DNA from: a virus
Virus record (IMG/VR): IMGVR_UViG_3300020186_000396
Location: 1-64,000 of that record
DNA length: 64,000 nucleotides
Strand: one strand, 5' to 3'
The notes under the pieces were generated by a model. The model saw only the letters and a program-made list of their open reading frames with translations, was not told the origin of the DNA and made no database searches. Position 1 is the first letter of the stretch. Each line of letters begins with the position of its first letter. A program made the position numbers and the translations under genes. Below are positions 1 through 64,000 of the stretch, piece after piece.

Positions 1-562
1 TAGTCTTACCGGTCTTTGGAAGGAGTTTTTCCAAAACTCCTTCGCAAGAAAGTATAATGAAGAAAAGATCTCCTTCCTTCTTTATCTGAATTGTCTTACA
101 TCGTCCTTCAAAAGGACGATGCATATTGATTTTAATGTCTCCAGGTATTCCTCTGATATTCAGCTTGCCATTCGGGAGGAGCTTCGCTCCTCCGGTCTTG
201 AGATCACATTGAGGAAAGCATATTGATTTAAATCGATCAATCGATTTAAATCTAGGAAACCCTGGAGTCTCTCCGCTTTTAATCCTTCTGAAGAAGGATT
301 TAAAAGAGTTATCCAGAGTCTTCAGAACATACTGAAGACTCTGAGAATGTATATTTTGCGTCTCTTTTTCAAAGAGACGCTTTAGTTCTGGTAGTTGATT
401 TGCTTGATCAACATATGATTTTGATTTAGCATATCTTTTGTAAAAAGATATGCGTTCTTCAAGAGCAGCATTATAAAGATTCTTACAGAAATGAAATGAA
501 TTAACCAGCGCTTCGCGCTGGTTTTTATTCAAATAAATTCTATACTTATAGGATCTTCTCAT
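1..562 (-). CDS. tnpB: TnpB RNA-guided nuclease, 5' part (partial), un-inverted allele
   Basis: Reads MRRSYKYRIY...HRPFEGRCKTIQIKKEGDLFFIILSCEGVLEKLLPKTGKT, a collinear TnpB N-terminal half. Absent from the ORF track because the stop is outside the window. Confidence 0.9.
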   Translation of the reverse strand, partial: MRRSYKYRIYLNKNQREALVNSFHFCKNLYNAALEERISFYKRYAKSKSYVDQANQLPELKRLFEKETQNIHSQSLQYVLKTLDNSFKSFFRRIKSGETPGFPRFKSIDRFKSICFPQCDLKTGGAKLLPNGKLNIRGIPGDIKINMHRPFEGRCKTIQIKKEGDLFFIILSCEGVLEKLLPKTGKT

Positions 563-647
563 TGCTACTCTATATAACGCATTATATTTTTCTGGAACAA
601 AAATTCATCCCCTCCCTAAAGGGAGGGGGTATTCTTTTTGGAGATCG
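1..647 (-). mobile_element. IS200/IS605-family (IS1341-like) tnpB element, copy A (runs off the window start)
   Basis: On the minus strand: TTAT (651-648), left end CGATCTCCAAAAAGAATA plus hairpin CCCCTCCC-TTTA-GGGAGGGG, then tnpB. Near-identical to 13837-15006. Confidence 0.93.
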
Positions 648-663
648 ATAAATGATTTGTACG

Positions 664-698
664 AAAGGCTCGGGAGAAATCCCGGGCCTTTTTGTTTT
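664..698 (+). terminator. Intrinsic terminator-like hairpin
   Basis: AAAGGCTCGGGA-GAAA-TCCCGGGCCTTT followed by a T-rich tract. Confidence 0.7.
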
Positions 699-742
699 AT
701 TCAAATATGTAAAAATTACTGTACCTTTAACTGCATCTATTT

Positions 743-1315
743 GTGAGGTTCCGCTCCCTGCAAGAACTAATCAACTCGAAGCAACACTGCCCTATTTGTG
801 AGCGAAATCTATTCTTAGGCTTCAATATCGTAAATGATAAAGCCTACATCAAATATAAACGTCAAGACGAGGACGTTTTCATGATTGTAAACACCGTGTC
901 GAACGACGTAACGTACACGGCGTTCAAACGGCCAATATATAAAGAAAAACCTCTGTATAGAGAGGAAAATGTATTCCTAGCCAATTGCAAGAAGCGCGAG
1001 GTACATGTTCATAACAACAAGGTCGTTCACTCTAACTATGAGTATACGATAAGTTTCTCGCTGAATTTAGATAGCAAGAACCAAAATGTACAAGAAGTAG
1101 AACTTCTCAATGAGAGGTTTTTCATTATTGACAAAGGTATCGTTCACGATGTCACGATCAATTACAAAACGAACGAAACATATATTGCCCTGTTAGAGGA
1201 TTCTGTTTCTAAAGAACATATAATATTCACGCCTATATCATTCATTAGCGTAGATAAGAATTTCAACAGAGAGTATCTAATAAAGAAAATTAGAACCGTA
1301 TCTTTGCTTTCGTAA
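743..1315 (+). CDS. Hypothetical protein with N-terminal CxxC
   Basis: 190-aa ORF, CPIC; layout similar to 4230-4844. Confidence 0.7.
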   Translation: MRFRSLQELINSKQHCPICERNLFLGFNIVNDKAYIKYKRQDEDVFMIVNTVSNDVTYTAFKRPIYKEKPLYREENVFLANCKKREVHVHNNKVVHSNYEYTISFSLNLDSKNQNVQEVELLNERFFIIDKGIVHDVTINYKTNETYIALLEDSVSKEHIIFTPISFISVDKNFNREYLIKKIRTVSLLS

Positions 1316-1320
1316 TCACC

Positions 1321-1923
1321 ATGAATTTGATGATACCAACCCTCTTTGAGCGTTTCAAAAAACTTCCTATTAGGTTTTATAATACTGGCCCAGGCGTCAG
1401 GACTGAGCGCTTCCGTAAATTCAAATTATGTAAATCGGTATACGATACCGACATCGACTCATTCGGAACGCAGCGCATTCGCATTAACGGCATGGAAGGT
1501 AACCTGCTTAATGATTCTGGGGAGGCGATGATGTACCTCCATGGCAAAGAACGAAGGATTATGCCTGAAGATACGGTTCAATCGTTCACTCCGTGTATAA
1601 TTCGGGAAGACTTCGTTATAGAGGTAGCTGACTTCGTCTACACACCATACAGGGGCCTCGACTTAGTCAATTACAGAATCGGAGAAATACCAGAAGAATT
1701 ACGACAGTTAGGGATCGATGTTTATCGCAATAATTGGAGTTTCTTTTATTACGATAGATTCGTTTCTCTTAGATTAATCCTTGGTAATAGGAATGATTCT
1801 TGGGAATCAAAAAATTCTGAATTCCAAAAAATAGTACCTAGGAGATACCATCATGTCGAATCAGAATCTTGGTTATCGAAGCCTCGCGTTAAGATATGGG
1901 TAAAGAAAATATGCGAACAGTAA
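1321..1923 (+). CDS. Hypothetical protein
   Basis: 200-aa ORF in a co-directional gene run. Confidence 0.65.
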   Translation: MNLMIPTLFERFKKLPIRFYNTGPGVRTERFRKFKLCKSVYDTDIDSFGTQRIRINGMEGNLLNDSGEAMMYLHGKERRIMPEDTVQSFTPCIIREDFVIEVADFVYTPYRGLDLVNYRIGEIPEELRQLGIDVYRNNWSFFYYDRFVSLRLILGNRNDSWESKNSEFQKIVPRRYHHVESESWLSKPRVKIWVKKICEQ

Positions 1924-2456
1924 GGGTAGGAGCAGAAAGTTTTGAATTGGAAGGAGAACCGCCAACATTGGGTGGTTTACTTAATTACTCTTTCATTCTT
2001 CCTGACGCTAGGGGGCCTAATCACATACTAACTCCTAGTATAACAGAAGCTGATTTGAAAAAAGGACTGGTAATCATATCTACATTGCCGAATATTCAAA
2101 AGCAACATTGTTTACAACAGATTAAAGAACTAGAATCTCTTACGTATAAGCTTTTGCCTCGGAGCACGAAAATATTCCACGTTTCGGCCGATGATAGATC
2201 TGACTGGAAAAAAGCCGAAGAACATCTGGCAAGTGTGCGGTTTCATGCGTATACTCTAGCAGATGCCGCAGAAGAAAGTGTCGTGTCATTCAAGGCCGCT
2301 TTCGGAATTGGTGTAAAAGGCACGCATCGAATAGCTCACGGATTGTTCGCGTTGTTGAATGGAAAATTCATCAATCTTCAAGTGCCGGATGATCAGCTTG
2401 GTGTGCCTAATGTTCCATTGTTCTTGAAAGAAATTCTCGATGTCAAATTCGCGTAA
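1896..2456 (+). CDS. Thiol peroxidase (Tpx)/redoxin-fold protein
   Basis: IISTLPNIQKQHC resembles the Tpx PxxxTxxC active site; VSAD and F..AFG follow. Real start is probably ~1911. Confidence 0.55.
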   Translation: MGKENMRTVRVGAESFELEGEPPTLGGLLNYSFILPDARGPNHILTPSITEADLKKGLVIISTLPNIQKQHCLQQIKELESLTYKLLPRSTKIFHVSADDRSDWKKAEEHLASVRFHAYTLADAAEESVVSFKAAFGIGVKGTHRIAHGLFALLNGKFINLQVPDDQLGVPNVPLFLKEILDVKFA

Positions 2457-2709
2457 AGAATTAACTCTTGATGAAATACGGGTTCGCGAGAAGTCACTTG
2501 AAGAGTTCGATGTCTATTTTAAAGAATCTATGTCTTTTCATAGGCACGTGATTATAAGGACCGTTTACCAAGGTTTAGTAAAATACAATTGTGACAAATG
2601 TGATGGGCAAATTACTTTTCGTGTAATTCCTAGTTCGATTAAATATTCGTTTGTCGAAATGCAATCTAACATGCACAGGCGATGCAAGCGTTTTGATATT
2701 CTACTATGA
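2440..2709 (+). CDS. Hypothetical protein
   Basis: 89-aa ORF overlapping neighbours, CDKC. Confidence 0.6.
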   Translation: MSNSRKELTLDEIRVREKSLEEFDVYFKESMSFHRHVIIRTVYQGLVKYNCDKCDGQITFRVIPSSIKYSFVEMQSNMHRRCKRFDILL

Positions 2710-3392
2710 CACGTATTGCTCACATATCAGACAATCATGGTTGGCTGTACCATGACTTTGAAGATGCCGATATAATTGTGCATTCTGGAGATTTCCTTCC
2801 GAATAGTGTGGCTCGTGGCCATGGGCCAGTGAAGCAGGAAATTCAATATCAGACGCGATGGTTGATCGATAACAAAGATGCTCTCAAAGCTTGGATTAAA
2901 GATAAACAATTTCTGTTTTGCCGTGGCAACCATGATTTTATGAATCCGGTTCCGCTGATGCAGAAATTTGGCATCGACGCGATCGACATCACTGAAGATA
3001 TTTACTGGGTCGACGATTTGGCTTTTTATGGATTTCCATACATTCCATGGACAGGCGGAGGGTGGAGTCAAGAGCTTCTACCTCCTGAAATGTCGACCAA
3101 ACTTGATACGGTAGTGAAATATATAAATGATGGTATGGTAAATGTTCTGGTCGCCCACTGTCCTATTTATGGAATCTTAGACAAAGGACATCAAAGCATT
3201 GGTCAGCGGTGGGGTAATAACGCTCTAAAAACAGCGTTTGATTACAAAATCAAAACTCTACCAAAGGCTTTGCTGTGTGGTCACGTCCATGAGGACCACG
3301 GAATGGCTACTTATCCTCCCGATCCTAAACCTGAAGATCAGGTAACTATTATCTCTAACGCCGCAACTACGGTACACTTTATTACTATTTGA
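2706..3392 (+). CDS. Calcineurin-like metallophosphoesterase
   Basis: SDNH, HSGD, GNHD, H, GHVHE motifs. Confidence 0.9.
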   Translation: MTRIAHISDNHGWLYHDFEDADIIVHSGDFLPNSVARGHGPVKQEIQYQTRWLIDNKDALKAWIKDKQFLFCRGNHDFMNPVPLMQKFGIDAIDITEDIYWVDDLAFYGFPYIPWTGGGWSQELLPPEMSTKLDTVVKYINDGMVNVLVAHCPIYGILDKGHQSIGQRWGNNALKTAFDYKIKTLPKALLCGHVHEDHGMATYPPDPKPEDQVTIISNAATTVHFITI

Positions 3393-4240
3393 GTATAGTG
3401 GTAATGTCTACTGGTCCAGATCTATCAGATATCGATGGGACTTTTGAGCAAATGGATAGGCTGCTATCTGTTTTTCAAGAGAAAGGTAGCGCTGCTACCG
3501 AAGCTGATTTGCAAAAAGCTATGCAGGGAACGTCGGTCGCGCCCGTGCAACCCGTACAGCCAGGGCCAACTGGACCGGATAAAAGTCATTTCCTGAAGCT
3601 AGACTTTCCAAATGGGCCACAATCAGCTTTAGCACCAGCTCCAAACACAGCAGTTAAGGTTGTGACTTCTCCTCGCACACAGCAGCAGCTAGAAGGCGTC
3701 GGACTGGCTGGCAAGCCAATGGAGTTCAAACAACCTATAAGAGGCTCCTGGTCGAACCAGGGCCCCTTCACAACGACCCCTTTCCAACGCCCCATTGACG
3801 GACCTGGAGCTAAACCACGCAATCACCTCGGAATGGATATGGCCGCTCCTGGCGGGACGCCTATTTATTCAATAGCTGACGGTGTCGTTTCGCAGGTAAC
3901 ATACGAAGCGGATCCGTCTAACCTAAATACTTTGGGCGGAACATCTTTGTTGATAAAACATTATGATGGAAAGATCGTTTCATACTACGGCCATTTAGAC
4001 AACGTCATGGTTCGTCAGGGCGAGCAAGTAACGATCGATACACAAATAGGAACGTGCGGCAGAAGCGGAAATGCCAGAAAGTCATCCACACACCTTCATC
4101 TTGGTGTTAGCATTAATGGTCAGTGGGTCGACCCGGCCAGCTTCATAGGTAACGCTCCAAGCTCACAAAAATTCGTTCATGCCAGCAGAATACACGCTCT
4201 AGTAAGCCTAGCAGCTAGGATCGAGAGTCGTGGCAAGTAA
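3389..4240 (+). CDS. M23 family metallopeptidase
   Basis: HLGMD (HxxxD), YGHL and HLH motifs; Pro/Gln-rich N-terminus. Confidence 0.9.
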   Translation: MSIVVMSTGPDLSDIDGTFEQMDRLLSVFQEKGSAATEADLQKAMQGTSVAPVQPVQPGPTGPDKSHFLKLDFPNGPQSALAPAPNTAVKVVTSPRTQQQLEGVGLAGKPMEFKQPIRGSWSNQGPFTTTPFQRPIDGPGAKPRNHLGMDMAAPGGTPIYSIADGVVSQVTYEADPSNLNTLGGTSLLIKHYDGKIVSYYGHLDNVMVRQGEQVTIDTQIGTCGRSGNARKSSTHLHLGVSINGQWVDPASFIGNAPSSQKFVHASRIHALVSLAARIESRGK

Positions 4241-4844
4241 AGCTGTGCAATCTCTGAACGAGATTGCCTCGGCAATCGAGTGCTCTGTATGTGGAGATAA
4301 GGCCACTCTATCCGTTCATGTTGATGGGCTTACCAACTATGAAGGCTCAAACATAACACCATCTAATTTAAACATCATTTTGATGAAACCAGATTTCATC
4401 GTCGACTCATATTCAATTGATGTGAATACAGGATTGATCAAAATCAATTCTATGGATCGCAGTCGTTCTAACAAGAACATAAAGAAAATTTCAGGAAAAG
4501 AGCTTCTACGCGCAATATCTAAATTTAGATTGAGAGCTGGGTATTGCACGCGTAACTGGAATGGCGAAAACGATGTTTATTACGATCATGTCATATATGA
4601 TTATGATTGCAAAGTGGATATTGACAACAGCAAATTACTTGACATTGAATACGTAGGGTTTACGATCTCTGACATTAATAATGATGGAATCTATCGGCGC
4701 ATTCAAACGACCGAGACATCAACGGAAATTCGAGTTGGTCATTGCGGACAACCGCCACCGGTCACATCATTGAAAATCAAAGCCTTGTCTTTGTCAAAAT
4801 GTGTCGAAATACTTCGTAACGATAAATATCTGAATTTTTTATAG
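4230..4844 (+). CDS. Hypothetical protein with CxxC
   Basis: 204-aa ORF, CSVC. Confidence 0.65.
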   Translation: MASKAVQSLNEIASAIECSVCGDKATLSVHVDGLTNYEGSNITPSNLNIILMKPDFIVDSYSIDVNTGLIKINSMDRSRSNKNIKKISGKELLRAISKFRLRAGYCTRNWNGENDVYYDHVIYDYDCKVDIDNSKLLDIEYVGFTISDINNDGIYRRIQTTETSTEIRVGHCGQPPPVTSLKIKALSLSKCVEILRNDKYLNFL

Positions 4845-4863
4845 CTACATAAAGGTCAGTAAT

Positions 4864-5946
4864 ATGACGGTGCTGAAAAGAATTGTTGAGGGCGCTCAGA
4901 CGGTTGAGTGGCTGGAAGATCGGACCATCTTCCTTACTCGTCACGGTTCGGTCGCGTACGGAACCAATACGCCCTCTTCTGATGAGGACTTCCGAGGCAT
5001 TGCCATTCCTCCAAGGGAATACTTCTTAGGTTTCGCCAAGAAGTTCGAACAGTTGGTGAAGAAAGACCCGGATGCTCAAATCTTTGACATTCGGAAATTC
5101 ATGATGTTGGCGTTTCAAAACAACCCCAATATCCTTGAAGTTCTATTCACCGACGAGAGTGACCATCTTCTTGTGACTCCAGCTGGACGAGAGCTTCTTG
5201 ATCATCGTGAGGAGTTCATCTCCAAAGCGGCCAAAGCTCGATTCCTCGGGTACGCCAAGCAGCAGGCGCACCGTATCAAGAACCATCGCAGGTGGCTTTT
5301 TGACCCGCCGAAGGCTCCGCCGCTCCGGTCGGATCTTGGTCTGCCTGAGAAGCCTGTCTTCAAGAAGCAGGATAAAGAGGTCATCTTCTCTCAGATTCGG
5401 AAACAGTTGGATTCGTGGAATCTCGATTTCGATCCGTTCAACGACATCCAGAAGATTTACCTCCATGATAAACTTGGAGATATTCTCGCTGACATGAAGC
5501 TGTCTTCCGATGCTAAATGGGAAGCGGCAGCTCGAACTCTGGGGGTTCAGGAGAACTTCATCAAAAGCCTGATCGATGAAAAGGCTTTTGATACCCGTCA
5601 AGAAGACTGGGAAAGCTATCAGGGTTGGTTAAAATCTCGGAACCCGATTCGTGCTGCTTTAGAAGCGAAGTTCGGATACGACACGAAGCACGGTGGTCAT
5701 CTCGTACGATTGCTTCGTATGGGTTTGGAGATCCTTGAAGGCAAGGGCGTCATCGTTAAGCGTCCAGATTTCAAGTACTTGCTTGAGGTTCGAAACGGGC
5801 TTCTGGCGTATGAGGATTTGATTTCTTATGCCGAAGAGATGGAAGCCAAGATCAACGCTATCTACTTGACTTCAAAAATCCGAGCAATGCCTGACAATAA
5901 AAAACTCGACGCGCTTTGCGAGAAGTTAGTGTTCGAGAGCTTCTAG
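4864..5946 (+). CDS. DNA polymerase beta-superfamily nucleotidyltransferase (RlaP/YcgL-like)
   Basis: HGSVAYGTNTPSSDEDFRG (GS...DxD), NPNILE, YDTKH..HLVRLL. Confidence 0.88.
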   Translation: MTVLKRIVEGAQTVEWLEDRTIFLTRHGSVAYGTNTPSSDEDFRGIAIPPREYFLGFAKKFEQLVKKDPDAQIFDIRKFMMLAFQNNPNILEVLFTDESDHLLVTPAGRELLDHREEFISKAAKARFLGYAKQQAHRIKNHRRWLFDPPKAPPLRSDLGLPEKPVFKKQDKEVIFSQIRKQLDSWNLDFDPFNDIQKIYLHDKLGDILADMKLSSDAKWEAAARTLGVQENFIKSLIDEKAFDTRQEDWESYQGWLKSRNPIRAALEAKFGYDTKHGGHLVRLLRMGLEILEGKGVIVKRPDFKYLLEVRNGLLAYEDLISYAEEMEAKINAIYLTSKIRAMPDNKKLDALCEKLVFESF

Positions 5947-5969
5947 TATCACAAATGCTCGAATGACGA

Positions 5970-6320
5970 GTGCGCGACTACCGCGCATTTTCATCTTTGA
6001 TGTCGTCATTCGAGCATTTTGTTTTTTGCTGTCTGGCTTTCTGGACGCTCTTGAAGCTGATAGGCGTATTCTCGTTCATTCAACGGGTGTGGCTTCATCG
6101 CGAGGCGAAGCGTTCCTATGAGAACCTGGCCCGGTTCGAGCTGAACGTCGGTTCAGAGAATGAGCTTCGAGCCCTAATCAAGGATGCTCGAAACATGCTT
6201 ACCGACAAAACGATCGATTTAATCATCGTTAAGCTGAACGACATTTCAGTTGAAAAAGCTGAAAAGGCCAAGCTCGCGGAATCGAATAAGATATTGCATC
6301 TACGCAGACCTATCAATTGA
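5970..6320 (+). CDS. Hypothetical membrane protein
   Basis: Hydrophobic N-terminal segment. Confidence 0.55.
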   Translation: MRDYRAFSSLMSSFEHFVFCCLAFWTLLKLIGVFSFIQRVWLHREAKRSYENLARFELNVGSENELRALIKDARNMLTDKTIDLIIVKLNDISVEKAEKAKLAESNKILHLRRPIN

Positions 6321-6353
6321 TTTGATAGCGAGGGCGCAGCGCAATTTTTTTAT

Positions 6354-6541
6354 CATTCTCCAAAAGAATACCCCTCCCTTTAGGGAGGGGATGAATTTTT
6401 GTTCAGAAAAATATAATGCGTTATATAGAGTAGCAATGTCAACGTGAGTTCATCGTGAACTACCTCGCCCTAGGGCAAGGCTTCTGAAAGTATCCGGCGA
6501 ATTTATTTCGCCGGATATCGCAAGGCTCGTCCCGAGCCCCA
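6354..6541. mobile_element. Non-autonomous tnpB-element derivative with its right half inverted
   Basis: TTAT at 6350-6353; left end to ATG at 6354-6438; 16 nt of captured flank; right-end scaffold in reverse orientation at 6455-6541. Confidence 0.9.
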
Positions 6542-6594
6542 CTGTTCATACGTGTGGTTACTTAACTAAATGTCACTTACTTTAGGGGTTCCTC

Positions 6595-7002
6595 ATGTCG
6601 AATGGCGACGCAGCGGCAACATTCTTCAATCTCGTATTGAACATGAATCCGTCATTGCGATTTGATGATAGGGTCAGCGTGAAAATGGTGTCCCGACTCT
6701 TGTCTACATTTGAGCTTGAGATTAAGGACAAAAAAATAATCGACTATGATTGGTTGCTAGAAACGGTGGCGGGCGCTTTACAGCTTCCTGCACGAGTAGT
6801 CGAGCCATTTGTGGAAATGTATGCTACGGCGTATGTAGCAATCAACGGTCGAAAATTCACCAAAATGTGTTACAGTTGTAGGCGTAGTCACAATCTCGAT
6901 GAGATCCAGCAATGCGGGATGCGAGATAGTAGCGTAGTGAAAACTGCAATCGGGTTAGTCGTAGTGGACGATAACGAGAACATTTCCTCTGTAAAAAACT
7001 AA
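6595..7002 (+). CDS. Hypothetical protein, partial paralog of 7339-7626
   Basis: LPARVVEPFVEMYA vs LSVAVVTPVVQMYV; CYSC. Confidence 0.6.
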   Translation: MSNGDAAATFFNLVLNMNPSLRFDDRVSVKMVSRLLSTFELEIKDKKIIDYDWLLETVAGALQLPARVVEPFVEMYATAYVAINGRKFTKMCYSCRRSHNLDEIQQCGMRDSSVVKTAIGLVVVDDNENISSVKN

Positions 7003-7057
7003 CATTAACGACAGGCAGGGATATTCCTGGGGCATTCATTTGTCCTAGGATTTTTCT

Positions 7058-7216
7058 ATGAAAAATCATCGTGCGTTAATCTTTAATCTTATGCTGGTGG
7101 TACTTGTACTATTAGGCATACTTTTAGTTTCTGTCGTTGGAATGAGTAAATGCCGGGCCAGCACTACTCCTTTTATGATCTGCATAATCGAATCGATTAA
7201 AAAATCGTCGAACTAA
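7058..7216 (+). CDS. Small membrane protein (52 aa)
   Basis: MKNHRALIFNLMLVVLVLLGILLVSVVG...; below the ORF-track cutoff. Confidence 0.5.
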   Translation: MKNHRALIFNLMLVVLVLLGILLVSVVGMSKCRASTTPFMICIIESIKKSSN

Positions 7217-7338
7217 ATTTTCGTTTTTGAACGGCTGTCAAAGTAATCAACTCTTCCATTTATCGAGATAGGCTTGATTGGGATTTGCTACTTCAGTGTA
7301 ACAAGTAGTTAGCTTGTACATTAAAGGAGCTTAACCAA

Positions 7339-7626
7339 ATGTCCCCAGATACAGCACAACGCATCTTTCAGGCCGCAGACACGATTCTCGAAGAGCTGAA
7401 CAACGTCGAGCGCTTGACGTTAAAAGACGTCTCAACACGGATTGCTACCTCGACTGGTCTATCAGTCGCTGTCGTTACACCGGTTGTTCAGATGTACGTC
7501 AAAAATCGAAGTGACCTTATCCTTCGTAAGGGTCGTGGCGGTGGTATTCGTCGTCGCAAGGCAGAAGCAGATACCGTTACGACTAAAGTCGCTCGAATCT
7601 GTACTAACTGTGGTTTCGACGTCTGA
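7339..7626 (+). CDS. Small putative winged-helix DNA-binding protein
   Basis: AAGGAG SD; helical HTH-like segment followed by RKGRGGGI; followed by a terminator. Confidence 0.55.
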   Translation: MSPDTAQRIFQAADTILEELNNVERLTLKDVSTRIATSTGLSVAVVTPVVQMYVKNRSDLILRKGRGGGIRRRKAEADTVTTKVARICTNCGFDV

Positions 7627-7631
7627 TCGTC

Positions 7632-7673
7632 ATGGCCTCGCTAAATAAACTTTAGCGAGGCCATTTTACTTTT
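7632..7673 (+). terminator. Intrinsic terminator
   Basis: ATGGCCTCGCTAAA-TAAAC-TTTAGCGAGGCCAT then TTTACTTTT. Confidence 0.8.
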
Positions 7674-7707
7674 GTCGATTTGATCAGATTTATTGTCATC
7701 CTAATAG

Positions 7708-8469
7708 GTGACTAAAAAAGAGGAAATCGAAAAAGCAAATCAATACAATGCAGCTCGAAAAAAACTGCAAGTATCAATTCAAGATGTATACACTACCTTT
7801 TGGTCATTGTTTGACAATACCGATAGTATCATTGAGAATGAAATTGATTTACAATCAGGTTTAGAAAAAAAGATTTTAGACCTCTTCAAATTAAGCGCTT
7901 ACGAGGGTCGTAAAGTTTTTTCTCGTATTGTTTATCGCCAAGTTAGTCAAAAAATATACGCGTCCGACGCAGGTAAATCAGTAAATTGGTTACTTAAATT
8001 CAGCAATCAGTTACCTGACCCAATGATCCAGAAAATATTAAGTCGTTCAATTATTCTTCGCGGCAACATCAATATGTTATCGCAACTCGCTTCAGTTCGA
8101 ACAAAAATTCCAGTAGATCTTTGTGATAAAGCAAGTATCACGAAAGACCACGTGAAATGTTTGAAATTGGTTATCATGCACATGGGAATGCACGATATCA
8201 ATGCTGATTTTCGTTACAGTAAAAATCTCATTCACATAGCTTCTATTAATGAAGAATTAGCGACAACCCTCGAAGAGCATATGCTCAAAAAGGCGCGTCG
8301 CTATAAAAATTTCTACCATCTGGTTGGGTACATGGAAAGTTGCCCGACAGTAGATAAAAGAAAATTCTTCGTTGAGATTTTCAAACATAAAACACACTAT
8401 AATGCCAGGATCGCAATCGAACGCCTGAAAAAACATCCAGAGCTACATAAGTACTTCAATCTTACTTAG
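7708..8469 (+). CDS. Hypothetical helical protein
   Basis: 253-aa ORF; C-terminal KYFNLT motif. Confidence 0.7.
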   Translation: MTKKEEIEKANQYNAARKKLQVSIQDVYTTFWSLFDNTDSIIENEIDLQSGLEKKILDLFKLSAYEGRKVFSRIVYRQVSQKIYASDAGKSVNWLLKFSNQLPDPMIQKILSRSIILRGNINMLSQLASVRTKIPVDLCDKASITKDHVKCLKLVIMHMGMHDINADFRYSKNLIHIASINEELATTLEEHMLKKARRYKNFYHLVGYMESCPTVDKRKFFVEIFKHKTHYNARIAIERLKKHPELHKYFNLT

Positions 8470-8486
8470 ATTGATATAGTTCATAC

Positions 8487-9632
8487 ATGGCCAATAAGTA
8501 TGCGCTGATCTTATCCGGAGGGGCTGCCAGAGGCGCATACGAAGTAGGTGTTTTGAAATACATATTCCAGGAGTTGCCGTTGATTTACGGTAAAATGCCT
8601 GAATTTCAAATCATTTGTGGAACATCTGTCGGAGCTATTCATGCGTGTTTTCTAGCGGCGCACCTATCGAACGTGACGGTAGAGCTGGATCGCCTGGAAA
8701 AATTATGGACAGAGCTATCTCCTAGCAAAGTCGTAACCGTTGATTTTAGGCAGCTATTTAGAATTAAAGAATTGTTATTGGGAGGAAATCGTGGCGTTGG
8801 TCTATTGGATGTGAATCCATTGGCAACTCTACTTACTCGTGAAGGTAGTTACGATAAGATTTCCGGCACCATTAACTCTGGTAAGCTGGATACTCTATGT
8901 GTGTCGACGACATCTGCTAGAACAGGTCAGACCATTGTTTTCAGCGAGTCGAAGCAACCTTTACCTAATCCTGTTTTCAGAACTGAGTTCAGGTCTGCCG
9001 ATATAACTCTTCAGCATGCATTAGCCTCTGCATCGATACCAATTCTGTTTGCTCCAATTCAGATTGGTGGCGAATGGTTTACTGATGGCGGAGTTAGGCA
9101 AAACACCCCTATGGTTCCGGCTCTCGGGTACGGAGCAACTCATACGCTATCTATCGGATTATGGCATAACAAAAAATATAATTCATCTCCACGTATAGAT
9201 GACTCGCCAAGTATAGGTTGTCTTCTAGGTAAAATATTCAATTCATTTTTCATCGATCATGCTCATGTGGACGTTCACAGTCTTGAGCACATAAATAACA
9301 TAATTGGTGAAGGCGTAAAAAAATACGGTGTTGAGTTTGCAGAGCACATGGCCAATCAATCAAGGCCATATAAATACATCAACTCTTGTTCGATTAGCCC
9401 ATCAATGGATATTGGTAGAATTGCTGCCACTTATCTTTCCAAAGCCACGATCAAGAAAGATAAGATCTACAAGAACCTTCTCAAACTGATCGACCTCGGA
9501 ACCATAGAGGCAGATTTAGCTAGTTATCTGCTTTTTGACGGAGAGTTTTCCAAATTGCTAATCGAGCTTGGTTTCCAAGATGCTCGGGCAAGACAGCATG
9601 AATTAGCGCAATTCCTTGGAATCGACGAATGA
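8487..9632 (+). CDS. Patatin-like phospholipase
   Basis: LSGGAARG, GTSVG (GxSxG), DGG. Confidence 0.93.
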   Translation: MANKYALILSGGAARGAYEVGVLKYIFQELPLIYGKMPEFQIICGTSVGAIHACFLAAHLSNVTVELDRLEKLWTELSPSKVVTVDFRQLFRIKELLLGGNRGVGLLDVNPLATLLTREGSYDKISGTINSGKLDTLCVSTTSARTGQTIVFSESKQPLPNPVFRTEFRSADITLQHALASASIPILFAPIQIGGEWFTDGGVRQNTPMVPALGYGATHTLSIGLWHNKKYNSSPRIDDSPSIGCLLGKIFNSFFIDHAHVDVHSLEHINNIIGEGVKKYGVEFAEHMANQSRPYKYINSCSISPSMDIGRIAATYLSKATIKKDKIYKNLLKLIDLGTIEADLASYLLFDGEFSKLLIELGFQDARARQHELAQFLGIDE

Positions 9633-9653
9633 GCGGGTGATATATGAGCCCAT

Positions 9654-10556
9654 GTGAAGAATCAACAAGATTATTTTTATGGGTTGAATGCCAGCGATAA
9701 CTCCAACGCGAACGGTGTAACTGGTATTTCTGGGGCTATCAATGGACCACTTACTCAGCCTAGTATGCCGATAACTGGTAGCGGTATGGTTACTGTTGGA
9801 GCTACATCGATAACAAACCCTCCTTGGATTACAACTACTAACACTACGCTTCCGTACTATGGCGACCTAACTGGGGCCTGGACTACAGCTGGTGTGATGT
9901 GGCCCGGGATGGCTGGTCAACTTTACGAGGGCAAACCATCCTGGTTAGAAAAGTCTATCGATAAAAAGTACATCAAAATTTTGGTAGAAGCCAAGAATTA
10001 CAATATTCTTTGCAACATCGCAGATATTGTTATTAGATCGCATAGATCCAGTTTTCATTTATTAGAAAAAAGTATTCTTAGATCCAATGACTTTGAAGTG
10101 ATCGGTCTTTACATGAAATCTGTAAAGAACATCGGTGTAAAACATTTAACAAAGAATTTTCTACAGGCCTACAACTCTTCTACCGAAGAGCGTAAATCAG
10201 AAAGATTTACGAATATGGCTTATGAGTCACGTAGCAAATTAGATTTGAAAACCTGCTTCAAGTTCGCAATTAAAAAGAAGGATCCGATATACGTTCAATG
10301 GTTAATGTCGAGTCCTTATTATCACGAGTTTGATACTGATATGATAGATTCTAAAATTTCTAATAAAAACATTGATGCATTAGTTTCTATGTGTGGAGAT
10401 ACAAATCTTCTTTTTACTTTGGCTAACATTTCCAAAATGGTCAACAAAGAAAAAATCTATAGAAAAATTCGCAACCTTGGTGATTTCGATTTGGCCAGAA
10501 AGATGGTCGATAGTTCTGACGAAGATTGGGCCAAGAAGCTAGTGCATATGAAGTAG
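9654..10556 (+). CDS. Hypothetical protein (Thr/Gly-rich N-terminus, helical C-terminus)
   Basis: 300-aa ORF. Confidence 0.65.
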   Translation: MKNQQDYFYGLNASDNSNANGVTGISGAINGPLTQPSMPITGSGMVTVGATSITNPPWITTTNTTLPYYGDLTGAWTTAGVMWPGMAGQLYEGKPSWLEKSIDKKYIKILVEAKNYNILCNIADIVIRSHRSSFHLLEKSILRSNDFEVIGLYMKSVKNIGVKHLTKNFLQAYNSSTEERKSERFTNMAYESRSKLDLKTCFKFAIKKKDPIYVQWLMSSPYYHEFDTDMIDSKISNKNIDALVSMCGDTNLLFTLANISKMVNKEKIYRKIRNLGDFDLARKMVDSSDEDWAKKLVHMK

Positions 10557-10595
10557 AAGTCGAGAGTCTTGTTAAGCATTCAGCAATTTGAGTAC

Positions 10596-10685
10596 GGAGA
10601 TATGGCCGAGCGGTTTAAGGCACCTGTTTTGAACACAGGCGAAGGTGAAAGCCTTCCGGGGGTTCGAATCCCTCTGTCTCCTCCA
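10596..10685 (+). tRNA. tRNA-Ser (anticodon TGA)
   Basis: Acceptor GGAGATA/TGTCTCC; anticodon arm CCTGT-TTTGAAC-ACAGG; long variable arm; GTTCGAATC; encoded CCA. Confidence 0.93.
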
Positions 10686-10704
10686 TTCTTAAATTGGTGA
10701 TAAA

Positions 10705-11613
10705 ATGCAACGAGTATATGTTCTTCGTGGTCTTCAGGCGTCAGGTAAAAGTACTTTTGCCAAAAACTTAATCAAAACCGATTCTAACAGCTGGAAGCGG
10801 ATTAATCGAGATCTCATGAGAGAGATGCTTGATGATAGCGTTTGGTCTGCAAAGAATGAAAAGTTCGTTGTAAAGACGCGCGATTTCTTGATTGTTGAAG
10901 CGCTACGCAAAGGTCACAACGTCATTGTGGACGATACCAATCTTACTCCTAAGAATTTTGATGACATATGTAAACTGGTAGAAGATACCAATCTAGACGT
11001 CATTGTAACGGAAAAGAATTTTCTCGTTGATTTGGAAGAGGCGATCGTTCGTGACGCTGCACGAGCCAAACCGGTTGGTGAGGCAGTTATACGCGCAACG
11101 TACAAACGGCACGGAGTGAAGTACGACAAAGGCTACAACTGTCGTAGTAAAACGTTCACGAAGAAAATTCTTCAAGCGGCATACGCATTCGATCCGAAAC
11201 TGCCATCAATCGTTTTGTGCGATCTTGACGGAACGCTCGCCATCATCGGCGCTCGTAACGTTTACGACGCAGAGAAATGTGATGAGGTCGATATCCTGAA
11301 TGAACCTGTCGCAGAGACGGTTCTGAAGTACCATGCCGCTGGATACAAAATCGTTTTCTTATCTGGTCGCAAAGATACTTACGAGGCCGCAACGCGTCGT
11401 TTCATCGATAAACATCTTGGCATCCCGTACGAGCTGTACATGCGCAGCGCAAGCGATAGTCGTAAAGACTCGATTACGAAGGTGGAACTGTTCGATCAGC
11501 ACATTCGCGGCAAATACAATCCGTTCTTTGTGCTTGACGATCGTGATCAGGTTGTTCGTGTTTGGCGTGATCTTGGCCTGACCTGCTTTCAGGTCGCAGA
11601 TGGAAATTTCTGA
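10705..11613 (+). CDS. pseT: Polynucleotide 5'-kinase/3'-phosphatase (T4 PseT-like)
   Basis: P-loop GLQASGKS, NRD, DDTN; HAD DLDGT, SGR, DDR. Confidence 0.93.
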   Translation: MQRVYVLRGLQASGKSTFAKNLIKTDSNSWKRINRDLMREMLDDSVWSAKNEKFVVKTRDFLIVEALRKGHNVIVDDTNLTPKNFDDICKLVEDTNLDVIVTEKNFLVDLEEAIVRDAARAKPVGEAVIRATYKRHGVKYDKGYNCRSKTFTKKILQAAYAFDPKLPSIVLCDLDGTLAIIGARNVYDAEKCDEVDILNEPVAETVLKYHAAGYKIVFLSGRKDTYEAATRRFIDKHLGIPYELYMRSASDSRKDSITKVELFDQHIRGKYNPFFVLDDRDQVVRVWRDLGLTCFQVADGNF

Positions 11614-11615
11614 TC

Positions 11616-12002
11616 ATGTGGCCTAGACGTTATTACAGACGCCGTAGTGGAACGATGGTTCGTTACGAATGGCTTGCTGCCATTAAAGAGAAGAAGATAA
11701 AAATAGCTGCACCTTGGGTTCGCGTCGATAACCCAAAATATCGCCTATCGGTAATTAAGTACACTCGTTGTAATTACGAGAAGCATGTATCTTTCAATAT
11801 CAGGGCCGAGGTCTTCAGAGTTCGCGGAACAACGCGCTGGCGCTATATTGTTGGGTACAGGAATCACAGTGCGCGAGCTTATTATCGTGGTTTTTGTTAT
11901 TCCAAAAAAGCTGCCTTTAAAAAAGCAGACAAGCTTCTTGCAAAACACAACGTGCGAGGCATTGATGAAAAAGGCCTTGCCAGAATCAAGTTATTTACAT
12001 GA
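11616..12002 (+). CDS. Hypothetical protein (paralog family with 11999 and 37028)
   Basis: PW...W.Y...KADKLL pattern. Confidence 0.65.
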   Translation: MWPRRYYRRRSGTMVRYEWLAAIKEKKIKIAAPWVRVDNPKYRLSVIKYTRCNYEKHVSFNIRAEVFRVRGTTRWRYIVGYRNHSARAYYRGFCYSKKAAFKKADKLLAKHNVRGIDEKGLARIKLFT

Positions 12003-12361
12003 TTGGTCGATTAGATCGAATGTTGGTTACACCTTGGCAGGCTTGTGGCTATCGAGGCAAGGCTTGTCGCAGGCGACAACTTCTACTAGAGAATTCATCA
12101 AATTACTTAAACGTAAGTGTACATAAATACACTGGCGGTAAACGCTGGAATTATTCAATTGAGTTCCGTGACAGCGAAGCGCAAGCAAGCGGCGGAATAA
12201 TCATTGGAACATATTGCGCTAAAGGTAAAGCGGCTCGGTTTAATGGCTTTACGTTTTCTGAAGAAAAAAGTAAAGCGATAGTTGATGAATTTCTTACTAC
12301 CGTTCTTAAAATGGAACTTATTACTTTAGAACAAATGAAACGCTATAAGGTGATGTCATAA
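11999..12361 (+). CDS. Hypothetical protein (paralog family)
   Basis: TPW...WNY...VDEFL pattern. Confidence 0.65.
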   Translation: MIGRLDRMLVTPWQACGYRGKACRRRQLLLENSSNYLNVSVHKYTGGKRWNYSIEFRDSEAQASGGIIIGTYCAKGKAARFNGFTFSEEKSKAIVDEFLTTVLKMELITLEQMKRYKVMS

Positions 12362-13189
12362 ATGAAGCTATTGCCTGTTGTATTGGGCTTGTTAGTTATT
12401 ACTTCGTGTGCTGCTCAAGTGCAGACGCAGCGTATCGAGCTTGATACGGCTCCGTTACCGGCGTTACCGCCAACTGCCAGTAAAAGCACACCTTTCTGTC
12501 CTGAAGGGATGATTCACGTCAATGGTGAATTCTGTCCGGCTGTAGAACAGAAATGTTTGCAATGGACAGATAAGAACCAATCTGCCGGAGCGAATTCTGG
12601 AATTGGGCCGATGCGATGCGCTGAATTTGAGCCATCGAAATGCTTGGCGGCGCGCGAGCACAAACGCTTCTGCATCGATAAGTATGAGTGGCCAAACAAA
12701 GAGGGAGAGCTTCCGCCTGTCAGCATGGATTGGCATGAAGCGAAACAATCTTGCCAAAAAGTTGGCAAGCGTCTTTGCACAGCCACAGAATGGACTTTCG
12801 CATGCGAAGGCGAGAGCATGAAGCCGTATCCTTACGGCGATGGATTGCATCGGGATGCTACGGCTTGCAACATTGACCGTGAGTCAATGAATCCGTCGTT
12901 GCCGAGGTCAGAATGGCCGAAACACTACAAAGGCGTGCCTTCTGGCAGCATGAAAGCCTGTGTTAGTCCTTTTGGTGTGTTCGACATGACCGGAAACGTT
13001 GATGAGTGGGTTGTTAATGTTGGCGGAAGAACTGATGGAGACCCATACGTCAGTGGTTTGAAAGGCGGTTACTGGGGCCCGATAAGAGCGCGTTGTCGAA
13101 CGATGACAACCGTACATGGGCCTCTTCATTCGTTCTATCAGAATGGCTTTCGTTGTTGCTCGAATGCTCCGGAATTAAAATCGTTCTAA
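12362..13189 (+). CDS. FGE-sulfatase (SUMF1/PvdO-like) domain lipoprotein
   Basis: Lipobox-like ITSC; CIDKYE, RLCTATEW..AC, YPYG, DMTGNVDEW, GFRCC. Confidence 0.88.
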   Translation: MKLLPVVLGLLVITSCAAQVQTQRIELDTAPLPALPPTASKSTPFCPEGMIHVNGEFCPAVEQKCLQWTDKNQSAGANSGIGPMRCAEFEPSKCLAAREHKRFCIDKYEWPNKEGELPPVSMDWHEAKQSCQKVGKRLCTATEWTFACEGESMKPYPYGDGLHRDATACNIDRESMNPSLPRSEWPKHYKGVPSGSMKACVSPFGVFDMTGNVDEWVVNVGGRTDGDPYVSGLKGGYWGPIRARCRTMTTVHGPLHSFYQNGFRCCSNAPELKSF

Positions 13190-13199
13190 TGAAAGATAC

Positions 13200-13436
13200 A
13201 TGATCAAAAAAAGCTTATGGAAACTCGACTTAGTCCCGGCTAAGTTTGCTGATGTTACTGGCGAGCTTGAAAAAACTAATGTCAGGGTTGTCGATTCATT
13301 TCATTCAGAAGAGAACAGTAACATTAAGATCAAAGTTACGCTGATTGAGCTTGATTCTATTCTAAATATTGATGGCGTTGAAGGGGCTACGTATGTTCGA
13401 GACCAACAAAAAGGCAGTGGAAAAAAGAATCTTTAA
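13200..13436 (+). CDS. Hypothetical protein
   Basis: 78-aa ORF. Confidence 0.5.
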   Translation: MIKKSLWKLDLVPAKFADVTGELEKTNVRVVDSFHSEENSNIKIKVTLIELDSILNIDGVEGATYVRDQQKGSGKKNL

Positions 13437-13632
13437 TGATAGCAGTCGTCTATCTGAACATGGTGAGATTGTAACCGGTTACGTTAACCGGGAAGTACAT
13501 AACATGTTCAAAAATGTCGAAATTGATTCTTTAAGCTCAGCTGAGCTTAGAACACTTGAATCGTGTTTAAAATCAATGATTGCCGATATCTTCTGCGAGA
13601 AAATTGTTGAAAAGCTCAACGAGGGGAAGTAA
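13369..13632 (+). CDS. Hypothetical protein
   Basis: ORF abutting the next gene (TAATG); true start probably downstream. Confidence 0.55.
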   Translation: MMALKGLRMFETNKKAVEKRIFNDSSRLSEHGEIVTGYVNREVHNMFKNVEIDSLSSAELRTLESCLKSMIADIFCEKIVEKLNEGK

Positions 13633-13836
13633 TGGATGTTCTTTACTACGAGAGTCACGTAACGGTCGAACCAGTGTTCGATGAACGTCTCGAAAAATTC
13701 AAAGAGATCTGTGCTCCTCACACGTTCAAGCCTGCTAAACTTCTAATGAAGAAGCGTAGCTTTGATACTCCCGTTCGTTCTGAGTATGATACGTTTTGTA
13801 CTGGTAAGAACAAAAACGAAGAGAAGCTTCGGTTAT

Positions 13837-15006
13837 CAATCTCCAAAAAGAATACCCCTCCCTTTAGGGAGGGGATGAATTTTTGTTCCAGAAAAATATA
13901 ATGCGCTATATAAGAGCATAGCCATGAGAAGATCCTATAAATATAGAATTTATTTGAATAAAAACCAGCGCTTCGCGCTGGTTAATTCATTTCATTTCTG
14001 TAAGAATCTTTATAATGCCGCTCTGGAAGAACGCATATCTTTTTACAAAAGATATGCTAAATCAAAATCATATGTAGATCAAGCAAATCAACTACCAGAA
14101 CTAAAGCGTCTCTTTGAAAAAGAGACGCAAAATATACATTCTCAGAGTCTTCAGTTTGTTCTGAAAACTCTGGATAACTCTTTTAAATCCTTCTTCAGAA
14201 GGATTAAAAGCGGAGATACTCCAGGGTTTCCTAGATTTAAATCGATTGATCGATTTAAATCAATATGCTTTCCTCAATGTGATCTCAAGACCGGAGGAGC
14301 GAAGCTCCTCCCGAATGGGAGACTGAATATCAGAGGAATACCTGGAGACATTAAAATCAATATGCATCGTCCTTTTGAAGGACGATGGTTTAGGATGATG
14401 GAACTTCGTTCCATCATCCGTGGTAATGAAAGAGGTTATGCCAAGATCAATTCCGGTAGTCTTACCGGTCTTTGGAAGGAGTTTTTCCAAAACTCCTTCG
14501 CAAGAAAGTATAATGAAGAAAAGATCTCCTTCCTTCTTTATCTGAATTGTCTTACATATAATAAGATAGCCAATCAGAGATCTGATTGGCAACATAAAGT
14601 TGCCAATCAATTAGTTAAGGACAACGATGTAATCGTTGTCGAGGATTTAAATGTTAAAGGAATGCTCGAAGCCAAAGGCTTCGAGGTATCTAAAGGAAAT
14701 ATAGCGGATGCATCTTGGGGCAACTTTGTTGCCCTCGTAACCTACAAGGCTGAAAGTGCTGGTAGGATCTTGATCAAGGTGAATCCAAAGAACACGTCGA
14801 AGACGTGTTCTTATTGCGGGAATATTAATAAGCTCTTAACCTTACGGAATAGAGTTTACGATTGCGATGCCTGCGGCATCGCCATCGATAGAGATATTAA
14901 TGCGGCAATAAATGTTAGAAGGCTCGGGACGAGCCTTGCGATATCCGGCGAAATAAATTCGCCGGATACTTTCAGAAGCCTCGCCCTTTAGGGCGAGGTA
15001 GTTCAT
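13837..15006 (+). mobile_element. IS200/IS605-family (IS1341-like) tnpB-only element, copy B
   Basis: TTAT target; left hairpin CCCCTCCCTTTAGGGAGGGG; right hairpin CCTCGCCCTTTAGGGCGAGG then TAGTTCA(T); no tnpA. Confidence 0.95.
13924..14991 (+). CDS. tnpB: TnpB with internal inversion of the RuvC-I segment (predicted nuclease-dead)
   Basis: HTH-like N-terminus, GFPRFK, VVEDL, CSYC/CDAC, DRDINAA; GIDLG lies on the antisense strand (14385-14557). Confidence 0.9.
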   Translation: MRRSYKYRIYLNKNQRFALVNSFHFCKNLYNAALEERISFYKRYAKSKSYVDQANQLPELKRLFEKETQNIHSQSLQFVLKTLDNSFKSFFRRIKSGDTPGFPRFKSIDRFKSICFPQCDLKTGGAKLLPNGRLNIRGIPGDIKINMHRPFEGRWFRMMELRSIIRGNERGYAKINSGSLTGLWKEFFQNSFARKYNEEKISFLLYLNCLTYNKIANQRSDWQHKVANQLVKDNDVIVVEDLNVKGMLEAKGFEVSKGNIADASWGNFVALVTYKAESAGRILIKVNPKNTSKTCSYCGNINKLLTLRNRVYDCDACGIAIDRDINAAINVRRLGTSLAISGEINSPDTFRSLAL

Positions 15007-15025
15007 AGATAATGGGTTCGACGTT
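14919..15025 (+). ncRNA. Putative TnpB omegaRNA (right-end scaffold plus flanking guide)
   Basis: Three-hairpin right end conserved in five copies; TnpB omegaRNAs are known to derive from the right end plus 3' flank; boundaries are inferred. Confidence 0.6.
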
Positions 15026-15077
15026 TGGCGCTATAAAATTGAGGCCATTCTTCTTGACGTTAAGGTGAAAAAAGACA

Positions 15078-15395
15078 ATGCACTTCTGCGCTGATGAACT
15101 ATTTGGTTTGATGATGATCATTCCATTCTTAGGAGCCTTTGTTCATAAGATTCATGCATGGTACTTGAGAAAGTTTCCAAAGCATGGGCGCGTCTGTCAC
15201 GACCATCGTGAGCCTCGCGAATGCCCGGCTGAAATAGTTGAGACTGACGAGGAGCGACACGAACAAATTGCAATATCCAATGCCGAGTCTGAGGGCTTGG
15301 AAGCACCAGTACATCATAAAGATAAGATGTATGACGAACTAGTTAGACCAGAAGATCTTCCCTGGAAATTCTATAGCAAAAACGATAAAAAATAA
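15078..15395 (+). CDS. Hypothetical membrane protein
   Basis: Hydrophobic N-terminus. Confidence 0.55.
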   Translation: MHFCADELFGLMMIIPFLGAFVHKIHAWYLRKFPKHGRVCHDHREPRECPAEIVETDEERHEQIAISNAESEGLEAPVHHKDKMYDELVRPEDLPWKFYSKNDKK

Positions 15396-15441
15396 CACTG
15401 TATCTGTCGATAGGGCATGACCGGAAAACCGCTCATGCCTT

Positions 15442-16695
15442 ATGATTTTATTGGTACAGGATTTTCTGCGTACGCAAACCTTTCTTGCTTTGGAGCAGCT
15501 CCATGGCGTTGAGATGTCAGTTGATCGTAGATTTGGTCATAAGTTCAGCTTGAACTACAATCAGATTACGTCTACTGATTCGGATCCGTTAGCGCAACAG
15601 TGCCGTGGGCTAATTTTGTCTAATGGCTCTTCGTTGTTAGAAAATTCAAAAATGGTAGATGGTCGCGCGAATTTCTCGCACATATGTCCAGGTAGCACTA
15701 AAATACTTGCGTATCCGATGGATCGATTTTTCAATTATGGTCAGGGCAGTTGCGCTCCTATCAATTGGAACGACCCGGAGTTGAAAACGTTCGAGAAGCT
15801 TGACGGTACGTTGTGTATCGTTTATTTCGACTCAATCATTAATGAGTGGCATGTCGCGACACGTTCAGTGCCGGAGGCGGACATTCCACTTCTGAATCCC
15901 GAGTACACATTCAGAACTCTTTTCGAGAGAGGGCTGAAAAACGTGGGCAATGTTTCGTTTTTTGAGTTTGTTCGTGGGCTCGATCCAGAGAAAACTTACT
16001 GCTACGAGCTAACGTCGCCGTGGAATCGTGTCGTTGTTCGTTACGACGATACCAAAATTACACTCTTGGCTGTCCGTAATAATGTAACTAAATTGGAAAG
16101 CCTTCCGGAGAAGGAAGGCGGGTCTTTCGTTTATGTCCCGGTAGTACAGTACTACGACCTCGGAACCATTGAAAAGGTTGTAGATTTCGTTAATTTGCAA
16201 AACCCAATGGATCACGAAGGTATTGTTCTTCGTGACTCAAAATACAATCGTATCAAAGTAAAGAATGCCTCGTACGTTGCGTACAGCAAGGCGCGCGACT
16301 CCTTAGCAAAATCACCAAGGGCCTGCCTTGAGCTTGTCATTAATGAGAAGGCTGACGATGTCATGCCTTACATGCCTAACGAAATCGCTGAAAATCTCAA
16401 GAAGATTCAGTTAGCGCTTGCTAACTACTTGCGCACTTATGATCTTAGCTATCAGCTTCTTGATATGACAGTGCAAAACCGCAGACTAACAGATCCTTCC
16501 GTTATGGGTTGGAGCGATCAGAGACTATTTGCAATATGTACTGAGGAAATGGATATATGGAAGGGCCCGTGCTTTGCTATCCGTTCTGGCAAGGCGAAAA
16601 ATGCGCTCGACTACATTCATAAATCCAAAAAACTTGGAAGCTATACAAATGGTTTTCTGGACAATCTATTAAAATTGATAGGTTGCTATACATAA
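15442..16695 (+). CDS. RNA ligase 1 (T4 RnlA-like)
   Basis: QCRGLI, RFFNYG, EKLDGT, YEL, EGIV, KVKN. Confidence 0.9.
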   Translation: MILLVQDFLRTQTFLALEQLHGVEMSVDRRFGHKFSLNYNQITSTDSDPLAQQCRGLILSNGSSLLENSKMVDGRANFSHICPGSTKILAYPMDRFFNYGQGSCAPINWNDPELKTFEKLDGTLCIVYFDSIINEWHVATRSVPEADIPLLNPEYTFRTLFERGLKNVGNVSFFEFVRGLDPEKTYCYELTSPWNRVVVRYDDTKITLLAVRNNVTKLESLPEKEGGSFVYVPVVQYYDLGTIEKVVDFVNLQNPMDHEGIVLRDSKYNRIKVKNASYVAYSKARDSLAKSPRACLELVINEKADDVMPYMPNEIAENLKKIQLALANYLRTYDLSYQLLDMTVQNRRLTDPSVMGWSDQRLFAICTEEMDIWKGPCFAIRSGKAKNALDYIHKSKKLGSYTNGFLDNLLKLIGCYT

Positions 16696-16735
16696 TATTG
16701 TCGATAGTGCCTTACTCCATAGTTACCCATAAACT

Positions 16736-17419
16736 ATGGAGTATTGGCGTAATTTTGGTTTTGCGGTTAAAGACTACAAAAACCCTGATTATCAGAATAA
16801 TCTAAAATATATTGCAGATAAGATTCTTGATTTAAAGAATCCGTCGCTAGCTTATATGTTTTCTTTGGACGCCAAAGATTTCGATCTATCTCCTATGCAA
16901 GAGTTGATTATCAACTCAGGCAGCATACGATTTACGTATTTATATGCAATCAATATTGTCGGAGCCGATGTAGCTAGATTACAAGAGATAATTCTTGCAT
17001 CAAAACAAACGCGATACATTGTTAATTTCGCTTGCAGAGTTAAAAACATTGATGTTCGTAGGTTTGAGAAGATTGTTGCGTCAGCGAATTGTGCCAAATT
17101 TTCTTATTTGTTTCTTAGATATGTTGCGAAGACAAATGTAAGAGTTTTTAGAAAAACGTTATTCGAATCGAAACGTTCTAAATACTTATATGAATTGGCA
17201 AAGCATACCAAATCGAAACAAGAGCTAAAGAAAATAGAAGCTATTATCATTAAAAACAAAAGCAATCTTTATGTGCGTTTGTTCGCACAACATATACCTG
17301 GAGCGGATATAAAGTCTCTTGAGCGAAGGATTGTAAGGTCAAGAAACAAAACGCAAATTGAACGCTTTGCGAAAAACGTAAAGGGAGCAACCTGCGGTCG
17401 TCTCTTATCCCTCGCCTGA
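16736..17419 (+). CDS. Helical-repeat hypothetical protein
   Basis: ~28-aa periodic units (Y.FA..I.GAD...L...I). Confidence 0.7.
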   Translation: MEYWRNFGFAVKDYKNPDYQNNLKYIADKILDLKNPSLAYMFSLDAKDFDLSPMQELIINSGSIRFTYLYAINIVGADVARLQEIILASKQTRYIVNFACRVKNIDVRRFEKIVASANCAKFSYLFLRYVAKTNVRVFRKTLFESKRSKYLYELAKHTKSKQELKKIEAIIIKNKSNLYVRLFAQHIPGADIKSLERRIVRSRNKTQIERFAKNVKGATCGRLLSLA

Positions 17420-17425
17420 GTAAAT

Positions 17426-17914
17426 ATGGCGAGTCGAATAAGAAGAATGAAGGGCGCTCGCGGAACGCCAGCTCCTAGGGGACCGAATGGTGAGCCGCTT
17501 TGCCGATGGTGCAAAGGACCGGTAGTTCCACCTAGAAGTACTTTTTGTTGCAACGAATGCGTTCATGAGTGGCGTATCAGAACAAGTACAAGTTACGCTC
17601 GTCGTTGCGTCAGGTTGCGCGACAAAGGCATTTGCTCTAAATGTGGTATCAATACGTATACTCTCAGTCGAGGCCTTAGGAAGCCGCTTCCAGGCGAAAC
17701 AAAGGCACAATGGATCAGACGTGTAAAAGCGCTACGTAAAAAGTATAATTTGGGTCCTAAAAGAGTTACTCTTTGGGATTTAGACCACATAATTCCTGTT
17801 GTGGAAGGCGGCGGTCTGTGTGGCCTTAGCAATATGAGAACACTATGTGTTGTATGTCACCGTAAAGAGACCGCTGCTCTTAGAAAACGTATGGCCAAGA
17901 AAAAAGACAAATGA
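17426..17914 (+). CDS. HNH endonuclease
   Basis: RDKGICSKC, DHIIPV.EGG, NMRTLCVVCH. Confidence 0.9.
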   Translation: MASRIRRMKGARGTPAPRGPNGEPLCRWCKGPVVPPRSTFCCNECVHEWRIRTSTSYARRCVRLRDKGICSKCGINTYTLSRGLRKPLPGETKAQWIRRVKALRKKYNLGPKRVTLWDLDHIIPVVEGGGLCGLSNMRTLCVVCHRKETAALRKRMAKKKDK

Positions 17915-18128
17915 TACATATGCATTCCGAACGGCAAATGATGAGTATGAGGAAGATGAACATCCTCTGACCGAGGAGGAAAAAGCTTATTTCGCCGAGA
18001 TGGAACAGCTAGAGGCTGAAAACCAAAAGAAGCTCGACGCCATGAGTCCAGAGGACAAAGCAAATGCTGAGTATGGCCCATCGCATCTTCCAGCAGACGT
18101 TGATCCGGATCCAGACAACGAGTATTGA
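17847..18128 (+). CDS. Acidic hypothetical protein
   Basis: D/E-rich ORF; start uncertain. Confidence 0.45.
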   Translation: MLYVTVKRPLLLENVWPRKKTNDTYAFRTANDEYEEDEHPLTEEEKAYFAEMEQLEAENQKKLDAMSPEDKANAEYGPSHLPADVDPDPDNEY

Positions 18129-18530
18129 TCAGGGTGTGATTCTAGGACCGCACGAACGAATCATTCCACCAAATGCCGATTCGCCAATTTTACAATCCCA
18201 GTTATTATCCTTAGCATGAAGCGGGTCGTGGTCTTCCGCATCAGGCACGAAAGCTACCTGGACTGGCTTCGGTGCAGTTAATGTGCTACGTTGATTTGAT
18301 TTCTGGAACCTTCGACCTACAATAACTACGGTGTCGACATTTATAACCGGGTCTGAAACAGATTTCGTTTCAAATGGCTTAAACGGTTGAACTGTTACCA
18401 TTTCAGTTGATTGCGCAACGGCCGGTAGTGCCGAAGACATCGATAACACATACTTGGTAGCCGAATATGTGCATGAAAGAGTTCCGATAACAGTCACGAC
18501 GCCAATTGCAAGTATTTGAAATTTATTCAT
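18129..18530 (-). CDS. Hypothetical exported/membrane protein
   Basis: Signal-like N-terminus; starts 10 nt after the right end of mini-element C. Confidence 0.65.
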   Translation of the reverse strand: MNKFQILAIGVVTVIGTLSCTYSATKYVLSMSSALPAVAQSTEMVTVQPFKPFETKSVSDPVINVDTVVIVGRRFQKSNQRSTLTAPKPVQVAFVPDAEDHDPLHAKDNNWDCKIGESAFGGMIRSCGPRITP

Positions 18531-18540
18531 TACATCTTAT

Positions 18541-18714
18541 GTGAACTACCTCGCCCTAAAGGGCGAGGCTTCTGAAAGAATCCGGCGAATTTATTTCGCC
18601 GGATATCGCAAGGCTCGTCCCGAGCCCCATTGCTACTCTATATAACGCATTATATTTTTCTGGAACAAAAATTCATCCCCTCCCTAAAGGGAGGGGTATT
18701 CTTTTTGGAGAATG
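18541..18714 (-). mobile_element. Non-autonomous tnpB-element derivative (174 bp), copy C
   Basis: Minus strand: TTAT | left end...GCAATG fused to GGGCTCGGGACGAGCC...TAGTTCAC. Confidence 0.93.
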
Positions 18715-18740
18715 ATAACATTCACCAAGATAGTCGACAA

Positions 18741-19397
18741 ATGAAATACCCGCGCACATTTCACTTTCCATGGTCCGAAGGTGCTACCTCCGATGACAAA
18801 ATCGCCAAAGATGTATCTCGACTAATCAAAACTGGTATCGTCGTGACAGAAAAGGTCGACGGATCAAATACGTGTATGACACGTGACGCTTGTTTCTCTC
18901 GTTCTCATGCTGGCCCCCCAACGCACGCTAGTTTTGATGCGTTTAAAGCAATGCACGATTACGTAAAATATGAGATTCCAGAAGGAGTCGAAGTGTTCGG
19001 AGAATGGTGCTTCGCACTTCACTCGATTCCATATCACAACCTACCTGCTTATTTCATGGTCATCGGAATCCGCGAAGGTAACCGTTGGTGGGCTTGGCGC
19101 GACGTGGCAAAATTCTGCGGTATGAATGGACTTGCATCCGTTCCAGAATTGTTTTTTGGGTCGGTTGATAATGAAGCCCAGCTGTTAGAGCTGACTATTC
19201 GTGATGCCAGCGCTCAATCTCATATCGGAGCGGCGCCAAAATGGGAACGCGAAGGCGTTGTTGTTCGAGTATTGGAATCTTTTGATGATTCAGATTTTTC
19301 CAAATGCGTTATGAAATGGGTTCGAAAGAATCATGTTCAGACTAGTGAACATTGGAAGAATCAAACGATCGTTAAAAACAAAATCAAAATTCCTTGA
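18741..19397 (+). CDS. ATP-dependent RNA ligase family protein
   Basis: MKYPRTFH, TEKVDGSN, FGEW, REGVV, KWVR. The ORF-track extension upstream is element sequence. Confidence 0.88.
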   Translation: MKYPRTFHFPWSEGATSDDKIAKDVSRLIKTGIVVTEKVDGSNTCMTRDACFSRSHAGPPTHASFDAFKAMHDYVKYEIPEGVEVFGEWCFALHSIPYHNLPAYFMVIGIREGNRWWAWRDVAKFCGMNGLASVPELFFGSVDNEAQLLELTIRDASAQSHIGAAPKWEREGVVVRVLESFDDSDFSKCVMKWVRKNHVQTSEHWKNQTIVKNKIKIP

Positions 19398-19429
19398 CGA
19401 GTTTTTGCTAACGTGTTGCGCCTCATTAA

Positions 19430-19933
19430 ATGCAAGAATCATATAAAGATCTTTTCAGTTTGGTAAACGAATTCGATGCACTTTGTATAACTACAAACGG
19501 TATCGTTAAGTCTTCTGGCGCGGCAGTGATGGGCGCTGGTGTGGCGAAGACTTGCGCCCAGTTGTGGCCGCAGACACCTCTCATTCTAGGAGAGCTGCTG
19601 GTATCGAGCGGGCGCAACATACCATTCCATCTAGGAAATGTAACAGATGGGAATTTTTGGACAGAAACAAATCCAGAAACAGAAGAGACTTTGCATTTCT
19701 GTCGCATTTTCAGTTTTCCAACAAAACATCATTACTCAAATCCATCTGATATCGATCTCATTAAAGAATCGTGTCATCATATGGTTGTGTTTGCTGACCA
19801 GCTGAAAATGAAGAGCATAGCTCTATCTCGGCCTGGTTGCGGGAACGGCGGGTTGTCCTGGAATGATGTCAGGCCCATTGTTGGTAAAATTTTAGACGAT
19901 CGTTTTCACGTAATAGAGCGTAAAGGTAATTGA
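19430..19933 (+). CDS. Macrodomain (ADP-ribose binding/hydrolase) protein
   Basis: ITTNG...VMGAGVA, FPTK, PGCGNGGL.W. Confidence 0.88.
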   Translation: MQESYKDLFSLVNEFDALCITTNGIVKSSGAAVMGAGVAKTCAQLWPQTPLILGELLVSSGRNIPFHLGNVTDGNFWTETNPETEETLHFCRIFSFPTKHHYSNPSDIDLIKESCHHMVVFADQLKMKSIALSRPGCGNGGLSWNDVRPIVGKILDDRFHVIERKGN

Positions 19934-19934
19934 G

Positions 19935-20687
19935 ATGCCTACTGAAGTAGATTTGAAAATGAGACGCCTCGAAGCGTTCTCAACGATGCGCGTTCTTGAT
20001 GACGCGTGGTTTGTAGTTCGACTTGATGGCAGAAATTTCAGCAAGCTTACCAAAAAAGAATTCATCAAGCCATTCGACATCGGCCTGCAAGAGATGTTTG
20101 CTAAAACAACCACCATGTTAATGGAGGAATTTTCTTGCGCATATGGCTACGCCATTAGCGATGAAATCTCGTTGCTGTTTCAAAAAGACTTTAAAGTTTT
20201 CGATCGTCAGGTTGAGAAGATTGTTTCATTAACTGCCGCTGCCGCTTCGTCGCAAATGTCTATGCTGACTGGTAAACGAATGCAGTTTGACAGTAGGGTT
20301 GTAGTTCTTCCAGGCGATAAAAACGTTTTAGAATATTTTCGATGGCGCCAGGATGACGGATTCAGAAATGCACTCAGTGATTTGTGTTACTGGACTCTAT
20401 TAAAAAGCGGTAACGGTATGACTGAAGCAAAAGCTCAGACTGAATTGAATGGTCAAAGTTTTGAAAAAAAGATCACGTTATTGTTTTCACACAACGTGGA
20501 TTATTTCAAAATGCCAAGTCAGTTCCGGCGCGGAGCCGGTTTTATCTGGCAAAACTTTCAGAAAGAAGGCTTCAATCCACAATTGAACCAATCAGTAACG
20601 GTGGATCGGCGGCGCATTGCTAGTGTGTATGACCTTCCGGCAGGTACTGAGTACGAACAATTCATTACTAGTCAGCTAACGAAATGA
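19935..20687 (+). CDS. tRNA(His) guanylyltransferase Thg1-like 3'-5' polymerase
   Basis: VRLDGRNF, SDEISL, FDSRV, YFRWRQ.D, RRG. Confidence 0.92.
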   Translation: MPTEVDLKMRRLEAFSTMRVLDDAWFVVRLDGRNFSKLTKKEFIKPFDIGLQEMFAKTTTMLMEEFSCAYGYAISDEISLLFQKDFKVFDRQVEKIVSLTAAAASSQMSMLTGKRMQFDSRVVVLPGDKNVLEYFRWRQDDGFRNALSDLCYWTLLKSGNGMTEAKAQTELNGQSFEKKITLLFSHNVDYFKMPSQFRRGAGFIWQNFQKEGFNPQLNQSVTVDRRRIASVYDLPAGTEYEQFITSQLTK

Positions 20688-20699
20688 TATAGCTTATGA

Positions 20700-21299
20700 G
20701 TGGCCAGCATAGTTAACATATCGAATCTACTCGATGAAATACAGCAGCCACTTTATATTCATGCTACCAATGCACGAACAAATAAGCTAATCGCCATTCA
20801 AAAAGCAGCGAATGAGTTACGCAAAGCGCAACTAGAGTGCGTTGGGCGTAAATACGTTTATAAACTTATGACCGGCGTAAGGTTTGGTCGTGTCAATTAC
20901 AGAACGTTTTATAAACTCGTAGACATTTTACGAGTGCATGAAACATCTGCGTACTTCATCTTGCATCATAAGATCTTAGATTTCGTTACAGTAAACAAGT
21001 ATAAAGCTCGGTGGTTCATCGTATTCTTGATGAAACTACGTCACAAACGAGATGGCAACACAAAACATATCCAAGATGTATTCATCAAGCGCTATCTATC
21101 ACCTAAAAATGATTTATCAGCAAGGATCGACTCAACGTTTCTGAATATGTTTGTTCAAGAGTACCCTTCATTTGATCGTACTAAGCTATTTCGACATCTA
21201 GTTAACTATAAAAATGCAAAAGATAGCTACGGCAAGAACGTATTATCTACATTTTTTGAGATATGTCCTGAGTACAGTAAGTACGCGATACTAGAATAA
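20700..21299 (+). CDS. Hypothetical protein
   Basis: 199-aa ORF; C-terminal KYAILE. Confidence 0.65.
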   Translation: MASIVNISNLLDEIQQPLYIHATNARTNKLIAIQKAANELRKAQLECVGRKYVYKLMTGVRFGRVNYRTFYKLVDILRVHETSAYFILHHKILDFVTVNKYKARWFIVFLMKLRHKRDGNTKHIQDVFIKRYLSPKNDLSARIDSTFLNMFVQEYPSFDRTKLFRHLVNYKNAKDSYGKNVLSTFFEICPEYSKYAILE

Positions 21300-21340
21300 G
21301 AACTAGCTTTGTGGGGTGACCTTAACAACGAGACTAACAT

Positions 21341-21665
21341 ATGAAACTATTCTATCAGTTGTCCAGTAAACAGCAAGACGCCGCCATCGAACATTGTGCA
21401 GATCTAGTTGAAAACGCGCGAAGATAAGCTTCAGTTCTTGATGGACGACGAAGTGTTCTCAGATACAATTTTTGAATTAGCTTCTGAGATGGCTCACAAC
21501 GCATTTTATCACGACAATGATGAGCTTGTGGTATTTACAGATGCGCTTGATTCACGTGTAGCGTCTAACGACGACGAAGACGAAGCTGCTGATGATGAAG
21601 CTGATGAAGATATCAAGACGGTTGAAGATTTGGTCCGCCCACACTTAAAGAAACTTCTTAATTAA
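21341..21665 (+). CDS. Acidic hypothetical protein, possibly frameshifted
   Basis: ATG 21341 opens MKLFYQLSS...VENARR*; a second frame 21408-21665 continues. Confidence 0.4.
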
Positions 21666-22959
21666 ACGATAGCACCTTGAAGCCCATGCTTGTGAAGTCT
21701 TTGACTGACAAACAGTTGCGGGCATCAAAGATCATTTGTTGGTGCATGGTTTGACCAAGCTGAAACCAATCTATATCAAAATACTCTGGCCACTCTGTGC
21801 AAAAAATAATTATGTCAGTATCTTTAAACAGATCGTAAACAGATTCGCAATATTCAACTGCGAAGTCTGGAAATTTCATTGGCATTTTGAAACTAGCTAC
21901 TGGATCGTGAGCTTTAATAATTGTTCCGTGCTCTAATAGCACTCTAATTATATCGACCGAAGGTGAGTCGGTAAGGTCATCAGTAAATGGTTTGTATGTT
22001 AAACCCATTATACCGATTGTTTTTCCATTCAGCCCACCTAATTCATTAGCTATTTTATGAATCAGAATATCGCGTTGGTTATAGTTAGATCGTAGTGCGC
22101 TATCAATTATCGGTACTTCGATGTTTGAGGAGATAGCAATATCGTTTAGCATCTCGAAACTTTCGCCGTATTCTTTGCGGCTCCATCCAAGGCCATACTT
22201 GATATTTAGTGAGTTGATGCCGGTTGCCTTGAGTACTCTAATGACTTCGTCAGTCTTTGCTCCGTTTTGATTAGCAAGATTGTTAATCTCATTCAGAAAT
22301 GATGATTTTACGCCTTTAAATATCTTTTCAGCATGGTAGGCCAATTCAGCTGAACCGATATCAGTAATGATCAATTGACCATCTTGTCGATGCGGTTGTG
22401 GAAGGTAATCAGGCAGAATTATAGATTTTTCTATGATTGGGCGATACAATCCGTCAAGAATAGATGCTGCGCGTAGATTGTTAACCCCAACAACAATTTT
22501 TTCGGGGTAAAACGTATCGATGATAATCGAGCCGGTAGTTATTCCGGGCATTTCATATGCTACGGCGAAGTTATCGCTCTTTTCGCGTATTACTTTGCCA
22601 GCTTGAACAGTAAGCCCTAGTTGGGTAGGTGATTTGTTTACAAGAATTCTGAATTTAGACTTAATCGTCTCGGAAAATACAAGAGCAACTTCCATCAGGT
22701 TATAACCTGCATCCGAAGTAAAGAACACGACATCACTCTGTTCGATCGCGCTTGTAACGTTTGTCGTATAGTATAAACTGCTATTTACTATTTTAATCGA
22801 GTCGTTCAGATACGGTTCGTAAAAATGCAATGAATTATTGCGTAATAGCTCTATTTTTGTTTGGTTGTCGTCCACGATGATCACAAAATGATTCATGTAC
22901 GCTAACAAAATAGCAGTGGAAAGACCGATTTCGTCGGTCCCGATTACGGCGATGTTCAT
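21658..22959 (-). CDS. UDP-glucose/GDP-mannose dehydrogenase homolog, degenerate
   Basis: FYEP.L, VNKS, SFLNEI, GLTYKPFTDDL.DSP, FDARN; catalytic motifs altered. Confidence 0.85.
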   Translation of the reverse strand: MNIAVIGTDEIGLSTAILLAYMNHFVIIVDDNQTKIELLRNNSLHFYEPYLNDSIKIVNSSLYYTTNVTSAIEQSDVVFFTSDAGYNLMEVALVFSETIKSKFRILVNKSPTQLGLTVQAGKVIREKSDNFAVAYEMPGITTGSIIIDTFYPEKIVVGVNNLRAASILDGLYRPIIEKSIILPDYLPQPHRQDGQLIITDIGSAELAYHAEKIFKGVKSSFLNEINNLANQNGAKTDEVIRVLKATGINSLNIKYGLGWSRKEYGESFEMLNDIAISSNIEVPIIDSALRSNYNQRDILIHKIANELGGLNGKTIGIMGLTYKPFTDDLTDSPSVDIIRVLLEHGTIIKAHDPVASFKMPMKFPDFAVEYCESVYDLFKDTDIIIFCTEWPEYFDIDWFQLGQTMHQQMIFDARNCLSVKDFTSMGFKVLSFN

Positions 22960-23016
22960 CTACGGATATATTGTTTTATTATAAGGTCGGAAAAAGCAGT
23001 TTTTCCGCATAAAGAC

Positions 23017-24726
23017 ATGCCAGACAGAGATTGGATACAGAAAAGAATACAAGCCGTGATTAATTTCTACGGTTCTGATTTCTTCATAGGTAAAAAAATA
23101 CTTGATGTTGGCTCTGGCAATGGAACTGTAGCCAGAGCCTTTGTTGATATGGGAGCTAAAGTTACGTGCCTTGATGCTAGGAAAACGGCACTAGACGCCA
23201 TTCATAATTCAAATCCGTCTATTCGTTGTATCAAAGCCGATCTTGATCAAGAGTGGCCATTTCATAATGATTATTATGACCTAACACTACATCTAAGTAC
23301 GCTTAATCATTTGACATACGTGGAAAAGCATCTGCAATTCTTATGTCAGATTACAAATTACATGGTTTTGGATGTTCAGGTATGCGACTCGACCAGTCCA
23401 GCTAAATACATTCTTGTAAAAGAGAATCGTACAAACGTCAACCATTCTTTTAATGGTGTTGGTTGTCGCCCGGCGCCTGCGTTTATTGAACGCATTTTGA
23501 CAAACAATGGTATGGAATTTGAAATGTTGCAGGACAGCAGCTGCAACAGCGGTCGTTACGTATACGATTGGGTTGGTAAAAATTCAAATTCTATCCAACA
23601 AGGATTGAGCAGGATGTGGTTTGCAAAGCGCCACTCGCTCCGAGCCATCGTTGAACCAGAAACGATTATAGGGCCAAGCAGGACTCCTAAACAACGAATC
23701 TTTCCAGCACCTGTCCTACCGCCATTCCAAATCACGGAACCAAACAACAACAGCACTGATGGAATCTTTACCGGTTCAATAAGTGGTGTCGGGAACTATC
23801 CGGCTCCGTACTCGTATTCTTCTTCGGCAGTTGATACGATCAAACGCGACAGTCGAGATTTTGGTTTGATTACGCCGGAAACGTTCTCGCCAAAAGAAAC
23901 ATTCAATACCATTGGTAATATATTACCAATAAGCTCAAGCTCTCGTTTGTGGGTTAAAAAAATCGAGCCATTTTTCCCAAACATAACGGTTCATCACTTA
24001 GCGCATTCAATGCGTGGGTTTAAAAAATCTTCAACAGCTCCTAGCGTTGTTATGTGTTCAATTGATAGAATCTATCAATGCAACAGAATTTGGATTGAAG
24101 AATGGCTCAATTACGAATTAACAGATAGCGATATCGCAATTTTAAGTAGCTGTGGAACAATAATGACGCCATCCATGCTTAATGCTCAGGCTATTTTGAA
24201 TAAAATTCCAAATGCTAATGTTCAAAATGTTGAGAGGCCTTGGCCTTCAATCAACGTTGTTGCGCATCCCGGAGATTATTATCTATATTTTGAAAAGAAT
24301 CCGCAAGCTACTAAAAATCTATTAAATGCTTGGGATGCCTATTTTGGCAAGATACTAATTGTAGATACTAAGTCTAAATTACCTGAGCTGGCCAGTTATC
24401 TTTCAGATTGTCTACCGTACGATACACTTTTCAAATATATTATCGGAGCCAAAGCCATTATAGACTTACCAGAAAATAACTATTACATGTCTGGATTATT
24501 AAATACGGCTAAACGTATTGGTGTTCCAGTGATAACTAATAATAGTTATGAAGTTGATTTTGGAAATCATACCTTAATTTCACAAGATAAAGCTTTTTCA
24601 AAATTCCCAGGACCAGATAACATTCGTAAGGCAATGAATAACTTCAAAAACAAAATTCAAACATCTAGACGTACCTCTGATAATGCACACGTTGTTAGCG
24701 CTGTTGAAAAGCTGATTGGCATGTAA
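23017..24726 (+). CDS. Class I SAM methyltransferase fused to a glycosyltransferase-like domain
   Basis: ILDVGSGNG motif I; C-terminal A..IGVPVIT of GT-B type. Confidence 0.7.
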   Translation: MPDRDWIQKRIQAVINFYGSDFFIGKKILDVGSGNGTVARAFVDMGAKVTCLDARKTALDAIHNSNPSIRCIKADLDQEWPFHNDYYDLTLHLSTLNHLTYVEKHLQFLCQITNYMVLDVQVCDSTSPAKYILVKENRTNVNHSFNGVGCRPAPAFIERILTNNGMEFEMLQDSSCNSGRYVYDWVGKNSNSIQQGLSRMWFAKRHSLRAIVEPETIIGPSRTPKQRIFPAPVLPPFQITEPNNNSTDGIFTGSISGVGNYPAPYSYSSSAVDTIKRDSRDFGLITPETFSPKETFNTIGNILPISSSSRLWVKKIEPFFPNITVHHLAHSMRGFKKSSTAPSVVMCSIDRIYQCNRIWIEEWLNYELTDSDIAILSSCGTIMTPSMLNAQAILNKIPNANVQNVERPWPSINVVAHPGDYYLYFEKNPQATKNLLNAWDAYFGKILIVDTKSKLPELASYLSDCLPYDTLFKYIIGAKAIIDLPENNYYMSGLLNTAKRIGVPVITNNSYEVDFGNHTLISQDKAFSKFPGPDNIRKAMNNFKNKIQTSRRTSDNAHVVSAVEKLIGM

Positions 24727-25703
24727 TGTTAAAAGTACTTTATTTACCATTAAATAGTCCGGAAGGCGTGCAGCAAGGAATGTATGACGCTTGGAATAAT
24801 ATAAATGTAAAGTTTGAAATTTTCGATTTCTATATGAACTATCTTAGAAGTAGTAAAAATCTTAGTGTTGTACGTAGTCAGTTTCTTAAACAGGTGGATA
24901 AATTCAAACCAGATTTGATCCATATGCAGTTGCAGTTTACTGACATCATTGATAATGCAACGCTAAAAAAGGCCAGAGCGCTTTCTCCAAATGTAATTAT
25001 AACAAACTGGTCAGGCGATATCCGAGCTACAGCTATACCTAATTTTATAAATCTAAGCAATGCGCTTGATTACAGTTTTATTTCTAGTACTGGTCAGCTT
25101 GAGATGTATCGCAAAGCAGGTTGCAATAATGTTCGGTACTGGCAAATCGGATACGATCCTAAAAATAGTTATCCTGTAAACAATAAAACATTTAAGTATG
25201 ATGTAACGTTTATCGGAAACAACTATGGAAATACTTTTCCGGACGGATACATCAGGCTAGAGGCTGCAAACAAATTAAGAAACGCATTCGGCGCTAAATT
25301 TGGAATATTTGGCGGGGGCTTTCCGAAACCTTGGAACACACCAACATGCAATCCAACAGAAGCAAATGGACACTACAACAATAGTATTTGTGCATTAAGC
25401 ATAAGTAATTTCAATAGTGTTAGTCATTATTTTTCGGATAGACTTTTATATTGTGTAGGCTCTGGTCGCCCAACAATTTCTTGGTCCTTTCCAGGTGGTG
25501 ATAGTTATTTTGCTGATGGTAGTGAAATACTGTTTGTACATACATACGAAGAATTAATTAACGCGGTTAAATTTTGTAAAGACAATCCAGATAAAGCAAA
25601 TCAAATCGGTAAAAATGGACAGATGCGCGCGTTCAAAGAGCATACTAATACATCCAGAATTCTTGAGTTGCTTCACATCACTAAATTGATATCGAAAGTC
25701 TAA
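24726..25703 (+). CDS. Glycosyltransferase (CgeB/GT-B type)
   Basis: YDVTFIG, SDRLL...GSG, A..IG.NG...A..EHT..R. Confidence 0.82.
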   Translation: MLKVLYLPLNSPEGVQQGMYDAWNNINVKFEIFDFYMNYLRSSKNLSVVRSQFLKQVDKFKPDLIHMQLQFTDIIDNATLKKARALSPNVIITNWSGDIRATAIPNFINLSNALDYSFISSTGQLEMYRKAGCNNVRYWQIGYDPKNSYPVNNKTFKYDVTFIGNNYGNTFPDGYIRLEAANKLRNAFGAKFGIFGGGFPKPWNTPTCNPTEANGHYNNSICALSISNFNSVSHYFSDRLLYCVGSGRPTISWSFPGGDSYFADGSEILFVHTYEELINAVKFCKDNPDKANQIGKNGQMRAFKEHTNTSRILELLHITKLISKV

Positions 25704-26266
25704 TGATTAGATTAATGTACAACTACTATAAAGACAAGGTTCCTGCACGAAAACAGGAGATTGACTTCTGCTTAAATAAAAATCTTGCCAATAACCATAT
25801 GAATATGGTTATTCTAGAATCTAGCGCAAAACCAACGTATGATTATTTTTTTGAGAAAATAAACTCGTTAACGGGGCCTGATGATATTAATATCATTTGC
25901 AATTCTGATATATTTTTTGATAACACAATTGCATTAGTAAATAAAATCAAGCATGGAGAAATGTGGGCACTTACTCGTTGGGAATGGCAATCACCTAATA
26001 AAATAAAGTTTTTCAATCGTGCTGATAGTCAAGATGTATGGATCACCAGAGGAAAAATTAACAACGTGTATGGCGATTTCACTCTTGGCATTCGTGGATG
26101 TGACAACCGCATCGCACATGAATTTCAAAAGGCCAACTATAAAGTTAGTAACCCTAGCCACTCTGTTAAAACATATCACGTTCATAACTGCGGAATTAGA
26201 AATTACACCATGGCCGATGTTGTTTCTCCTCCATATTTAATTGTTCCGCCTATCACTTTGCCATGA
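25703..26266 (+). CDS. Glycosyltransferase-like protein
   Basis: NSDIFFD, ALTRWE, SQDVW, GCDN. Confidence 0.55.
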   Translation: MIRLMYNYYKDKVPARKQEIDFCLNKNLANNHMNMVILESSAKPTYDYFFEKINSLTGPDDINIICNSDIFFDNTIALVNKIKHGEMWALTRWEWQSPNKIKFFNRADSQDVWITRGKINNVYGDFTLGIRGCDNRIAHEFQKANYKVSNPSHSVKTYHVHNCGIRNYTMADVVSPPYLIVPPITLP

Positions 26267-27180
26267 GTAGAATAGTATTCTTCAACCATTTTCATAATGG
26301 CGACCTACATATTTCTAGAGGAATCGTTAGTAAAATAATTGATAAGGTTCGACAAATAGATCCGACTACACAATTTTCTTACGCGCACGTTAACGATCGT
26401 GGTTTGGTTTCTGATATTTCAAACCTATCTTTTGATCCGATCAGCATGCGTACGATCGATCAATTTGAAAACTTGCAAACCAGAGGCAACGCAACGTACA
26501 TAAATACTTGGTATGCTCAGCAGCATCATAAATACATGAATCGTCACGGCATGACCATCGATTGCTTGTACGAGGCACTTGATGATACATGCAAAACTCA
26601 CTGGAATTTTTCACTGTCGGACATATCTTCTGATCTGTCTTCGTTCTATCCGTCGATCGATTACTCTAAATTCTATATCCAGAATGTGAAAGATTGGCTA
26701 GTAGCTTACCCTCAGCAGAAAGTATTCGTATCGAACGGACTTGCCATGTCTGGACAAGCCGTTAACTTTCAGATGACTCCGATTATTGCTGAGCTGGCCA
26801 AGAGGCACTCGGAGAAAATTTTTATCCTATCTAACGACGAAGGTAACTTCCCGTTACCATCAAACGTATTCTACTCTAAAGACATAATCAAAAAACAATC
26901 CGGCTCTGATCTGAACGAGAACTCATTCATCACAACTTTTTGTGACTTGATCATAGGCCGAGCCTCTGGAGCGTTCTCTTACGCATGGACTCGCCAGAAC
27001 ATGATTGAACGCAACACGAAATTTTTATGTTTCTGCGGCCCCGGCGTAGTTGTCTACCCACCGCATCAATTTTGGACACGCGGCATCTTCAGCGATAAAA
27101 TAAAATACTCAGCGGAGTTCGTAGTCTCATCTGAGACAGATGCGAACGCTGTAAAGAATATTATCGAAAATCATCTGTGA
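26263..27180 (+). CDS. Putative glycosyltransferase (GT-B-like)
   Basis: HNGDLH; CDLIIGRASG. Confidence 0.5.
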   Translation: MSRIVFFNHFHNGDLHISRGIVSKIIDKVRQIDPTTQFSYAHVNDRGLVSDISNLSFDPISMRTIDQFENLQTRGNATYINTWYAQQHHKYMNRHGMTIDCLYEALDDTCKTHWNFSLSDISSDLSSFYPSIDYSKFYIQNVKDWLVAYPQQKVFVSNGLAMSGQAVNFQMTPIIAELAKRHSEKIFILSNDEGNFPLPSNVFYSKDIIKKQSGSDLNENSFITTFCDLIIGRASGAFSYAWTRQNMIERNTKFLCFCGPGVVVYPPHQFWTRGIFSDKIKYSAEFVVSSETDANAVKNIIENHL

Positions 27181-27845
27181 TTCAAATGATTACAGTGCAA
27201 TCCTGCGATTTTGTCGTGCGAAATGTTGAACGTTTTAAACATTTCGTATAGTACGGTCTCACCGCAGAAAATTCCATCTTGCGTTTCTCTGTAAGCATGG
27301 ATGTGATCTAGTAGATTAAATCCGCCACAGTATACGTTCATAAGTTGATTGGAAGCAAAAGCAAATCGATCATCAACCATTTCGAGTGGTAAATCTGGAC
27401 GTTCCGCTGTTTGAACAATATTTCTGTCAAACTGTGAACATTTAATCGGTTTTGTATATGTAATATCAAAACGAGCACGAATGACGTAGTCGTACGCGAC
27501 GTTATGCTCTAGGCGGTGATGTTCTTTCAATAGATTTACCTGAAGCAGGCTATACCACATGCTATAGACCATCTCTACAAACTTCTCTTGCTTGTAGCTT
27601 CTGCCGTGCGACACCATCATGCGATCCAGGGCCATATGGGTGTTGTGAATGATTTTAGGAGGTTCGACCTTCATCATTTTGGGCGCGAACAGTTTCTGTA
27701 TCTTGGCCTCCATAGGATCGCCAGGATTCATCCAAGTATGAATGAAGATGTCCGGGTTGTTCGGCCTGATTAAACAATCACGAATCGATGCAAACCCTTC
27801 GTCAACGCACCTAGGCAATCCTGAAATGAGGAGCGCTGTCTTCAT
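27171..27845 (-). CDS. Putative glycosyl/phosphotransferase
   Basis: ALLISG.PR, FIHTW, SMWYS, YDYVIRARFD, DDRFA. Confidence 0.55.
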   Translation of the reverse strand: MKTALLISGLPRCVDEGFASIRDCLIRPNNPDIFIHTWMNPGDPMEAKIQKLFAPKMMKVEPPKIIHNTHMALDRMMVSHGRSYKQEKFVEMVYSMWYSLLQVNLLKEHHRLEHNVAYDYVIRARFDITYTKPIKCSQFDRNIVQTAERPDLPLEMVDDRFAFASNQLMNVYCGGFNLLDHIHAYRETQDGIFCGETVLYEMFKTFNISHDKIAGLHCNHLNHR

Positions 27846-28324
27846 GGCTCTTTTAGTTCAGAAATAAAATCAGAACAAACCCCGTAGACGTGTTTGAGTC
27901 TTGCAGCAGAGAATCCGGGATACACATCGTTCTTTGCATCTGTAATATCCTGTAACGAGATCAATGGCACAACCGAGCGGCTGTCCGCTTCCATTAGATT
28001 ATGAGACCAAATCATATTGCAATGATTGATAATGGTATGTTCTTCTTTTTGGTGAAAAAATACCCTAAGGTTAAGCTCTATTAGGAAGCTTAGAGCTGCA
28101 TAGTTCTTAGTATGAATCCAAAGACTGTGTTTACGCTCGATAAGCCATGACAGTTCGATGGCATACTCTGGCTGGTCGTGGCCAAGATACAAAATTCCGT
28201 TGATGTATCGAACATCGATCTCGACGTCGTAACCGGCATCGATGGCTTCTTGAATATACATTTGACTGTTTTCGCGTTCTGGTATAACAGCGCTAATATT
28301 CCCTCGGTGGCTAATTAGTTTCAT
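27842..28324 (-). CDS. Glycerophosphodiester phosphodiesterase-like protein
   Basis: ISHRGN, EN, DVEIDVR, LGHD. Confidence 0.75.
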   Translation of the reverse strand: MKLISHRGNISAVIPERENSQMYIQEAIDAGYDVEIDVRYINGILYLGHDQPEYAIELSWLIERKHSLWIHTKNYAALSFLIELNLRVFFHQKEEHTIINHCNMIWSHNLMEADSRSVVPLISLQDITDAKNDVYPGFSAARLKHVYGVCSDFISELKEP

Positions 28325-28671
28325 ATTTCCTCTATCCTTTTTGCTTTGTCATCGATGACGAGATCATACATCGGTTTTTTATCGCCAAGCTCTAGTCTAT
28401 CAAACAACGCTCCCCATGTTTTTAGTTGGGTGAGAGTTAGATGGCGCAGATATTCTAAACGCTCTATGTTATCGGTTTGCGAGCTACCTCTGGCAGTCCA
28501 ATACACAATTATCCAACCTTCGTTAAAAAGCCGGTTAATCTTGGCGATGTTTTTAGCATTTGGTATGGCGTTTTCGTAAACGCGATCTCCGTCATAAAAA
28601 CATATCGTTTCGTCAATATCAACGAATGCCGTTAGTGTTTCATTGTTTTTATTGTGAATTTCGTTTTGCAT
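28321..28671 (-). CDS. HAD-superfamily phosphatase (capsule-locus type)
   Basis: DIDETI, WTAR, KP.YD..IDDK. Confidence 0.85.
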   Translation of the reverse strand: MQNEIHNKNNETLTAFVDIDETICFYDGDRVYENAIPNAKNIAKINRLFNEGWIIVYWTARGSSQTDNIERLEYLRHLTLTQLKTWGALFDRLELGDKKPMYDLVIDDKAKRIEEI

Positions 28672-29485
28672 TATAAGCTGCCCAGTACCTGTAGCTTTTA
28701 ACTAGATCTTCTTCATTTTTGACCTGGGTACTGTTTAGTAAAGTTTGCCACGCTTCAAAATTTTCTACTTCTTCGGGAGTACCGAAGACCGTCACGTGAT
28801 CGGTCGGAAAACATGTGACCTTTAATCCGTCTTTGATTAGTAGATTGTACACCAGCGTTACGTAGTGCTCGCCGTTGTAGTTCACGTTCTGATCGATGGC
28901 GGCCTGGAAATACTTCTTAACGTCAGAACCCCTTCTGAAATAGTATGTGCCGGTACTTGCCTGCTCATTCATCGGATTGTTCGTGTACGGCTCTTTCTCT
29001 TTGATTTCGGAGACGACGAGGTACTGTTCTTTGATGTGAGCCATGAACGTCGGGCTCAATCGATGAGGATGAAACCCGCCGTGACTCAGAATACAACCAT
29101 CGCTACCCATTCTCTTAACCCAAATTTTGAACTGTTCGTAGTCCCAAAGATATGGATTATCACAGTAACAGATGATTACCTCCTCATCGTCCTTGATGTA
29201 CGATTCGTAATCGGTAGTCATGACCGTATGAATCGGGCCTTTCTTGTGATTTGGAATCGAGAAGATGGTGCAGCCAGGAGCCATTTCTGTAAGGACAGCA
29301 TGCATGTCCGTAGTGTGCAGATGCGTATCGTTGCAGATGAACACGAACTCATCTGTAGGGTCGAACATTTCGTAGATGTATTGGATGATACGTTTACCGT
29401 TTACTTTTATCAACGGCTTTGGGTCAGTGTACCCGGCACGCACAAAACGATCGCCAGTTCCGGCCATCGGTATTACTATTTTCAT
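28649..29485 (-). CDS. Sugar-phosphate nucleotidyltransferase
   Basis: IPMAGTGDRF..AGY..PKPLI, YCD, EK, FGTPEE. Confidence 0.88.
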   Translation of the reverse strand: MKIVIPMAGTGDRFVRAGYTDPKPLIKVNGKRIIQYIYEMFDPTDEFVFICNDTHLHTTDMHAVLTEMAPGCTIFSIPNHKKGPIHTVMTTDYESYIKDDEEVIICYCDNPYLWDYEQFKIWVKRMGSDGCILSHGGFHPHRLSPTFMAHIKEQYLVVSEIKEKEPYTNNPMNEQASTGTYYFRRGSDVKKYFQAAIDQNVNYNGEHYVTLVYNLLIKDGLKVTCFPTDHVTVFGTPEEVENFEAWQTLLNSTQVKNEEDLVKSYRYWAAYNAKRNSQ

Positions 29486-30945
29486 AATGCTTTCCTATAC
29501 TTCTCTGACTCTAGGTTTTTTAAGAAATGAACTTGTTCTGCCGTAAGATATCGTATCGTACCAACTTCGTGTCCGATTAACCCTATATAGTTATGAGCTG
29601 CTCGTATTTCCTTTTTGGATTCCTCGTTTAAAAAAACCGTAGCATCTGGAAAGAGATATTCTGGTGACTCGATGATATCGTCATTAAATTTCAAATCGAA
29701 TTCACCATAGTGTTCGATAACCTTCTCTAAACAGTTCTTTGCCCTAGTGGTTATGTCAGCCAATAACGTTTGAGCTTCTTGCGGGTCATTCGACGAAATG
29801 ATGATTCCGTGGTTCTCAAGGAAGAAAATCTTTTTAGCCAGGTCGCATGTTTTAATCGCTTCGAATAAACTGTAGCCAGGATGAGAGTATGGAATGTACT
29901 CGTAATCATATTCTGAATACAACTGTTTCATTAACTCTTTTGAGTTCTCAAGACACAAAAGCGTTGTTAAATAAATAGGATGAACGTGTATGACGTATTT
30001 GTCCAGTAAAGAGTGGAAACCGGTCTCCATAGATGGTCGTTTGTACTTTTCTGAAACGACGCTGCCGATTACCAATTCATCGAAAATTTCGGCAGATGAC
30101 AACGCAAAAATGTTTGGCCTAACAACAGAGTATCCGCCTAATTTGTAAACATCTTTAAGATTGAATCCGGATGATTTGATGACCATATAGTCCTGAACCT
30201 TGACGGATATGTTTCCTCCGCCGTTCTGACACATGTTAAGATCTTTTCCTATCGTTTCTGAAAGGTAAACGAACTTATTAAATTCAGCTATGTACGTCTC
30301 TATAAATGCAAACAGTTCTTTATTCACTTCATTGTTGAAGTGGATCTGGGTAACCAGTTTGATCTTTTCGTTTCGATTACCGATGTGTGTAATCGGGCGT
30401 TCGGTTGTCAGCCTGATGACAACGTCAGCTATGGCCATCTGGGCCTGTCTTATTTTGTAGCTGTCTACTCGGCGTTTGTTGATGGCATCGAGAGCAGAAT
30501 TGTACGTGTAACCGCGCTCCTCGGTATCTCTGATAATTTTCCAGTGAACTCGTAGCGTCTCATCTGTGTCGACAAAGATTTTTAATCCAAGAAGATCTTT
30601 ACTTGTTTCTGTGTAAAATGCGTGAAGCCCTTCAATAATTACCGTGGCTTTAGGAATGATTTTAGTGGGCGGATCGAAATGGCCCGTCTTATGATTGTAG
30701 ACCGAGCGGTAGATCGGTTTCCCTTGTGCCAGATCGGCCAAGTGCATATCACCAAGCTCCAGGTTATTAGCGTCTGGATTAAGATGCGTTATTTCATTCC
30801 ACATCTTACTGGTGCGCTCCCACTTATGCAGGTCGTCGGTACTTAGTATCGTCGTTTCCTGAACACCAAAAAACAGAGACACTATCTCTGCTATATTTGA
30901 TTTACCAACACCTGATTCTCCAGCAATGCCAATGATATTAATCAT
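29482..30945 (-). CDS. Phosphoribulokinase/uridine-kinase domain fused to a class II aldolase/epimerase domain
   Basis: GESGVGKS, DDLHKW.R, YNH.TG.F, IEGLH, RD..ERG; GGNIS.K, PSMET.FH, H.HP, LENHG. Confidence 0.85.
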   Translation of the reverse strand: MINIIGIAGESGVGKSNIAEIVSLFFGVQETTILSTDDLHKWERTSKMWNEITHLNPDANNLELGDMHLADLAQGKPIYRSVYNHKTGHFDPPTKIIPKATVIIEGLHAFYTETSKDLLGLKIFVDTDETLRVHWKIIRDTEERGYTYNSALDAINKRRVDSYKIRQAQMAIADVVIRLTTERPITHIGNRNEKIKLVTQIHFNNEVNKELFAFIETYIAEFNKFVYLSETIGKDLNMCQNGGGNISVKVQDYMVIKSSGFNLKDVYKLGGYSVVRPNIFALSSAEIFDELVIGSVVSEKYKRPSMETGFHSLLDKYVIHVHPIYLTTLLCLENSKELMKQLYSEYDYEYIPYSHPGYSLFEAIKTCDLAKKIFFLENHGIIISSNDPQEAQTLLADITTRAKNCLEKVIEHYGEFDLKFNDDIIESPEYLFPDATVFLNEESKKEIRAAHNYIGLIGHEVGTIRYLTAEQVHFLKNLESEKYRKAL

Positions 30946-31849
30946 CTTGCTGTTTTCTAAATGGGCAGCAGTTTAATAAATCATCTATACTAATAGATAA
31001 TTTATGAACGAATGCTAATTTCATTAGTTCGTTTTTTGTTAGAGGAAGGCTCCACCCAGGATATACTTCGCTCACCATTTCTCTTAAATCAATTTGTTGG
31101 TATTGCTTCTCGGTACAGCTTAAAAAATCCTGGTACTTAAATCCGTCGCCAACCATTTTATTAGAAAATTTAACTGAAACGGTTGGTATGCCGTAGGCAA
31201 CGGCAGCCACTAATCCGTGCAGCGTACTGGTAATTAAAGTTTCGCATTCACAAATTCTATTGATGATATTTTCTATGTCTCCCATGCTATTTATGATCGT
31301 GATACCATCATCCTCTGAGTAAGCCTCAGATACTAAATAATAATCGACCCAAGATACCATTATTCCTACGTCGTATTTTTTAGATACATTAGGAGTATAG
31401 AATCTTGGTAGTAAGAGGCCTGGGTCGCCGATTGCGACCGGTTCATGTCCGCTTAGTTTAACTAAGTTTTTTGAAAGCAGGCCGCGCGTAGCGATGATAC
31501 GAAAATCCTCCGAAGGAGGGGAAAATCGCGTAGGGTCTAAATCTGATGTGAATGCGCTACCGCTTCCCCATACGATTCCGCTTTTAACATTATAACTTAG
31601 AAGGCTGCCCGTTACCATAACCAATGATGGGTCAGAATTGTCGGGCACAAACTTTGCTTTTTCTCCGCTTATTTTTTCAATTAAATAAGGCGTAAGAGCA
31701 TCTCCAAAATTCGTACAATGATGCCAGTAAGATTTGATTGATTTCAAATCTTCTACTACGGCTTCTGTGGATACGGCTTCTGTGGATACGGCTTCTGTGG
31801 ATACGGCTTCTGTGGATACGGCTTCTAAATCGGTGATAACATCACTCAT
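30938..31849 (-). CDS. Polysaccharide pyruvyl transferase family protein
   Basis: NFGD.L, GS, WGSG, RG..S, GDPGLL, STLHG...A.AYGIP. Confidence 0.85.
   Translation of the reverse strand: MSDVITDLEAVSTEAVSTEAVSTEAVSTEAVVEDLKSIKSYWHHCTNFGDALTPYLIEKISGEKAKFVPDNSDPSLVMVTGSLLSYNVKSGIVWGSGSAFTSDLDPTRFSPPSEDFRIIATRGLLSKNLVKLSGHEPVAIGDPGLLLPRFYTPNVSKKYDVGIMVSWVDYYLVSEAYSEDDGITIINSMGDIENIINRICECETLITSTLHGLVAAVAYGIPTVSVKFSNKMVGDGFKYQDFLSCTEKQYQQIDLREMVSEVYPGWSLPLTKNELMKLAFVHKLSISIDDLLNCCPFRKQQDD
31757..31826. repeat. 15-bp tandem repeat, ~4.7 copies, encoding EAVST
   Basis: TACGGCTTCTGTGGA x4 plus a 10-bp partial copy. Confidence 0.97.
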
Positions 31850-31863
31850 ATCAAAATGGCGTT

Positions 31864-33075
31864 TTATCCTATAATTTCAAACTTCGGACAAGGAACAATA
31901 AACTTTCCGCCATTTTGGAGATAGTCTTGTTCGCGACTGACGAATTCATTAATAAAATGCCAAGGAAGAACTAACAGATAATCTGGCCTAGCTTTTCTCA
32001 TTTCGTCTTCTGAGAAGATCGGAATATTGGTTCCGACTGTCTTGAGGCCAAATTTGTACGGACTGCGCTCAGCAATACCATCAATCAACGTATGATCGAG
32101 TCCGAAAAATTGCAGAAGCGTGTTACCTTTGGTCGAAGCGCCATAGCCCCAAACGGTTTTGCCCTTAGCTTTAGCTTCTTTGATGAAGGCAACGGTAGTG
32201 TATTTTAGTTCTTCGATTTTTGAATAGAACTCATCCCAAGTGTAAAAGCTATCTAGGCCCTGCGTTTTCTCATAAGCTAACAAAGACGCTACCCTCATGT
32301 TACAAACATCTCGATGAGGCTGGGATGCAAACTTTTTGACGTCTCCGATCGTCTTCATCGCATAAACTCTGAACGAACCGCCGTTGATGTCGTTGAGTTG
32401 ACAGTCTACAATCTTGAATCCGTTTCGCTCGAACAGTGATTTCAAATTGAACAAAGAATAGTAATAGATGTGCTCGTGACAGATATTGTCAAATGCCATT
32501 TGTTTAATCATCAGCGGAGTATAGCTGAGCTGCAATACCCAAAGCCCATCATCTTCTAGAACTTCGGCTACGTCTTTAATGAAAACGTCTGGCTGATCTA
32601 GATCGTAAAACATCGCTATAGATGTAACTACTTTGGCCTTTAGATGGCCGAATTTAGATTCCTTGAATACTTTGGCTCCGAAATAATTCTGAATTACGTA
32701 ATCGCAATGTTTCTCGGCCTCATGTTTGAAAGAATCATCGGCCGGGTCAATACCGATCTTCTTCATGTCTGGGAGAAAACTAAGCAGCGTTCCGTCGTTG
32801 CTGGCGATATCAATCCAGAGGTCTTCCTTATTGACCTTGACAACTTTCATGATGGAATCGACGATGTCTTTTAGCTCGTTCTTCATCGTTGCGTTGATAC
32901 CAGATCTGTACCAATACTTTCCGTACATCGTGTCCATCGGAGCACATTTCTCTAATCGAACGGCACCGTGATCATCGAGCAATAGTTTCATTTCAACTTT
33001 GTCGTTTCGAGGTTCCTCGTTTGGCGCAAGGAAATCTGAAACGTATAGCTCGCCTAAAGTAAACAATTCTTTCAT
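31864..33075 (-). CDS. NDP-hexose C-methyltransferase family protein
   Basis: YWYRSG, DIASNDGTLL, HEHI.YYS, GGS.R, YGASTKGNTLL. Start set at the ATGA overlap, 33075. Confidence 0.88.
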   Translation of the reverse strand: MKELFTLGELYVSDFLAPNEEPRNDKVEMKLLLDDHGAVRLEKCAPMDTMYGKYWYRSGINATMKNELKDIVDSIMKVVKVNKEDLWIDIASNDGTLLSFLPDMKKIGIDPADDSFKHEAEKHCDYVIQNYFGAKVFKESKFGHLKAKVVTSIAMFYDLDQPDVFIKDVAEVLEDDGLWVLQLSYTPLMIKQMAFDNICHEHIYYYSLFNLKSLFERNGFKIVDCQLNDINGGSFRVYAMKTIGDVKKFASQPHRDVCNMRVASLLAYEKTQGLDSFYTWDEFYSKIEELKYTTVAFIKEAKAKGKTVWGYGASTKGNTLLQFFGLDHTLIDGIAERSPYKFGLKTVGTNIPIFSEDEMRKARPDYLLVLPWHFINEFVSREQDYLQNGGKFIVPCPKFEIIG

Positions 33076-34013
33076 TTTTCGTCCTTCATCATTATCGATA
33101 TCAAATCTTCGACCGAGTGTTTTGGTGTCCACTTTAGCTCTCTGGTAATCTTATTTATGTCAGCTCTCAGTATTGGGCGTTCTGGTCTAAGCAGCGTATT
33201 ATCAATGTCTATATAATCGGCGAAATTCAAATTCACATGCTCAAACGACCTTTGAATGAATTCTTTCGTAGAAGTTAGTGCCCCAGTACCTATAACGTAG
33301 TCGGTCGGATAACGGTTAGTCATCATTAAATGAACTGCTTCCATAAAGTCTGGAGCATAACCGTAATCCCTCATATCAAAAAGATTACCTATCTTCAGTC
33401 TTTCTTTGCTTCCGGCACTTATTTGTTTAGCGATTGTAGTTACCTTCTTGGTAAAGAAACCGCTACCTCGGCGTGGGCTTTCATGATTGAAGAATATTCC
33501 AGAGCAACAAAACATTCCAAATGTCTCGCGAAAGGCTCTCACCATATTGTCAGCATAAAGTTTTGCTGCGCTGTATGGTAATGTAGGTCTCGGATAAGTC
33601 ATTTCATCTTGCCATCCGGAACTATCATTGCCAAAAATCAAACACGATGATGCCTGAAAATACTTAATTTCTTTATTTACTTTCCGTATCGTTTCCATTA
33701 TAATTTGTGGAACATTAGCATTAAGCTGAAATGTTTGTTCAACATCTGTCCACGGATCGAAAATATTCGTAACTCCAGCAAAATTGTAAATCTCATCTGG
33801 TGAATGAGTTTTAATATAAAAATCCCAATCTACTGGGTTTGAAATGTTCATTGGTAAAATTTGAATAGATGGAACAAGGCTTTTCAGCCAGGCAATCTTG
33901 TTTGGGTCACTGTTGTATTTAACTACTCCGTACACTTCATAATTTTTAGAATCTAATAGTTCAGCTAGGTAGCTACCATCCTGGCCTAATGCTCCAACTA
34001 TGAACGCCTTCAT
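33072..34013 (-). CDS. GDP-mannose 4,6-dehydratase-like SDR (divergent paralog)
   Basis: GQDGSYL, YNFA, PYSAAK, FNHESPRR, RDYG.A.D. Confidence 0.85.
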   Translation of the reverse strand: MKAFIVGALGQDGSYLAELLDSKNYEVYGVVKYNSDPNKIAWLKSLVPSIQILPMNISNPVDWDFYIKTHSPDEIYNFAGVTNIFDPWTDVEQTFQLNANVPQIIMETIRKVNKEIKYFQASSCLIFGNDSSGWQDEMTYPRPTLPYSAAKLYADNMVRAFRETFGMFCCSGIFFNHESPRRGSGFFTKKVTTIAKQISAGSKERLKIGNLFDMRDYGYAPDFMEAVHLMMTNRYPTDYVIGTGALTSTKEFIQRSFEHVNLNFADYIDIDNTLLRPERPILRADINKITRELKWTPKHSVEDLISIMMKDEK

Positions 34014-34267
34014 TTTTTGCCGTACATCTTCGTGGACCCTTGCTTGTAAAGCTTCTGTACGGATCCTGTCTTCACCATTTCGTTTATCGACTCATCTATT
34101 TCTTGAATCAGATCATTACGTTGCGAATTAGCAATATTTGTTAGGCGAGTGGCGTCTGCTATCTGTTTATCGGTAGCGTCTGCATTTCTTTTAATGTCTT
34201 CAGCCATCCAGATTCTGATGTTAACAATTGTTAAAGAGTCTATCAAATTTCCTATCGAGATTTTCAT
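34010..34267 (-). CDS. Small helical protein (DUF4254-like)
   Basis: SIG.LIDSLTI.NI.IW..ED...N.QRN.LI.EID; start at ATG 34267. Confidence 0.6.
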   Translation of the reverse strand: MKISIGNLIDSLTIVNIRIWMAEDIKRNADATDKQIADATRLTNIANSQRNDLIQEIDESINEMVKTGSVQKLYKQGSTKMYGKK

Positions 34268-34310
34268 ACAGTTGAATATAACGATCTTAGATGTTGTTAT
34301 AATGTTATGT

Positions 34311-35312
34311 ATGAAGACAGCGTGCATTACTGGAATCACTGGACAAACAGGCTCTTATATATGTGAATTGCTTTTGGCTAAGGGTTATAAGGTCCACGGA
34401 TTAAAAAGACGAAGTAGCTCTCTTAATACCGAACGTTTAGACCACATTTACCTGGATCCGCATCAGGGCTCGAATTTAGAGTTGACTTATGGTGATTTGG
34501 CTGATTACTCTTCACTATCTAGCTGGGTTGGCGATATTAAACCGGATTTATTCTTTAACATGGCCGCTCAAAGCCACGTCCGTGTAAGCTTCGATGTCCC
34601 TGAATATACGATGGATGTAACTGGCACTGGCGTTATGCGCGTGCTAGAAGCCATTCGCAAGTACAGCCCTAAAACTAGATTTTTAACAGCATCTAGTTCT
34701 GAGATGTTCGGATCATCCCCTCCGCCTCAAAATGAGGACACTAAATTTAGGCCGCGGTCGCCATACGGAGTAGCTAAGGTCGCCGGTTACTACGCCACTG
34801 TAAATTATCGAGAGGCTTACGGGTTGCACGCTTGTAACGCCATTTCTTTCAATCACGAGTCAAGCAGACGTGGTGAGACCTTTGTTACGCGTAAAATCAC
34901 AAGAGCCGCGACGCGAATCAAACTAGGCCTTCAACAGAAGCTGTACCTCGGTAATATGGATTCCAAACGCGATTGGTCTCATGCGTTCGACGTAGCTGAC
35001 GCGATGTACAAAATCATCAGCGCCGATAAGGCTGACGACTTCGTCATCTCAAGCGGAGAGATGCACTCTGTTGAAGAGTTCGCGCAGGTTGCCTTCGACA
35101 AATTTGGACTGGACTATAACGACTATATCGAATTCGATGCGCGGTACCTACGTCCATCTGAGGTCGACGCGTTGCTCGGCGATTCTACAAAACTTAGAGA
35201 TGAGCTTGGTTGGAAGCCCAAATACAATTTCAAATCATTAGTTGACGAGATGCTCGAAGGCGATATGGAACTTGCGCGGCAGGAGCTGGTTTTGAAAGAA
35301 AACGCCAAATGA
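34311..35312 (+). CDS. gmd: GDP-mannose 4,6-dehydratase
   Basis: GITGQ.GSY, AAQSHV..SF, ASSSEMFG, SPYGVAK, FNHES.RRGETFVTRKI. Confidence 0.95.
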   Translation: MKTACITGITGQTGSYICELLLAKGYKVHGLKRRSSSLNTERLDHIYLDPHQGSNLELTYGDLADYSSLSSWVGDIKPDLFFNMAAQSHVRVSFDVPEYTMDVTGTGVMRVLEAIRKYSPKTRFLTASSSEMFGSSPPPQNEDTKFRPRSPYGVAKVAGYYATVNYREAYGLHACNAISFNHESSRRGETFVTRKITRAATRIKLGLQQKLYLGNMDSKRDWSHAFDVADAMYKIISADKADDFVISSGEMHSVEEFAQVAFDKFGLDYNDYIEFDARYLRPSEVDALLGDSTKLRDELGWKPKYNFKSLVDEMLEGDMELARQELVLKENAK

Positions 35313-36232
35313 AGATTTTAGTAACGGGTGCCGGTGGATTTTTAGGACATCATTTGCTTAAAGAGCTGAGGGCAGTTAATCCTAAAACTTTTATATTATC
35401 GCCTCGAAGTGCTCAATTAGATTTACTAGACAGAGATTCTACATGCGATTATGTGGGCGCACGCGCGCCTGATGTTATACTTCACATGGCCGCTCTATGC
35501 GGAGGAATTTTAGCAAACCAGAATAGCCCGGCAGATTTTCTTCATGCTAATGTGGATATGGCAACAAACATTTTTTATGCCGCTAAAGAGTCGGGCTGTA
35601 AATCTGTGTACAGTCTTGGTAGCGTATGTGCCTATCCTAAATTCTGCCCAGTGCCATTCAAAGAGGATAATCTATGGGATGGATACCCTGAAGAGACCAA
35701 CGCTCCGTACGGAATGGCTAAACGTCTTCTTATGATGCTAGGACAGACGTACCGACAGCAGTATGGATTCACTGGTGCGCATTTCATTCCAGTAAACATG
35801 TATGGCGAACACGATCATTTTGATTTGGTAAACAGTCATGTTATTCCGGCATTGTTAAACAAATTCGTTACCGGAGTTAAAAATAACTCTGCTTACGTTG
35901 AATGTTGGGGTACCGGAGAAGCTACGCGCGAATTCCTTTACGCGGGGGATTGTGTACAGGCCATTGTTCAAGCGGTGACGACCGGATTTGATTGTGCTGA
36001 GCCGATCAATCTCGGAACCGGGCAAAACATCTCGATACGGGATTTAGCATATTTAATTAAAGACATTACTGGATTCACAGGAGAAATTGTTTTTAATGGA
36101 ACGGTATCTGACGGGCAACCAAAACGTATGCTTGACGTATCAAGGGCTCATAAATATCTGAGCTGGAATGCCACAACAACATTACGTGAAGGCATCAAAA
36201 AAACTTACGAATGGTATAAGGCTACACGATGA
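35309..36232 (+). CDS. fcl: GDP-L-fucose synthase
   Basis: GGI.AN, S.CAYP, YGMAK, SHVIPAL, WGTG..TREF, DGQPKR. Confidence 0.93.
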   Translation: MKILVTGAGGFLGHHLLKELRAVNPKTFILSPRSAQLDLLDRDSTCDYVGARAPDVILHMAALCGGILANQNSPADFLHANVDMATNIFYAAKESGCKSVYSLGSVCAYPKFCPVPFKEDNLWDGYPEETNAPYGMAKRLLMMLGQTYRQQYGFTGAHFIPVNMYGEHDHFDLVNSHVIPALLNKFVTGVKNNSAYVECWGTGEATREFLYAGDCVQAIVQAVTTGFDCAEPINLGTGQNISIRDLAYLIKDITGFTGEIVFNGTVSDGQPKRMLDVSRAHKYLSWNATTTLREGIKKTYEWYKATR

Positions 36233-37023
36233 CAGATGGAGATGCTGATGGTATCAGACAGCCTGACCCTAACTATGTCTGGCCGCCAGACCATGATGGC
36301 ACGGCCATCATGATGGTCACGTATAATCGTTTAGAGTTAACGAAGAGAATGCTTAATTCTCTTTTCGCTAATACTCACGGCCCTTATAGATTGATTGTAG
36401 TTGACAATGGATCAACAGACGGAACTGTTGAATGGCTAAAAGAATGTAAAGAGGGGGGCAGTGTTTTTTGGGATCTTCAATTGAATCCTAAAAACATGGG
36501 TATCGCTATCGGTCGCAACCAATGTTTGCAGCTTGCTAAGAAATACAATTCTGCCTACTTATCAACCGTTGACAATGACGTAGAGTTTCCTGAAGACTGG
36601 CTTAGAAAATGTGTGGATGTTATTAAAGCAAATCCAAATTTTGCAATTGGATTGAACATGGAAGGAATAAAGTATCCGCTCATAACCTTAAAACAAAAAC
36701 AGTTCCAGTTAAAAAAGCATGGTAATCTAGGAACAGCCTGTACTGTTTTCCATAGAGAACTGCATGATAAGATTGGTTATTTTATAACTGAATTTGGTTT
36801 GTATGGCGAAGAAGACGCCGATTTCTTTTATAGGGCACGCATCGCTGGATTCAAGATGGGCTATCTTTTAGAGATGGGCACGCATTTCGGTGAAGGTGCA
36901 TTGGATGAGGGTACTTATCGTGCGTTTAAAAGTGAAAACCATCGTAAAAATTTACCCAAATTCAGATCTAATTGTGCGGAATATTCAAGCGGGAAACGAC
37001 CCATCTACATAAAATTCGGATGA
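36229..37023 (+). CDS. GT2 family glycosyltransferase
   Basis: VTYNR, VVDNGSTDGT, DND, EDAD. Confidence 0.9.
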   Translation: MTDGDADGIRQPDPNYVWPPDHDGTAIMMVTYNRLELTKRMLNSLFANTHGPYRLIVVDNGSTDGTVEWLKECKEGGSVFWDLQLNPKNMGIAIGRNQCLQLAKKYNSAYLSTVDNDVEFPEDWLRKCVDVIKANPNFAIGLNMEGIKYPLITLKQKQFQLKKHGNLGTACTVFHRELHDKIGYFITEFGLYGEEDADFFYRARIAGFKMGYLLEMGTHFGEGALDEGTYRAFKSENHRKNLPKFRSNCAEYSSGKRPIYIKFG

Positions 37024-37027
37024 CGAG

Positions 37028-37387
37028 TTGCTTAGTTTACAATCACAACAAGCTTTTATGATCGCGCCACGTTTAACCCCATGGGAAAAGTACAGCGCTC
37101 GCGAATGGCGCCGAAGCGTCGTTACCGAATACGGTAACGTACCGCTCGTCCGTTGTTGGGGTCGCAACAAGCACGGTGTGGCCGAGTGGACCTGGGCAAC
37201 GTTGACGCCTGGATTTCAGGCTATCCCTCCGGAATATTTCAAATCCAAAGTCTCCAAATTTTTGACGCCGTATCATGTGAAAAACACCGTCTTCGTACGT
37301 AAATGTGATGCATTGATTCAAGCCGATGACCTCATGAGAGGTGCCGGGCTTTTGTTATTAAAAAATAAACACTTAGCATTCCTATGA
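37028..37387 (+). CDS. Hypothetical protein (paralog family with 11616/11999)
   Basis: TPW...WTW...QADDLM pattern. Confidence 0.6.
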   Translation: MLSLQSQQAFMIAPRLTPWEKYSAREWRRSVVTEYGNVPLVRCWGRNKHGVAEWTWATLTPGFQAIPPEYFKSKVSKFLTPYHVKNTVFVRKCDALIQADDLMRGAGLLLLKNKHLAFL

Positions 37388-37836
37388 AATTAACTTTGGA
37401 CTTGGTACCATCTTCGTCTTGGTTTAATAATGTACGCGCAGTTGTAACTGTACAGCAGTGGGATACTTTAAGACATAAAGTCTATTCAAAAGCTGCTAGT
37501 GTTTGTGAAATTTGCGGTGGTGTTGGTAGAAATCATCCAGTTGAATGCCATGAAATTTGGCATTACGATGACGTTAAATTAATCCAGCGTCTAACTGGTA
37601 TGATTGCTTTATGTCCCAATTGTCACATGGTAAAACATTTCGGCCTTGCTCAGATTCAAAATCGGGAAGCCCAAGCACTTAGACATTTAATGCGTGTTAA
37701 TAACATTACACGCACTGAAGCCGAAGCTCATATAAATGACGCCTTTCAAATTTGGCAAAACCGAAGTTCCAAATCTTGGACATTAGATATTCTTCATTTA
37801 GAAGAGTATGGAATTGATATTAAAACATTACGATGA
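37384..37836 (+). CDS. HNH endonuclease-like protein
   Basis: CEICG, ECHE.W, ALCPNCH..KH. Confidence 0.85.
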   Translation: MKLTLDLVPSSSWFNNVRAVVTVQQWDTLRHKVYSKAASVCEICGGVGRNHPVECHEIWHYDDVKLIQRLTGMIALCPNCHMVKHFGLAQIQNREAQALRHLMRVNNITRTEAEAHINDAFQIWQNRSSKSWTLDILHLEEYGIDIKTLR

Positions 37837-37848
37837 TATACTCTACGT

Positions 37849-38637
37849 ATGGCCATTCATACCTTAAAAGATAGAATCAACAGCTATCGCGATGCTTGCT
37901 CTCAGAAGCTTTTGCGTCGATTGCCTGTTGTCATCAACGTGAATGGTAGGGGTTTCCGCAGAGTTACGTCAATGATTGAGAAACCGTTCTCTGCCGATTT
38001 GGCAAACGTGATGTGCGCAACAGCTGTCAAACTCTGCCACGAGATTGATGGCGCTGTGTTTGCTTATACGTTCAATGATGACATCACAATCATTACTAGA
38101 AACGATCAGTCTTATGAAACGCAACCGTGGTTTCAGAATGATGTACAAAAAATTGTATCGGCCGCGTCATCTATTGCAACGCTTGAATTTAGCAATGCAG
38201 CCAAAGAAGTGGGTCTTGGCTCGCTTGCTGAAGCTATGTTCACCTCTCATGCGTTTACAGTTCCGTCGCTCACCGAGGCAATCAATGTGCTGATTGCCAA
38301 GCAACAGTTGGCGTCTCAATCGGCTCTTAACTTTTCTGTATTCTATGAGTTGACAGAAAAGTACGGTGATGATGCGATTGAGATTTTGCAAAACAGAACG
38401 CCAGATGACAAAGAAGAACTTCTTGAAGAGTGTGGAAGAAGCTTCAGTGCATACCCGGCTCCATTCAGACGAGGAGTGGCGTGTTATCGCTCACCTACTC
38501 TGGTAAACTCAAAAGATGGTGGCATTATCAAAAACAAATGGGTAATCGATCCTGATCTTCCGCTGTTTTCTAAAGACCAGGCCTTTCTTACAAATATATT
38601 TAAAACCGGCTCTGACATCATCAGAGCTGGACACTAA
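37849..38637 (+). CDS. Thg1-like protein, degenerate paralog
   Basis: VINVNGRGF, YTFNDDIT, WF....QKIVS, FRRG. Confidence 0.82.
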   Translation: MAIHTLKDRINSYRDACSQKLLRRLPVVINVNGRGFRRVTSMIEKPFSADLANVMCATAVKLCHEIDGAVFAYTFNDDITIITRNDQSYETQPWFQNDVQKIVSAASSIATLEFSNAAKEVGLGSLAEAMFTSHAFTVPSLTEAINVLIAKQQLASQSALNFSVFYELTEKYGDDAIEILQNRTPDDKEELLEECGRSFSAYPAPFRRGVACYRSPTLVNSKDGGIIKNKWVIDPDLPLFSKDQAFLTNIFKTGSDIIRAGH

Positions 38638-39365
38638 GGCTTCTTCTTCATAAAAAAACTTAGCAGCATCATGAGGAAGTTGTAAAGCTGACCCACCATT
38701 CCTTGCTGAATAGGTCCGTCATCTACCTCGCCAAGCTCGCGCGGTTCAAATTCTACGAAGGAATGAACAATTGGCATGTCCAACGGGGCTTCGAATTCAA
38801 CGTGGTCGTCAGTAAAGTTTTCGGCAGTTACATTAGCTAGTGCTTGTTCGAATAGTGTTACCTTCATAAAAGCATCTGAATATGCGGTCACGGCGCGCGT
38901 ATAATCGGCTTCAGGGGCAGTGTAATACCCTTGTTGTCTCAGGAGCTTAGAGAATCCAGAAGGGCTTCCTGCCTCAACCTGGGCCCAAGCAATGGTGTAC
39001 CGTTTGTTACGAAGTAAATTAAAATGGTGTTCAACGCCTAAGTCAAGGGTCGGGAAAGATCGAAACCATGAACCTGGATTTTCTGATTTTAGCTCTACTC
39101 GCTTACCGTTGATAATCTCCCACACGCCATTGAGTGCGCAGTACTCGATGATTTGACCTGCAACATCTGCCGCCTTGGAATTACCTATGTTATTGTTCCA
39201 ACAATAGGTTCCTTGACCAGTTTCAATTGACCATTGGGCAAAGATAATAGATATTTGTTTCTTGTTCGGGTAGGCGTCGTACGATTCCTTCCAAGCATGA
39301 ATCATAGCTTCTACAAAATCTAGTTTAGTAAATGTTGATCTAACCGTAGGAACTCTTTTAAGCAT
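38634..39365 (-). CDS. Putative peptidoglycan hydrolase (glucosaminidase/lysozyme-like)
   Basis: AQWSIETG, NN.GN.K, FRSF, GYYTA; start at ATG 39365. Confidence 0.65.
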   Translation of the reverse strand: MLKRVPTVRSTFTKLDFVEAMIHAWKESYDAYPNKKQISIIFAQWSIETGQGTYCWNNNIGNSKAADVAGQIIEYCALNGVWEIINGKRVELKSENPGSWFRSFPTLDLGVEHHFNLLRNKRYTIAWAQVEAGSPSGFSKLLRQQGYYTAPEADYTRAVTAYSDAFMKVTLFEQALANVTAENFTDDHVEFEAPLDMPIVHSFVEFEPRELGEVDDGPIQQGMVGQLYNFLMMLLSFFMKKKP

Positions 39366-39389
39366 ATCAATGGTGATATAACAAAGACG

Positions 39390-39995
39390 ATGGAAGAGAA
39401 AAGCATAATAAGAATTGAAGACCAGATTCAGTTTGCGTTTGAAAATTTCGGTGATTTCCCGCCTGAACAACAAAAAAAACTAATAGAAATTGTTCAAACT
39501 AAATTCAAAGTGGAGCAAATGAGCTGGCAGCTACGCGAGCCCGTGTTCTACGGTTTTGTTGCTTACTCTCTTCCGGTTGAGAACTACCCAATCAGGACAA
39601 TGGTTACTTCTTTGCTTTCTGAAGATCTATTTGGAAGACATTTAAAAGAGAACATTAACGAAGCAAAAATAGCTTTATTGCAAAACTTTACTACGCTTAT
39701 GAAATTCTATACCGGTGCTTCTGATATGAAATGGCAAAAGAATTTTGCCTTTCTTGATACAAGATTAGGCAACGCGTTAATCAACGCGCATTTAACTGAT
39801 ATCAAAAAAGAGTTACAAAACAGATATTGTTCTGATTATCGCCTTGATGGCTCAATCAGGCAGGTACTAGACCTATACCATGTTACAGGTTTAAAACTTG
39901 GAGATTTGGTTTTAACATTCAAATCCAGACCTAAACAGTTGGAACTTATTACAAAAGTTGTGCCAGAGGCTGCTAAATACGTCACCATGATCTAG
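39390..39995 (+). CDS. Hypothetical protein
   Basis: 201-aa ORF; C-terminal KYVTMI. Confidence 0.65.
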   Translation: MEEKSIIRIEDQIQFAFENFGDFPPEQQKKLIEIVQTKFKVEQMSWQLREPVFYGFVAYSLPVENYPIRTMVTSLLSEDLFGRHLKENINEAKIALLQNFTTLMKFYTGASDMKWQKNFAFLDTRLGNALINAHLTDIKKELQNRYCSDYRLDGSIRQVLDLYHVTGLKLGDLVLTFKSRPKQLELITKVVPEAAKYVTMI

Positions 39996-40036
39996 TTGCC
40001 GATGGTGCTAAGAAGCTATACAGTACAGTAACACAT

Positions 40037-40110
40037 GCGCTCGTAGCCTAATGGATAAGGCCCCAAACTTCTAATTTGGTTTTTTGCAGGTTCGAGCCCT
40101 GCCGAGCGCG
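40037..40110 (+). tRNA. tRNA-Arg (anticodon TCT)
   Basis: Acceptor GCGCTCG/CGAGCGC; CCAAA-CTTCTAA-TTTGG; GCAGG-TTCGAGC-CCTGC; no encoded CCA. Confidence 0.92.
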
Positions 40111-40162
40111 CTATATCGATACGATTTCGGACGGTTAAAAGCGAGCGGTTATATACCGCTTT

Positions 40163-40726
40163 ATGAAGATTCGCAATTTACTTCCGTTTTTATTTCCACT
40201 CGTTCTCCTGTCTTCCGGATGCTCTCCGTCGAAGGTAGTCACCCCGCCAGTTGCGGCCCCGATACCGGCAGCAAGTCCGGTTAAACCTGCATTTGTTCCA
40301 CCAACTGGCTGGAAAACTGTTAGCGGTAAAGGTTTTGCTTTTGCTGTTCCAAAAACAGTTAGCGAGGTCAAAGGCGCACCAGGCGAAGAGTTTGCTAAGT
40401 TTGCTGCCAAATCTGAGGATAATAATTTTCTATTGGGATTTGATTACAAAGATAATATCAAAACAGTTAATCGAATGTCAAAGCAGATTATGGAATCTTT
40501 AGCTGATATCGATGCTGAGGTTCAACAAATCAAACAGGTAGAGGTGGACGAATATGATGGAGCAGTGTTTCTAGCCGTGCACGGCAACCATGTGTTTATG
40601 GTATATGTTTTTGTTAAAGATCAAATAGGGTATCAAATTTCATGCGGCACTCCGGATAAATCTGAAGCTCAGAAAATGGTCGATGCCTGTGAGGCCATCG
40701 TCGATACTTTCAAATTTACTAAATGA
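40163..40726 (+). CDS. Putative lipoprotein (PsbP-like fold)
   Basis: Signal peptide with SSGC lipobox, Pro-rich linker. Confidence 0.6.
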   Translation: MKIRNLLPFLFPLVLLSSGCSPSKVVTPPVAAPIPAASPVKPAFVPPTGWKTVSGKGFAFAVPKTVSEVKGAPGEEFAKFAAKSEDNNFLLGFDYKDNIKTVNRMSKQIMESLADIDAEVQQIKQVEVDEYDGAVFLAVHGNHVFMVYVFVKDQIGYQISCGTPDKSEAQKMVDACEAIVDTFKFTK

Positions 40727-41457
40727 AAATTCGGCAAGGTATTTTACTAGCGGCAGGAACAGGTTCACGCCTGCACCCATTAACGCTAACAATGAACAAA
40801 CATATGATTCCGGTCTACGACCGTCATATGATAGAGTACCCTATCGAAACGCTTCGTCAGCTTGGTTGTGAGACAGTCACGATCGTTATAGGCGGGGACC
40901 AAATAGGATTTGGTCAAATCGTATCCTTCCTAAAGGATGGCGAACAATTTGGAATGAAATTCAATTATGTTTATCAGATGAAGCCTTCTGGTATTGCTCA
41001 GGCCATTAATCTTTGCGAGGACTACATTAAAGATGATAAGTTCGCAGTCATTCTTGGCGACAACATATATGAAAAGAAAATCAACTTCACCAATCCTAAG
41101 CCTGGCGCTCAGATCGTTTTGTGTCAGCACCCAGAGATCAATCGCTTTGGAGTCGCTTCTATTTTAAACGGCTCGATCGTTAACATTGTGGAAAAGCCAC
41201 AAATTATTGATGAAACGTTAGATAATTTTGCAATCACTGGCCTTTACATATTTGATCAAAACTACTTTTCTTTTTATCCTCAGTTGAAACCATCATCTAG
41301 AGGTGAATATGAAATAACGGACATGATGAAAATTTACCATCGAGACAAAGACCTTTACTATACAATAAGTAATGGGTGGTGGTCTGATACCGGTACATTT
41401 GAATCTATACAGTCAGTTAGCAATAGAATCAGAGAAAAAATCATTTTAGCCAAATGA
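40723..41457 (+). CDS. Glucose-1-phosphate thymidylyltransferase (RmlA-like)
   Basis: LAAGTGSRLHPLT...NKH, GIAQA, LGDN, EKP, RGEYEITD, W.DTGT. Confidence 0.92.
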   Translation: MKIRQGILLAAGTGSRLHPLTLTMNKHMIPVYDRHMIEYPIETLRQLGCETVTIVIGGDQIGFGQIVSFLKDGEQFGMKFNYVYQMKPSGIAQAINLCEDYIKDDKFAVILGDNIYEKKINFTNPKPGAQIVLCQHPEINRFGVASILNGSIVNIVEKPQIIDETLDNFAITGLYIFDQNYFSFYPQLKPSSRGEYEITDMMKIYHRDKDLYYTISNGWWSDTGTFESIQSVSNRIREKIILAK

Positions 41458-41484
41458 TTTGAACTGGATCGATATACGATATGT

Positions 41485-42360
41485 ATGCGAACAGTTGTCA
41501 TAGGAAAAGGTTTCATTGAGTCTCATATAAGTGCATCTGACTTTGGGCAGCGGCCGGGGTACAAAGCTTGCGACTATAGATTCGAGCCCTCTAAAGAGAG
41601 CATCGAACGCTTCATAGATAAAGCCAAGCCTGACGTAGTCATCAACTGTTTAGGTAAAACAGGACGACCTAACGTCGACTGGTGTGAGACTCATAAGGAT
41701 GATACGATGATCGCGAATGTGACGATCCCGACGCTTTTAGCTGAGGTCACGCATCGTCACGGAATACAGCTCGTCCATATCGGTTCGGGTTGTATTTTTT
41801 ACGGACTGTCTCCTAACGCAGGAGACCCAATGGACCGAGACTTTAGAGGCGATCCTGGCTGGAAAGAAACTGATTTTGCAAATTCTAAATCTTATTATTC
41901 GAAATCAAAATATTCGTGTGATTTAGCAATCTCGGATTTTGATAACGTTTGCATTTTGCGCATCAGGATGCCAGTCTCTGCTAGTTTCGTACCACGCAAT
42001 TATATCACTAAAATATTAGGGTACTCCTCTATTATTGGAGCTTCAAACTCCGTTACATTTATGGATGATTTCGTCAAAGCTGCGGCGTGGACGATTGACA
42101 AGTCGAAACGAGGGGTTTACCATGTTACCAACCCAGATCCCGTTACTCCGATGGATTTCCTGTCGGAATACCAGAAGTACGTACCTGGGCACACATATAG
42201 CGTGATTAATGAGAAGCAGCTCGATGCGCTCACTATAGCCCCAAGGTCTAATTGTATAATTGATAGCTCAAAAATCATCGGTGAAGGTTTACGACTATCA
42301 TCCTCAAAAGATCTAATTGAGGATTACATGAAACGTTTCGTTACATCAATGGAGCATTAA
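41485..42360 (+). CDS. NDP-4-keto-6-deoxyglucose epimerase/reductase (RmlD/NRS-ER-like)
   Basis: GKTGRPNVDWCE, SGCIF, YSKSK, LRIRMP, APRSNC. Confidence 0.85.
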   Translation: MRTVVIGKGFIESHISASDFGQRPGYKACDYRFEPSKESIERFIDKAKPDVVINCLGKTGRPNVDWCETHKDDTMIANVTIPTLLAEVTHRHGIQLVHIGSGCIFYGLSPNAGDPMDRDFRGDPGWKETDFANSKSYYSKSKYSCDLAISDFDNVCILRIRMPVSASFVPRNYITKILGYSSIIGASNSVTFMDDFVKAAAWTIDKSKRGVYHVTNPDPVTPMDFLSEYQKYVPGHTYSVINEKQLDALTIAPRSNCIIDSSKIIGEGLRLSSSKDLIEDYMKRFVTSMEH

Positions 42361-42639
42361 ATGGCTAGCGAAAAGCTCTCTATACCTCTTACTGCAACGC
42401 AGGACCGCAATGGTAAAAAGTATTACATGGGACGCGTTCAATTTCCGGGGACACTGAATCTCCGACGTGGTGCCGTGTTCTGGGTGTTCACCAGTGAGTC
42501 AGGTCAGGAAGAAATCCAGATCGGTGTCATGGACAAGAAGAAGGACAAAGAGCGTCAAGCCAAACGCTTAGAGAGAGAAGCTGTCTCGGGTGAATCTGCG
42601 CCAGATGTCTCTAGACGTGGTAACCAAGGTAATTACTAA
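42361..42639 (+). CDS. Hypothetical protein
   Basis: 92-aa ORF. Confidence 0.6.
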   Translation: MASEKLSIPLTATQDRNGKKYYMGRVQFPGTLNLRRGAVFWVFTSESGQEEIQIGVMDKKKDKERQAKRLEREAVSGESAPDVSRRGNQGNY

Positions 42640-42962
42640 TGAAACATTTCGAAAACTTATGGGATGACGCCGAAAAAATAAAAGGTCCGTCTGATCGAGA
42701 TGAAATTTCGGCTAAAATCAAAAAGTTACTTGATACTTACACTGGTATACATAGAAGCGGTGGAGGTACTCATATCGGCTACCCTGTTGGCTTCACAGAA
42801 GCTGCTAAACAGAAAGCAATGGGCGACATATTGTTTCTGCTTGCAAACCTATCTGCAATGGACACGATAGACGTCTACAAAGCCTTATCAGAGGCAATTG
42901 AACGCGCCGATATTAGATCTCTAGGTGTTCCTGATGAAAAACATAAAAGTATTGATTCTTAG
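42639..42962 (+). CDS. Hypothetical protein, weakly MazG-like
   Basis: MGDILFLLANL....IDV..AL. Confidence 0.45.
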   Translation: MKHFENLWDDAEKIKGPSDRDEISAKIKKLLDTYTGIHRSGGGTHIGYPVGFTEAAKQKAMGDILFLLANLSAMDTIDVYKALSEAIERADIRSLGVPDEKHKSIDS

Positions 42963-43626
42963 CGCTATTTATTCTGCTGTCATGACTTTTGGCCACGAGG
43001 CCATCGCAAACCCACCAATTGCGTTACCGCTGGCTTCCGAGAAGCTAGGTAAACCTATTCAGCTGTCAGGGTGCCCTGGTTTGCGCGTTGTGGAGTGGCG
43101 AGCCAGTCAAGAGTGGTCGTACACGTCGCAGAGTGACGATGGCGTAAAGGTTATGGAGAAAGCGTGCCAAACCACATTGGTGCGCTATCCAGAATTTCTG
43201 CGTTCTAAAAAATTAGAATTCAAACAGGAATCATTCTCTGTCGATATGGCTCTTATTCCAGCCAACACTATTGGTGATGGTAAAGAGTCACGAAACATGA
43301 ATGACGTTAACGGTCGATTTCAAATCGTACAGCCTAATTGCTGTTCGTGGGGAATTTATGATTCCCAATTATCGTTCCTATTTCTTCGTAATGACCCCAT
43401 CTCAATTCATGGTGGGAAGAGCGTTACGAACAAGTATTTCGTCAGAACGTTCTTTCACGAGTTGGGGCACGTGCTGAATCACAAGTGGCACGTCAAAGAA
43501 CGTTATTTTCCTAACAATCCGTCAGAGGACGAGAAGCTCGTTGAAGAGTGGGTTTCGTACCTTGGGATTACGTTCGCCACCGAATCTTCATCTGAAGATT
43601 GGATGATGAAAAAACGTAGCCAATGA
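42925..43626 (+). CDS. Exported zincin-like metalloprotease
   Basis: Signal peptide; HELGH plus downstream E. Confidence 0.6.
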   Translation: MFLMKNIKVLILSAIYSAVMTFGHEAIANPPIALPLASEKLGKPIQLSGCPGLRVVEWRASQEWSYTSQSDDGVKVMEKACQTTLVRYPEFLRSKKLEFKQESFSVDMALIPANTIGDGKESRNMNDVNGRFQIVQPNCCSWGIYDSQLSFLFLRNDPISIHGGKSVTNKYFVRTFFHELGHVLNHKWHVKERYFPNNPSEDEKLVEEWVSYLGITFATESSSEDWMMKKRSQ

Positions 43627-43802
43627 AACATTACGCTAAACGGAATCGGCACATTTGTTATAACATGCGTTACAACAGTTACACGGCTTGGGTCGCTTAT
43701 CAAACGGCGGAAGAACACCAGCCAGTGGGCACTTATGTTGGTTTGTACCGCTGCTTCCGCAGCGGCAAACATTAGCTACATCGAGTAGCTTTTTGGTTTT
43801 AT

Positions 43803-43994
43803 TTTTCTCCAAAAAGAATACCCCTCCCCTTACGAGATAGAGTTTATAATTGCGATGCCTGCGGCATCGCCATCGATAGAGATATTAATGCAGCAATAAA
43901 TGTTAGAAGGCTCGGTACGAGCCTTGCGATATCCGGAGAAATAAATTCGCCGGATACTTTCAGAAGCCTCGCCCTTTAGGGCGAGGTAGTTCAC
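43803..43994 (+). mobile_element. Non-autonomous tnpB-element derivative (192 bp), copy D, independent deletion
   Basis: TTAT; half of the left hairpin joined via CCTT to the tnpB 3' end and right end TAGTTCAC. Confidence 0.92.
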
Positions 43995-44443
43995 TTTTCT
44001 TCATGCAACGTTCGTTTTAGATGGTAACAGGCGCTTTCGCGATTGTTTGCGATGCCCATGATCATATCATCCAGACCGTCTGTCATTTCTTTTTCATGTT
44101 CTTCTTTGAGAATACTGAAGAAATTTTTAGAATACGCCAAGAATTTTTCTTCTAAAGCTAGCGATTTGGAAACGATATTATCGTCATCATCCATTGAGGT
44201 AAGTACCTGATATTGTAATTCTATTTGTGCTTTCGTATCAAGGCACTCATCTCCGAATAGGCTTACGAACTTTTCTGACGCTTCATCTGCATCGTGTTCA
44301 GCTGATTTGTACAGCTTCTCAAACATTAAATGTAGTGCGTAGAAATTTGGGCCTGATGCAATCCAATGATGCTGCTGATGTAAAAAATACAACGCCCTGA
44401 GATACGAAACATAAATACCAATAGATTTATTGAGTTTTTCCAT
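43991..44443 (-). CDS. Dps/ferritin-like protein
   Basis: HW...GPNFYALHLMFEKLY......D...E. Confidence 0.82.
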   Translation of the reverse strand: MEKLNKSIGIYVSYLRALYFLHQQHHWIASGPNFYALHLMFEKLYKSAEHDADEASEKFVSLFGDECLDTKAQIELQYQVLTSMDDDDNIVSKSLALEEKFLAYSKNFFSILKEEHEKEMTDGLDDMIMGIANNRESACYHLKRTLHEEK

Positions 44444-45069
44444 TATAGCTCGCCATTCAAAAATTCTTCTACACCGCGCTCATTTACATTCAGTATTATT
44501 GGCTTGTCTTGATGCCCAACCAGACAGCAATGTTGATTGTATTTAATCGTGTCGGAGTAATTTTCTGAGCTGATTACGAATCCGAATCTGCCGTTGTACT
44601 CCGCTGCCCAGTTTATATCATCTCGTTCGTGAGCTAGCGTAATTTCAGTTTTTTGTTTTTCCCAATTTTTAATGGTGGGTAAAACCGCTCCACCAACGAT
44701 TGTGTATTTGGTCATCGCAGAAAATGTAACGGTTGCTGAAATGTATTTTTCTTTCAGCCATTGAATCGTTTCAAATGCTTCTGGATTGAAACCACAAGCA
44801 TCGGCGTACATCAAATCTTTGTACGAATACACATACACATATTTTTCGGAAAGCGTTCTAGCTAATGCAGTTTTCAACTGCATATCAGCGGTGCTTCCGG
44901 TTCTGGCCATCCCGCCGAGTAATATGCAAAGATCATGCTCTTTGGTGTTTTCTAACACATAATCCGGATCGTTAAAGAATCCGGTTACAACTGACATCTT
45001 TCCATTAAGCTTATTGACATCGAATGACTTCATAAAGCATTGATGCTTTAAATATTCATCTATCGACAC
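44443..45069 (-). CDS. Hypothetical protein, possibly a degenerate phosphoesterase fold
   Basis: Weak pattern; metal ligands absent. Confidence 0.45.
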   Translation of the reverse strand: MSIDEYLKHQCFMKSFDVNKLNGKMSVVTGFFNDPDYVLENTKEHDLCILLGGMARTGSTADMQLKTALARTLSEKYVYVYSYKDLMYADACGFNPEAFETIQWLKEKYISATVTFSAMTKYTIVGGAVLPTIKNWEKQKTEITLAHERDDINWAAEYNGRFGFVISSENYSDTIKYNQHCCLVGHQDKPIILNVNERGVEEFLNGEL

Positions 45070-45520
45070 CGACGATGTCTGAGGTTTTTTCCTAAAAGCT
45101 TTAGGTCCAAACCCGGCGTCCGGTAGCCTAGTAGGCCTGTTGAGATTTTGCAGGGCCGTTTACGGCGGATTAAAGCGGTGTTTCAAACAAGACCATCACG
45201 TAGCCCGTTGGTTTCTAAATGCAATGAACCGACGATGTTATTGTGAAAGTCGAGATCGACATCAGGATCGATTCGGTTTACAACACTCGACATTTATCCT
45301 GAAAACCTATAGGAAAGATATACAGGAGAGAGATCTCTCTGATATAAGAGATCTCTGAGATCCTCTCTCTGTACCTCTCTCGCTTTCTCTTTCGTACCTC
45401 AGAGAAAGCTCCGCGATTTCGCCCCGCCCTGTCGGGGTTTTCTTTTTGGCGTTTAATGCCTTTCAACCATTTTGTCGAGATCGTCACCGACAACACATAA
45501 AATCTTTTCGAGAGCTAACT

Positions 45521-45832
45521 GTGAAATCGATCAATTTTGGAAACAATCGTGAAGATCTTGCCCGACTCATTGCGAAACACTTTCCAATTCAGATTAAAAG
45601 CATCGACTCGATTGTTACCAGGATTCATGAGCAATATCCTACCGTTGACCGTTCAGTGATCTCGACTGTGGTGGCTTCATTTTTTACCGTGCTACGCACA
45701 GAACTTTTGGACGGAAAGCTTATTAACTTCGTTAAGTATTTGCCCTCGATGGGCATTTTCGTTTACGAAAGAAACAATGCTTTGGTTATAAAACCGAAAC
45801 TTAAAACTCCCGAATCGCTGAAGGCAAAATGA
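45521..45832 (+). CDS. HU/IHF-like protein, divergent
   Basis: VV.SFF..L..ELL.GK.I.F; GTG start at 45521 assumed. Confidence 0.45.
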   Translation: MKSINFGNNREDLARLIAKHFPIQIKSIDSIVTRIHEQYPTVDRSVISTVVASFFTVLRTELLDGKLINFVKYLPSMGIFVYERNNALVIKPKLKTPESLKAK

Positions 45833-46176
45833 AAGAATTAGAACTCGATCTAATCGACGATATTGAAGACGACCTTAACGACGATCTCGGCGACGATACG
45901 GAAGAACCTGATCTGTTAGAAAACAACGTTGATTTCACTGCGGAGTTACAGGATACGTTTTCAACGAATCTTTGTGACGTCATTATAACGTTTCGATATC
46001 TTGGTGTGTTTAAAGCCCGAGCAATTGCGTGCATGAAAGAACTCGCGCAACGTCGGGCAAATGGCGATACGTTTGAATTTGAGGAATACATTCAGACTCA
46101 GATGAAAACGATGCCGAATATAAACGCCGCCATTCCGAAATATTCTTTGCCGCTTAGCGGATTGTTTAAGAAATGA
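45829..46176 (+). CDS. Acidic hypothetical protein
   Basis: ATGA overlap. Confidence 0.65.
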   Translation: MKELELDLIDDIEDDLNDDLGDDTEEPDLLENNVDFTAELQDTFSTNLCDVIITFRYLGVFKARAIACMKELAQRRANGDTFEFEEYIQTQMKTMPNINAAIPKYSLPLSGLFKK

Positions 46177-46664
46177 ATCAACTTCAAGTCGAAATCATTC
46201 GACGCGTATTTCATGATTTTGGAATATCGATCGTCAATGCTAAACCGATTCACGATTTGGTGATGAACGACGAAACTCTTTGCAAGTTTACATTGCCGCT
46301 GGAGGTAGACGGAACTCCTACTCAAAAACTTATATGGTCCGCGCAGTTAGAGGTTGCGGGCACTTTGGTGCGAGTCATAATGTCAGATGTGTCAGATGAC
46401 GACTTTTGTGAGATTGTTCTTGCATTGTCTGCGACAGACCTGCCACTATATGGGATTCGACTTTCCAACGATCCGGAAGATGAAGGCATCTTTAGTGTGC
46501 GGGCGGGGAATGAATGGGTTCCGGTAACGATTGGGATTCAGGCTAGCGTACTGAGCGGAATCGAAGGGCTCGACTCAATCGCAATGAATTGGAAGCCCTG
46601 CGAAAACACAGAAGATTTACACGAAGCACTTATAAGTTTAATGAACGAGGGAGATGCGGAATGA
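46173..46664 (+). CDS. Hypothetical protein
   Basis: ATGA overlap, 163 aa. Confidence 0.7.
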   Translation: MNQLQVEIIRRVFHDFGISIVNAKPIHDLVMNDETLCKFTLPLEVDGTPTQKLIWSAQLEVAGTLVRVIMSDVSDDDFCEIVLALSATDLPLYGIRLSNDPEDEGIFSVRAGNEWVPVTIGIQASVLSGIEGLDSIAMNWKPCENTEDLHEALISLMNEGDAE

Positions 46665-47119
46665 GGGGAAAAAGCGTTGATATTGATTTCATTTCCGTCT
46701 TCGTTGAAGAATGTGTTGCCAAAGAGATGGCAACTCCCTCAGATATTGCTTCTGAGGCCAAGATTCGAATCAACAACATTGATCACGAGATTCGACGTAT
46801 CGAGACGCTTAAGAACGAGCGCTCTAAACTGGTCGACGTGGTCAACAGCTTCGATTCTGTTGATGAGGAAGCTGAGGACGAAAACAGCGTGTTTGCCACC
46901 GATGACTGCCTCTCAGACGACTTCACCAACCAGATTGCCAAATACATCGGCGCGAACCTAGCGGGCGTTTCGATCAAGCAGATCCTCCTTCAGTTCGGCG
47001 GAGACTCTCTGAAAGAGCAGATCTTTTTCTCCGTCAAGAAGCTGGCCGAGAGCGGGCTGACTGTTAGGAACACAGATCGGAATTTCGTTCCTGGTCCTAA
47101 ATGGAAGATGTCCGCGTAG
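46661..47119 (+). CDS. Coiled-coil plus winged-helix-like protein
   Basis: Start MRGKSV at the ATGA overlap. Confidence 0.6.
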   Translation: MRGKSVDIDFISVFVEECVAKEMATPSDIASEAKIRINNIDHEIRRIETLKNERSKLVDVVNSFDSVDEEAEDENSVFATDDCLSDDFTNQIAKYIGANLAGVSIKQILLQFGGDSLKEQIFFSVKKLAESGLTVRNTDRNFVPGPKWKMSA

Positions 47120-47135
47120 ACGGTATATGTTACGT

Positions 47136-47300
47136 ATGCTTCCAGATAATATTGACGAACAGATAGCGAAGTTACGTAAACGCAGAAGCGAGCTTGTTAA
47201 ACAGATTTGGGATATTGAGAGCGATATCATTTGTTTGAGAGAAATTAAGCTGAAGCACGCAGAAGTCGAACGACTCAAAGGCGATGTCGAGCAAAAATAA
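47136..47300 (+). CDS. Small coiled-coil protein (54 aa)
   Basis: MLPDNIDEQIAKLRKRRSEL...; -10-like box 6 nt upstream. Confidence 0.55.
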   Translation: MLPDNIDEQIAKLRKRRSELVKQIWDIESDIICLREIKLKHAEVERLKGDVEQK

Positions 47301-47625
47301 AGCCTATGCCAAACTTATTAAACGTTTAGTAAGTATTGATAAGGATAAGTTTTGCCGAATGCTTGCTGCTAAAACTAATGTACCGTTTGATCATGTGTAT
47401 GCGATTGTGAATCTATTGCTGGACGAAATGCAGAGAGAGTTTAGGAACGCACATTCTGTGAATGTTGTTAACTTTGGTAAATTCGAACTGATTCAACAGA
47501 AACCTAAAAAGATACTAAATATCAATACTGGTGCTCACCAAGTTGTCGAGCGCACGAAGCGATTGAAGTTTGTACTAGATCGCGCTCTTTCTTCTTTTAT
47601 TTCTAAATTCGTAGATATGGAGTGA
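47284..47625 (+). CDS. HU/IHF family DNA-binding protein
   Basis: V.VVNFGKFEL......NINTG......LKF. Confidence 0.8.
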   Translation: MSSKNKAYAKLIKRLVSIDKDKFCRMLAAKTNVPFDHVYAIVNLLLDEMQREFRNAHSVNVVNFGKFELIQQKPKKILNINTGAHQVVERTKRLKFVLDRALSSFISKFVDME

Positions 47626-48059
47626 ACATGGGACGTCGCGGACCTCGTCAAGTAGTTTTTGTTTGTAGCGCTGTTCTGAATAACAAGCTCGTCAGTGAAA
47701 TGATTGAGCAGGAGACCTCAGATGAGGCGACAAAGCGTTTTGTTGCTAAGCACAACAGTAACCCCGAATCGGTATTAGGACCATTCTATCGCAAGCGTAC
47801 TGGCGTTCTATTGAACAATCAGGCTCAGGTTCGTTTTACAGGGAAGTCTCGCACTGCCGTATTTAACGAATGGTATGTAAAAGCGATGATTTTGGAGCTT
47901 CCGGAAGATTGCGTCTGGGTTTTCTTTGATGCCCGCGTTGACGGTAAGAAGCAGCCGAAACCGCAGTCTTTCATTATGAAAACTGAGGAAATCACCTTCC
48001 TTACTCAGGATGAGGAACTTAAATATAAAGCGATGATTACCGGACAAGTTTCCGTCTAA
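47622..48059 (+). CDS. Hypothetical protein
   Basis: 145-aa ORF. Confidence 0.65.
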   Translation: MNMGRRGPRQVVFVCSAVLNNKLVSEMIEQETSDEATKRFVAKHNSNPESVLGPFYRKRTGVLLNNQAQVRFTGKSRTAVFNEWYVKAMILELPEDCVWVFFDARVDGKKQPKPQSFIMKTEEITFLTQDEELKYKAMITGQVSV

Positions 48060-48424
48060 TGGAAGATATTATGAATAAAACCTTACTTAAAAAAGCGGAA
48101 TCAATTCTTGAGGATCGCAAAACAAAGATTCTGTCCAAAACAAACATCAGTCTCGATATAGATATTGAAGGTGATGAGACAGACGAGATTCAGGGTAAAA
48201 ATATTGCGTTGGTAAACAATCATATTCTTACACGAGATAAAGAGCGATTACACAAGATTGAAAGGGCGCTTACAAAGATCAAGGGCGGCACATTTGGAGA
48301 TTGTGAAGACTGCGAAGAACCAATTGAGGAAAAAAGGCTTTTAGCCAATCCTGAATTTAGTATTTGTATCTCTTGCGCATCCATGATCGAATTGAGAGCC
48401 AAGAGGTCAAGAGGGCATAATTGA
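48059..48424 (+). CDS. TraR/DksA C4 zinc-finger transcription factor
   Basis: GDETD coiled-coil tip; IERAL.KI..GTFGDCEDC.EPI...RL.A.P....CISC. Confidence 0.9.
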   Translation: MEDIMNKTLLKKAESILEDRKTKILSKTNISLDIDIEGDETDEIQGKNIALVNNHILTRDKERLHKIERALTKIKGGTFGDCEDCEEPIEEKRLLANPEFSICISCASMIELRAKRSRGHN

Positions 48425-49005
48425 ACACGGTCATAACTGAAAAAACAGCTACTGGAGATATTTCATACGATGTATTTTCAAAGTTAACGAACGACCGAAT
48501 TATATTCCTATCGGATTATATTGATGATGAGGTTGCTACAGATATTGTAGCGACCTTGTTGTATTTGGATAGCGTAGATCATACTGCCCAAATATCTATT
48601 TATCTTAATTCTGAAGGTGGCGATATTAGAAGTGTTTTCATGGTTTACGATGTTATCCAACTTTTGCGAGCACCAATTCAGACCATCTGTTTAGGTTCTG
48701 CTACGTTTGCGTCTGCAATCATTCTAGCTGCCGGTACTAAGGGCCTGCGTAGTGCTACAAAAAGTTCTGTCATATGCGTTAGTCAATTATCTTCTGACGG
48801 AGTAACGTACGGTGATATGACTGGAATCAGAATATCTTTCGAGCAGATGAAGAAAGATAATAAGAAATTGATTGATATCATAGCTAAGCTTACCGGCAAA
48901 ACCGCTGCTAAGGTCACTAAAGACTGTGAACGAAAATTATTTATGACTCCATTGCAAGCCAAAAAATACGGTATCATCGACCGTGTGTTGGAATGGAATA
49001 AATGA
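48421..49005 (+). CDS. ClpP homolog lacking catalytic Ser and His (ClpR-like)
   Basis: RIIFL, YLNSEGG, A..YGIID; GSATFAS and ICVSQ at the catalytic positions. Confidence 0.85.
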   Translation: MNTVITEKTATGDISYDVFSKLTNDRIIFLSDYIDDEVATDIVATLLYLDSVDHTAQISIYLNSEGGDIRSVFMVYDVIQLLRAPIQTICLGSATFASAIILAAGTKGLRSATKSSVICVSQLSSDGVTYGDMTGIRISFEQMKKDNKKLIDIIAKLTGKTAAKVTKDCERKLFMTPLQAKKYGIIDRVLEWNK

Positions 49006-49598
49006 TTAAAAAACCGATAAAGAAAATGCAAGACCTAGAAGGGCTGAACTCATCATCTAGAAATCTAGAAATCTATTCAAGGTTAGCTAAGGATCGAATT
49101 ATATTTCTAACAGAGGATGTTACAAAAGAAACAGGAAGTTCTCTTTCAGCTTTGCTTTTGTATTATGACTCAGAGAATCACGATAAAGATATAAAAATTT
49201 ACATCAACTGCAATGGTGGTGATGCTACAGCTTTATCTAATATCTATGACGTCATGCAAATGATAACTGCACCTATACAAACCGTATGTCTTGGTAAAGC
49301 TTATTCGGCTGCTGCTATTTTGCTTGCAGCTGGCGCTCCAGGTAAAAGGTTTGCCACGAAGCATTCTGATATTATGATTCACGGAATACAAGCTCAGTTT
49401 CCGTTTACCGATAATGCAGATAAGATCGATTCAGAAATCGAAATGAAGATGCTTCAAGATCATAACGATATGATTATGAAGATCCTTGCCAAGCATACAA
49501 AGAAAACGTTCAAGCAGGTTGCTAAGGACTGTGAACGAGATTTGTACATGGATGCCAAAGAGGCATTTGATTATGGGATGATCGACGGTGTGTTATGA
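49002..49598 (+). CDS. clpP: ATP-dependent Clp protease proteolytic subunit
   Basis: GKAYSAA (Ser), IMIHG (His), ERD (Asp). Confidence 0.92.
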   Translation: MIKKPIKKMQDLEGLNSSSRNLEIYSRLAKDRIIFLTEDVTKETGSSLSALLLYYDSENHDKDIKIYINCNGGDATALSNIYDVMQMITAPIQTVCLGKAYSAAAILLAAGAPGKRFATKHSDIMIHGIQAQFPFTDNADKIDSEIEMKMLQDHNDMIMKILAKHTKKTFKQVAKDCERDLYMDAKEAFDYGMIDGVL

Positions 49599-49954
49599 AC
49601 GATGATGAAAGTAGACAAGCAAAAGTTATAAACGTTTTACGGTCTCAGTTAGATCAAATGACCGAAAAATATAACAATGAGCGCCTTCGTGCTCTTCGGG
49701 CCGATAAGCATCTTAATGATGTCGATCGTATTGCACTGAGAGCGGAGCGACTTCTTCAGAGTTACGCTTGGTGTAAGCTTGCCAAGAAGCAAACTCCAGA
49801 TAAGGCTTATTCAAATAGAGAGCCAAGAACGTACGATCAAGAACAGGCTGACGCTTTAGCTAAAAAGATTCATGTAGTAATTTCCCATCGTTCAGATGTA
49901 GTAGACGAGGAGGGAAATGATGTTTGGTTGGGATCACGTACTAAAAGCCGTTGA
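49595..49954 (+). CDS. Hypothetical protein
   Basis: ATGA overlap. Confidence 0.6.
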   Translation: MNDDESRQAKVINVLRSQLDQMTEKYNNERLRALRADKHLNDVDRIALRAERLLQSYAWCKLAKKQTPDKAYSNREPRTYDQEQADALAKKIHVVISHRSDVVDEEGNDVWLGSRTKSR

Positions 49955-50192
49955 TTTTGTTTTACGTCGAAAAACTATACTAATACCGATTACTATCGAA
50001 GACACCGATAGTGCTGCCGAAATAGTTTCTGCTAAAACCATTCTAATGGCAAGACCCGATGAATCACTTTCTTCTGCTGCTAAAAGAAACGTTGATGAAA
50101 TTATACGCTTGGATCGCGAGGTCCGACAAATGCGATACGAAATTTTTGAACTCAAAAGAACCAGAACGAAGAAGAATAAGATCGGTCGCTGA
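49917..50192 (+). CDS. Hypothetical protein
   Basis: 91-aa ORF. Confidence 0.5.
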   Translation: MMFGWDHVLKAVDFVLRRKTILIPITIEDTDSAAEIVSAKTILMARPDESLSSAAKRNVDEIIRLDREVRQMRYEIFELKRTRTKKNKIGR

Positions 50193-50351
50193 TCCTTATC
50201 GTTCGGCTATGCCGGTTCATAATGACGCACAACATTATTGTACTGTTATGTAGAGGTTAATCATCACGAACCTGCGCCGATGTTCAATAAGTTGTATTCG
50301 CCGTGCCCGTATGGCGCGCCTCGCCCAGGCCCGTTGTGTATCGAGTGTTAT

Positions 50352-50520
50352 CATTCTCCAAAAAGAATACCCTCCCTTTAGGGGGATGAATTTTTGTTCA
50401 GAAAAATATAATGCGTTATATAGAGTAGCAATGGGGCTCGGGACGAGCCTTGCGATATCCGGCGAAATAAATTCGCCGGATACTTTCAGAAGCCTTGCCC
50501 TTTAGGGCGAGGTAGTTCAC
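50352..50520 (+). mobile_element. Non-autonomous tnpB-element derivative (169 bp), copy E
   Basis: TTAT | left end...GCAATG-GGGCTCGGG...TAGTTCAC; same junction as copy C. Confidence 0.93.
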
Positions 50521-50550
50521 AGACGCTATCAATAAACTATAATAGTATTG

Positions 50551-51897
50551 ATGCCGCCTCCAACTAAAAAGCGCCCAAGAAAGCCAAATAAGAACAAGGA
50601 TATTGAGGCTCTCCTTCAATTGAAGGATAGAACAAATGTTCAAACATCGATGTTCATCTGGGATCTTATTGCTCTGAAGAAGGGTTTGAATGGTCGCGGT
50701 GACGTAGATCATCGCCTTCCACCATCACGAATTCATCAAAAACTGGATGCCAGCATTACCAGCCTCATCAGCAAGCTCACTGGTCAGTATAGAGATCTCG
50801 CGCAAAATTCTTTACAAATTGTAAAACAGCAAGAGCAGCTGGCGGACACACTTTCTAAGAAAAAATCTGAGAAAAATAAAAACCAGACAGAGCCTCAAGC
50901 AGCTCCAGTGTCTACTCCGGCGGGCCCATCTTCTATGTTCGGTAATTTGGCTCCGGAACAAAAATCCGCGTCCGAGAACGTTGAATTTGTTACCGAGGCG
51001 ACCAATCCATTTTCTCGTAGTTGGTACCGCATGAAGGCGCCTTTTACTTCATCGCCAGGTGCGCGTTTACTTGAAGGTATTCTTTTTCGCCTTCTTGACC
51101 TGAAAAATGAAACGGAAGAGATGCAAGACGCCTGCGTCTCTACCAGCGCAAACGATGTTAATCGCCTGGTACAATCCAAAGAAAATTTCAATTATCATTT
51201 AGCTGCCGTTAACAAACAATATCTTCAGTATGCTAAAGAAACTGGGCAAACACCAAGCGGCGAAAATTTAGGCAACGAGTACGGGGCTATTCAATCTAAG
51301 TTTGACAATTACATGGCAGAGTTCCTGATTGCAAACTCTATAGCTGGTATCAGCGGCTCGTTCAAGCATAGGTTTAAAGAGTTAGCAACCGTTTTTAAGA
51401 GTTCTCAAAATGATACTGATAGAAACGATATCCTCCAAAAAATGGATATCGTATACAAACAGCTTATAGCTTACATTAGATCTGAATTTCAGCTCAGTGT
51501 AAATAAGCCTTGGTCGACCATTAAAGAAGTTTACAGTTTAGGCCCAGTACCAATTCCTAAAGATATGGGAATGGCTAGTGATCCGGTATTAACTGGAAAC
51601 GAAGATCAACTACAAACTCTTGCACATAATATTTTAAGTCGTCTTTTGAAAAAGAAAAGAATGGAACTTCCATTCTCTGACGCGAACGCTGGTATAAGAT
51701 TGAAAGTTTTTCAGGTGCTAACAACTACAAGAAAATTGATCATTGACGTGATGAATAAGATTGAAAAGGGAGAACCAGAAACGCTTGGAAATTATATTCA
51801 ACAGTTGAAATCCAAGAACGACGAGATAACCCGTTTAGTGACTACTCTTGCGGAATCAGTATCAAAAATTAATGTAAAAGAAAAGAAGAAAAAATGA
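50551..51897 (+). CDS. Hypothetical helical protein
   Basis: ~448-aa ORF; TATAAT 7 nt upstream of ATG. Confidence 0.75.
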   Translation: MPPPTKKRPRKPNKNKDIEALLQLKDRTNVQTSMFIWDLIALKKGLNGRGDVDHRLPPSRIHQKLDASITSLISKLTGQYRDLAQNSLQIVKQQEQLADTLSKKKSEKNKNQTEPQAAPVSTPAGPSSMFGNLAPEQKSASENVEFVTEATNPFSRSWYRMKAPFTSSPGARLLEGILFRLLDLKNETEEMQDACVSTSANDVNRLVQSKENFNYHLAAVNKQYLQYAKETGQTPSGENLGNEYGAIQSKFDNYMAEFLIANSIAGISGSFKHRFKELATVFKSSQNDTDRNDILQKMDIVYKQLIAYIRSEFQLSVNKPWSTIKEVYSLGPVPIPKDMGMASDPVLTGNEDQLQTLAHNILSRLLKKKRMELPFSDANAGIRLKVFQVLTTTRKLIIDVMNKIEKGEPETLGNYIQQLKSKNDEITRLVTTLAESVSKINVKEKKKK

Positions 51898-52085
51898 TTC
51901 TATCGCAGGATCCATTAGTTCTAAGGTCACGATTCATAGCGTCACTTCCTAATGATCCTGATATGAGATTAAAGTTCAATGACAAACTCATCACTGTGTT
52001 TGTTACTAGTCAAGAAAAGGCTAAATTGATACCATCTATTTTTGATAATTTCGTAGTTAGAGTAATTTGCATATTAGGCCACTGA
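51894..52085 (+). CDS. Hypothetical protein
   Basis: Overlaps on both sides. Confidence 0.55.
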   Translation: MILSQDPLVLRSRFIASLPNDPDMRLKFNDKLITVFVTSQEKAKLIPSIFDNFVVRVICILGH

Positions 52086-52474
52086 TGAATTTACTTGTTA
52101 TCGGAGAACGAACATTTCCAACTATACTTGCTATCACACCGATGGAACAAGCTCAAGGGTTAATGTATGTTAAAGCTAATCCTCCGATCATGTCGTTTGT
52201 ATATGATGAACCAGAAATGAATAAGATCTGGATGAAGAATACCTTTGTTCCTCTTGATGTCATCTTCTGTAGGGCCGGTAAGATCGTTGCAATCTCCAGA
52301 GGAGAACCGCACTCTGAGGATCTGTTCGGTCCCGACTATCCAACGGATCTGATAGTAGAGATGCCTGAAGGAAGTGTGGAAAAGTACGATATCTGCATCG
52401 GAAACGACGTAAGACTTAAGTACGACGTCGCTAGTTTCGGCAAAAAGCTGTCCGCAAGATATCTATTGACGTAG
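52085..52474 (+). CDS. DUF192 family protein
   Basis: QGLMY, M.FVY, WMKNT..PLD.IF, VE...G. Confidence 0.88.
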   Translation: MNLLVIGERTFPTILAITPMEQAQGLMYVKANPPIMSFVYDEPEMNKIWMKNTFVPLDVIFCRAGKIVAISRGEPHSEDLFGPDYPTDLIVEMPEGSVEKYDICIGNDVRLKYDVASFGKKLSARYLLT

Positions 52475-52532
52475 CAAATTCTTTGAACTTCTTAGGGGTT
52501 GCGTGAAGTCAGATAGCTGTTAGGTTAGAGTC

Positions 52533-53585
52533 ATGCTCGATAGCGACTCCCTGATTGAAGCGGTCTCCAAAAACACTCCCGAGATTGAGGTCCTTAATCG
52601 CATTCTCTTCGGTTTAAAGATCCGCGCTAAGTGTACGGCTTATCGCCGCTGCCGCAACATCGACCTATATGACATCGTTCTTGGTGATGGCGCCCGAGTG
52701 CGTCAGATTGAGCGCTTCACACAGGAGATCGGTCTTAGCCTTCGTGCCAAGGCTCCGCCGATCGTTCGCCTCCTCCTTCAGGAGGGTATCGTTCGTCTTC
52801 AGGTGATCGCGACCGAGCCTGAGATCGTCGACTTTTGTGCTCGACGCAATGCGCTGCCTATGCCGAAGGCGTCTCTTCCATTCTATCTTGGAGAGACGCT
52901 CGACGACGGACCGCTTTGGCTCGACGTGCATACAGCACCGCACATTTTAGTTGCTGGAACTTCCGGTTCGGGCAAGAGCACGATCCTGCATTCTATCATC
53001 GGTAATGCGTTGTCGAATGATAACGTAGACATCTATCTGATGGATACGAAGAACATCGAATTCTCTTCGTACGCTGATCTCGAACGATATAACATCAATA
53101 TCGATACGACGTATCAGGAGTGCCTGGAAACTCTCCAGAAGGTGTACCTCCAGATGGAGGAGACGTACGTGATGATGCGCGTGAACGGATTGCCTAGCAA
53201 TTACTTTGCCAATGCAAACTGTAAACATTCGTACAAGTTAATTGTGATTGATGAATTTGCTGATTTAATCATGCAGGATAACAACGACGAGCTTCACGAT
53301 TTGGTTTGCAAGATTGCTCAGAAAGGCCGCGCCGCTGGAATTCATTTTGTGCTTGCTACACAACGTCCTTCTGTCGAGATCCTGCGTGGTACAATCAAAG
53401 CTAACTTCCCCACTCGCATTTCCTGCCGAGTTGCGTCTCGCGTAGATTCCAATGTTATTATCGACAGCCCCCAAGCTCACGCTCTACTTGGCAAAGGTGA
53501 TGCGCTGATTAAGTCAGCTACGCATGACCTTGTTAGATTTCAGGCGGCGTACGCGACTGCCGAAGCAAATATCGAGAACACATGA
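52533..53585 (+). CDS. FtsK/SpoIIIE motor-domain ATPase
   Basis: PHILVAGTSGSGKS, VIDEFADL, RAAGIH..LATQRP, LLGKGD. Confidence 0.93.
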   Translation: MLDSDSLIEAVSKNTPEIEVLNRILFGLKIRAKCTAYRRCRNIDLYDIVLGDGARVRQIERFTQEIGLSLRAKAPPIVRLLLQEGIVRLQVIATEPEIVDFCARRNALPMPKASLPFYLGETLDDGPLWLDVHTAPHILVAGTSGSGKSTILHSIIGNALSNDNVDIYLMDTKNIEFSSYADLERYNINIDTTYQECLETLQKVYLQMEETYVMMRVNGLPSNYFANANCKHSYKLIVIDEFADLIMQDNNDELHDLVCKIAQKGRAAGIHFVLATQRPSVEILRGTIKANFPTRISCRVASRVDSNVIIDSPQAHALLGKGDALIKSATHDLVRFQAAYATAEANIENT

Positions 53586-55051
53586 AAGATGTAGTCGAAA
53601 AACTAAAAGCCAAAGGTAATTTAGTAAATTACAATGATATCGACGCGGTCATTGTTCGTTTTCTAGAAGTTAGAAGCGATACCGTTTCTTTTTTCTGTCG
53701 TAAAGCTTACAATGATGTGAATCCTGTTTCCCTTGCGGCATTCAAGGAGGTTCTCAAAGAGGACCTCCGTAATGCTCTCATTTCGTTTATCAACGCAGGC
53801 CATGGCATTACGCCGGATGGCGTGCGCAGCTATTTGTCGCTGTGCGTCAAAAGCGCCGCGACCAAGGCAGCTTCCGAAAACAAACGGACAATTCACATTT
53901 GTCCGGGATGTAAATACCTTGGGCGAACTCAATCGGTTGAATACAGAGATAAGTTTTTCATCTGCCATACTTGCCAATCGGATTTGGTATCTGGTGAAGA
54001 CAAACAACGTCTGAATATGTACAAGACGTTTTCGGTTCATTCCAAAAAGGGATACCGATGTTTGGATTGCGATCGGTTTATTCCGCAATCGCAAGAAGGC
54101 ATCACTGTTGTTACATGCCCGTATCCCGATTGTATCTACACTGGAAAAAGCTCTGAACTTGAGCCGATGAGGCATCCTTCTATCAAGGGATCTGCTGATT
54201 CGATGGAATCGCTTTGTCTTGATTCTCCAGCGATGGGCGGAGGTCAGGACAACTCCTCGATCATGAAGGACTTGTTAACCGACTCTGGCGCCCGCTCTGG
54301 CTCACGCGGCGAACGAATGGGCCAGACTTACGCGCTGAAAGACAGCGTTGTAAGCAGCTCTATGCAGGTGAAAGAAGATATTCAAACTCAGATGAATATC
54401 CTTCTCAAAACGATCGCCGATCAGAAGAGCGCTCTTGCGTATCGTAGTAATGACTCGACTCTTCTTCTGAAGACACTGATGTACAACGCGTACGAAAACA
54501 TCATTGCGGCTAACCCCGAAGAGATGATTGCGTATCTCGTGCATGAGAACCGCAATGGTGGTTTTCAGCATAAGATTTTTCAAGAATTCATCAGCCTGCT
54601 CGACAAGAGTTTACCGTTCAAATTCGTTAAGAACGGAAAGCATTTCGAAATCAAGACGTTACTTGATCCGAGCCTATGTATTTTCCCGGGTGAAAGCGTT
54701 TTCACTACGGAGGTTACGAACGAAGCGATCATAGAAAACAAAACTGAAGAGCTATACGTGGGAGCCAGAAAGGGTTTCTACTGCAAGTCGTATTACATTG
54801 GTAAGCTGCTTGATGTAAAGATCGCCGCTACCGATGAAGATGTGACGAAGCACGTTAAAGAATACACATTCTTTCGCATTATGTTGAACAAGGGTGCCGT
54901 TCCGACAGGAACCAGCGTTCGTGTCCGGCATTTACGCGTTCCTCCGCACTATCAGATGGGTGGGATGGTTCACCTCAATCGTATTCGGCGCAACATCGTT
55001 GACAAGGTTTTCCTGACTCTGAACGGCAAGAAGAGGGAGCCGAAGCGATGA
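53582..55051 (+). CDS. Multi-CxxC protein, possibly a divergent sigma-like factor
   Basis: CPGC, CHTC, CLDC, CPYPDC; see findings. Confidence 0.6.
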   Translation: MKDVVEKLKAKGNLVNYNDIDAVIVRFLEVRSDTVSFFCRKAYNDVNPVSLAAFKEVLKEDLRNALISFINAGHGITPDGVRSYLSLCVKSAATKAASENKRTIHICPGCKYLGRTQSVEYRDKFFICHTCQSDLVSGEDKQRLNMYKTFSVHSKKGYRCLDCDRFIPQSQEGITVVTCPYPDCIYTGKSSELEPMRHPSIKGSADSMESLCLDSPAMGGGQDNSSIMKDLLTDSGARSGSRGERMGQTYALKDSVVSSSMQVKEDIQTQMNILLKTIADQKSALAYRSNDSTLLLKTLMYNAYENIIAANPEEMIAYLVHENRNGGFQHKIFQEFISLLDKSLPFKFVKNGKHFEIKTLLDPSLCIFPGESVFTTEVTNEAIIENKTEELYVGARKGFYCKSYYIGKLLDVKIAATDEDVTKHVKEYTFFRIMLNKGAVPTGTSVRVRHLRVPPHYQMGGMVHLNRIRRNIVDKVFLTLNGKKREPKR

Positions 55052-55278
55052 GCGCATTTACGAATGAACTTCTGAAAAAAGCAAACCTCGAACTAGCTAA
55101 GCTAAAAGATGTTTTAGCAGACCACGGTATTAATCATTGCTTTTGCGGAGAGTATGAAAAATCTAGTGAACTCGATGAGGATGGTGAACCGGAACGCAGC
55201 GAGTTTGATAGAGGTTGGGTAAAGTATTTCCATCCAAAATGCTATAAAGCTAATGGCGGTATTAAACCTAAAGATTGA
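55048..55278 (+). CDS. Hypothetical protein
   Basis: ATGA overlap. Confidence 0.55.
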   Translation: MSAFTNELLKKANLELAKLKDVLADHGINHCFCGEYEKSSELDEDGEPERSEFDRGWVKYFHPKCYKANGGIKPKD

Positions 55279-55673
55279 GGTGCCATTGCCGTTTTAGTTT
55301 GTGTTACGAGATACTGGTAATTATCTGACAGTTCCTCAAACAGTCGCCATTTGCGACTGATGAGTGTGTAGCATCGATAATAAGAAGATCTCGCTAACGT
55401 GTGATAATAGTCTTCAGACGCCCCATTCAGGGAGGCGGGGAACATGCTTTCTGAAAAGAAAAGCCAGTCCCCTATGTTCTGGAAGCCCGAGAAGTCCTGA
55501 CGCTCCCTCGCTTCGGCGTAGAGGAGCGTCACGCTTTCTTGTGAAAAGTCAAACTCGGCAGACGTGTATCTTTTAAAGATGCTCGTAATATAGGCTTTCG
55601 TGTCGTTCTGGCACGAAACGGTCTCTAGTTTTTGGTTAAGAAAGTCTAATAGATTTATTTTTGTAATGAGCAT
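55242..55673 (-). CDS. Hypothetical protein
   Basis: 143-aa ORF. Confidence 0.65.
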   Translation of the reverse strand: MLITKINLLDFLNQKLETVSCQNDTKAYITSIFKRYTSAEFDFSQESVTLLYAEARERQDFSGFQNIGDWLFFSESMFPASLNGASEDYYHTLARSSYYRCYTLISRKWRLFEELSDNYQYLVTQTKTAMAPQSLGLIPPLAL

Positions 55674-55757
55674 GGCGTAAGTTGTCGAGTAGGAAATTGT
55701 GGGAGCCAGCTTTATCGTTCGACATTAATATACATTAATAATGCAAGGACCAACGCT

Positions 55758-57497
55758 ATGAAAACTTTAGTAATTGTGGAATCGCCAGCAAAAGGTAAAA
55801 CGATTTCCAAATACCTCGGCCCTGATTATACAGTCATCGCTTGTTATGGTCACGTCGTTGACCTTGCTAAAGGTGGGAAGTTCGGTATCGGTGTAGATTT
55901 ACTAAATAATCTAGCTCCTCGATACATGATTATGGATGATAAGAAAGAAGTTTTCGACAAGATCGTTAACGCTAGTGAGACATGCGATCAGATTTATCTC
56001 GCATCCGACCCTGATCGTGAAGGTGAAGCTATTGCTCAGCATTTGTTCACGCGTTTGGCGTCGACTGGAAAACCAATTAAGCGTATTGCATTCCATGAAA
56101 TAACAAAGACCGAAATCCTTAAAGCCGTTGCAGCGCCACGTGACATCGATTTGAAATTGTTTAAGGCACAGCAGGCTCGCCGCATTCTTGATCGCCTCGT
56201 TGGATTTATGGTGTCGCCATTTTTGATGAACGTGTTCGGTCAGACCATGTCAGCCGGGCGAGTTCAATCAGTAGCGGTTCGCATGATTGCCGATCGTGAA
56301 ATCGCAATAAAGAATTTCGTGCCGGTTGAGTTTTGGAATGTATTTGCAGACCTGACCACACCAGCTGGCGAAAAGATGCGCGTCAAGTATGCCACGGCAT
56401 TAGGTAACAAGGCCGATACCGATGCGGTCCTGGCAAAGCTTACAGGGCATCCGTTTGTGGTCAGCGCTGTCATTCGCAAGCCTAAGAAGGAAAGTCCACC
56501 GCCACCGCTGACAACCCTAATGATGCAACAGATCATGTCTAAGAAACATGGGTTCAGCGCCGAACAAACGATGCAGGCTGCACAAGCGTGTTATGAAAGC
56601 GGGTATACGACTTACATTAGAACCGACTCTGTTAGACTCGGCGACGATGCTGTAAAATCCATTCGACAATACATCAAAACAACCGGATACTCGCTACCAG
56701 CCAAGGCTATAGTTTATGAGTGCAAGACTACCGCCGCTGACAGCCATGAAGCTATTCGTTGTACGAACGTCAACACTGATCCGGCAACGTGCATGCTTAC
56801 CGGTAACGATAAAATTCTGTACGACGTAATCTGGAGATATTCCGTGGCTTGCCAAATGGAACAGGCCGTGTTCGATACGATGGAAGTACAAGTTACTTGT
56901 AATGGCGAACTGTTTAAGATTACTGGTAAAACACTTTCTACTAAAGGATTTTTCGAAGTCCTAGGCCTTCCTCCGAAGGATAAGTTCGATATTCCTAACC
57001 TTAATAAAGGCGATTCATTTACCTTGAATAAGGTCGTGCCAGAACAAAAAGCAACTCAGCATCCGCCTCGTTTTACAGAAGCTAACTTGATCAAAGAGCT
57101 TGATGCAAGACAGATCGGCCGCTCATCTACGATGGCAACTATTCTGAAAAACATCAACGCTCGCAATTACGTTGTCAAGAATGGTAATACGTATCATCCG
57201 ACCGACCTAGGACTTCAAGTAACGGCAATGCTAAACAAATCGTTTGGATTTGTTAATTTTGATTACTCAGCCGCTATGGAAGCTAATCTTGATAAGATTG
57301 CGGCCGGTGAAGCCGATTACGATACTGTTATGACTGAGTTCTTTTCTTTATTCTCTAAAGAATTGAAGTCAGCAATAAACGGCGAGAATAAGATATGTTG
57401 TGAACGGTGTAATGGAATAATGGTAGAGCGTGATGGTTCTCGCGGTAAATTCCTATCATGTGCAGGTTGCAGAAACAGTCAGAACATTGCGGCGTGA
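55758..57497 (+). CDS. topA: DNA topoisomerase I (type IA)
   Basis: IVESPAK, ASDPDREGE, SAGRVQS, TYIRTDS, HEAIR, C-terminal Zn ribbon. Confidence 0.96.
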   Translation: MKTLVIVESPAKGKTISKYLGPDYTVIACYGHVVDLAKGGKFGIGVDLLNNLAPRYMIMDDKKEVFDKIVNASETCDQIYLASDPDREGEAIAQHLFTRLASTGKPIKRIAFHEITKTEILKAVAAPRDIDLKLFKAQQARRILDRLVGFMVSPFLMNVFGQTMSAGRVQSVAVRMIADREIAIKNFVPVEFWNVFADLTTPAGEKMRVKYATALGNKADTDAVLAKLTGHPFVVSAVIRKPKKESPPPPLTTLMMQQIMSKKHGFSAEQTMQAAQACYESGYTTYIRTDSVRLGDDAVKSIRQYIKTTGYSLPAKAIVYECKTTAADSHEAIRCTNVNTDPATCMLTGNDKILYDVIWRYSVACQMEQAVFDTMEVQVTCNGELFKITGKTLSTKGFFEVLGLPPKDKFDIPNLNKGDSFTLNKVVPEQKATQHPPRFTEANLIKELDARQIGRSSTMATILKNINARNYVVKNGNTYHPTDLGLQVTAMLNKSFGFVNFDYSAAMEANLDKIAAGEADYDTVMTEFFSLFSKELKSAINGENKICCERCNGIMVERDGSRGKFLSCAGCRNSQNIAA

Positions 57498-57532
57498 CGA
57501 TATAGATCATCCTGTAAGGATGGGTATGTAAG

Positions 57533-58159
57533 ATGAGTAATATTCGTATGAAAAAGCCCACTATGGAAGAGCTAGATAAACAGGAGAGTTTAACGCCTGA
57601 ACGGCTAAAAAGCCTAACTAGTACCGCTGTAGTGGCAGTACGCGTCGCCGGTCCATTTTCTGCGGAGGTAACTCCGCAACCTAAGTCAGGAATCGCTGCA
57701 TTAGTAAACTGGACGCATGATAATTTTGCGTATACGTACCTTCAACACGTTGATAAAAATATCAAGCTGATCAATAACAGAATTGTTATTGATGGGCAGT
57801 TTATGCACTTCTGTGATATCAAGAAATTAAAAGTAGAATGTATTCATACAGATGCTCTTATCTCTTGGCGGTCAGAAACTGGTGTTGAAAAATTCCTAGC
57901 TCAGGGTGTTTTTAAAATTTCAGCTAAAGGCTTTTCTTTCTTACATGGAGCACTGTTTAATAACGGAGTTCAGACAGAAGAAGAAGAAGTGTTTCATTTC
58001 GTCATTGTTAATGAACGTGACATGTATAAGTATTTGAAATTACGAAACGATTTTGACAGCTGGATAAAGGAGAGAGAGGGACTTCAGGAGAAGTCTGCTA
58101 ATGGGAGCATGAGGAAGATTGCAGGTCTAGATCGTTACGCCGCAAAAATAAAAAAATAG
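57533..58159 (+). CDS. Hypothetical protein
   Basis: 208-aa ORF. Confidence 0.65.
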   Translation: MSNIRMKKPTMEELDKQESLTPERLKSLTSTAVVAVRVAGPFSAEVTPQPKSGIAALVNWTHDNFAYTYLQHVDKNIKLINNRIVIDGQFMHFCDIKKLKVECIHTDALISWRSETGVEKFLAQGVFKISAKGFSFLHGALFNNGVQTEEEEVFHFVIVNERDMYKYLKLRNDFDSWIKEREGLQEKSANGSMRKIAGLDRYAAKIKK

Positions 58160-58217
58160 CGGCTGATATAGATCAGTGTGGGTGCTCATTGAGCATTGAA
58201 CGAGGTTATTGTTACGT

Positions 58218-58580
58218 ATGAAAAATAATAATAGGCAAAACGGCAGAAACAACAAATATAACCCGAAGGGAGGTGAAATTATTGCGAACTCGTCACGCAG
58301 CTATCCGACAGACGCTGTCCAAGCAATCCCGTTAGAGGTAACGGTATACAACAACTTTGACAAAGCGTTTAGAGCTTTTCGTGCTCTTGTCCAGAAAGAG
58401 AGGATTCTTTCTCTCTACAAGGAGAAGCAGTCGTTCGAGAAGCGTTCGGATAAACGCCGCAGGAAGCGCAATGAAATGCGCCGTAAGATGTTTGAGATCG
58501 AAATGAAACAAAACCGCCCGGCCGAAGAGCGAAAGCCCCGTAAGCGTGACGGTGAGACAGAAGAAGAAACGGTAAGATAA
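58218..58580 (+). CDS. rpsU: Ribosomal protein bS21 (phage-encoded)
   Basis: EVTVYNNFDKAFRAFR..VQKE.IL..YKEKQ.FEK.S.KRRRK; start uncertain (58218 or 58281). Confidence 0.85.
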   Translation: MKNNNRQNGRNNKYNPKGGEIIANSSRSYPTDAVQAIPLEVTVYNNFDKAFRAFRALVQKERILSLYKEKQSFEKRSDKRRRKRNEMRRKMFEIEMKQNRPAEERKPRKRDGETEEETVR

Positions 58581-58581
58581 T

Positions 58582-59070
58582 ATGGTTCAGCGCGTCAGAA
58601 ATCCAAATCGAAATTTACCACGGCCTCAAGTTCCGTATATCCCGGAATACCGTCGCCATGGCGTGCGCCCTGTGCCGATTGATGAGCAAGGGCGTGTCGA
58701 CGAAGAACAATTGGAATATGACGATGAGCCTGCCTCGTTCCGAGGCGGGCTCCCGCTGAGCGTTGGTGATCATAATGAAGCATCTTTTTTGGTTGATGGA
58801 AATAATGAATCTGAGTACGAAGTACCAGAGCCGGTCCCTCAGCGCCAACGTGGACCTAGACAATCTCATTCACGAAATTCTCCAAAGACACCGGGCCAAA
58901 TAGCCCCAGGTGAATATCTTTTACTAGTGAACGGACAAGTCGTCGGTTCTGGTTCAGAAGAACACGTGAAGAAAGCCGTTACATCTCTGATTTATAATCA
59001 ATCGCTGAATCCTAGTGACATGATTGTATTGAAGCGCATGGAGGTTGATTTTGGTGTCACCCTCAAATAA
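58582..59070 (+). CDS. Hypothetical protein
   Basis: 162-aa ORF. Confidence 0.65.
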   Translation: MVQRVRNPNRNLPRPQVPYIPEYRRHGVRPVPIDEQGRVDEEQLEYDDEPASFRGGLPLSVGDHNEASFLVDGNNESEYEVPEPVPQRQRGPRQSHSRNSPKTPGQIAPGEYLLLVNGQVVGSGSEEHVKKAVTSLIYNQSLNPSDMIVLKRMEVDFGVTLK

Positions 59071-59713
59071 TTGTATCTGCGCAAACGATCCTAATCAAGG
59101 TATGGTTGAGGGCTGCCCTCAGCACGACCCGCCAGCAGTTCCTACTCGTAAAGCTTCTGACGTTATATTGTCAATCGAGCGTCGATTCGACGTTCTGCTG
59201 CAAACAGCGACTAATTCGGACAACAATACCAAACTTCTTCTTGGTAGAATGAATCGGATTTGCTCGTTATTGGAAAGCATTGATACCCAATTAAAGTTGG
59301 GTAACGGAGCAGAGCCAGAACCTGAAATAGATCATCTTTCATATCTTCCAGAAATCGAAGTAGAAACGTCTCCTAAGGGTTATCGCCGAACAGCCAGGCC
59401 AGAGACATATTCTGATGAAAAGTCAGCTAGGGTCATACCAACCCAACAGAAGATATTTGATCCGAGCGGTAAGTCTGTGTATATGGCAGAAGTTGAAATT
59501 TTCAATGCCGCAGATCGCTCTTTAGTAACAAAGTTGCGATCTACTGCTGGGGGTAAATGGCAATTACCGTTAGCTCCAGGCGATTATATTGTTACGATTT
59601 TGAAACGTCCAAACGGGACTCGTAATAAGATGACTTATTCGAATAATTTTTCCGTAAAAGAAACGGACGGACCTATAGAACTAGAGTCAGCCAAATTAGA
59701 GCTTGAAAAATGA
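59045..59713 (+). CDS. Hypothetical protein with a C-terminal carboxypeptidase-regulatory-like beta domain
   Basis: G.W...L.PGDY.V pattern. Confidence 0.55.
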   Translation: MILVSPSNNCICANDPNQGMVEGCPQHDPPAVPTRKASDVILSIERRFDVLLQTATNSDNNTKLLLGRMNRICSLLESIDTQLKLGNGAEPEPEIDHLSYLPEIEVETSPKGYRRTARPETYSDEKSARVIPTQQKIFDPSGKSVYMAEVEIFNAADRSLVTKLRSTAGGKWQLPLAPGDYIVTILKRPNGTRNKMTYSNNFSVKETDGPIELESAKLELEK

Positions 59714-60039
59714 CAGACGGTTACGGCTCTAGGGAATTATTGGATTTAGTTATTGAGCAAACGAAAATTGTTCAGAGACTGTCTGATATTAATGAAGAGA
59801 TTAGTAATTTGCCAAAGATTCCTAAAGACATGGGATCATGGATGGACTCTCTCCCCGATTTGGATGCTCCAGCTAGTGAACGATTCAAAATTACGGATTT
59901 GAAAAAGCTTACTAAGCTGACCAAAGAATATAATAAGTTAAAGCTCAAGGAAGAAAGCAATACTACAAAGCTGCGTTTGGCCCTCATAGATAACGCGCTG
60001 CTTACGACAAACGAGTGCCTTAAGGATAAAGATGTCTAA
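59710..60039 (+). CDS. Hypothetical protein
   Basis: ATGA overlap. Confidence 0.6.
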   Translation: MTDGYGSRELLDLVIEQTKIVQRLSDINEEISNLPKIPKDMGSWMDSLPDLDAPASERFKITDLKKLTKLTKEYNKLKLKEESNTTKLRLALIDNALLTTNECLKDKDV

Positions 60040-60736
60040 GTTTCAAGTTATAGTTGCGGACTGTCCGTGGGAATTAAATGATTCGTTGACGATGTCAACG
60101 ACCCCACGAGGGGCATCTTCTAATTATCCATTGCTAGATACCACGGAACTTTGCAAGCTTAGAGTTAAAGATTTATCTGATCCTAGTGGGTGCGTTTTAG
60201 TTTTGTGGTCTCTCGGCTCGATGCTGGAAGATGCAATGAAGGTTATGAAGTCGTGGGGTTTTACGCAGAAACAAATTTTTGTTTGGGTAAAGACCAAGAA
60301 ACAGCCGCTTCAAAGTTTGAAAAAGAATTTGCGAAAAAGCAAAAAGCTTACCGGTGCTGAAGTTATCAGTAATGTTCAAAAAGAAATAGACGCATTCAAT
60401 GTAAATGACGTGCTGGCCTTTGGGATGGGTCGCCTATTTAGACAGACACACGAGATATGTTTAATCGGTATCAACTCGACTAAGATTTACAAATCATTAA
60501 AGAACAAGTCGCAACGATCGGTAGCGTTTCATCCAAGTACAAAGCATTCGAAAAAGCCGGAAGATCTTCAAGACTATCTTGAAACGATGTTTCCAAATAC
60601 AACGAAGCTAGAAATGTTTGGACGTAGATTGCGCCCTAACTGGACCGTTGTAGGTAATGAAGTATGCAAGGGCGAGGATATAAGAGATTCTATAGAAAGA
60701 CTCATAAAATCTAATGTACCAGGCGTTACTACTTAA
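60032..60736 (+). CDS. MT-A70 family adenine methyltransferase
   Basis: VIVADCPW (DPPW variant), WGF, WVK, GMG...R..HE.CL.G, HSKKP, LEMFGR, W...GNE. Confidence 0.9.
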   Translation: MSKFQVIVADCPWELNDSLTMSTTPRGASSNYPLLDTTELCKLRVKDLSDPSGCVLVLWSLGSMLEDAMKVMKSWGFTQKQIFVWVKTKKQPLQSLKKNLRKSKKLTGAEVISNVQKEIDAFNVNDVLAFGMGRLFRQTHEICLIGINSTKIYKSLKNKSQRSVAFHPSTKHSKKPEDLQDYLETMFPNTTKLEMFGRRLRPNWTVVGNEVCKGEDIRDSIERLIKSNVPGVTT

Positions 60737-61223
60737 TCTAAACTATCAAGTTTTAGAAATCATTCCTGAACGAAGAGCTATTAAACTTTATATCAAAGAT
60801 AAGGTGGAAGTTTTGTCTGTTTGGGATGACCAATATAGTTATTTATCTTCAAAGACTAACTATCCAGCAGTGTTGCGTTTACGTTATCTTATAAAACGTC
60901 CAATCAAAGAACTTGCGTTCAGTCGTTATGCCGTGTTCCGAAGAGACAGTTACATATGTCAGTATTGTGAAACTGGATTGACTTTACGCGATATTACGAT
61001 CGATCACATTACCCCGCGTACCGCAGGGGGAAAAACTACCTTTATAAATTGTGTTGCATCTTGCTATCCGTGCAATAACAAGAAAGGTGGTCGAACGCCA
61101 GAACAGGCAGGAATGAAACTTCGTCAGAAACCATTCGTACCTACTTCTAATGTTCAGGGAGCGGATAGTTTTAACCAAACATTATGGCATGACTCTTGGC
61201 AGTTTTATCTTCAAAACCGCTAA
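60714..61223 (+). CDS. HNH endonuclease (McrA-like)
   Basis: RD...CQYC, TIDHI.P...GG, N.V.SC..CN.KKG. Confidence 0.92.
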   Translation: MYQALLLNLNYQVLEIIPERRAIKLYIKDKVEVLSVWDDQYSYLSSKTNYPAVLRLRYLIKRPIKELAFSRYAVFRRDSYICQYCETGLTLRDITIDHITPRTAGGKTTFINCVASCYPCNNKKGGRTPEQAGMKLRQKPFVPTSNVQGADSFNQTLWHDSWQFYLQNR

Positions 61224-61275
61224 TAGTTTGCTATATAAGATCTAGTCGTAATTGACTGCGAAGGAGATGATTCAC

Positions 61276-61362
61276 ATGGCGAGTAAAAAGAAACCAGCGA
61301 AGAAGCCAGCGAAGGCACCTGCAAAGGCACCTAAGAAGGCTCCCGCTAAGAAAAAGAAGTAA
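61276..61362 (+). CDS. 28-aa Lys/Ala/Pro-rich histone-H1-like peptide
   Basis: MASKKKPAKKPAKAPAKAPKKAPAKKKK; AAGGAG SD upstream, terminator downstream. Confidence 0.75.
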   Translation: MASKKKPAKKPAKAPAKAPKKAPAKKKK

Positions 61363-61382
61363 GTTCGCAGGAACAAACTTAA

Positions 61383-61410
61383 GAAAAACGCGGCGTAAGC
61401 CGCGTTTTTC
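61383..61410. terminator. Bidirectional terminator-like hairpin
   Basis: GAAAAACGCGGC-GTAA-GCCGCGTTTTTC. Confidence 0.8.
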
Positions 61411-61453
61411 GTTTGGAGAATGAAATGTTTAATGATCCTGATCGATTGATTAT

Positions 61454-61497
61454 CATTCTCCAAAAAGAATACCCCTCCCTTTAGGGAAGGGATGAAT
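61454..61497 (+). mobile_element. Isolated left end of the tnpB element (copy F)
   Basis: TTAT | CATTCTCCAAAAAGAATACCCCTCCCTTTAGGGAAGGGATGAAT. Confidence 0.88.
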
Positions 61498-61528
61498 GTT
61501 TAATTCGTGCTGGTGTGGCTGGAAACAA

Positions 61529-61678
61529 TCAGAATAACTCGATTATTATGACGCCACGCTCTTCTTTTTCTTCAATCTTTGGTGCGAATGATGGAGGTGG
61601 TTGCGGTAGGTCAATGTAAAGTGGGAGTGGTTCTGGCTGAACTTCTTTAACTTTAGGTTTGATCCAAAATGGTAGCAT
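61529..61678 (-). CDS. Small Pro-rich protein (49 aa)
   Basis: MLPFWIKPK...PLYIDLPQPPP...EERGVIIIELF; TATAGA 7 nt upstream. Confidence 0.6.
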   Translation of the reverse strand: MLPFWIKPKVKEVQPEPLPLYIDLPQPPPSFAPKIEEKEERGVIIIELF

Positions 61679-61713
61679 CGTAGCCTCCTATAGGTATTAG
61701 ATAATATTGATTT

Positions 61714-61917
61714 ATGTTGTGCAAATCTTGTGAAAAACTAGGATTCAGAGAACGTCAATTGCCATGCAAAATGTGCAAAGGAACTGTGCAGTTCAACCTC
61801 TATAAGGTATGTGCTCAATGTTCGGAGCGCAAGAAGATTTGTGCCGTGTGTTTGAAAAAGATGACGAGAGCCCTAATACCCTCAGACCCAAATGGGTGCC
61901 CAAGTTGTGGTGGGTGA
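61714..61917 (+). CDS. Cys-rich zinc-finger protein
   Basis: Five CxxC pairs in 67 aa. Confidence 0.65.
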   Translation: MLCKSCEKLGFRERQLPCKMCKGTVQFNLYKVCAQCSERKKICAVCLKKMTRALIPSDPNGCPSCGG

Positions 61918-61930
61918 TATATTGGATTAG

Positions 61931-62449
61931 ATGCTGATAACAAACGACGAGAATGCTCTACGCGTTGATTGTACTGATGTTCAGCCAGAAGAGCTGGCAT
62001 CAATCAAAGAGGCGTTAGAACGCGAACTGGAGCGATGTGAACGACTCGGAAGGCCAGGCGTCGGGTTAGCTGCACCGCAGATCGGGATCGCTAAAAAAAT
62101 GGCTATCGTTAGAGTCGGTAACGTATCAATAGATCTAGTGAATGCCAGGATTGTGAACGGTTACGATCCACAGACGTTTACCGATGAAGGGTGTCTATCT
62201 TTTCCTGGTCGTGTGGAAAATACAACTAGGTTTCAGGAAATACACGTTTCTAACAATTTAGTTTATCCTGAAGGGTTTGTAGCGACGGGATTGATTGCGG
62301 TTGTGTGTCAACACGAATTGGATCATTTGAATTCTAAACTGTTTTTTGACTATGCAATTCCGAAGAAGCCAAAGGTTGAAAAGGTAGGCCCCAACGAGCA
62401 ATGCCCTTGTAAATCGGGCCGTAAATACAAGAAATGTTGTGCGAGGTAA
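61931..62449 (+). CDS. def: Peptide deformylase with C-terminal SEC-C motif
   Basis: GVGLAAPQIG, EGCLSF, QHELDHL; GPNEQCPCKSGRKYKKCC. Confidence 0.95.
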   Translation: MLITNDENALRVDCTDVQPEELASIKEALERELERCERLGRPGVGLAAPQIGIAKKMAIVRVGNVSIDLVNARIVNGYDPQTFTDEGCLSFPGRVENTTRFQEIHVSNNLVYPEGFVATGLIAVVCQHELDHLNSKLFFDYAIPKKPKVEKVGPNEQCPCKSGRKYKKCCAR

Positions 62450-62460
62450 TATGAAAAAAA

Positions 62461-62670
62461 ATGGGTGGCGACGCAACTAACCTTCTAATCGTAGAACTTA
62501 CACTTCGTATATCGGCTATTAAATCTCTTATGGTAAAGAAGGGTATTTTTACTGAATCTGAATTCGATGCCGAGATTGATGAAATACAACTAAAAATTAA
62601 GGACATGTTTACTGGCTCTGAAAGCCTCACGTCGGAGTTTCCGACCAAAAACAAACCACCATCTAACTGA
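62461..62670 (+). CDS. Hypothetical protein
   Basis: 69-aa ORF. Confidence 0.55.
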   Translation: MGGDATNLLIVELTLRISAIKSLMVKKGIFTESEFDAEIDEIQLKIKDMFTGSESLTSEFPTKNKPPSN

Positions 62671-63014
62671 TGATATCTATACTGGACGAATTAGATCTAA
62701 GGGATGTGCCTAACAATCACGTATTGTATTTTTATGCTAACTGGGTTCCTAAATCTATAGCTGGTCATATGCACCGTATGGCGGCAAAGGCAGAAGAATT
62801 TGGAGTTCCGGTCTATGCAATAGATGTTGAAGCATTCAAATCACAGGTTAAAAAGAACGATGTTATACGCGTCCCTACGCTTCTATTTTTTGTTGACGGA
62901 TCTCTATCAAAGAAAATAGAAGGTTATATATTAACAGCAACGTACAAAGCTGTATTACGAGAATTGTACAAAAAAGAAATTGAAGGATTAGATGAAAAAA
63001 GAAGAAGCAGTTAA
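62670..63014 (+). CDS. Thioredoxin-fold protein lacking CxxC
   Basis: LYFYANWVPKS, IDVE, VPTLLFF.DG. Confidence 0.75.
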   Translation: MISILDELDLRDVPNNHVLYFYANWVPKSIAGHMHRMAAKAEEFGVPVYAIDVEAFKSQVKKNDVIRVPTLLFFVDGSLSKKIEGYILTATYKAVLRELYKKEIEGLDEKRRSS

Positions 63015-63255
63015 GCAGCCGCCGAGTGTAAGTGACCAAATTTGGGCAGAAATTCGAGGAGTTGAAGCACCAATGTATGCGCTTCCAGCTAAAACAGTTG
63101 AGACGTTTTGTACCCGTCTTGATGTAGAGCCTTCTAAGGTGTATCTGAAACTTAATGCCCCAGCATTACTTCCAATGCTAGAGCAACTTTTTGCCAACAA
63201 GTACGATATTCAAATGGGAAAAATGTACTGCGAAATTTCACGCAAAGAGGAATAA
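62992..63255 (+). CDS. Hypothetical protein
   Basis: 87-aa ORF. Confidence 0.6.
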   Translation: MKKEEAVKQPPSVSDQIWAEIRGVEAPMYALPAKTVETFCTRLDVEPSKVYLKLNAPALLPMLEQLFANKYDIQMGKMYCEISRKEE

Positions 63256-63256
63256 G

Positions 63257-63757
63257 ATGGCGATTAAGCCTAAGCCGAAAACTCCGGCACCATTTGGTGA
63301 CGACGAGGACGATATTGAAGACGAGCCAAGTACTAATCGGATAAAAATTAAAGGTAAAGAAGTACAAAGCCCTTTACGTCAGTCTCAAGAATTTCAGGGA
63401 GCCGCCGCTGAGGCGCATGAGCGTTCTATGGAATACAAAAATCGAGCCTATACATTGGGTAAGAATTTCATAGAATTGATTACGGATAAGACGCTCATCG
63501 AGAATAAAGGCTCGATTGCTCTGCATGCAGAGAATCAAGTTGTAAGCGACTTGGCTAAACTTGCCATCGATATGAACAACGATGAAACCCAGGATGAGGG
63601 AATGGGCTCGATCGGGCTGCTGGTCTTGATGTTTAAGACAGCACTTTCACAAAGAAACAGGATAAATGCGTTAGAGTATAAACTCCAAAAGCTGGAGAAA
63701 AATCCCTCAAGTGTACAGAGTCGAGATCCAGAAGTTGTAACTTCTCCTCAGAAATGA
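63257..63757 (+). CDS. Hypothetical protein
   Basis: Likely start MAIKPKP. Confidence 0.65.
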   Translation: MAIKPKPKTPAPFGDDEDDIEDEPSTNRIKIKGKEVQSPLRQSQEFQGAAAEAHERSMEYKNRAYTLGKNFIELITDKTLIENKGSIALHAENQVVSDLAKLAIDMNNDETQDEGMGSIGLLVLMFKTALSQRNRINALEYKLQKLEKNPSSVQSRDPEVVTSPQK

Positions 63758-64000
63758 TTCTTTCGATATGAAGACCGTAACGCGCGAGCAAGTTTTGGTT
63801 CTTCTGACTGAAGAATTGGAAAAATGGAACGAGTACTCAACACTATGCAGCCACTTCCTGATAGCACCGGATCCGATAGCGGCAGCCAGACACCGGGGGA
63901 AGGTGGAGGTTTTTCGGACCCTACTGGGCGAAAAGTAGATCTTCGCAGTCTGATCAATCAGGCTAACTCAATACCGATTTCTACAATCGTTACTTCGTAT

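Follow-up and report, generated by a model that had tools for sequence, protein, structure and literature searches.

In this study, we analysed a contig of 100,668 bp from an uncultured huge phage, in which 138 open reading frames (ORFs) were called. The window, which is the whole stretch of 64,000 nt under examination, contains 99 of them. The only close relative that we recovered is G001, a virus record of 434 kb that is collinear with the contig and in which 576 ORFs were called. Eight more distant DnaE relatives, run through the same pipeline, made up the distant comparison set. Thirteen ORFs of the contig encode proteins that end in the pattern [KR]-hydrophobic-x-x-[LMF]-x-stop, in which positions are counted back from the C-terminus (-1 is the last residue), and 12 of the 13 lie inside the window (Table 1). 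The original prediction had listed eleven such tails and two near misses (RTVSLLS in ORF 743 and RYLLT in ORF 52085), and all of these are present in the sequence. The positions given there, by which the ORFs are named here, are ORF starts, and the tails sit at the ORF ends.

Table 1. Contig ORFs whose products end in the tail pattern, and the ClpP gene pair
Feature	Position	Strand	Tail and remarks
Zn-binding-type protein, 89 aa	2440..2709	+	RFDILL; Cys at -8; 13.6 bits (G001-only matrix)
204-aa protein	4230..4844	+	KYLNFL; no Pfam or PHROG match
All-alpha repeat protein, 253 aa	7708..8469	+	KYFNLT; P-E at -10/-9
300-aa protein	9654..10556	+	KLVHMK; 11.5 bits (G001-trained matrix)
Alpha/beta 'PW...W' family member, 128 aa	11616..12002	+	RIKLFT
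Alpha/beta 'PW...W' family member, 120 aa	11999..12361	+	RYKVMS
Helical-repeat protein, 227 aa	16736..17419	+	RLLSLA; Cys at -8
199-aa protein	20700..21299	+	KYAILE; P-E at -10/-9
UDP-glucose dehydrogenase	21658..22959	-	KVLSFN; Pfam match
Alpha/beta family member, 119 aa	37028..37387	+	KHLAFL
201-aa protein	39390..39995	+	KYVTMI; P-E at -10/-9
HU-like DNA-binding protein	47284..47625	+	KFVDME on about 10 extra C-terminal residues
ClpP paralogue pair	48421..49598 (48421-49005, 49002-49598)	+	PF00574, E 7e-50 and 2e-55; candidate partner only
ORF beyond the window	85974..86429		pattern match at the C-terminus

Ten of these proteins look like true tag bearers (ORFs 2440, 4230, 7708, 9654, 11616, 11999, 16736, 20700, 37028, and 39390). 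The HU-like protein is an uncertain bearer: PF00216 spans residues 19–103 of its 113 residues, it scored 5.7 bits with the G001 tail matrix, and its G001 orthologue has a different C-terminus. The matches in ORFs 21658 and 85974 are probably due to chance, and the UDP-glucose dehydrogenase scored -4.2 bits and has an orthologue that extends past the motif. Apart from this enzyme and the HU-like protein, the recognisable enzymes lack the tail, as had been claimed. The tag bearers are mostly small proteins without annotated function. No usable match was obtained for 20 tagged proteins in Pfam or PHROGs, no match for tagged proteins in sequence and fold searches of the PDB, and none above 0.9 in the ESM Atlas. 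A membrane-like stretch was found in just 1 of 72 tagged proteins from the two genomes, and a membrane anchor was therefore rejected.

The match to the tail pattern is far beyond chance. When the expected count was derived from how often the pattern occurs at internal protein positions, the contig had 13 matches against 1.05 expected (binomial P 7e-11) and G001 had 59 against 3.3 (P 5e-53). This confirmed the enrichment over internal 6-mers. The tail share is about one protein in ten in both the contig and G001. A blind scan that covered every three-position residue-class motif within the C-terminal 8 residues of the contig proteins gave K/R at -6, F/Y/H at -5, and L/M/F at -2 as the top motif (9 against 0.29 expected, p 2.5e-11), compared with p = 1.5e-8 for the best of 200 pseudo-terminus sets, and the blind scans of the contig and G001 converged on the same three positions. 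With one unit per sequence cluster, the P values were 1.4e-6 and 1.6e-25 for the contig and G001, respectively. A tail matrix trained on G001 only found 6 contig termini at 8 bits against 0.06 expected. The signal is also placed at the very end of the protein: the contig had 13 matches at offset 0 over a background of about 1, and G001 had 59 at offset 0 and 10, 7, and 9 at offsets +1 to +3 over a background of about 4.

The virus had no match among phage GenBank records at the DNA or protein level, and no relative was found among the species-representative genomes searched. The search of metagenome contigs returned just a 99% identical copy, and the search of viral contigs with three tagged queries returned G001 alone or no match.

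Selection acts on the tail as a peptide, its place is fixed at the protein end, and it persists while the bodies diverge. In orthologues that are 22–46% identical, it is the best-kept part. Five tagged orthologue pairs, 35% identical overall, had 3.6 of the last 6 residues identical, compared with 0.9 of the last 6 in comparable untagged pairs (Mann-Whitney p 6e-4). For example, the G001 orthologue of ORF 4230 is 24% identical overall, yet it matches the contig protein at 5 of the last 6 positions, and a metagenome homologue with 43% identity ends in K-Y-T-N-W-L. In five homologues of ORF 7708 (40–63% identity), the K and Y are invariant and -2 is L or M; homologues of this protein occur on contigs of 113 kb and 503 kb. 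The G001 orthologues of ORFs 16736 (41% identity), 20700 (41%), and 37028 (22% overall) end in C-K-R-L-V-P-L-F, P-E-Y-K-K-Y-M-V-L-E, and R-H-Y-S-F-L, respectively, and ORF 39390 clusters with a G001 protein ending in P-E-V-R-K-Y-L-L-L-K. The G001 orthologue of ORF 9654 keeps the L, M, and K and has Ala at -6. A DNA-level signal (ribosome-binding site, promoter, terminator, recombination site, or IS end) was rejected, because the tail codons vary, their third positions are unconstrained, and the sequence past the stop shows no conservation. Being both kept in homologues and more frequent at the termini than among internal 6-mers, the tail came through both comparisons by which the original prediction could have been overturned.

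The bodies that carry the tail are unlike one another. After removal of the tails, the 72 tagged proteins fell into 63 BLAST families and 40 phmmer clusters, the largest having 11, 8, 5, and 4 members; the cluster of 11 includes ORFs 11616, 11999, and 37028. Close paralogy was rejected, because no BLAST hits were found among the tagged proteins of the window. The claim that the carriers come from different families thus stands at the level of BLAST and has to be narrowed at the level of the sensitive search. Since many tagged proteins are distant paralogues, part of the tail sharing is by descent. The original prediction is partly supported: the data point to a shared tag that acts at the level of the protein, at the C-terminus of carriers mostly unrelated by BLAST, and the uses proposed there (capsid loading, docking, or a ClpP degron) are candidate roles.

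Several kinds of fold were found among the carriers. The AlphaFold2 model of ORF 7708 is an all-alpha repeat (alpha-solenoid) with a mean pLDDT of 83.5 and no fold match in the PDB, and its tail forms the last helix (residues 244–252). The tail was drawn as a short helix in both structure models, the second at pLDDT 62. The Zn-binding-type family of ORF 2440 has 15 aligned members, 14 of which are encoded in a tandem array of G001. Residues H34, C51, C54, and C82 (H, CxxC, C) are invariant, and the last Cys lies 2 residues ahead of the tag. The tail pattern was also seen in one case each on HU and patatin folds. For the alpha/beta domain (alignment A4, which includes ORF 37028), 73 further homologues were found in a library of 1.84 billion proteins. 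The tag was at the end of 37 of 49 single-domain forms, a share to be read with the search profile in mind, since it included the tail columns and so favours tailed matches, whereas the tag was absent from 23 of 24 longer or multi-repeat forms, which end directly behind the last strand. The spacer between this domain and the tag is usually 2 residues and up to 7. Metagenome homologue P0141 of ORF 11616 has the same tail, and homologue P0165 of ORF 11999 ends in K-Y-Q-V-M-K. The tail is therefore optional for at least this one carrier domain, and the alpha/beta data, with 37 further sequence clusters, extend the use of this tail far past the contig and G001.

The tagged genes sit in a lineage-specific accessory region, outside the block shared with distant relatives. 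In G001 they lie in small-gene arrays, and none was found between 110 and 240 kb. Their neighbours include RNA-repair, macro, patatin, and 2H-phosphoesterase genes. In the eight more distant DnaE relatives, 11 pattern matches were found against about 5.7 expected, and the blind scan found no tag whatever. Because the same pipeline gives no tag in these relatives, an artefact of composition or gene calling was rejected. The ClpP pair is also encoded by distant relatives in which no tag was found, so that ClpP does not track the tag.

Based on these results, we lean towards reading the tail as a portable docking (address) peptide for one shared putative partner, which we regard as slightly more probable than not. 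Its consensus has a helix-capping residue or Cys at -7/-8, K/R at -6, L/F/Y at -5, any residue at -4, often V/I/N at -3, M/L/F at -2, and a free last position, and many of its carriers are small, soluble, fast-evolving, lineage-specific proteins of the accessory and counter-defence region. One partner, from the phage or the host, may grip all carriers through the tail, and unlike bodies would thereby be plugged into the same machine. The tail differs from two known classes of C-terminal ligand. HbYX docking tails of the proteasome type have a penultimate Tyr, whereas the phage tail has M/L/F there by definition of the set, and no excess of Tyr at -2 was seen among all G001 termini. PDZ ligands have a hydrophobic last residue, whereas many of the G001 tails end in a non-hydrophobic residue, with K in 13, E in 5, and R in 3 of 59 cases.

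We speculated that the machine may be a Clp-type AAA+ protease made of the host ClpX N-domain and the two ClpP paralogues of the phage. The tail would then act as a tether in the manner of SspB, delivering either the tagged protein itself or the cargo bound by its body. Because the tail resembles the SspB tether, host ClpX with phage ClpP is the best lead, although a weak one, and we regard the Clp machinery as a tentative and somewhat unlikely reader. The SspB tether is RGGRPALRVVK-COOH (PMC3983244), a published consensus for the ClpX zinc-binding domain is 'LKxh', with a small hydrophobic last residue (PMC7226468), and tethering by the SspB peptide alone suffices to degrade a degron-less protein (PMC12373786). 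Like this tether, the phage tail is at the extreme C-terminus, and it would form a constant end to a variable substrate-binding body. In sequence it may resemble the L-[RK]-V-[VI]-K pattern of the tether, being hydrophobic at -5 and -2 and often having a basic -4, V at -3, and K at -1. In the 59 G001 tails, L at -5 occurs in 26, R/K at -4 in 19, V at -3 in 20, and K at -1 in 13, and M/L/F at -2 is fixed by the definition of the set. However, SspB has Ala at -6, where the K/R of the phage tail is the most constant residue, and its tail is on a long disordered linker, whereas the phage tail comes 2 residues after the last Zn ligand, or usually 2 (up to 7) after the last strand. SspB is one cellular adaptor, and the phage tail is on dozens of unrelated viral proteins, for which ClpX is a putative partner. 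The SspB tail peptide binds the ClpX N-domain as a strand, whereas the phage tail is modelled as a short helix. The search for SspB homologues returned enterobacterial sequences only. The phage has two ClpP genes, and no ClpX-, ClpA-, or ClpB-type AAA_2 gene was found in the contig or G001, and the same holds for beta clamp and Hsp70 genes. One 443-aa G001 protein is a classic AAA protein, and its contig orthologue lacks the AAA domain. Pfam found no peptide-binding domain among the neighbours of the ClpP genes and the conserved lineage-specific proteins.

Other readings of the tail have to be weighed against this one. If the shared partner were another hub, such as the sliding clamp, RNA polymerase, the G001 AAA ATPase, or a phage protein not yet recognised, the evidence for a shared reader would apply equally, and the basic residue followed by spaced hydrophobics recalls clamp-binding peptides. 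The phage polymerase is of the DnaE type, and since the search turned up no beta-clamp gene of the phage, it presumably relies on the clamp of the host. However, the beta-clamp-binding motif (Q-L-[SD]-L-F or Q-L-x-L-x-L) starts with Gln, where the phage tail has K/R, the conserved element near the end of the phage DnaE is a different one (G-L-I-E-F), and the contig orthologue of the G001 AAA protein lacks that domain. We regard another hub as unlikely. A timer degron, by which accessory proteins are marked for clearance by Clp, Lon, or FtsH at a set stage of infection, is an improbable reading. It accords with an end-anchored, hydrophobic C-terminal tail on small non-core proteins and with the two ClpP paralogues. 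ClpX C-terminal degrons, however, have a small non-polar end (ssrA, L-A-A) or a basic run followed by A-I (MuA), whereas the phage tail ends in L, K, V, E, A, and others with a bulky M, L, or F at -2, and the occurrence of ClpP in relatives without detected tag also speaks against this reading.

The tail may also have no common reader and be a structural end-piece, a last strand or capping helix inherited in a few old, fast-diverging superfamilies, so that its recurrence would reflect descent and similar packing needs. The merging of carriers into clusters of up to 11, the Cys at -8 as a Zn ligand, the hairpin-like spacer of mostly 2 residues to the last strand, and the models, which draw the tail as part of the fold, all fit this idea. 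Nevertheless, carriers as different as an all-alpha repeat protein, a Zn-binding family, and an alpha/beta domain share one six-residue ending, and the last of these also has tail-less forms. The tail is more conserved than the bodies, and it keeps a constant position at the free end although the spacer differs in length. We hold this reading to be doubtful in the same degree as the degron. We gave the least weight to a virion-loading signal, in which the tail would bind the procapsid interior or scaffold and its carriers would be packed and injected with the DNA, a very improbable reading. In its favour, the virions of huge phages contain many proteins, a short peptide at the end of unlike carriers would suit loading, and a counter-defence role, suggested by the gene neighbours, would gain from injection. 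Such peptides address unlike proteins to an HK97-type shell in known systems, namely the encapsulin cargo-loading consensus of the L-T-V-G-S-L type and the N-terminal, cleaved capsid-targeting sequence of T4. The phage tail differs in sequence from the former and in position from the latter, its genes lie in small-gene arrays away from the shared block, with the gap in G001 noted above, and about 60 packed species would be very many, far more carriers than in those systems.

Returning to the docking peptide with a Clp reader, we considered whether the tagged proteins are natural targeted-degradation adaptors. Each fast-evolving body (Zn module, helical repeat, or alpha/beta domain) would bind a different host protein, for example a defence factor. 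By docking on ClpX, the constant tail would then deliver this host target to the Clp protease, the ClpP pair of the phage included. This is an improbable extension. If true, the adaptors would parallel, in a phage and at the scale of a tenth of the proteome, the PRANC/F-box families of poxviruses and the degrader peptides that have been engineered to recruit ClpXP. PRANC/F-box is a folded C-terminal domain of about 40 residues that follows ankyrin-repeat bodies and recruits a host degradation machine. It shares with the phage tail the variable body and constant end in expanding gene arrays, and differs in being a folded domain of a eukaryotic virus, whereas the phage tail has six residues and a putative reader. 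Single adaptors, degrons, and cargo peptides provide known examples of shared terminal tags; our literature search found no paper describing this tail and no published description of a proteome-scale shared terminal tag in a phage. If one reader handles a tenth of the proteins of a huge phage, the tail would offer a way into phage 'dark matter': in each genome, about 60 proteins without a known function would fall into one pathway, and six residues would serve as a bait for fishing out the partner.

The virus contig spans 100,668 bp, with the window as its first 64 kb, and CheckV placed the contig's completeness at ~24%. ORFs were called by a codon-usage score (138 in the contig, 99 in the window), and the question of enrichment depends solely on the stop positions of the called ORFs. 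The original prediction named proteins ending in [KR]-hydrophobic-x-x-[LMF]-x; all 11 quoted tails and both near misses were found in the sequence, the quoted numbers being ORF starts and the tails sitting at the ORF ends. With the expected count taken from the frequency of the pattern at internal protein positions, [KR]-[FYLIVMWH]-x-x-[LMF]-x ended 13 proteins of the contig compared with 1.05 expected (138 ORFs, P 7e-11); the observation was confirmed and is much stronger than was visible from the sequence alone. The narrower motif with F/Y/H at -5 (the last residue being -1) ended 9 compared with 0.32 expected. Because the motif had been picked after the tails were viewed, a blind scan of all three-position residue-class motifs was run over the last eight residues. 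The top motif in the contig was the same one, with K/R at -6, F/Y/H at -5 and L/M/F at -2 (p 2.5e-11); the best p among 200 sets of pseudo-termini drawn inside the same proteins was 1.5e-8.

Homologues of the tagged protein 7708 (tagged proteins are named by ORF start), with 40-63% identity, all carried the tail, in which K and Y were invariant and -2 was L or M. One of them sits on G001, an IMG/VR record of 434,688 bp labelled 'provirus'; others come from contigs of 113 kb and 503 kb. The contig is collinear with G001 at 203-306 kb, and 96 of the 138 contig proteins were matched. In G001 the motif ended 59 of 576 ORFs compared with 3.3 expected (P 5e-53), and the blind scan again returned -6/-5/-2 (54 vs 3.1, p 7e-48) and added Cys at -8. 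Across all G001 termini, the counts at -6 were 91 vs 36 for K and 58 vs 29 for R, with 38 vs 14 for M at -2 and 21 vs 8 for C at -8. A matrix trained on G001 tails only recovered 6 contig tails at 8 bits, compared with 0.06 expected. By offset, G001 had 59 motifs at 0 and 10, 7 and 9 at +1 to +3, over a background of ~4; the motif is bound to the free C-terminus.

As to whether the signal lies in the peptide or in the DNA, the basic residue of the contig tails alone was encoded by five different codons, the codons behind the tails varied, and third codon positions were free in the tails of the larger G001 set. The 45 bases downstream of the stop held no information in the G001 tagged set. TGA and TAG stops were commoner in tagged genes than in other genes (chi-square p 2.7e-4), and at least some of this excess stems from overlaps of stop and start (ATGA) between genes of tightly packed arrays. 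Eight more distant relatives, with DnaE 47-56% identical or reached via RNA ligase, were passed through the same pipeline as controls. They gave 11 matches to the motif compared with ~5.7 expected, and the blind scan found no other tag in them, which indicates that tags are not a product of the pipeline. Within the DNA sampled, the tag appears confined to the lineage of the contig and G001, the controls being contig fragments of 26-194 kb in which absence is no proof.

Common descent of the tagged proteins was also considered. BLAST among those of the window found no mutual similarity, and after removal of their tails, the 72 proteins tagged in the two genomes formed 63 BLAST families and 40 clusters in a lenient phmmer search. 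With clusters as counting units, P was 1.4e-6 for the contig and 1.6e-25 for G001. Three recurring bodies are listed in the table; the single tagged cases were an HU fold in the contig and a patatin fold in G001. The AlphaFold2 model of 7708 was all-alpha (pLDDT 83.5) with the tail as its last short helix, and this fold had no match in the PDB. Pfam and PHROG searches gave no usable match for twenty tagged proteins, and only 1 of the 72 had a membrane-like stretch.

The interpretation of a common tag was supported by the enrichment over internal positions and by the retention of the tail in homologues. Five orthologue pairs tagged in both genomes shared 35% identity overall and 3.6 of the last six residues, whereas thirty untagged pairs of like divergence shared 0.9 of the last six (p 6e-4); even the two most diverged tagged pairs (22% and 24% identity) retained the tail. 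The tag is subject to gain and loss: HU carries it in the contig and lacks it in G001, and patatin is tagged in G001 while the contig form ends in a degenerate version one residue longer. Judging from two further contig proteins with the motif one residue short of the end, a form kept in G001 too (see table), the tag may also come in a version longer by one residue.

A search of 1.84 billion representatives with a profile of the alpha/beta family matched 85 proteins, 73 of them outside the two genomes; the profile contained tail columns and is thus biased towards tailed matches. The strict tag ended 37 of 49 single-domain forms, after a strand-to-tag spacer of usually 2 and up to 7 residues, and near variants ended most others. 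In contrast, almost all longer or multi-repeat forms (23 of 24) stopped directly after the last strand, so the tail is not needed to complete the domain. The tagged metagenomic homologues indicate that the tail is used well beyond these two genomes.

The lineage-specific left portion of the contig (0.7-47 kb) holds the tagged genes, which are intermingled there with RlaP, patatin, PNKP, RNA ligase, macro and Thg1-like genes; the portion common with distant relatives (48-98 kb) had none besides one probable chance match. The accessory region resembles an island of RNA-repair and counter-defence genes.

Coordinates of tagged families and of other features (contig positions unless G001 is named)
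Feature	Position	Observation
Zn-binding-type family, tagged	2440; G001 tandem array	Invariant H, CxxC, C; last Cys 2 residues before tag
Helical-repeat proteins, tagged	7708, 20700, 39390; 16736	P-E at -10/-9 before tail in first three; 16736 tail follows repeat unit
Small alpha/beta 'PW...W' domain, tagged	11616, 11999, 37028; ten G001 proteins	P-W near start; no Pfam match for the three window members
Tandem alpha/beta repeats	P0132, P0133, P0143, P0145, P0208 (other metagenomic sources)	2-7 repeats, up to 1298 aa
One-residue-short motif	69011-69328; 80838-81215	K-F-L-N-L-I-E; R-F-V-E-F-T-R; both kept in G001
RNA-repair-type genes	4864-20000	RlaP, patatin, PNKP, T4-type RNA ligase, macro domain; tagged genes interleaved
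Thg1-like and 2H/Acb1-like phosphoesterase genes	Further on, including 68423-68983	Tagged genes interleaved
TnpB (IS605 OrfB); 64-aa ORF	13924-14991; 50311-50505	Identical last ten residues, so part of the element, or a mini-copy, is dispersed in the contig
Nucleotide-sugar/glycan cluster, large	21658-36232; 40723-42360	UDP-glucose dehydrogenase, GDP-mannose dehydratase-like, C-methyltransferase, pyruvyl transferase, glycosyltransferase, PRK/aldolase fusion, NTP transferase; G001 lacks much of the cluster
208-aa protein	57533-58159	Matches only N-terminal part of 443-aa classic AAA ATPase of G001 (246529-247860); lacks AAA domain; next gene begins 50 bases on
Peptide deformylase/SEC-C fusion	61931-62449	C-terminal SEC-C metal-binding motif (SecA-type tail, binds SecB); conserved in G001 and distant relatives
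Large terminase	94890-97802 (outside window)	970 aa with LAGLIDADG homing-endonuclease segment, probably an intein; G001 orthologue 617 aa, without segment
First 24 kb of G001	G001 1-24000	54-57% G+C vs ~47% elsewhere; genes all small, on one strand, none tagged; possibly a separate element or module

Searches of both genomes found no encoded beta clamp, ClpX/A/B-type ATPase or Hsp70. Two bona fide ClpP genes lie side by side in the contig, and ClpP genes also occur in relatives without tags. No publication describing such a tag was found. The closest known peptide is the tether of SspB, whose main contacts are L161 and V164, i.e., positions -5 and -2. By residue comparison, the two are only partly alike: in residue type, positions -5 to -1 appear to match, whereas the tail has a constant basic -6, no linker and a predicted helix. 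Studies have shown that this tether (RGGRPALRVVK-COOH) docks on ClpX's zinc-binding domain (PMC3983244), for which the published consensus is L-K-x-small hydrophobic (PMC7226468), and that the tether peptide alone is enough to direct a degron-less protein to ClpXP (PMC12373786). We speculated that the Clp machinery is the best candidate reader of the tag, although a weak and rather unlikely one. On balance, we lean slightly towards the view that the tail is a docking tag with a single reader.
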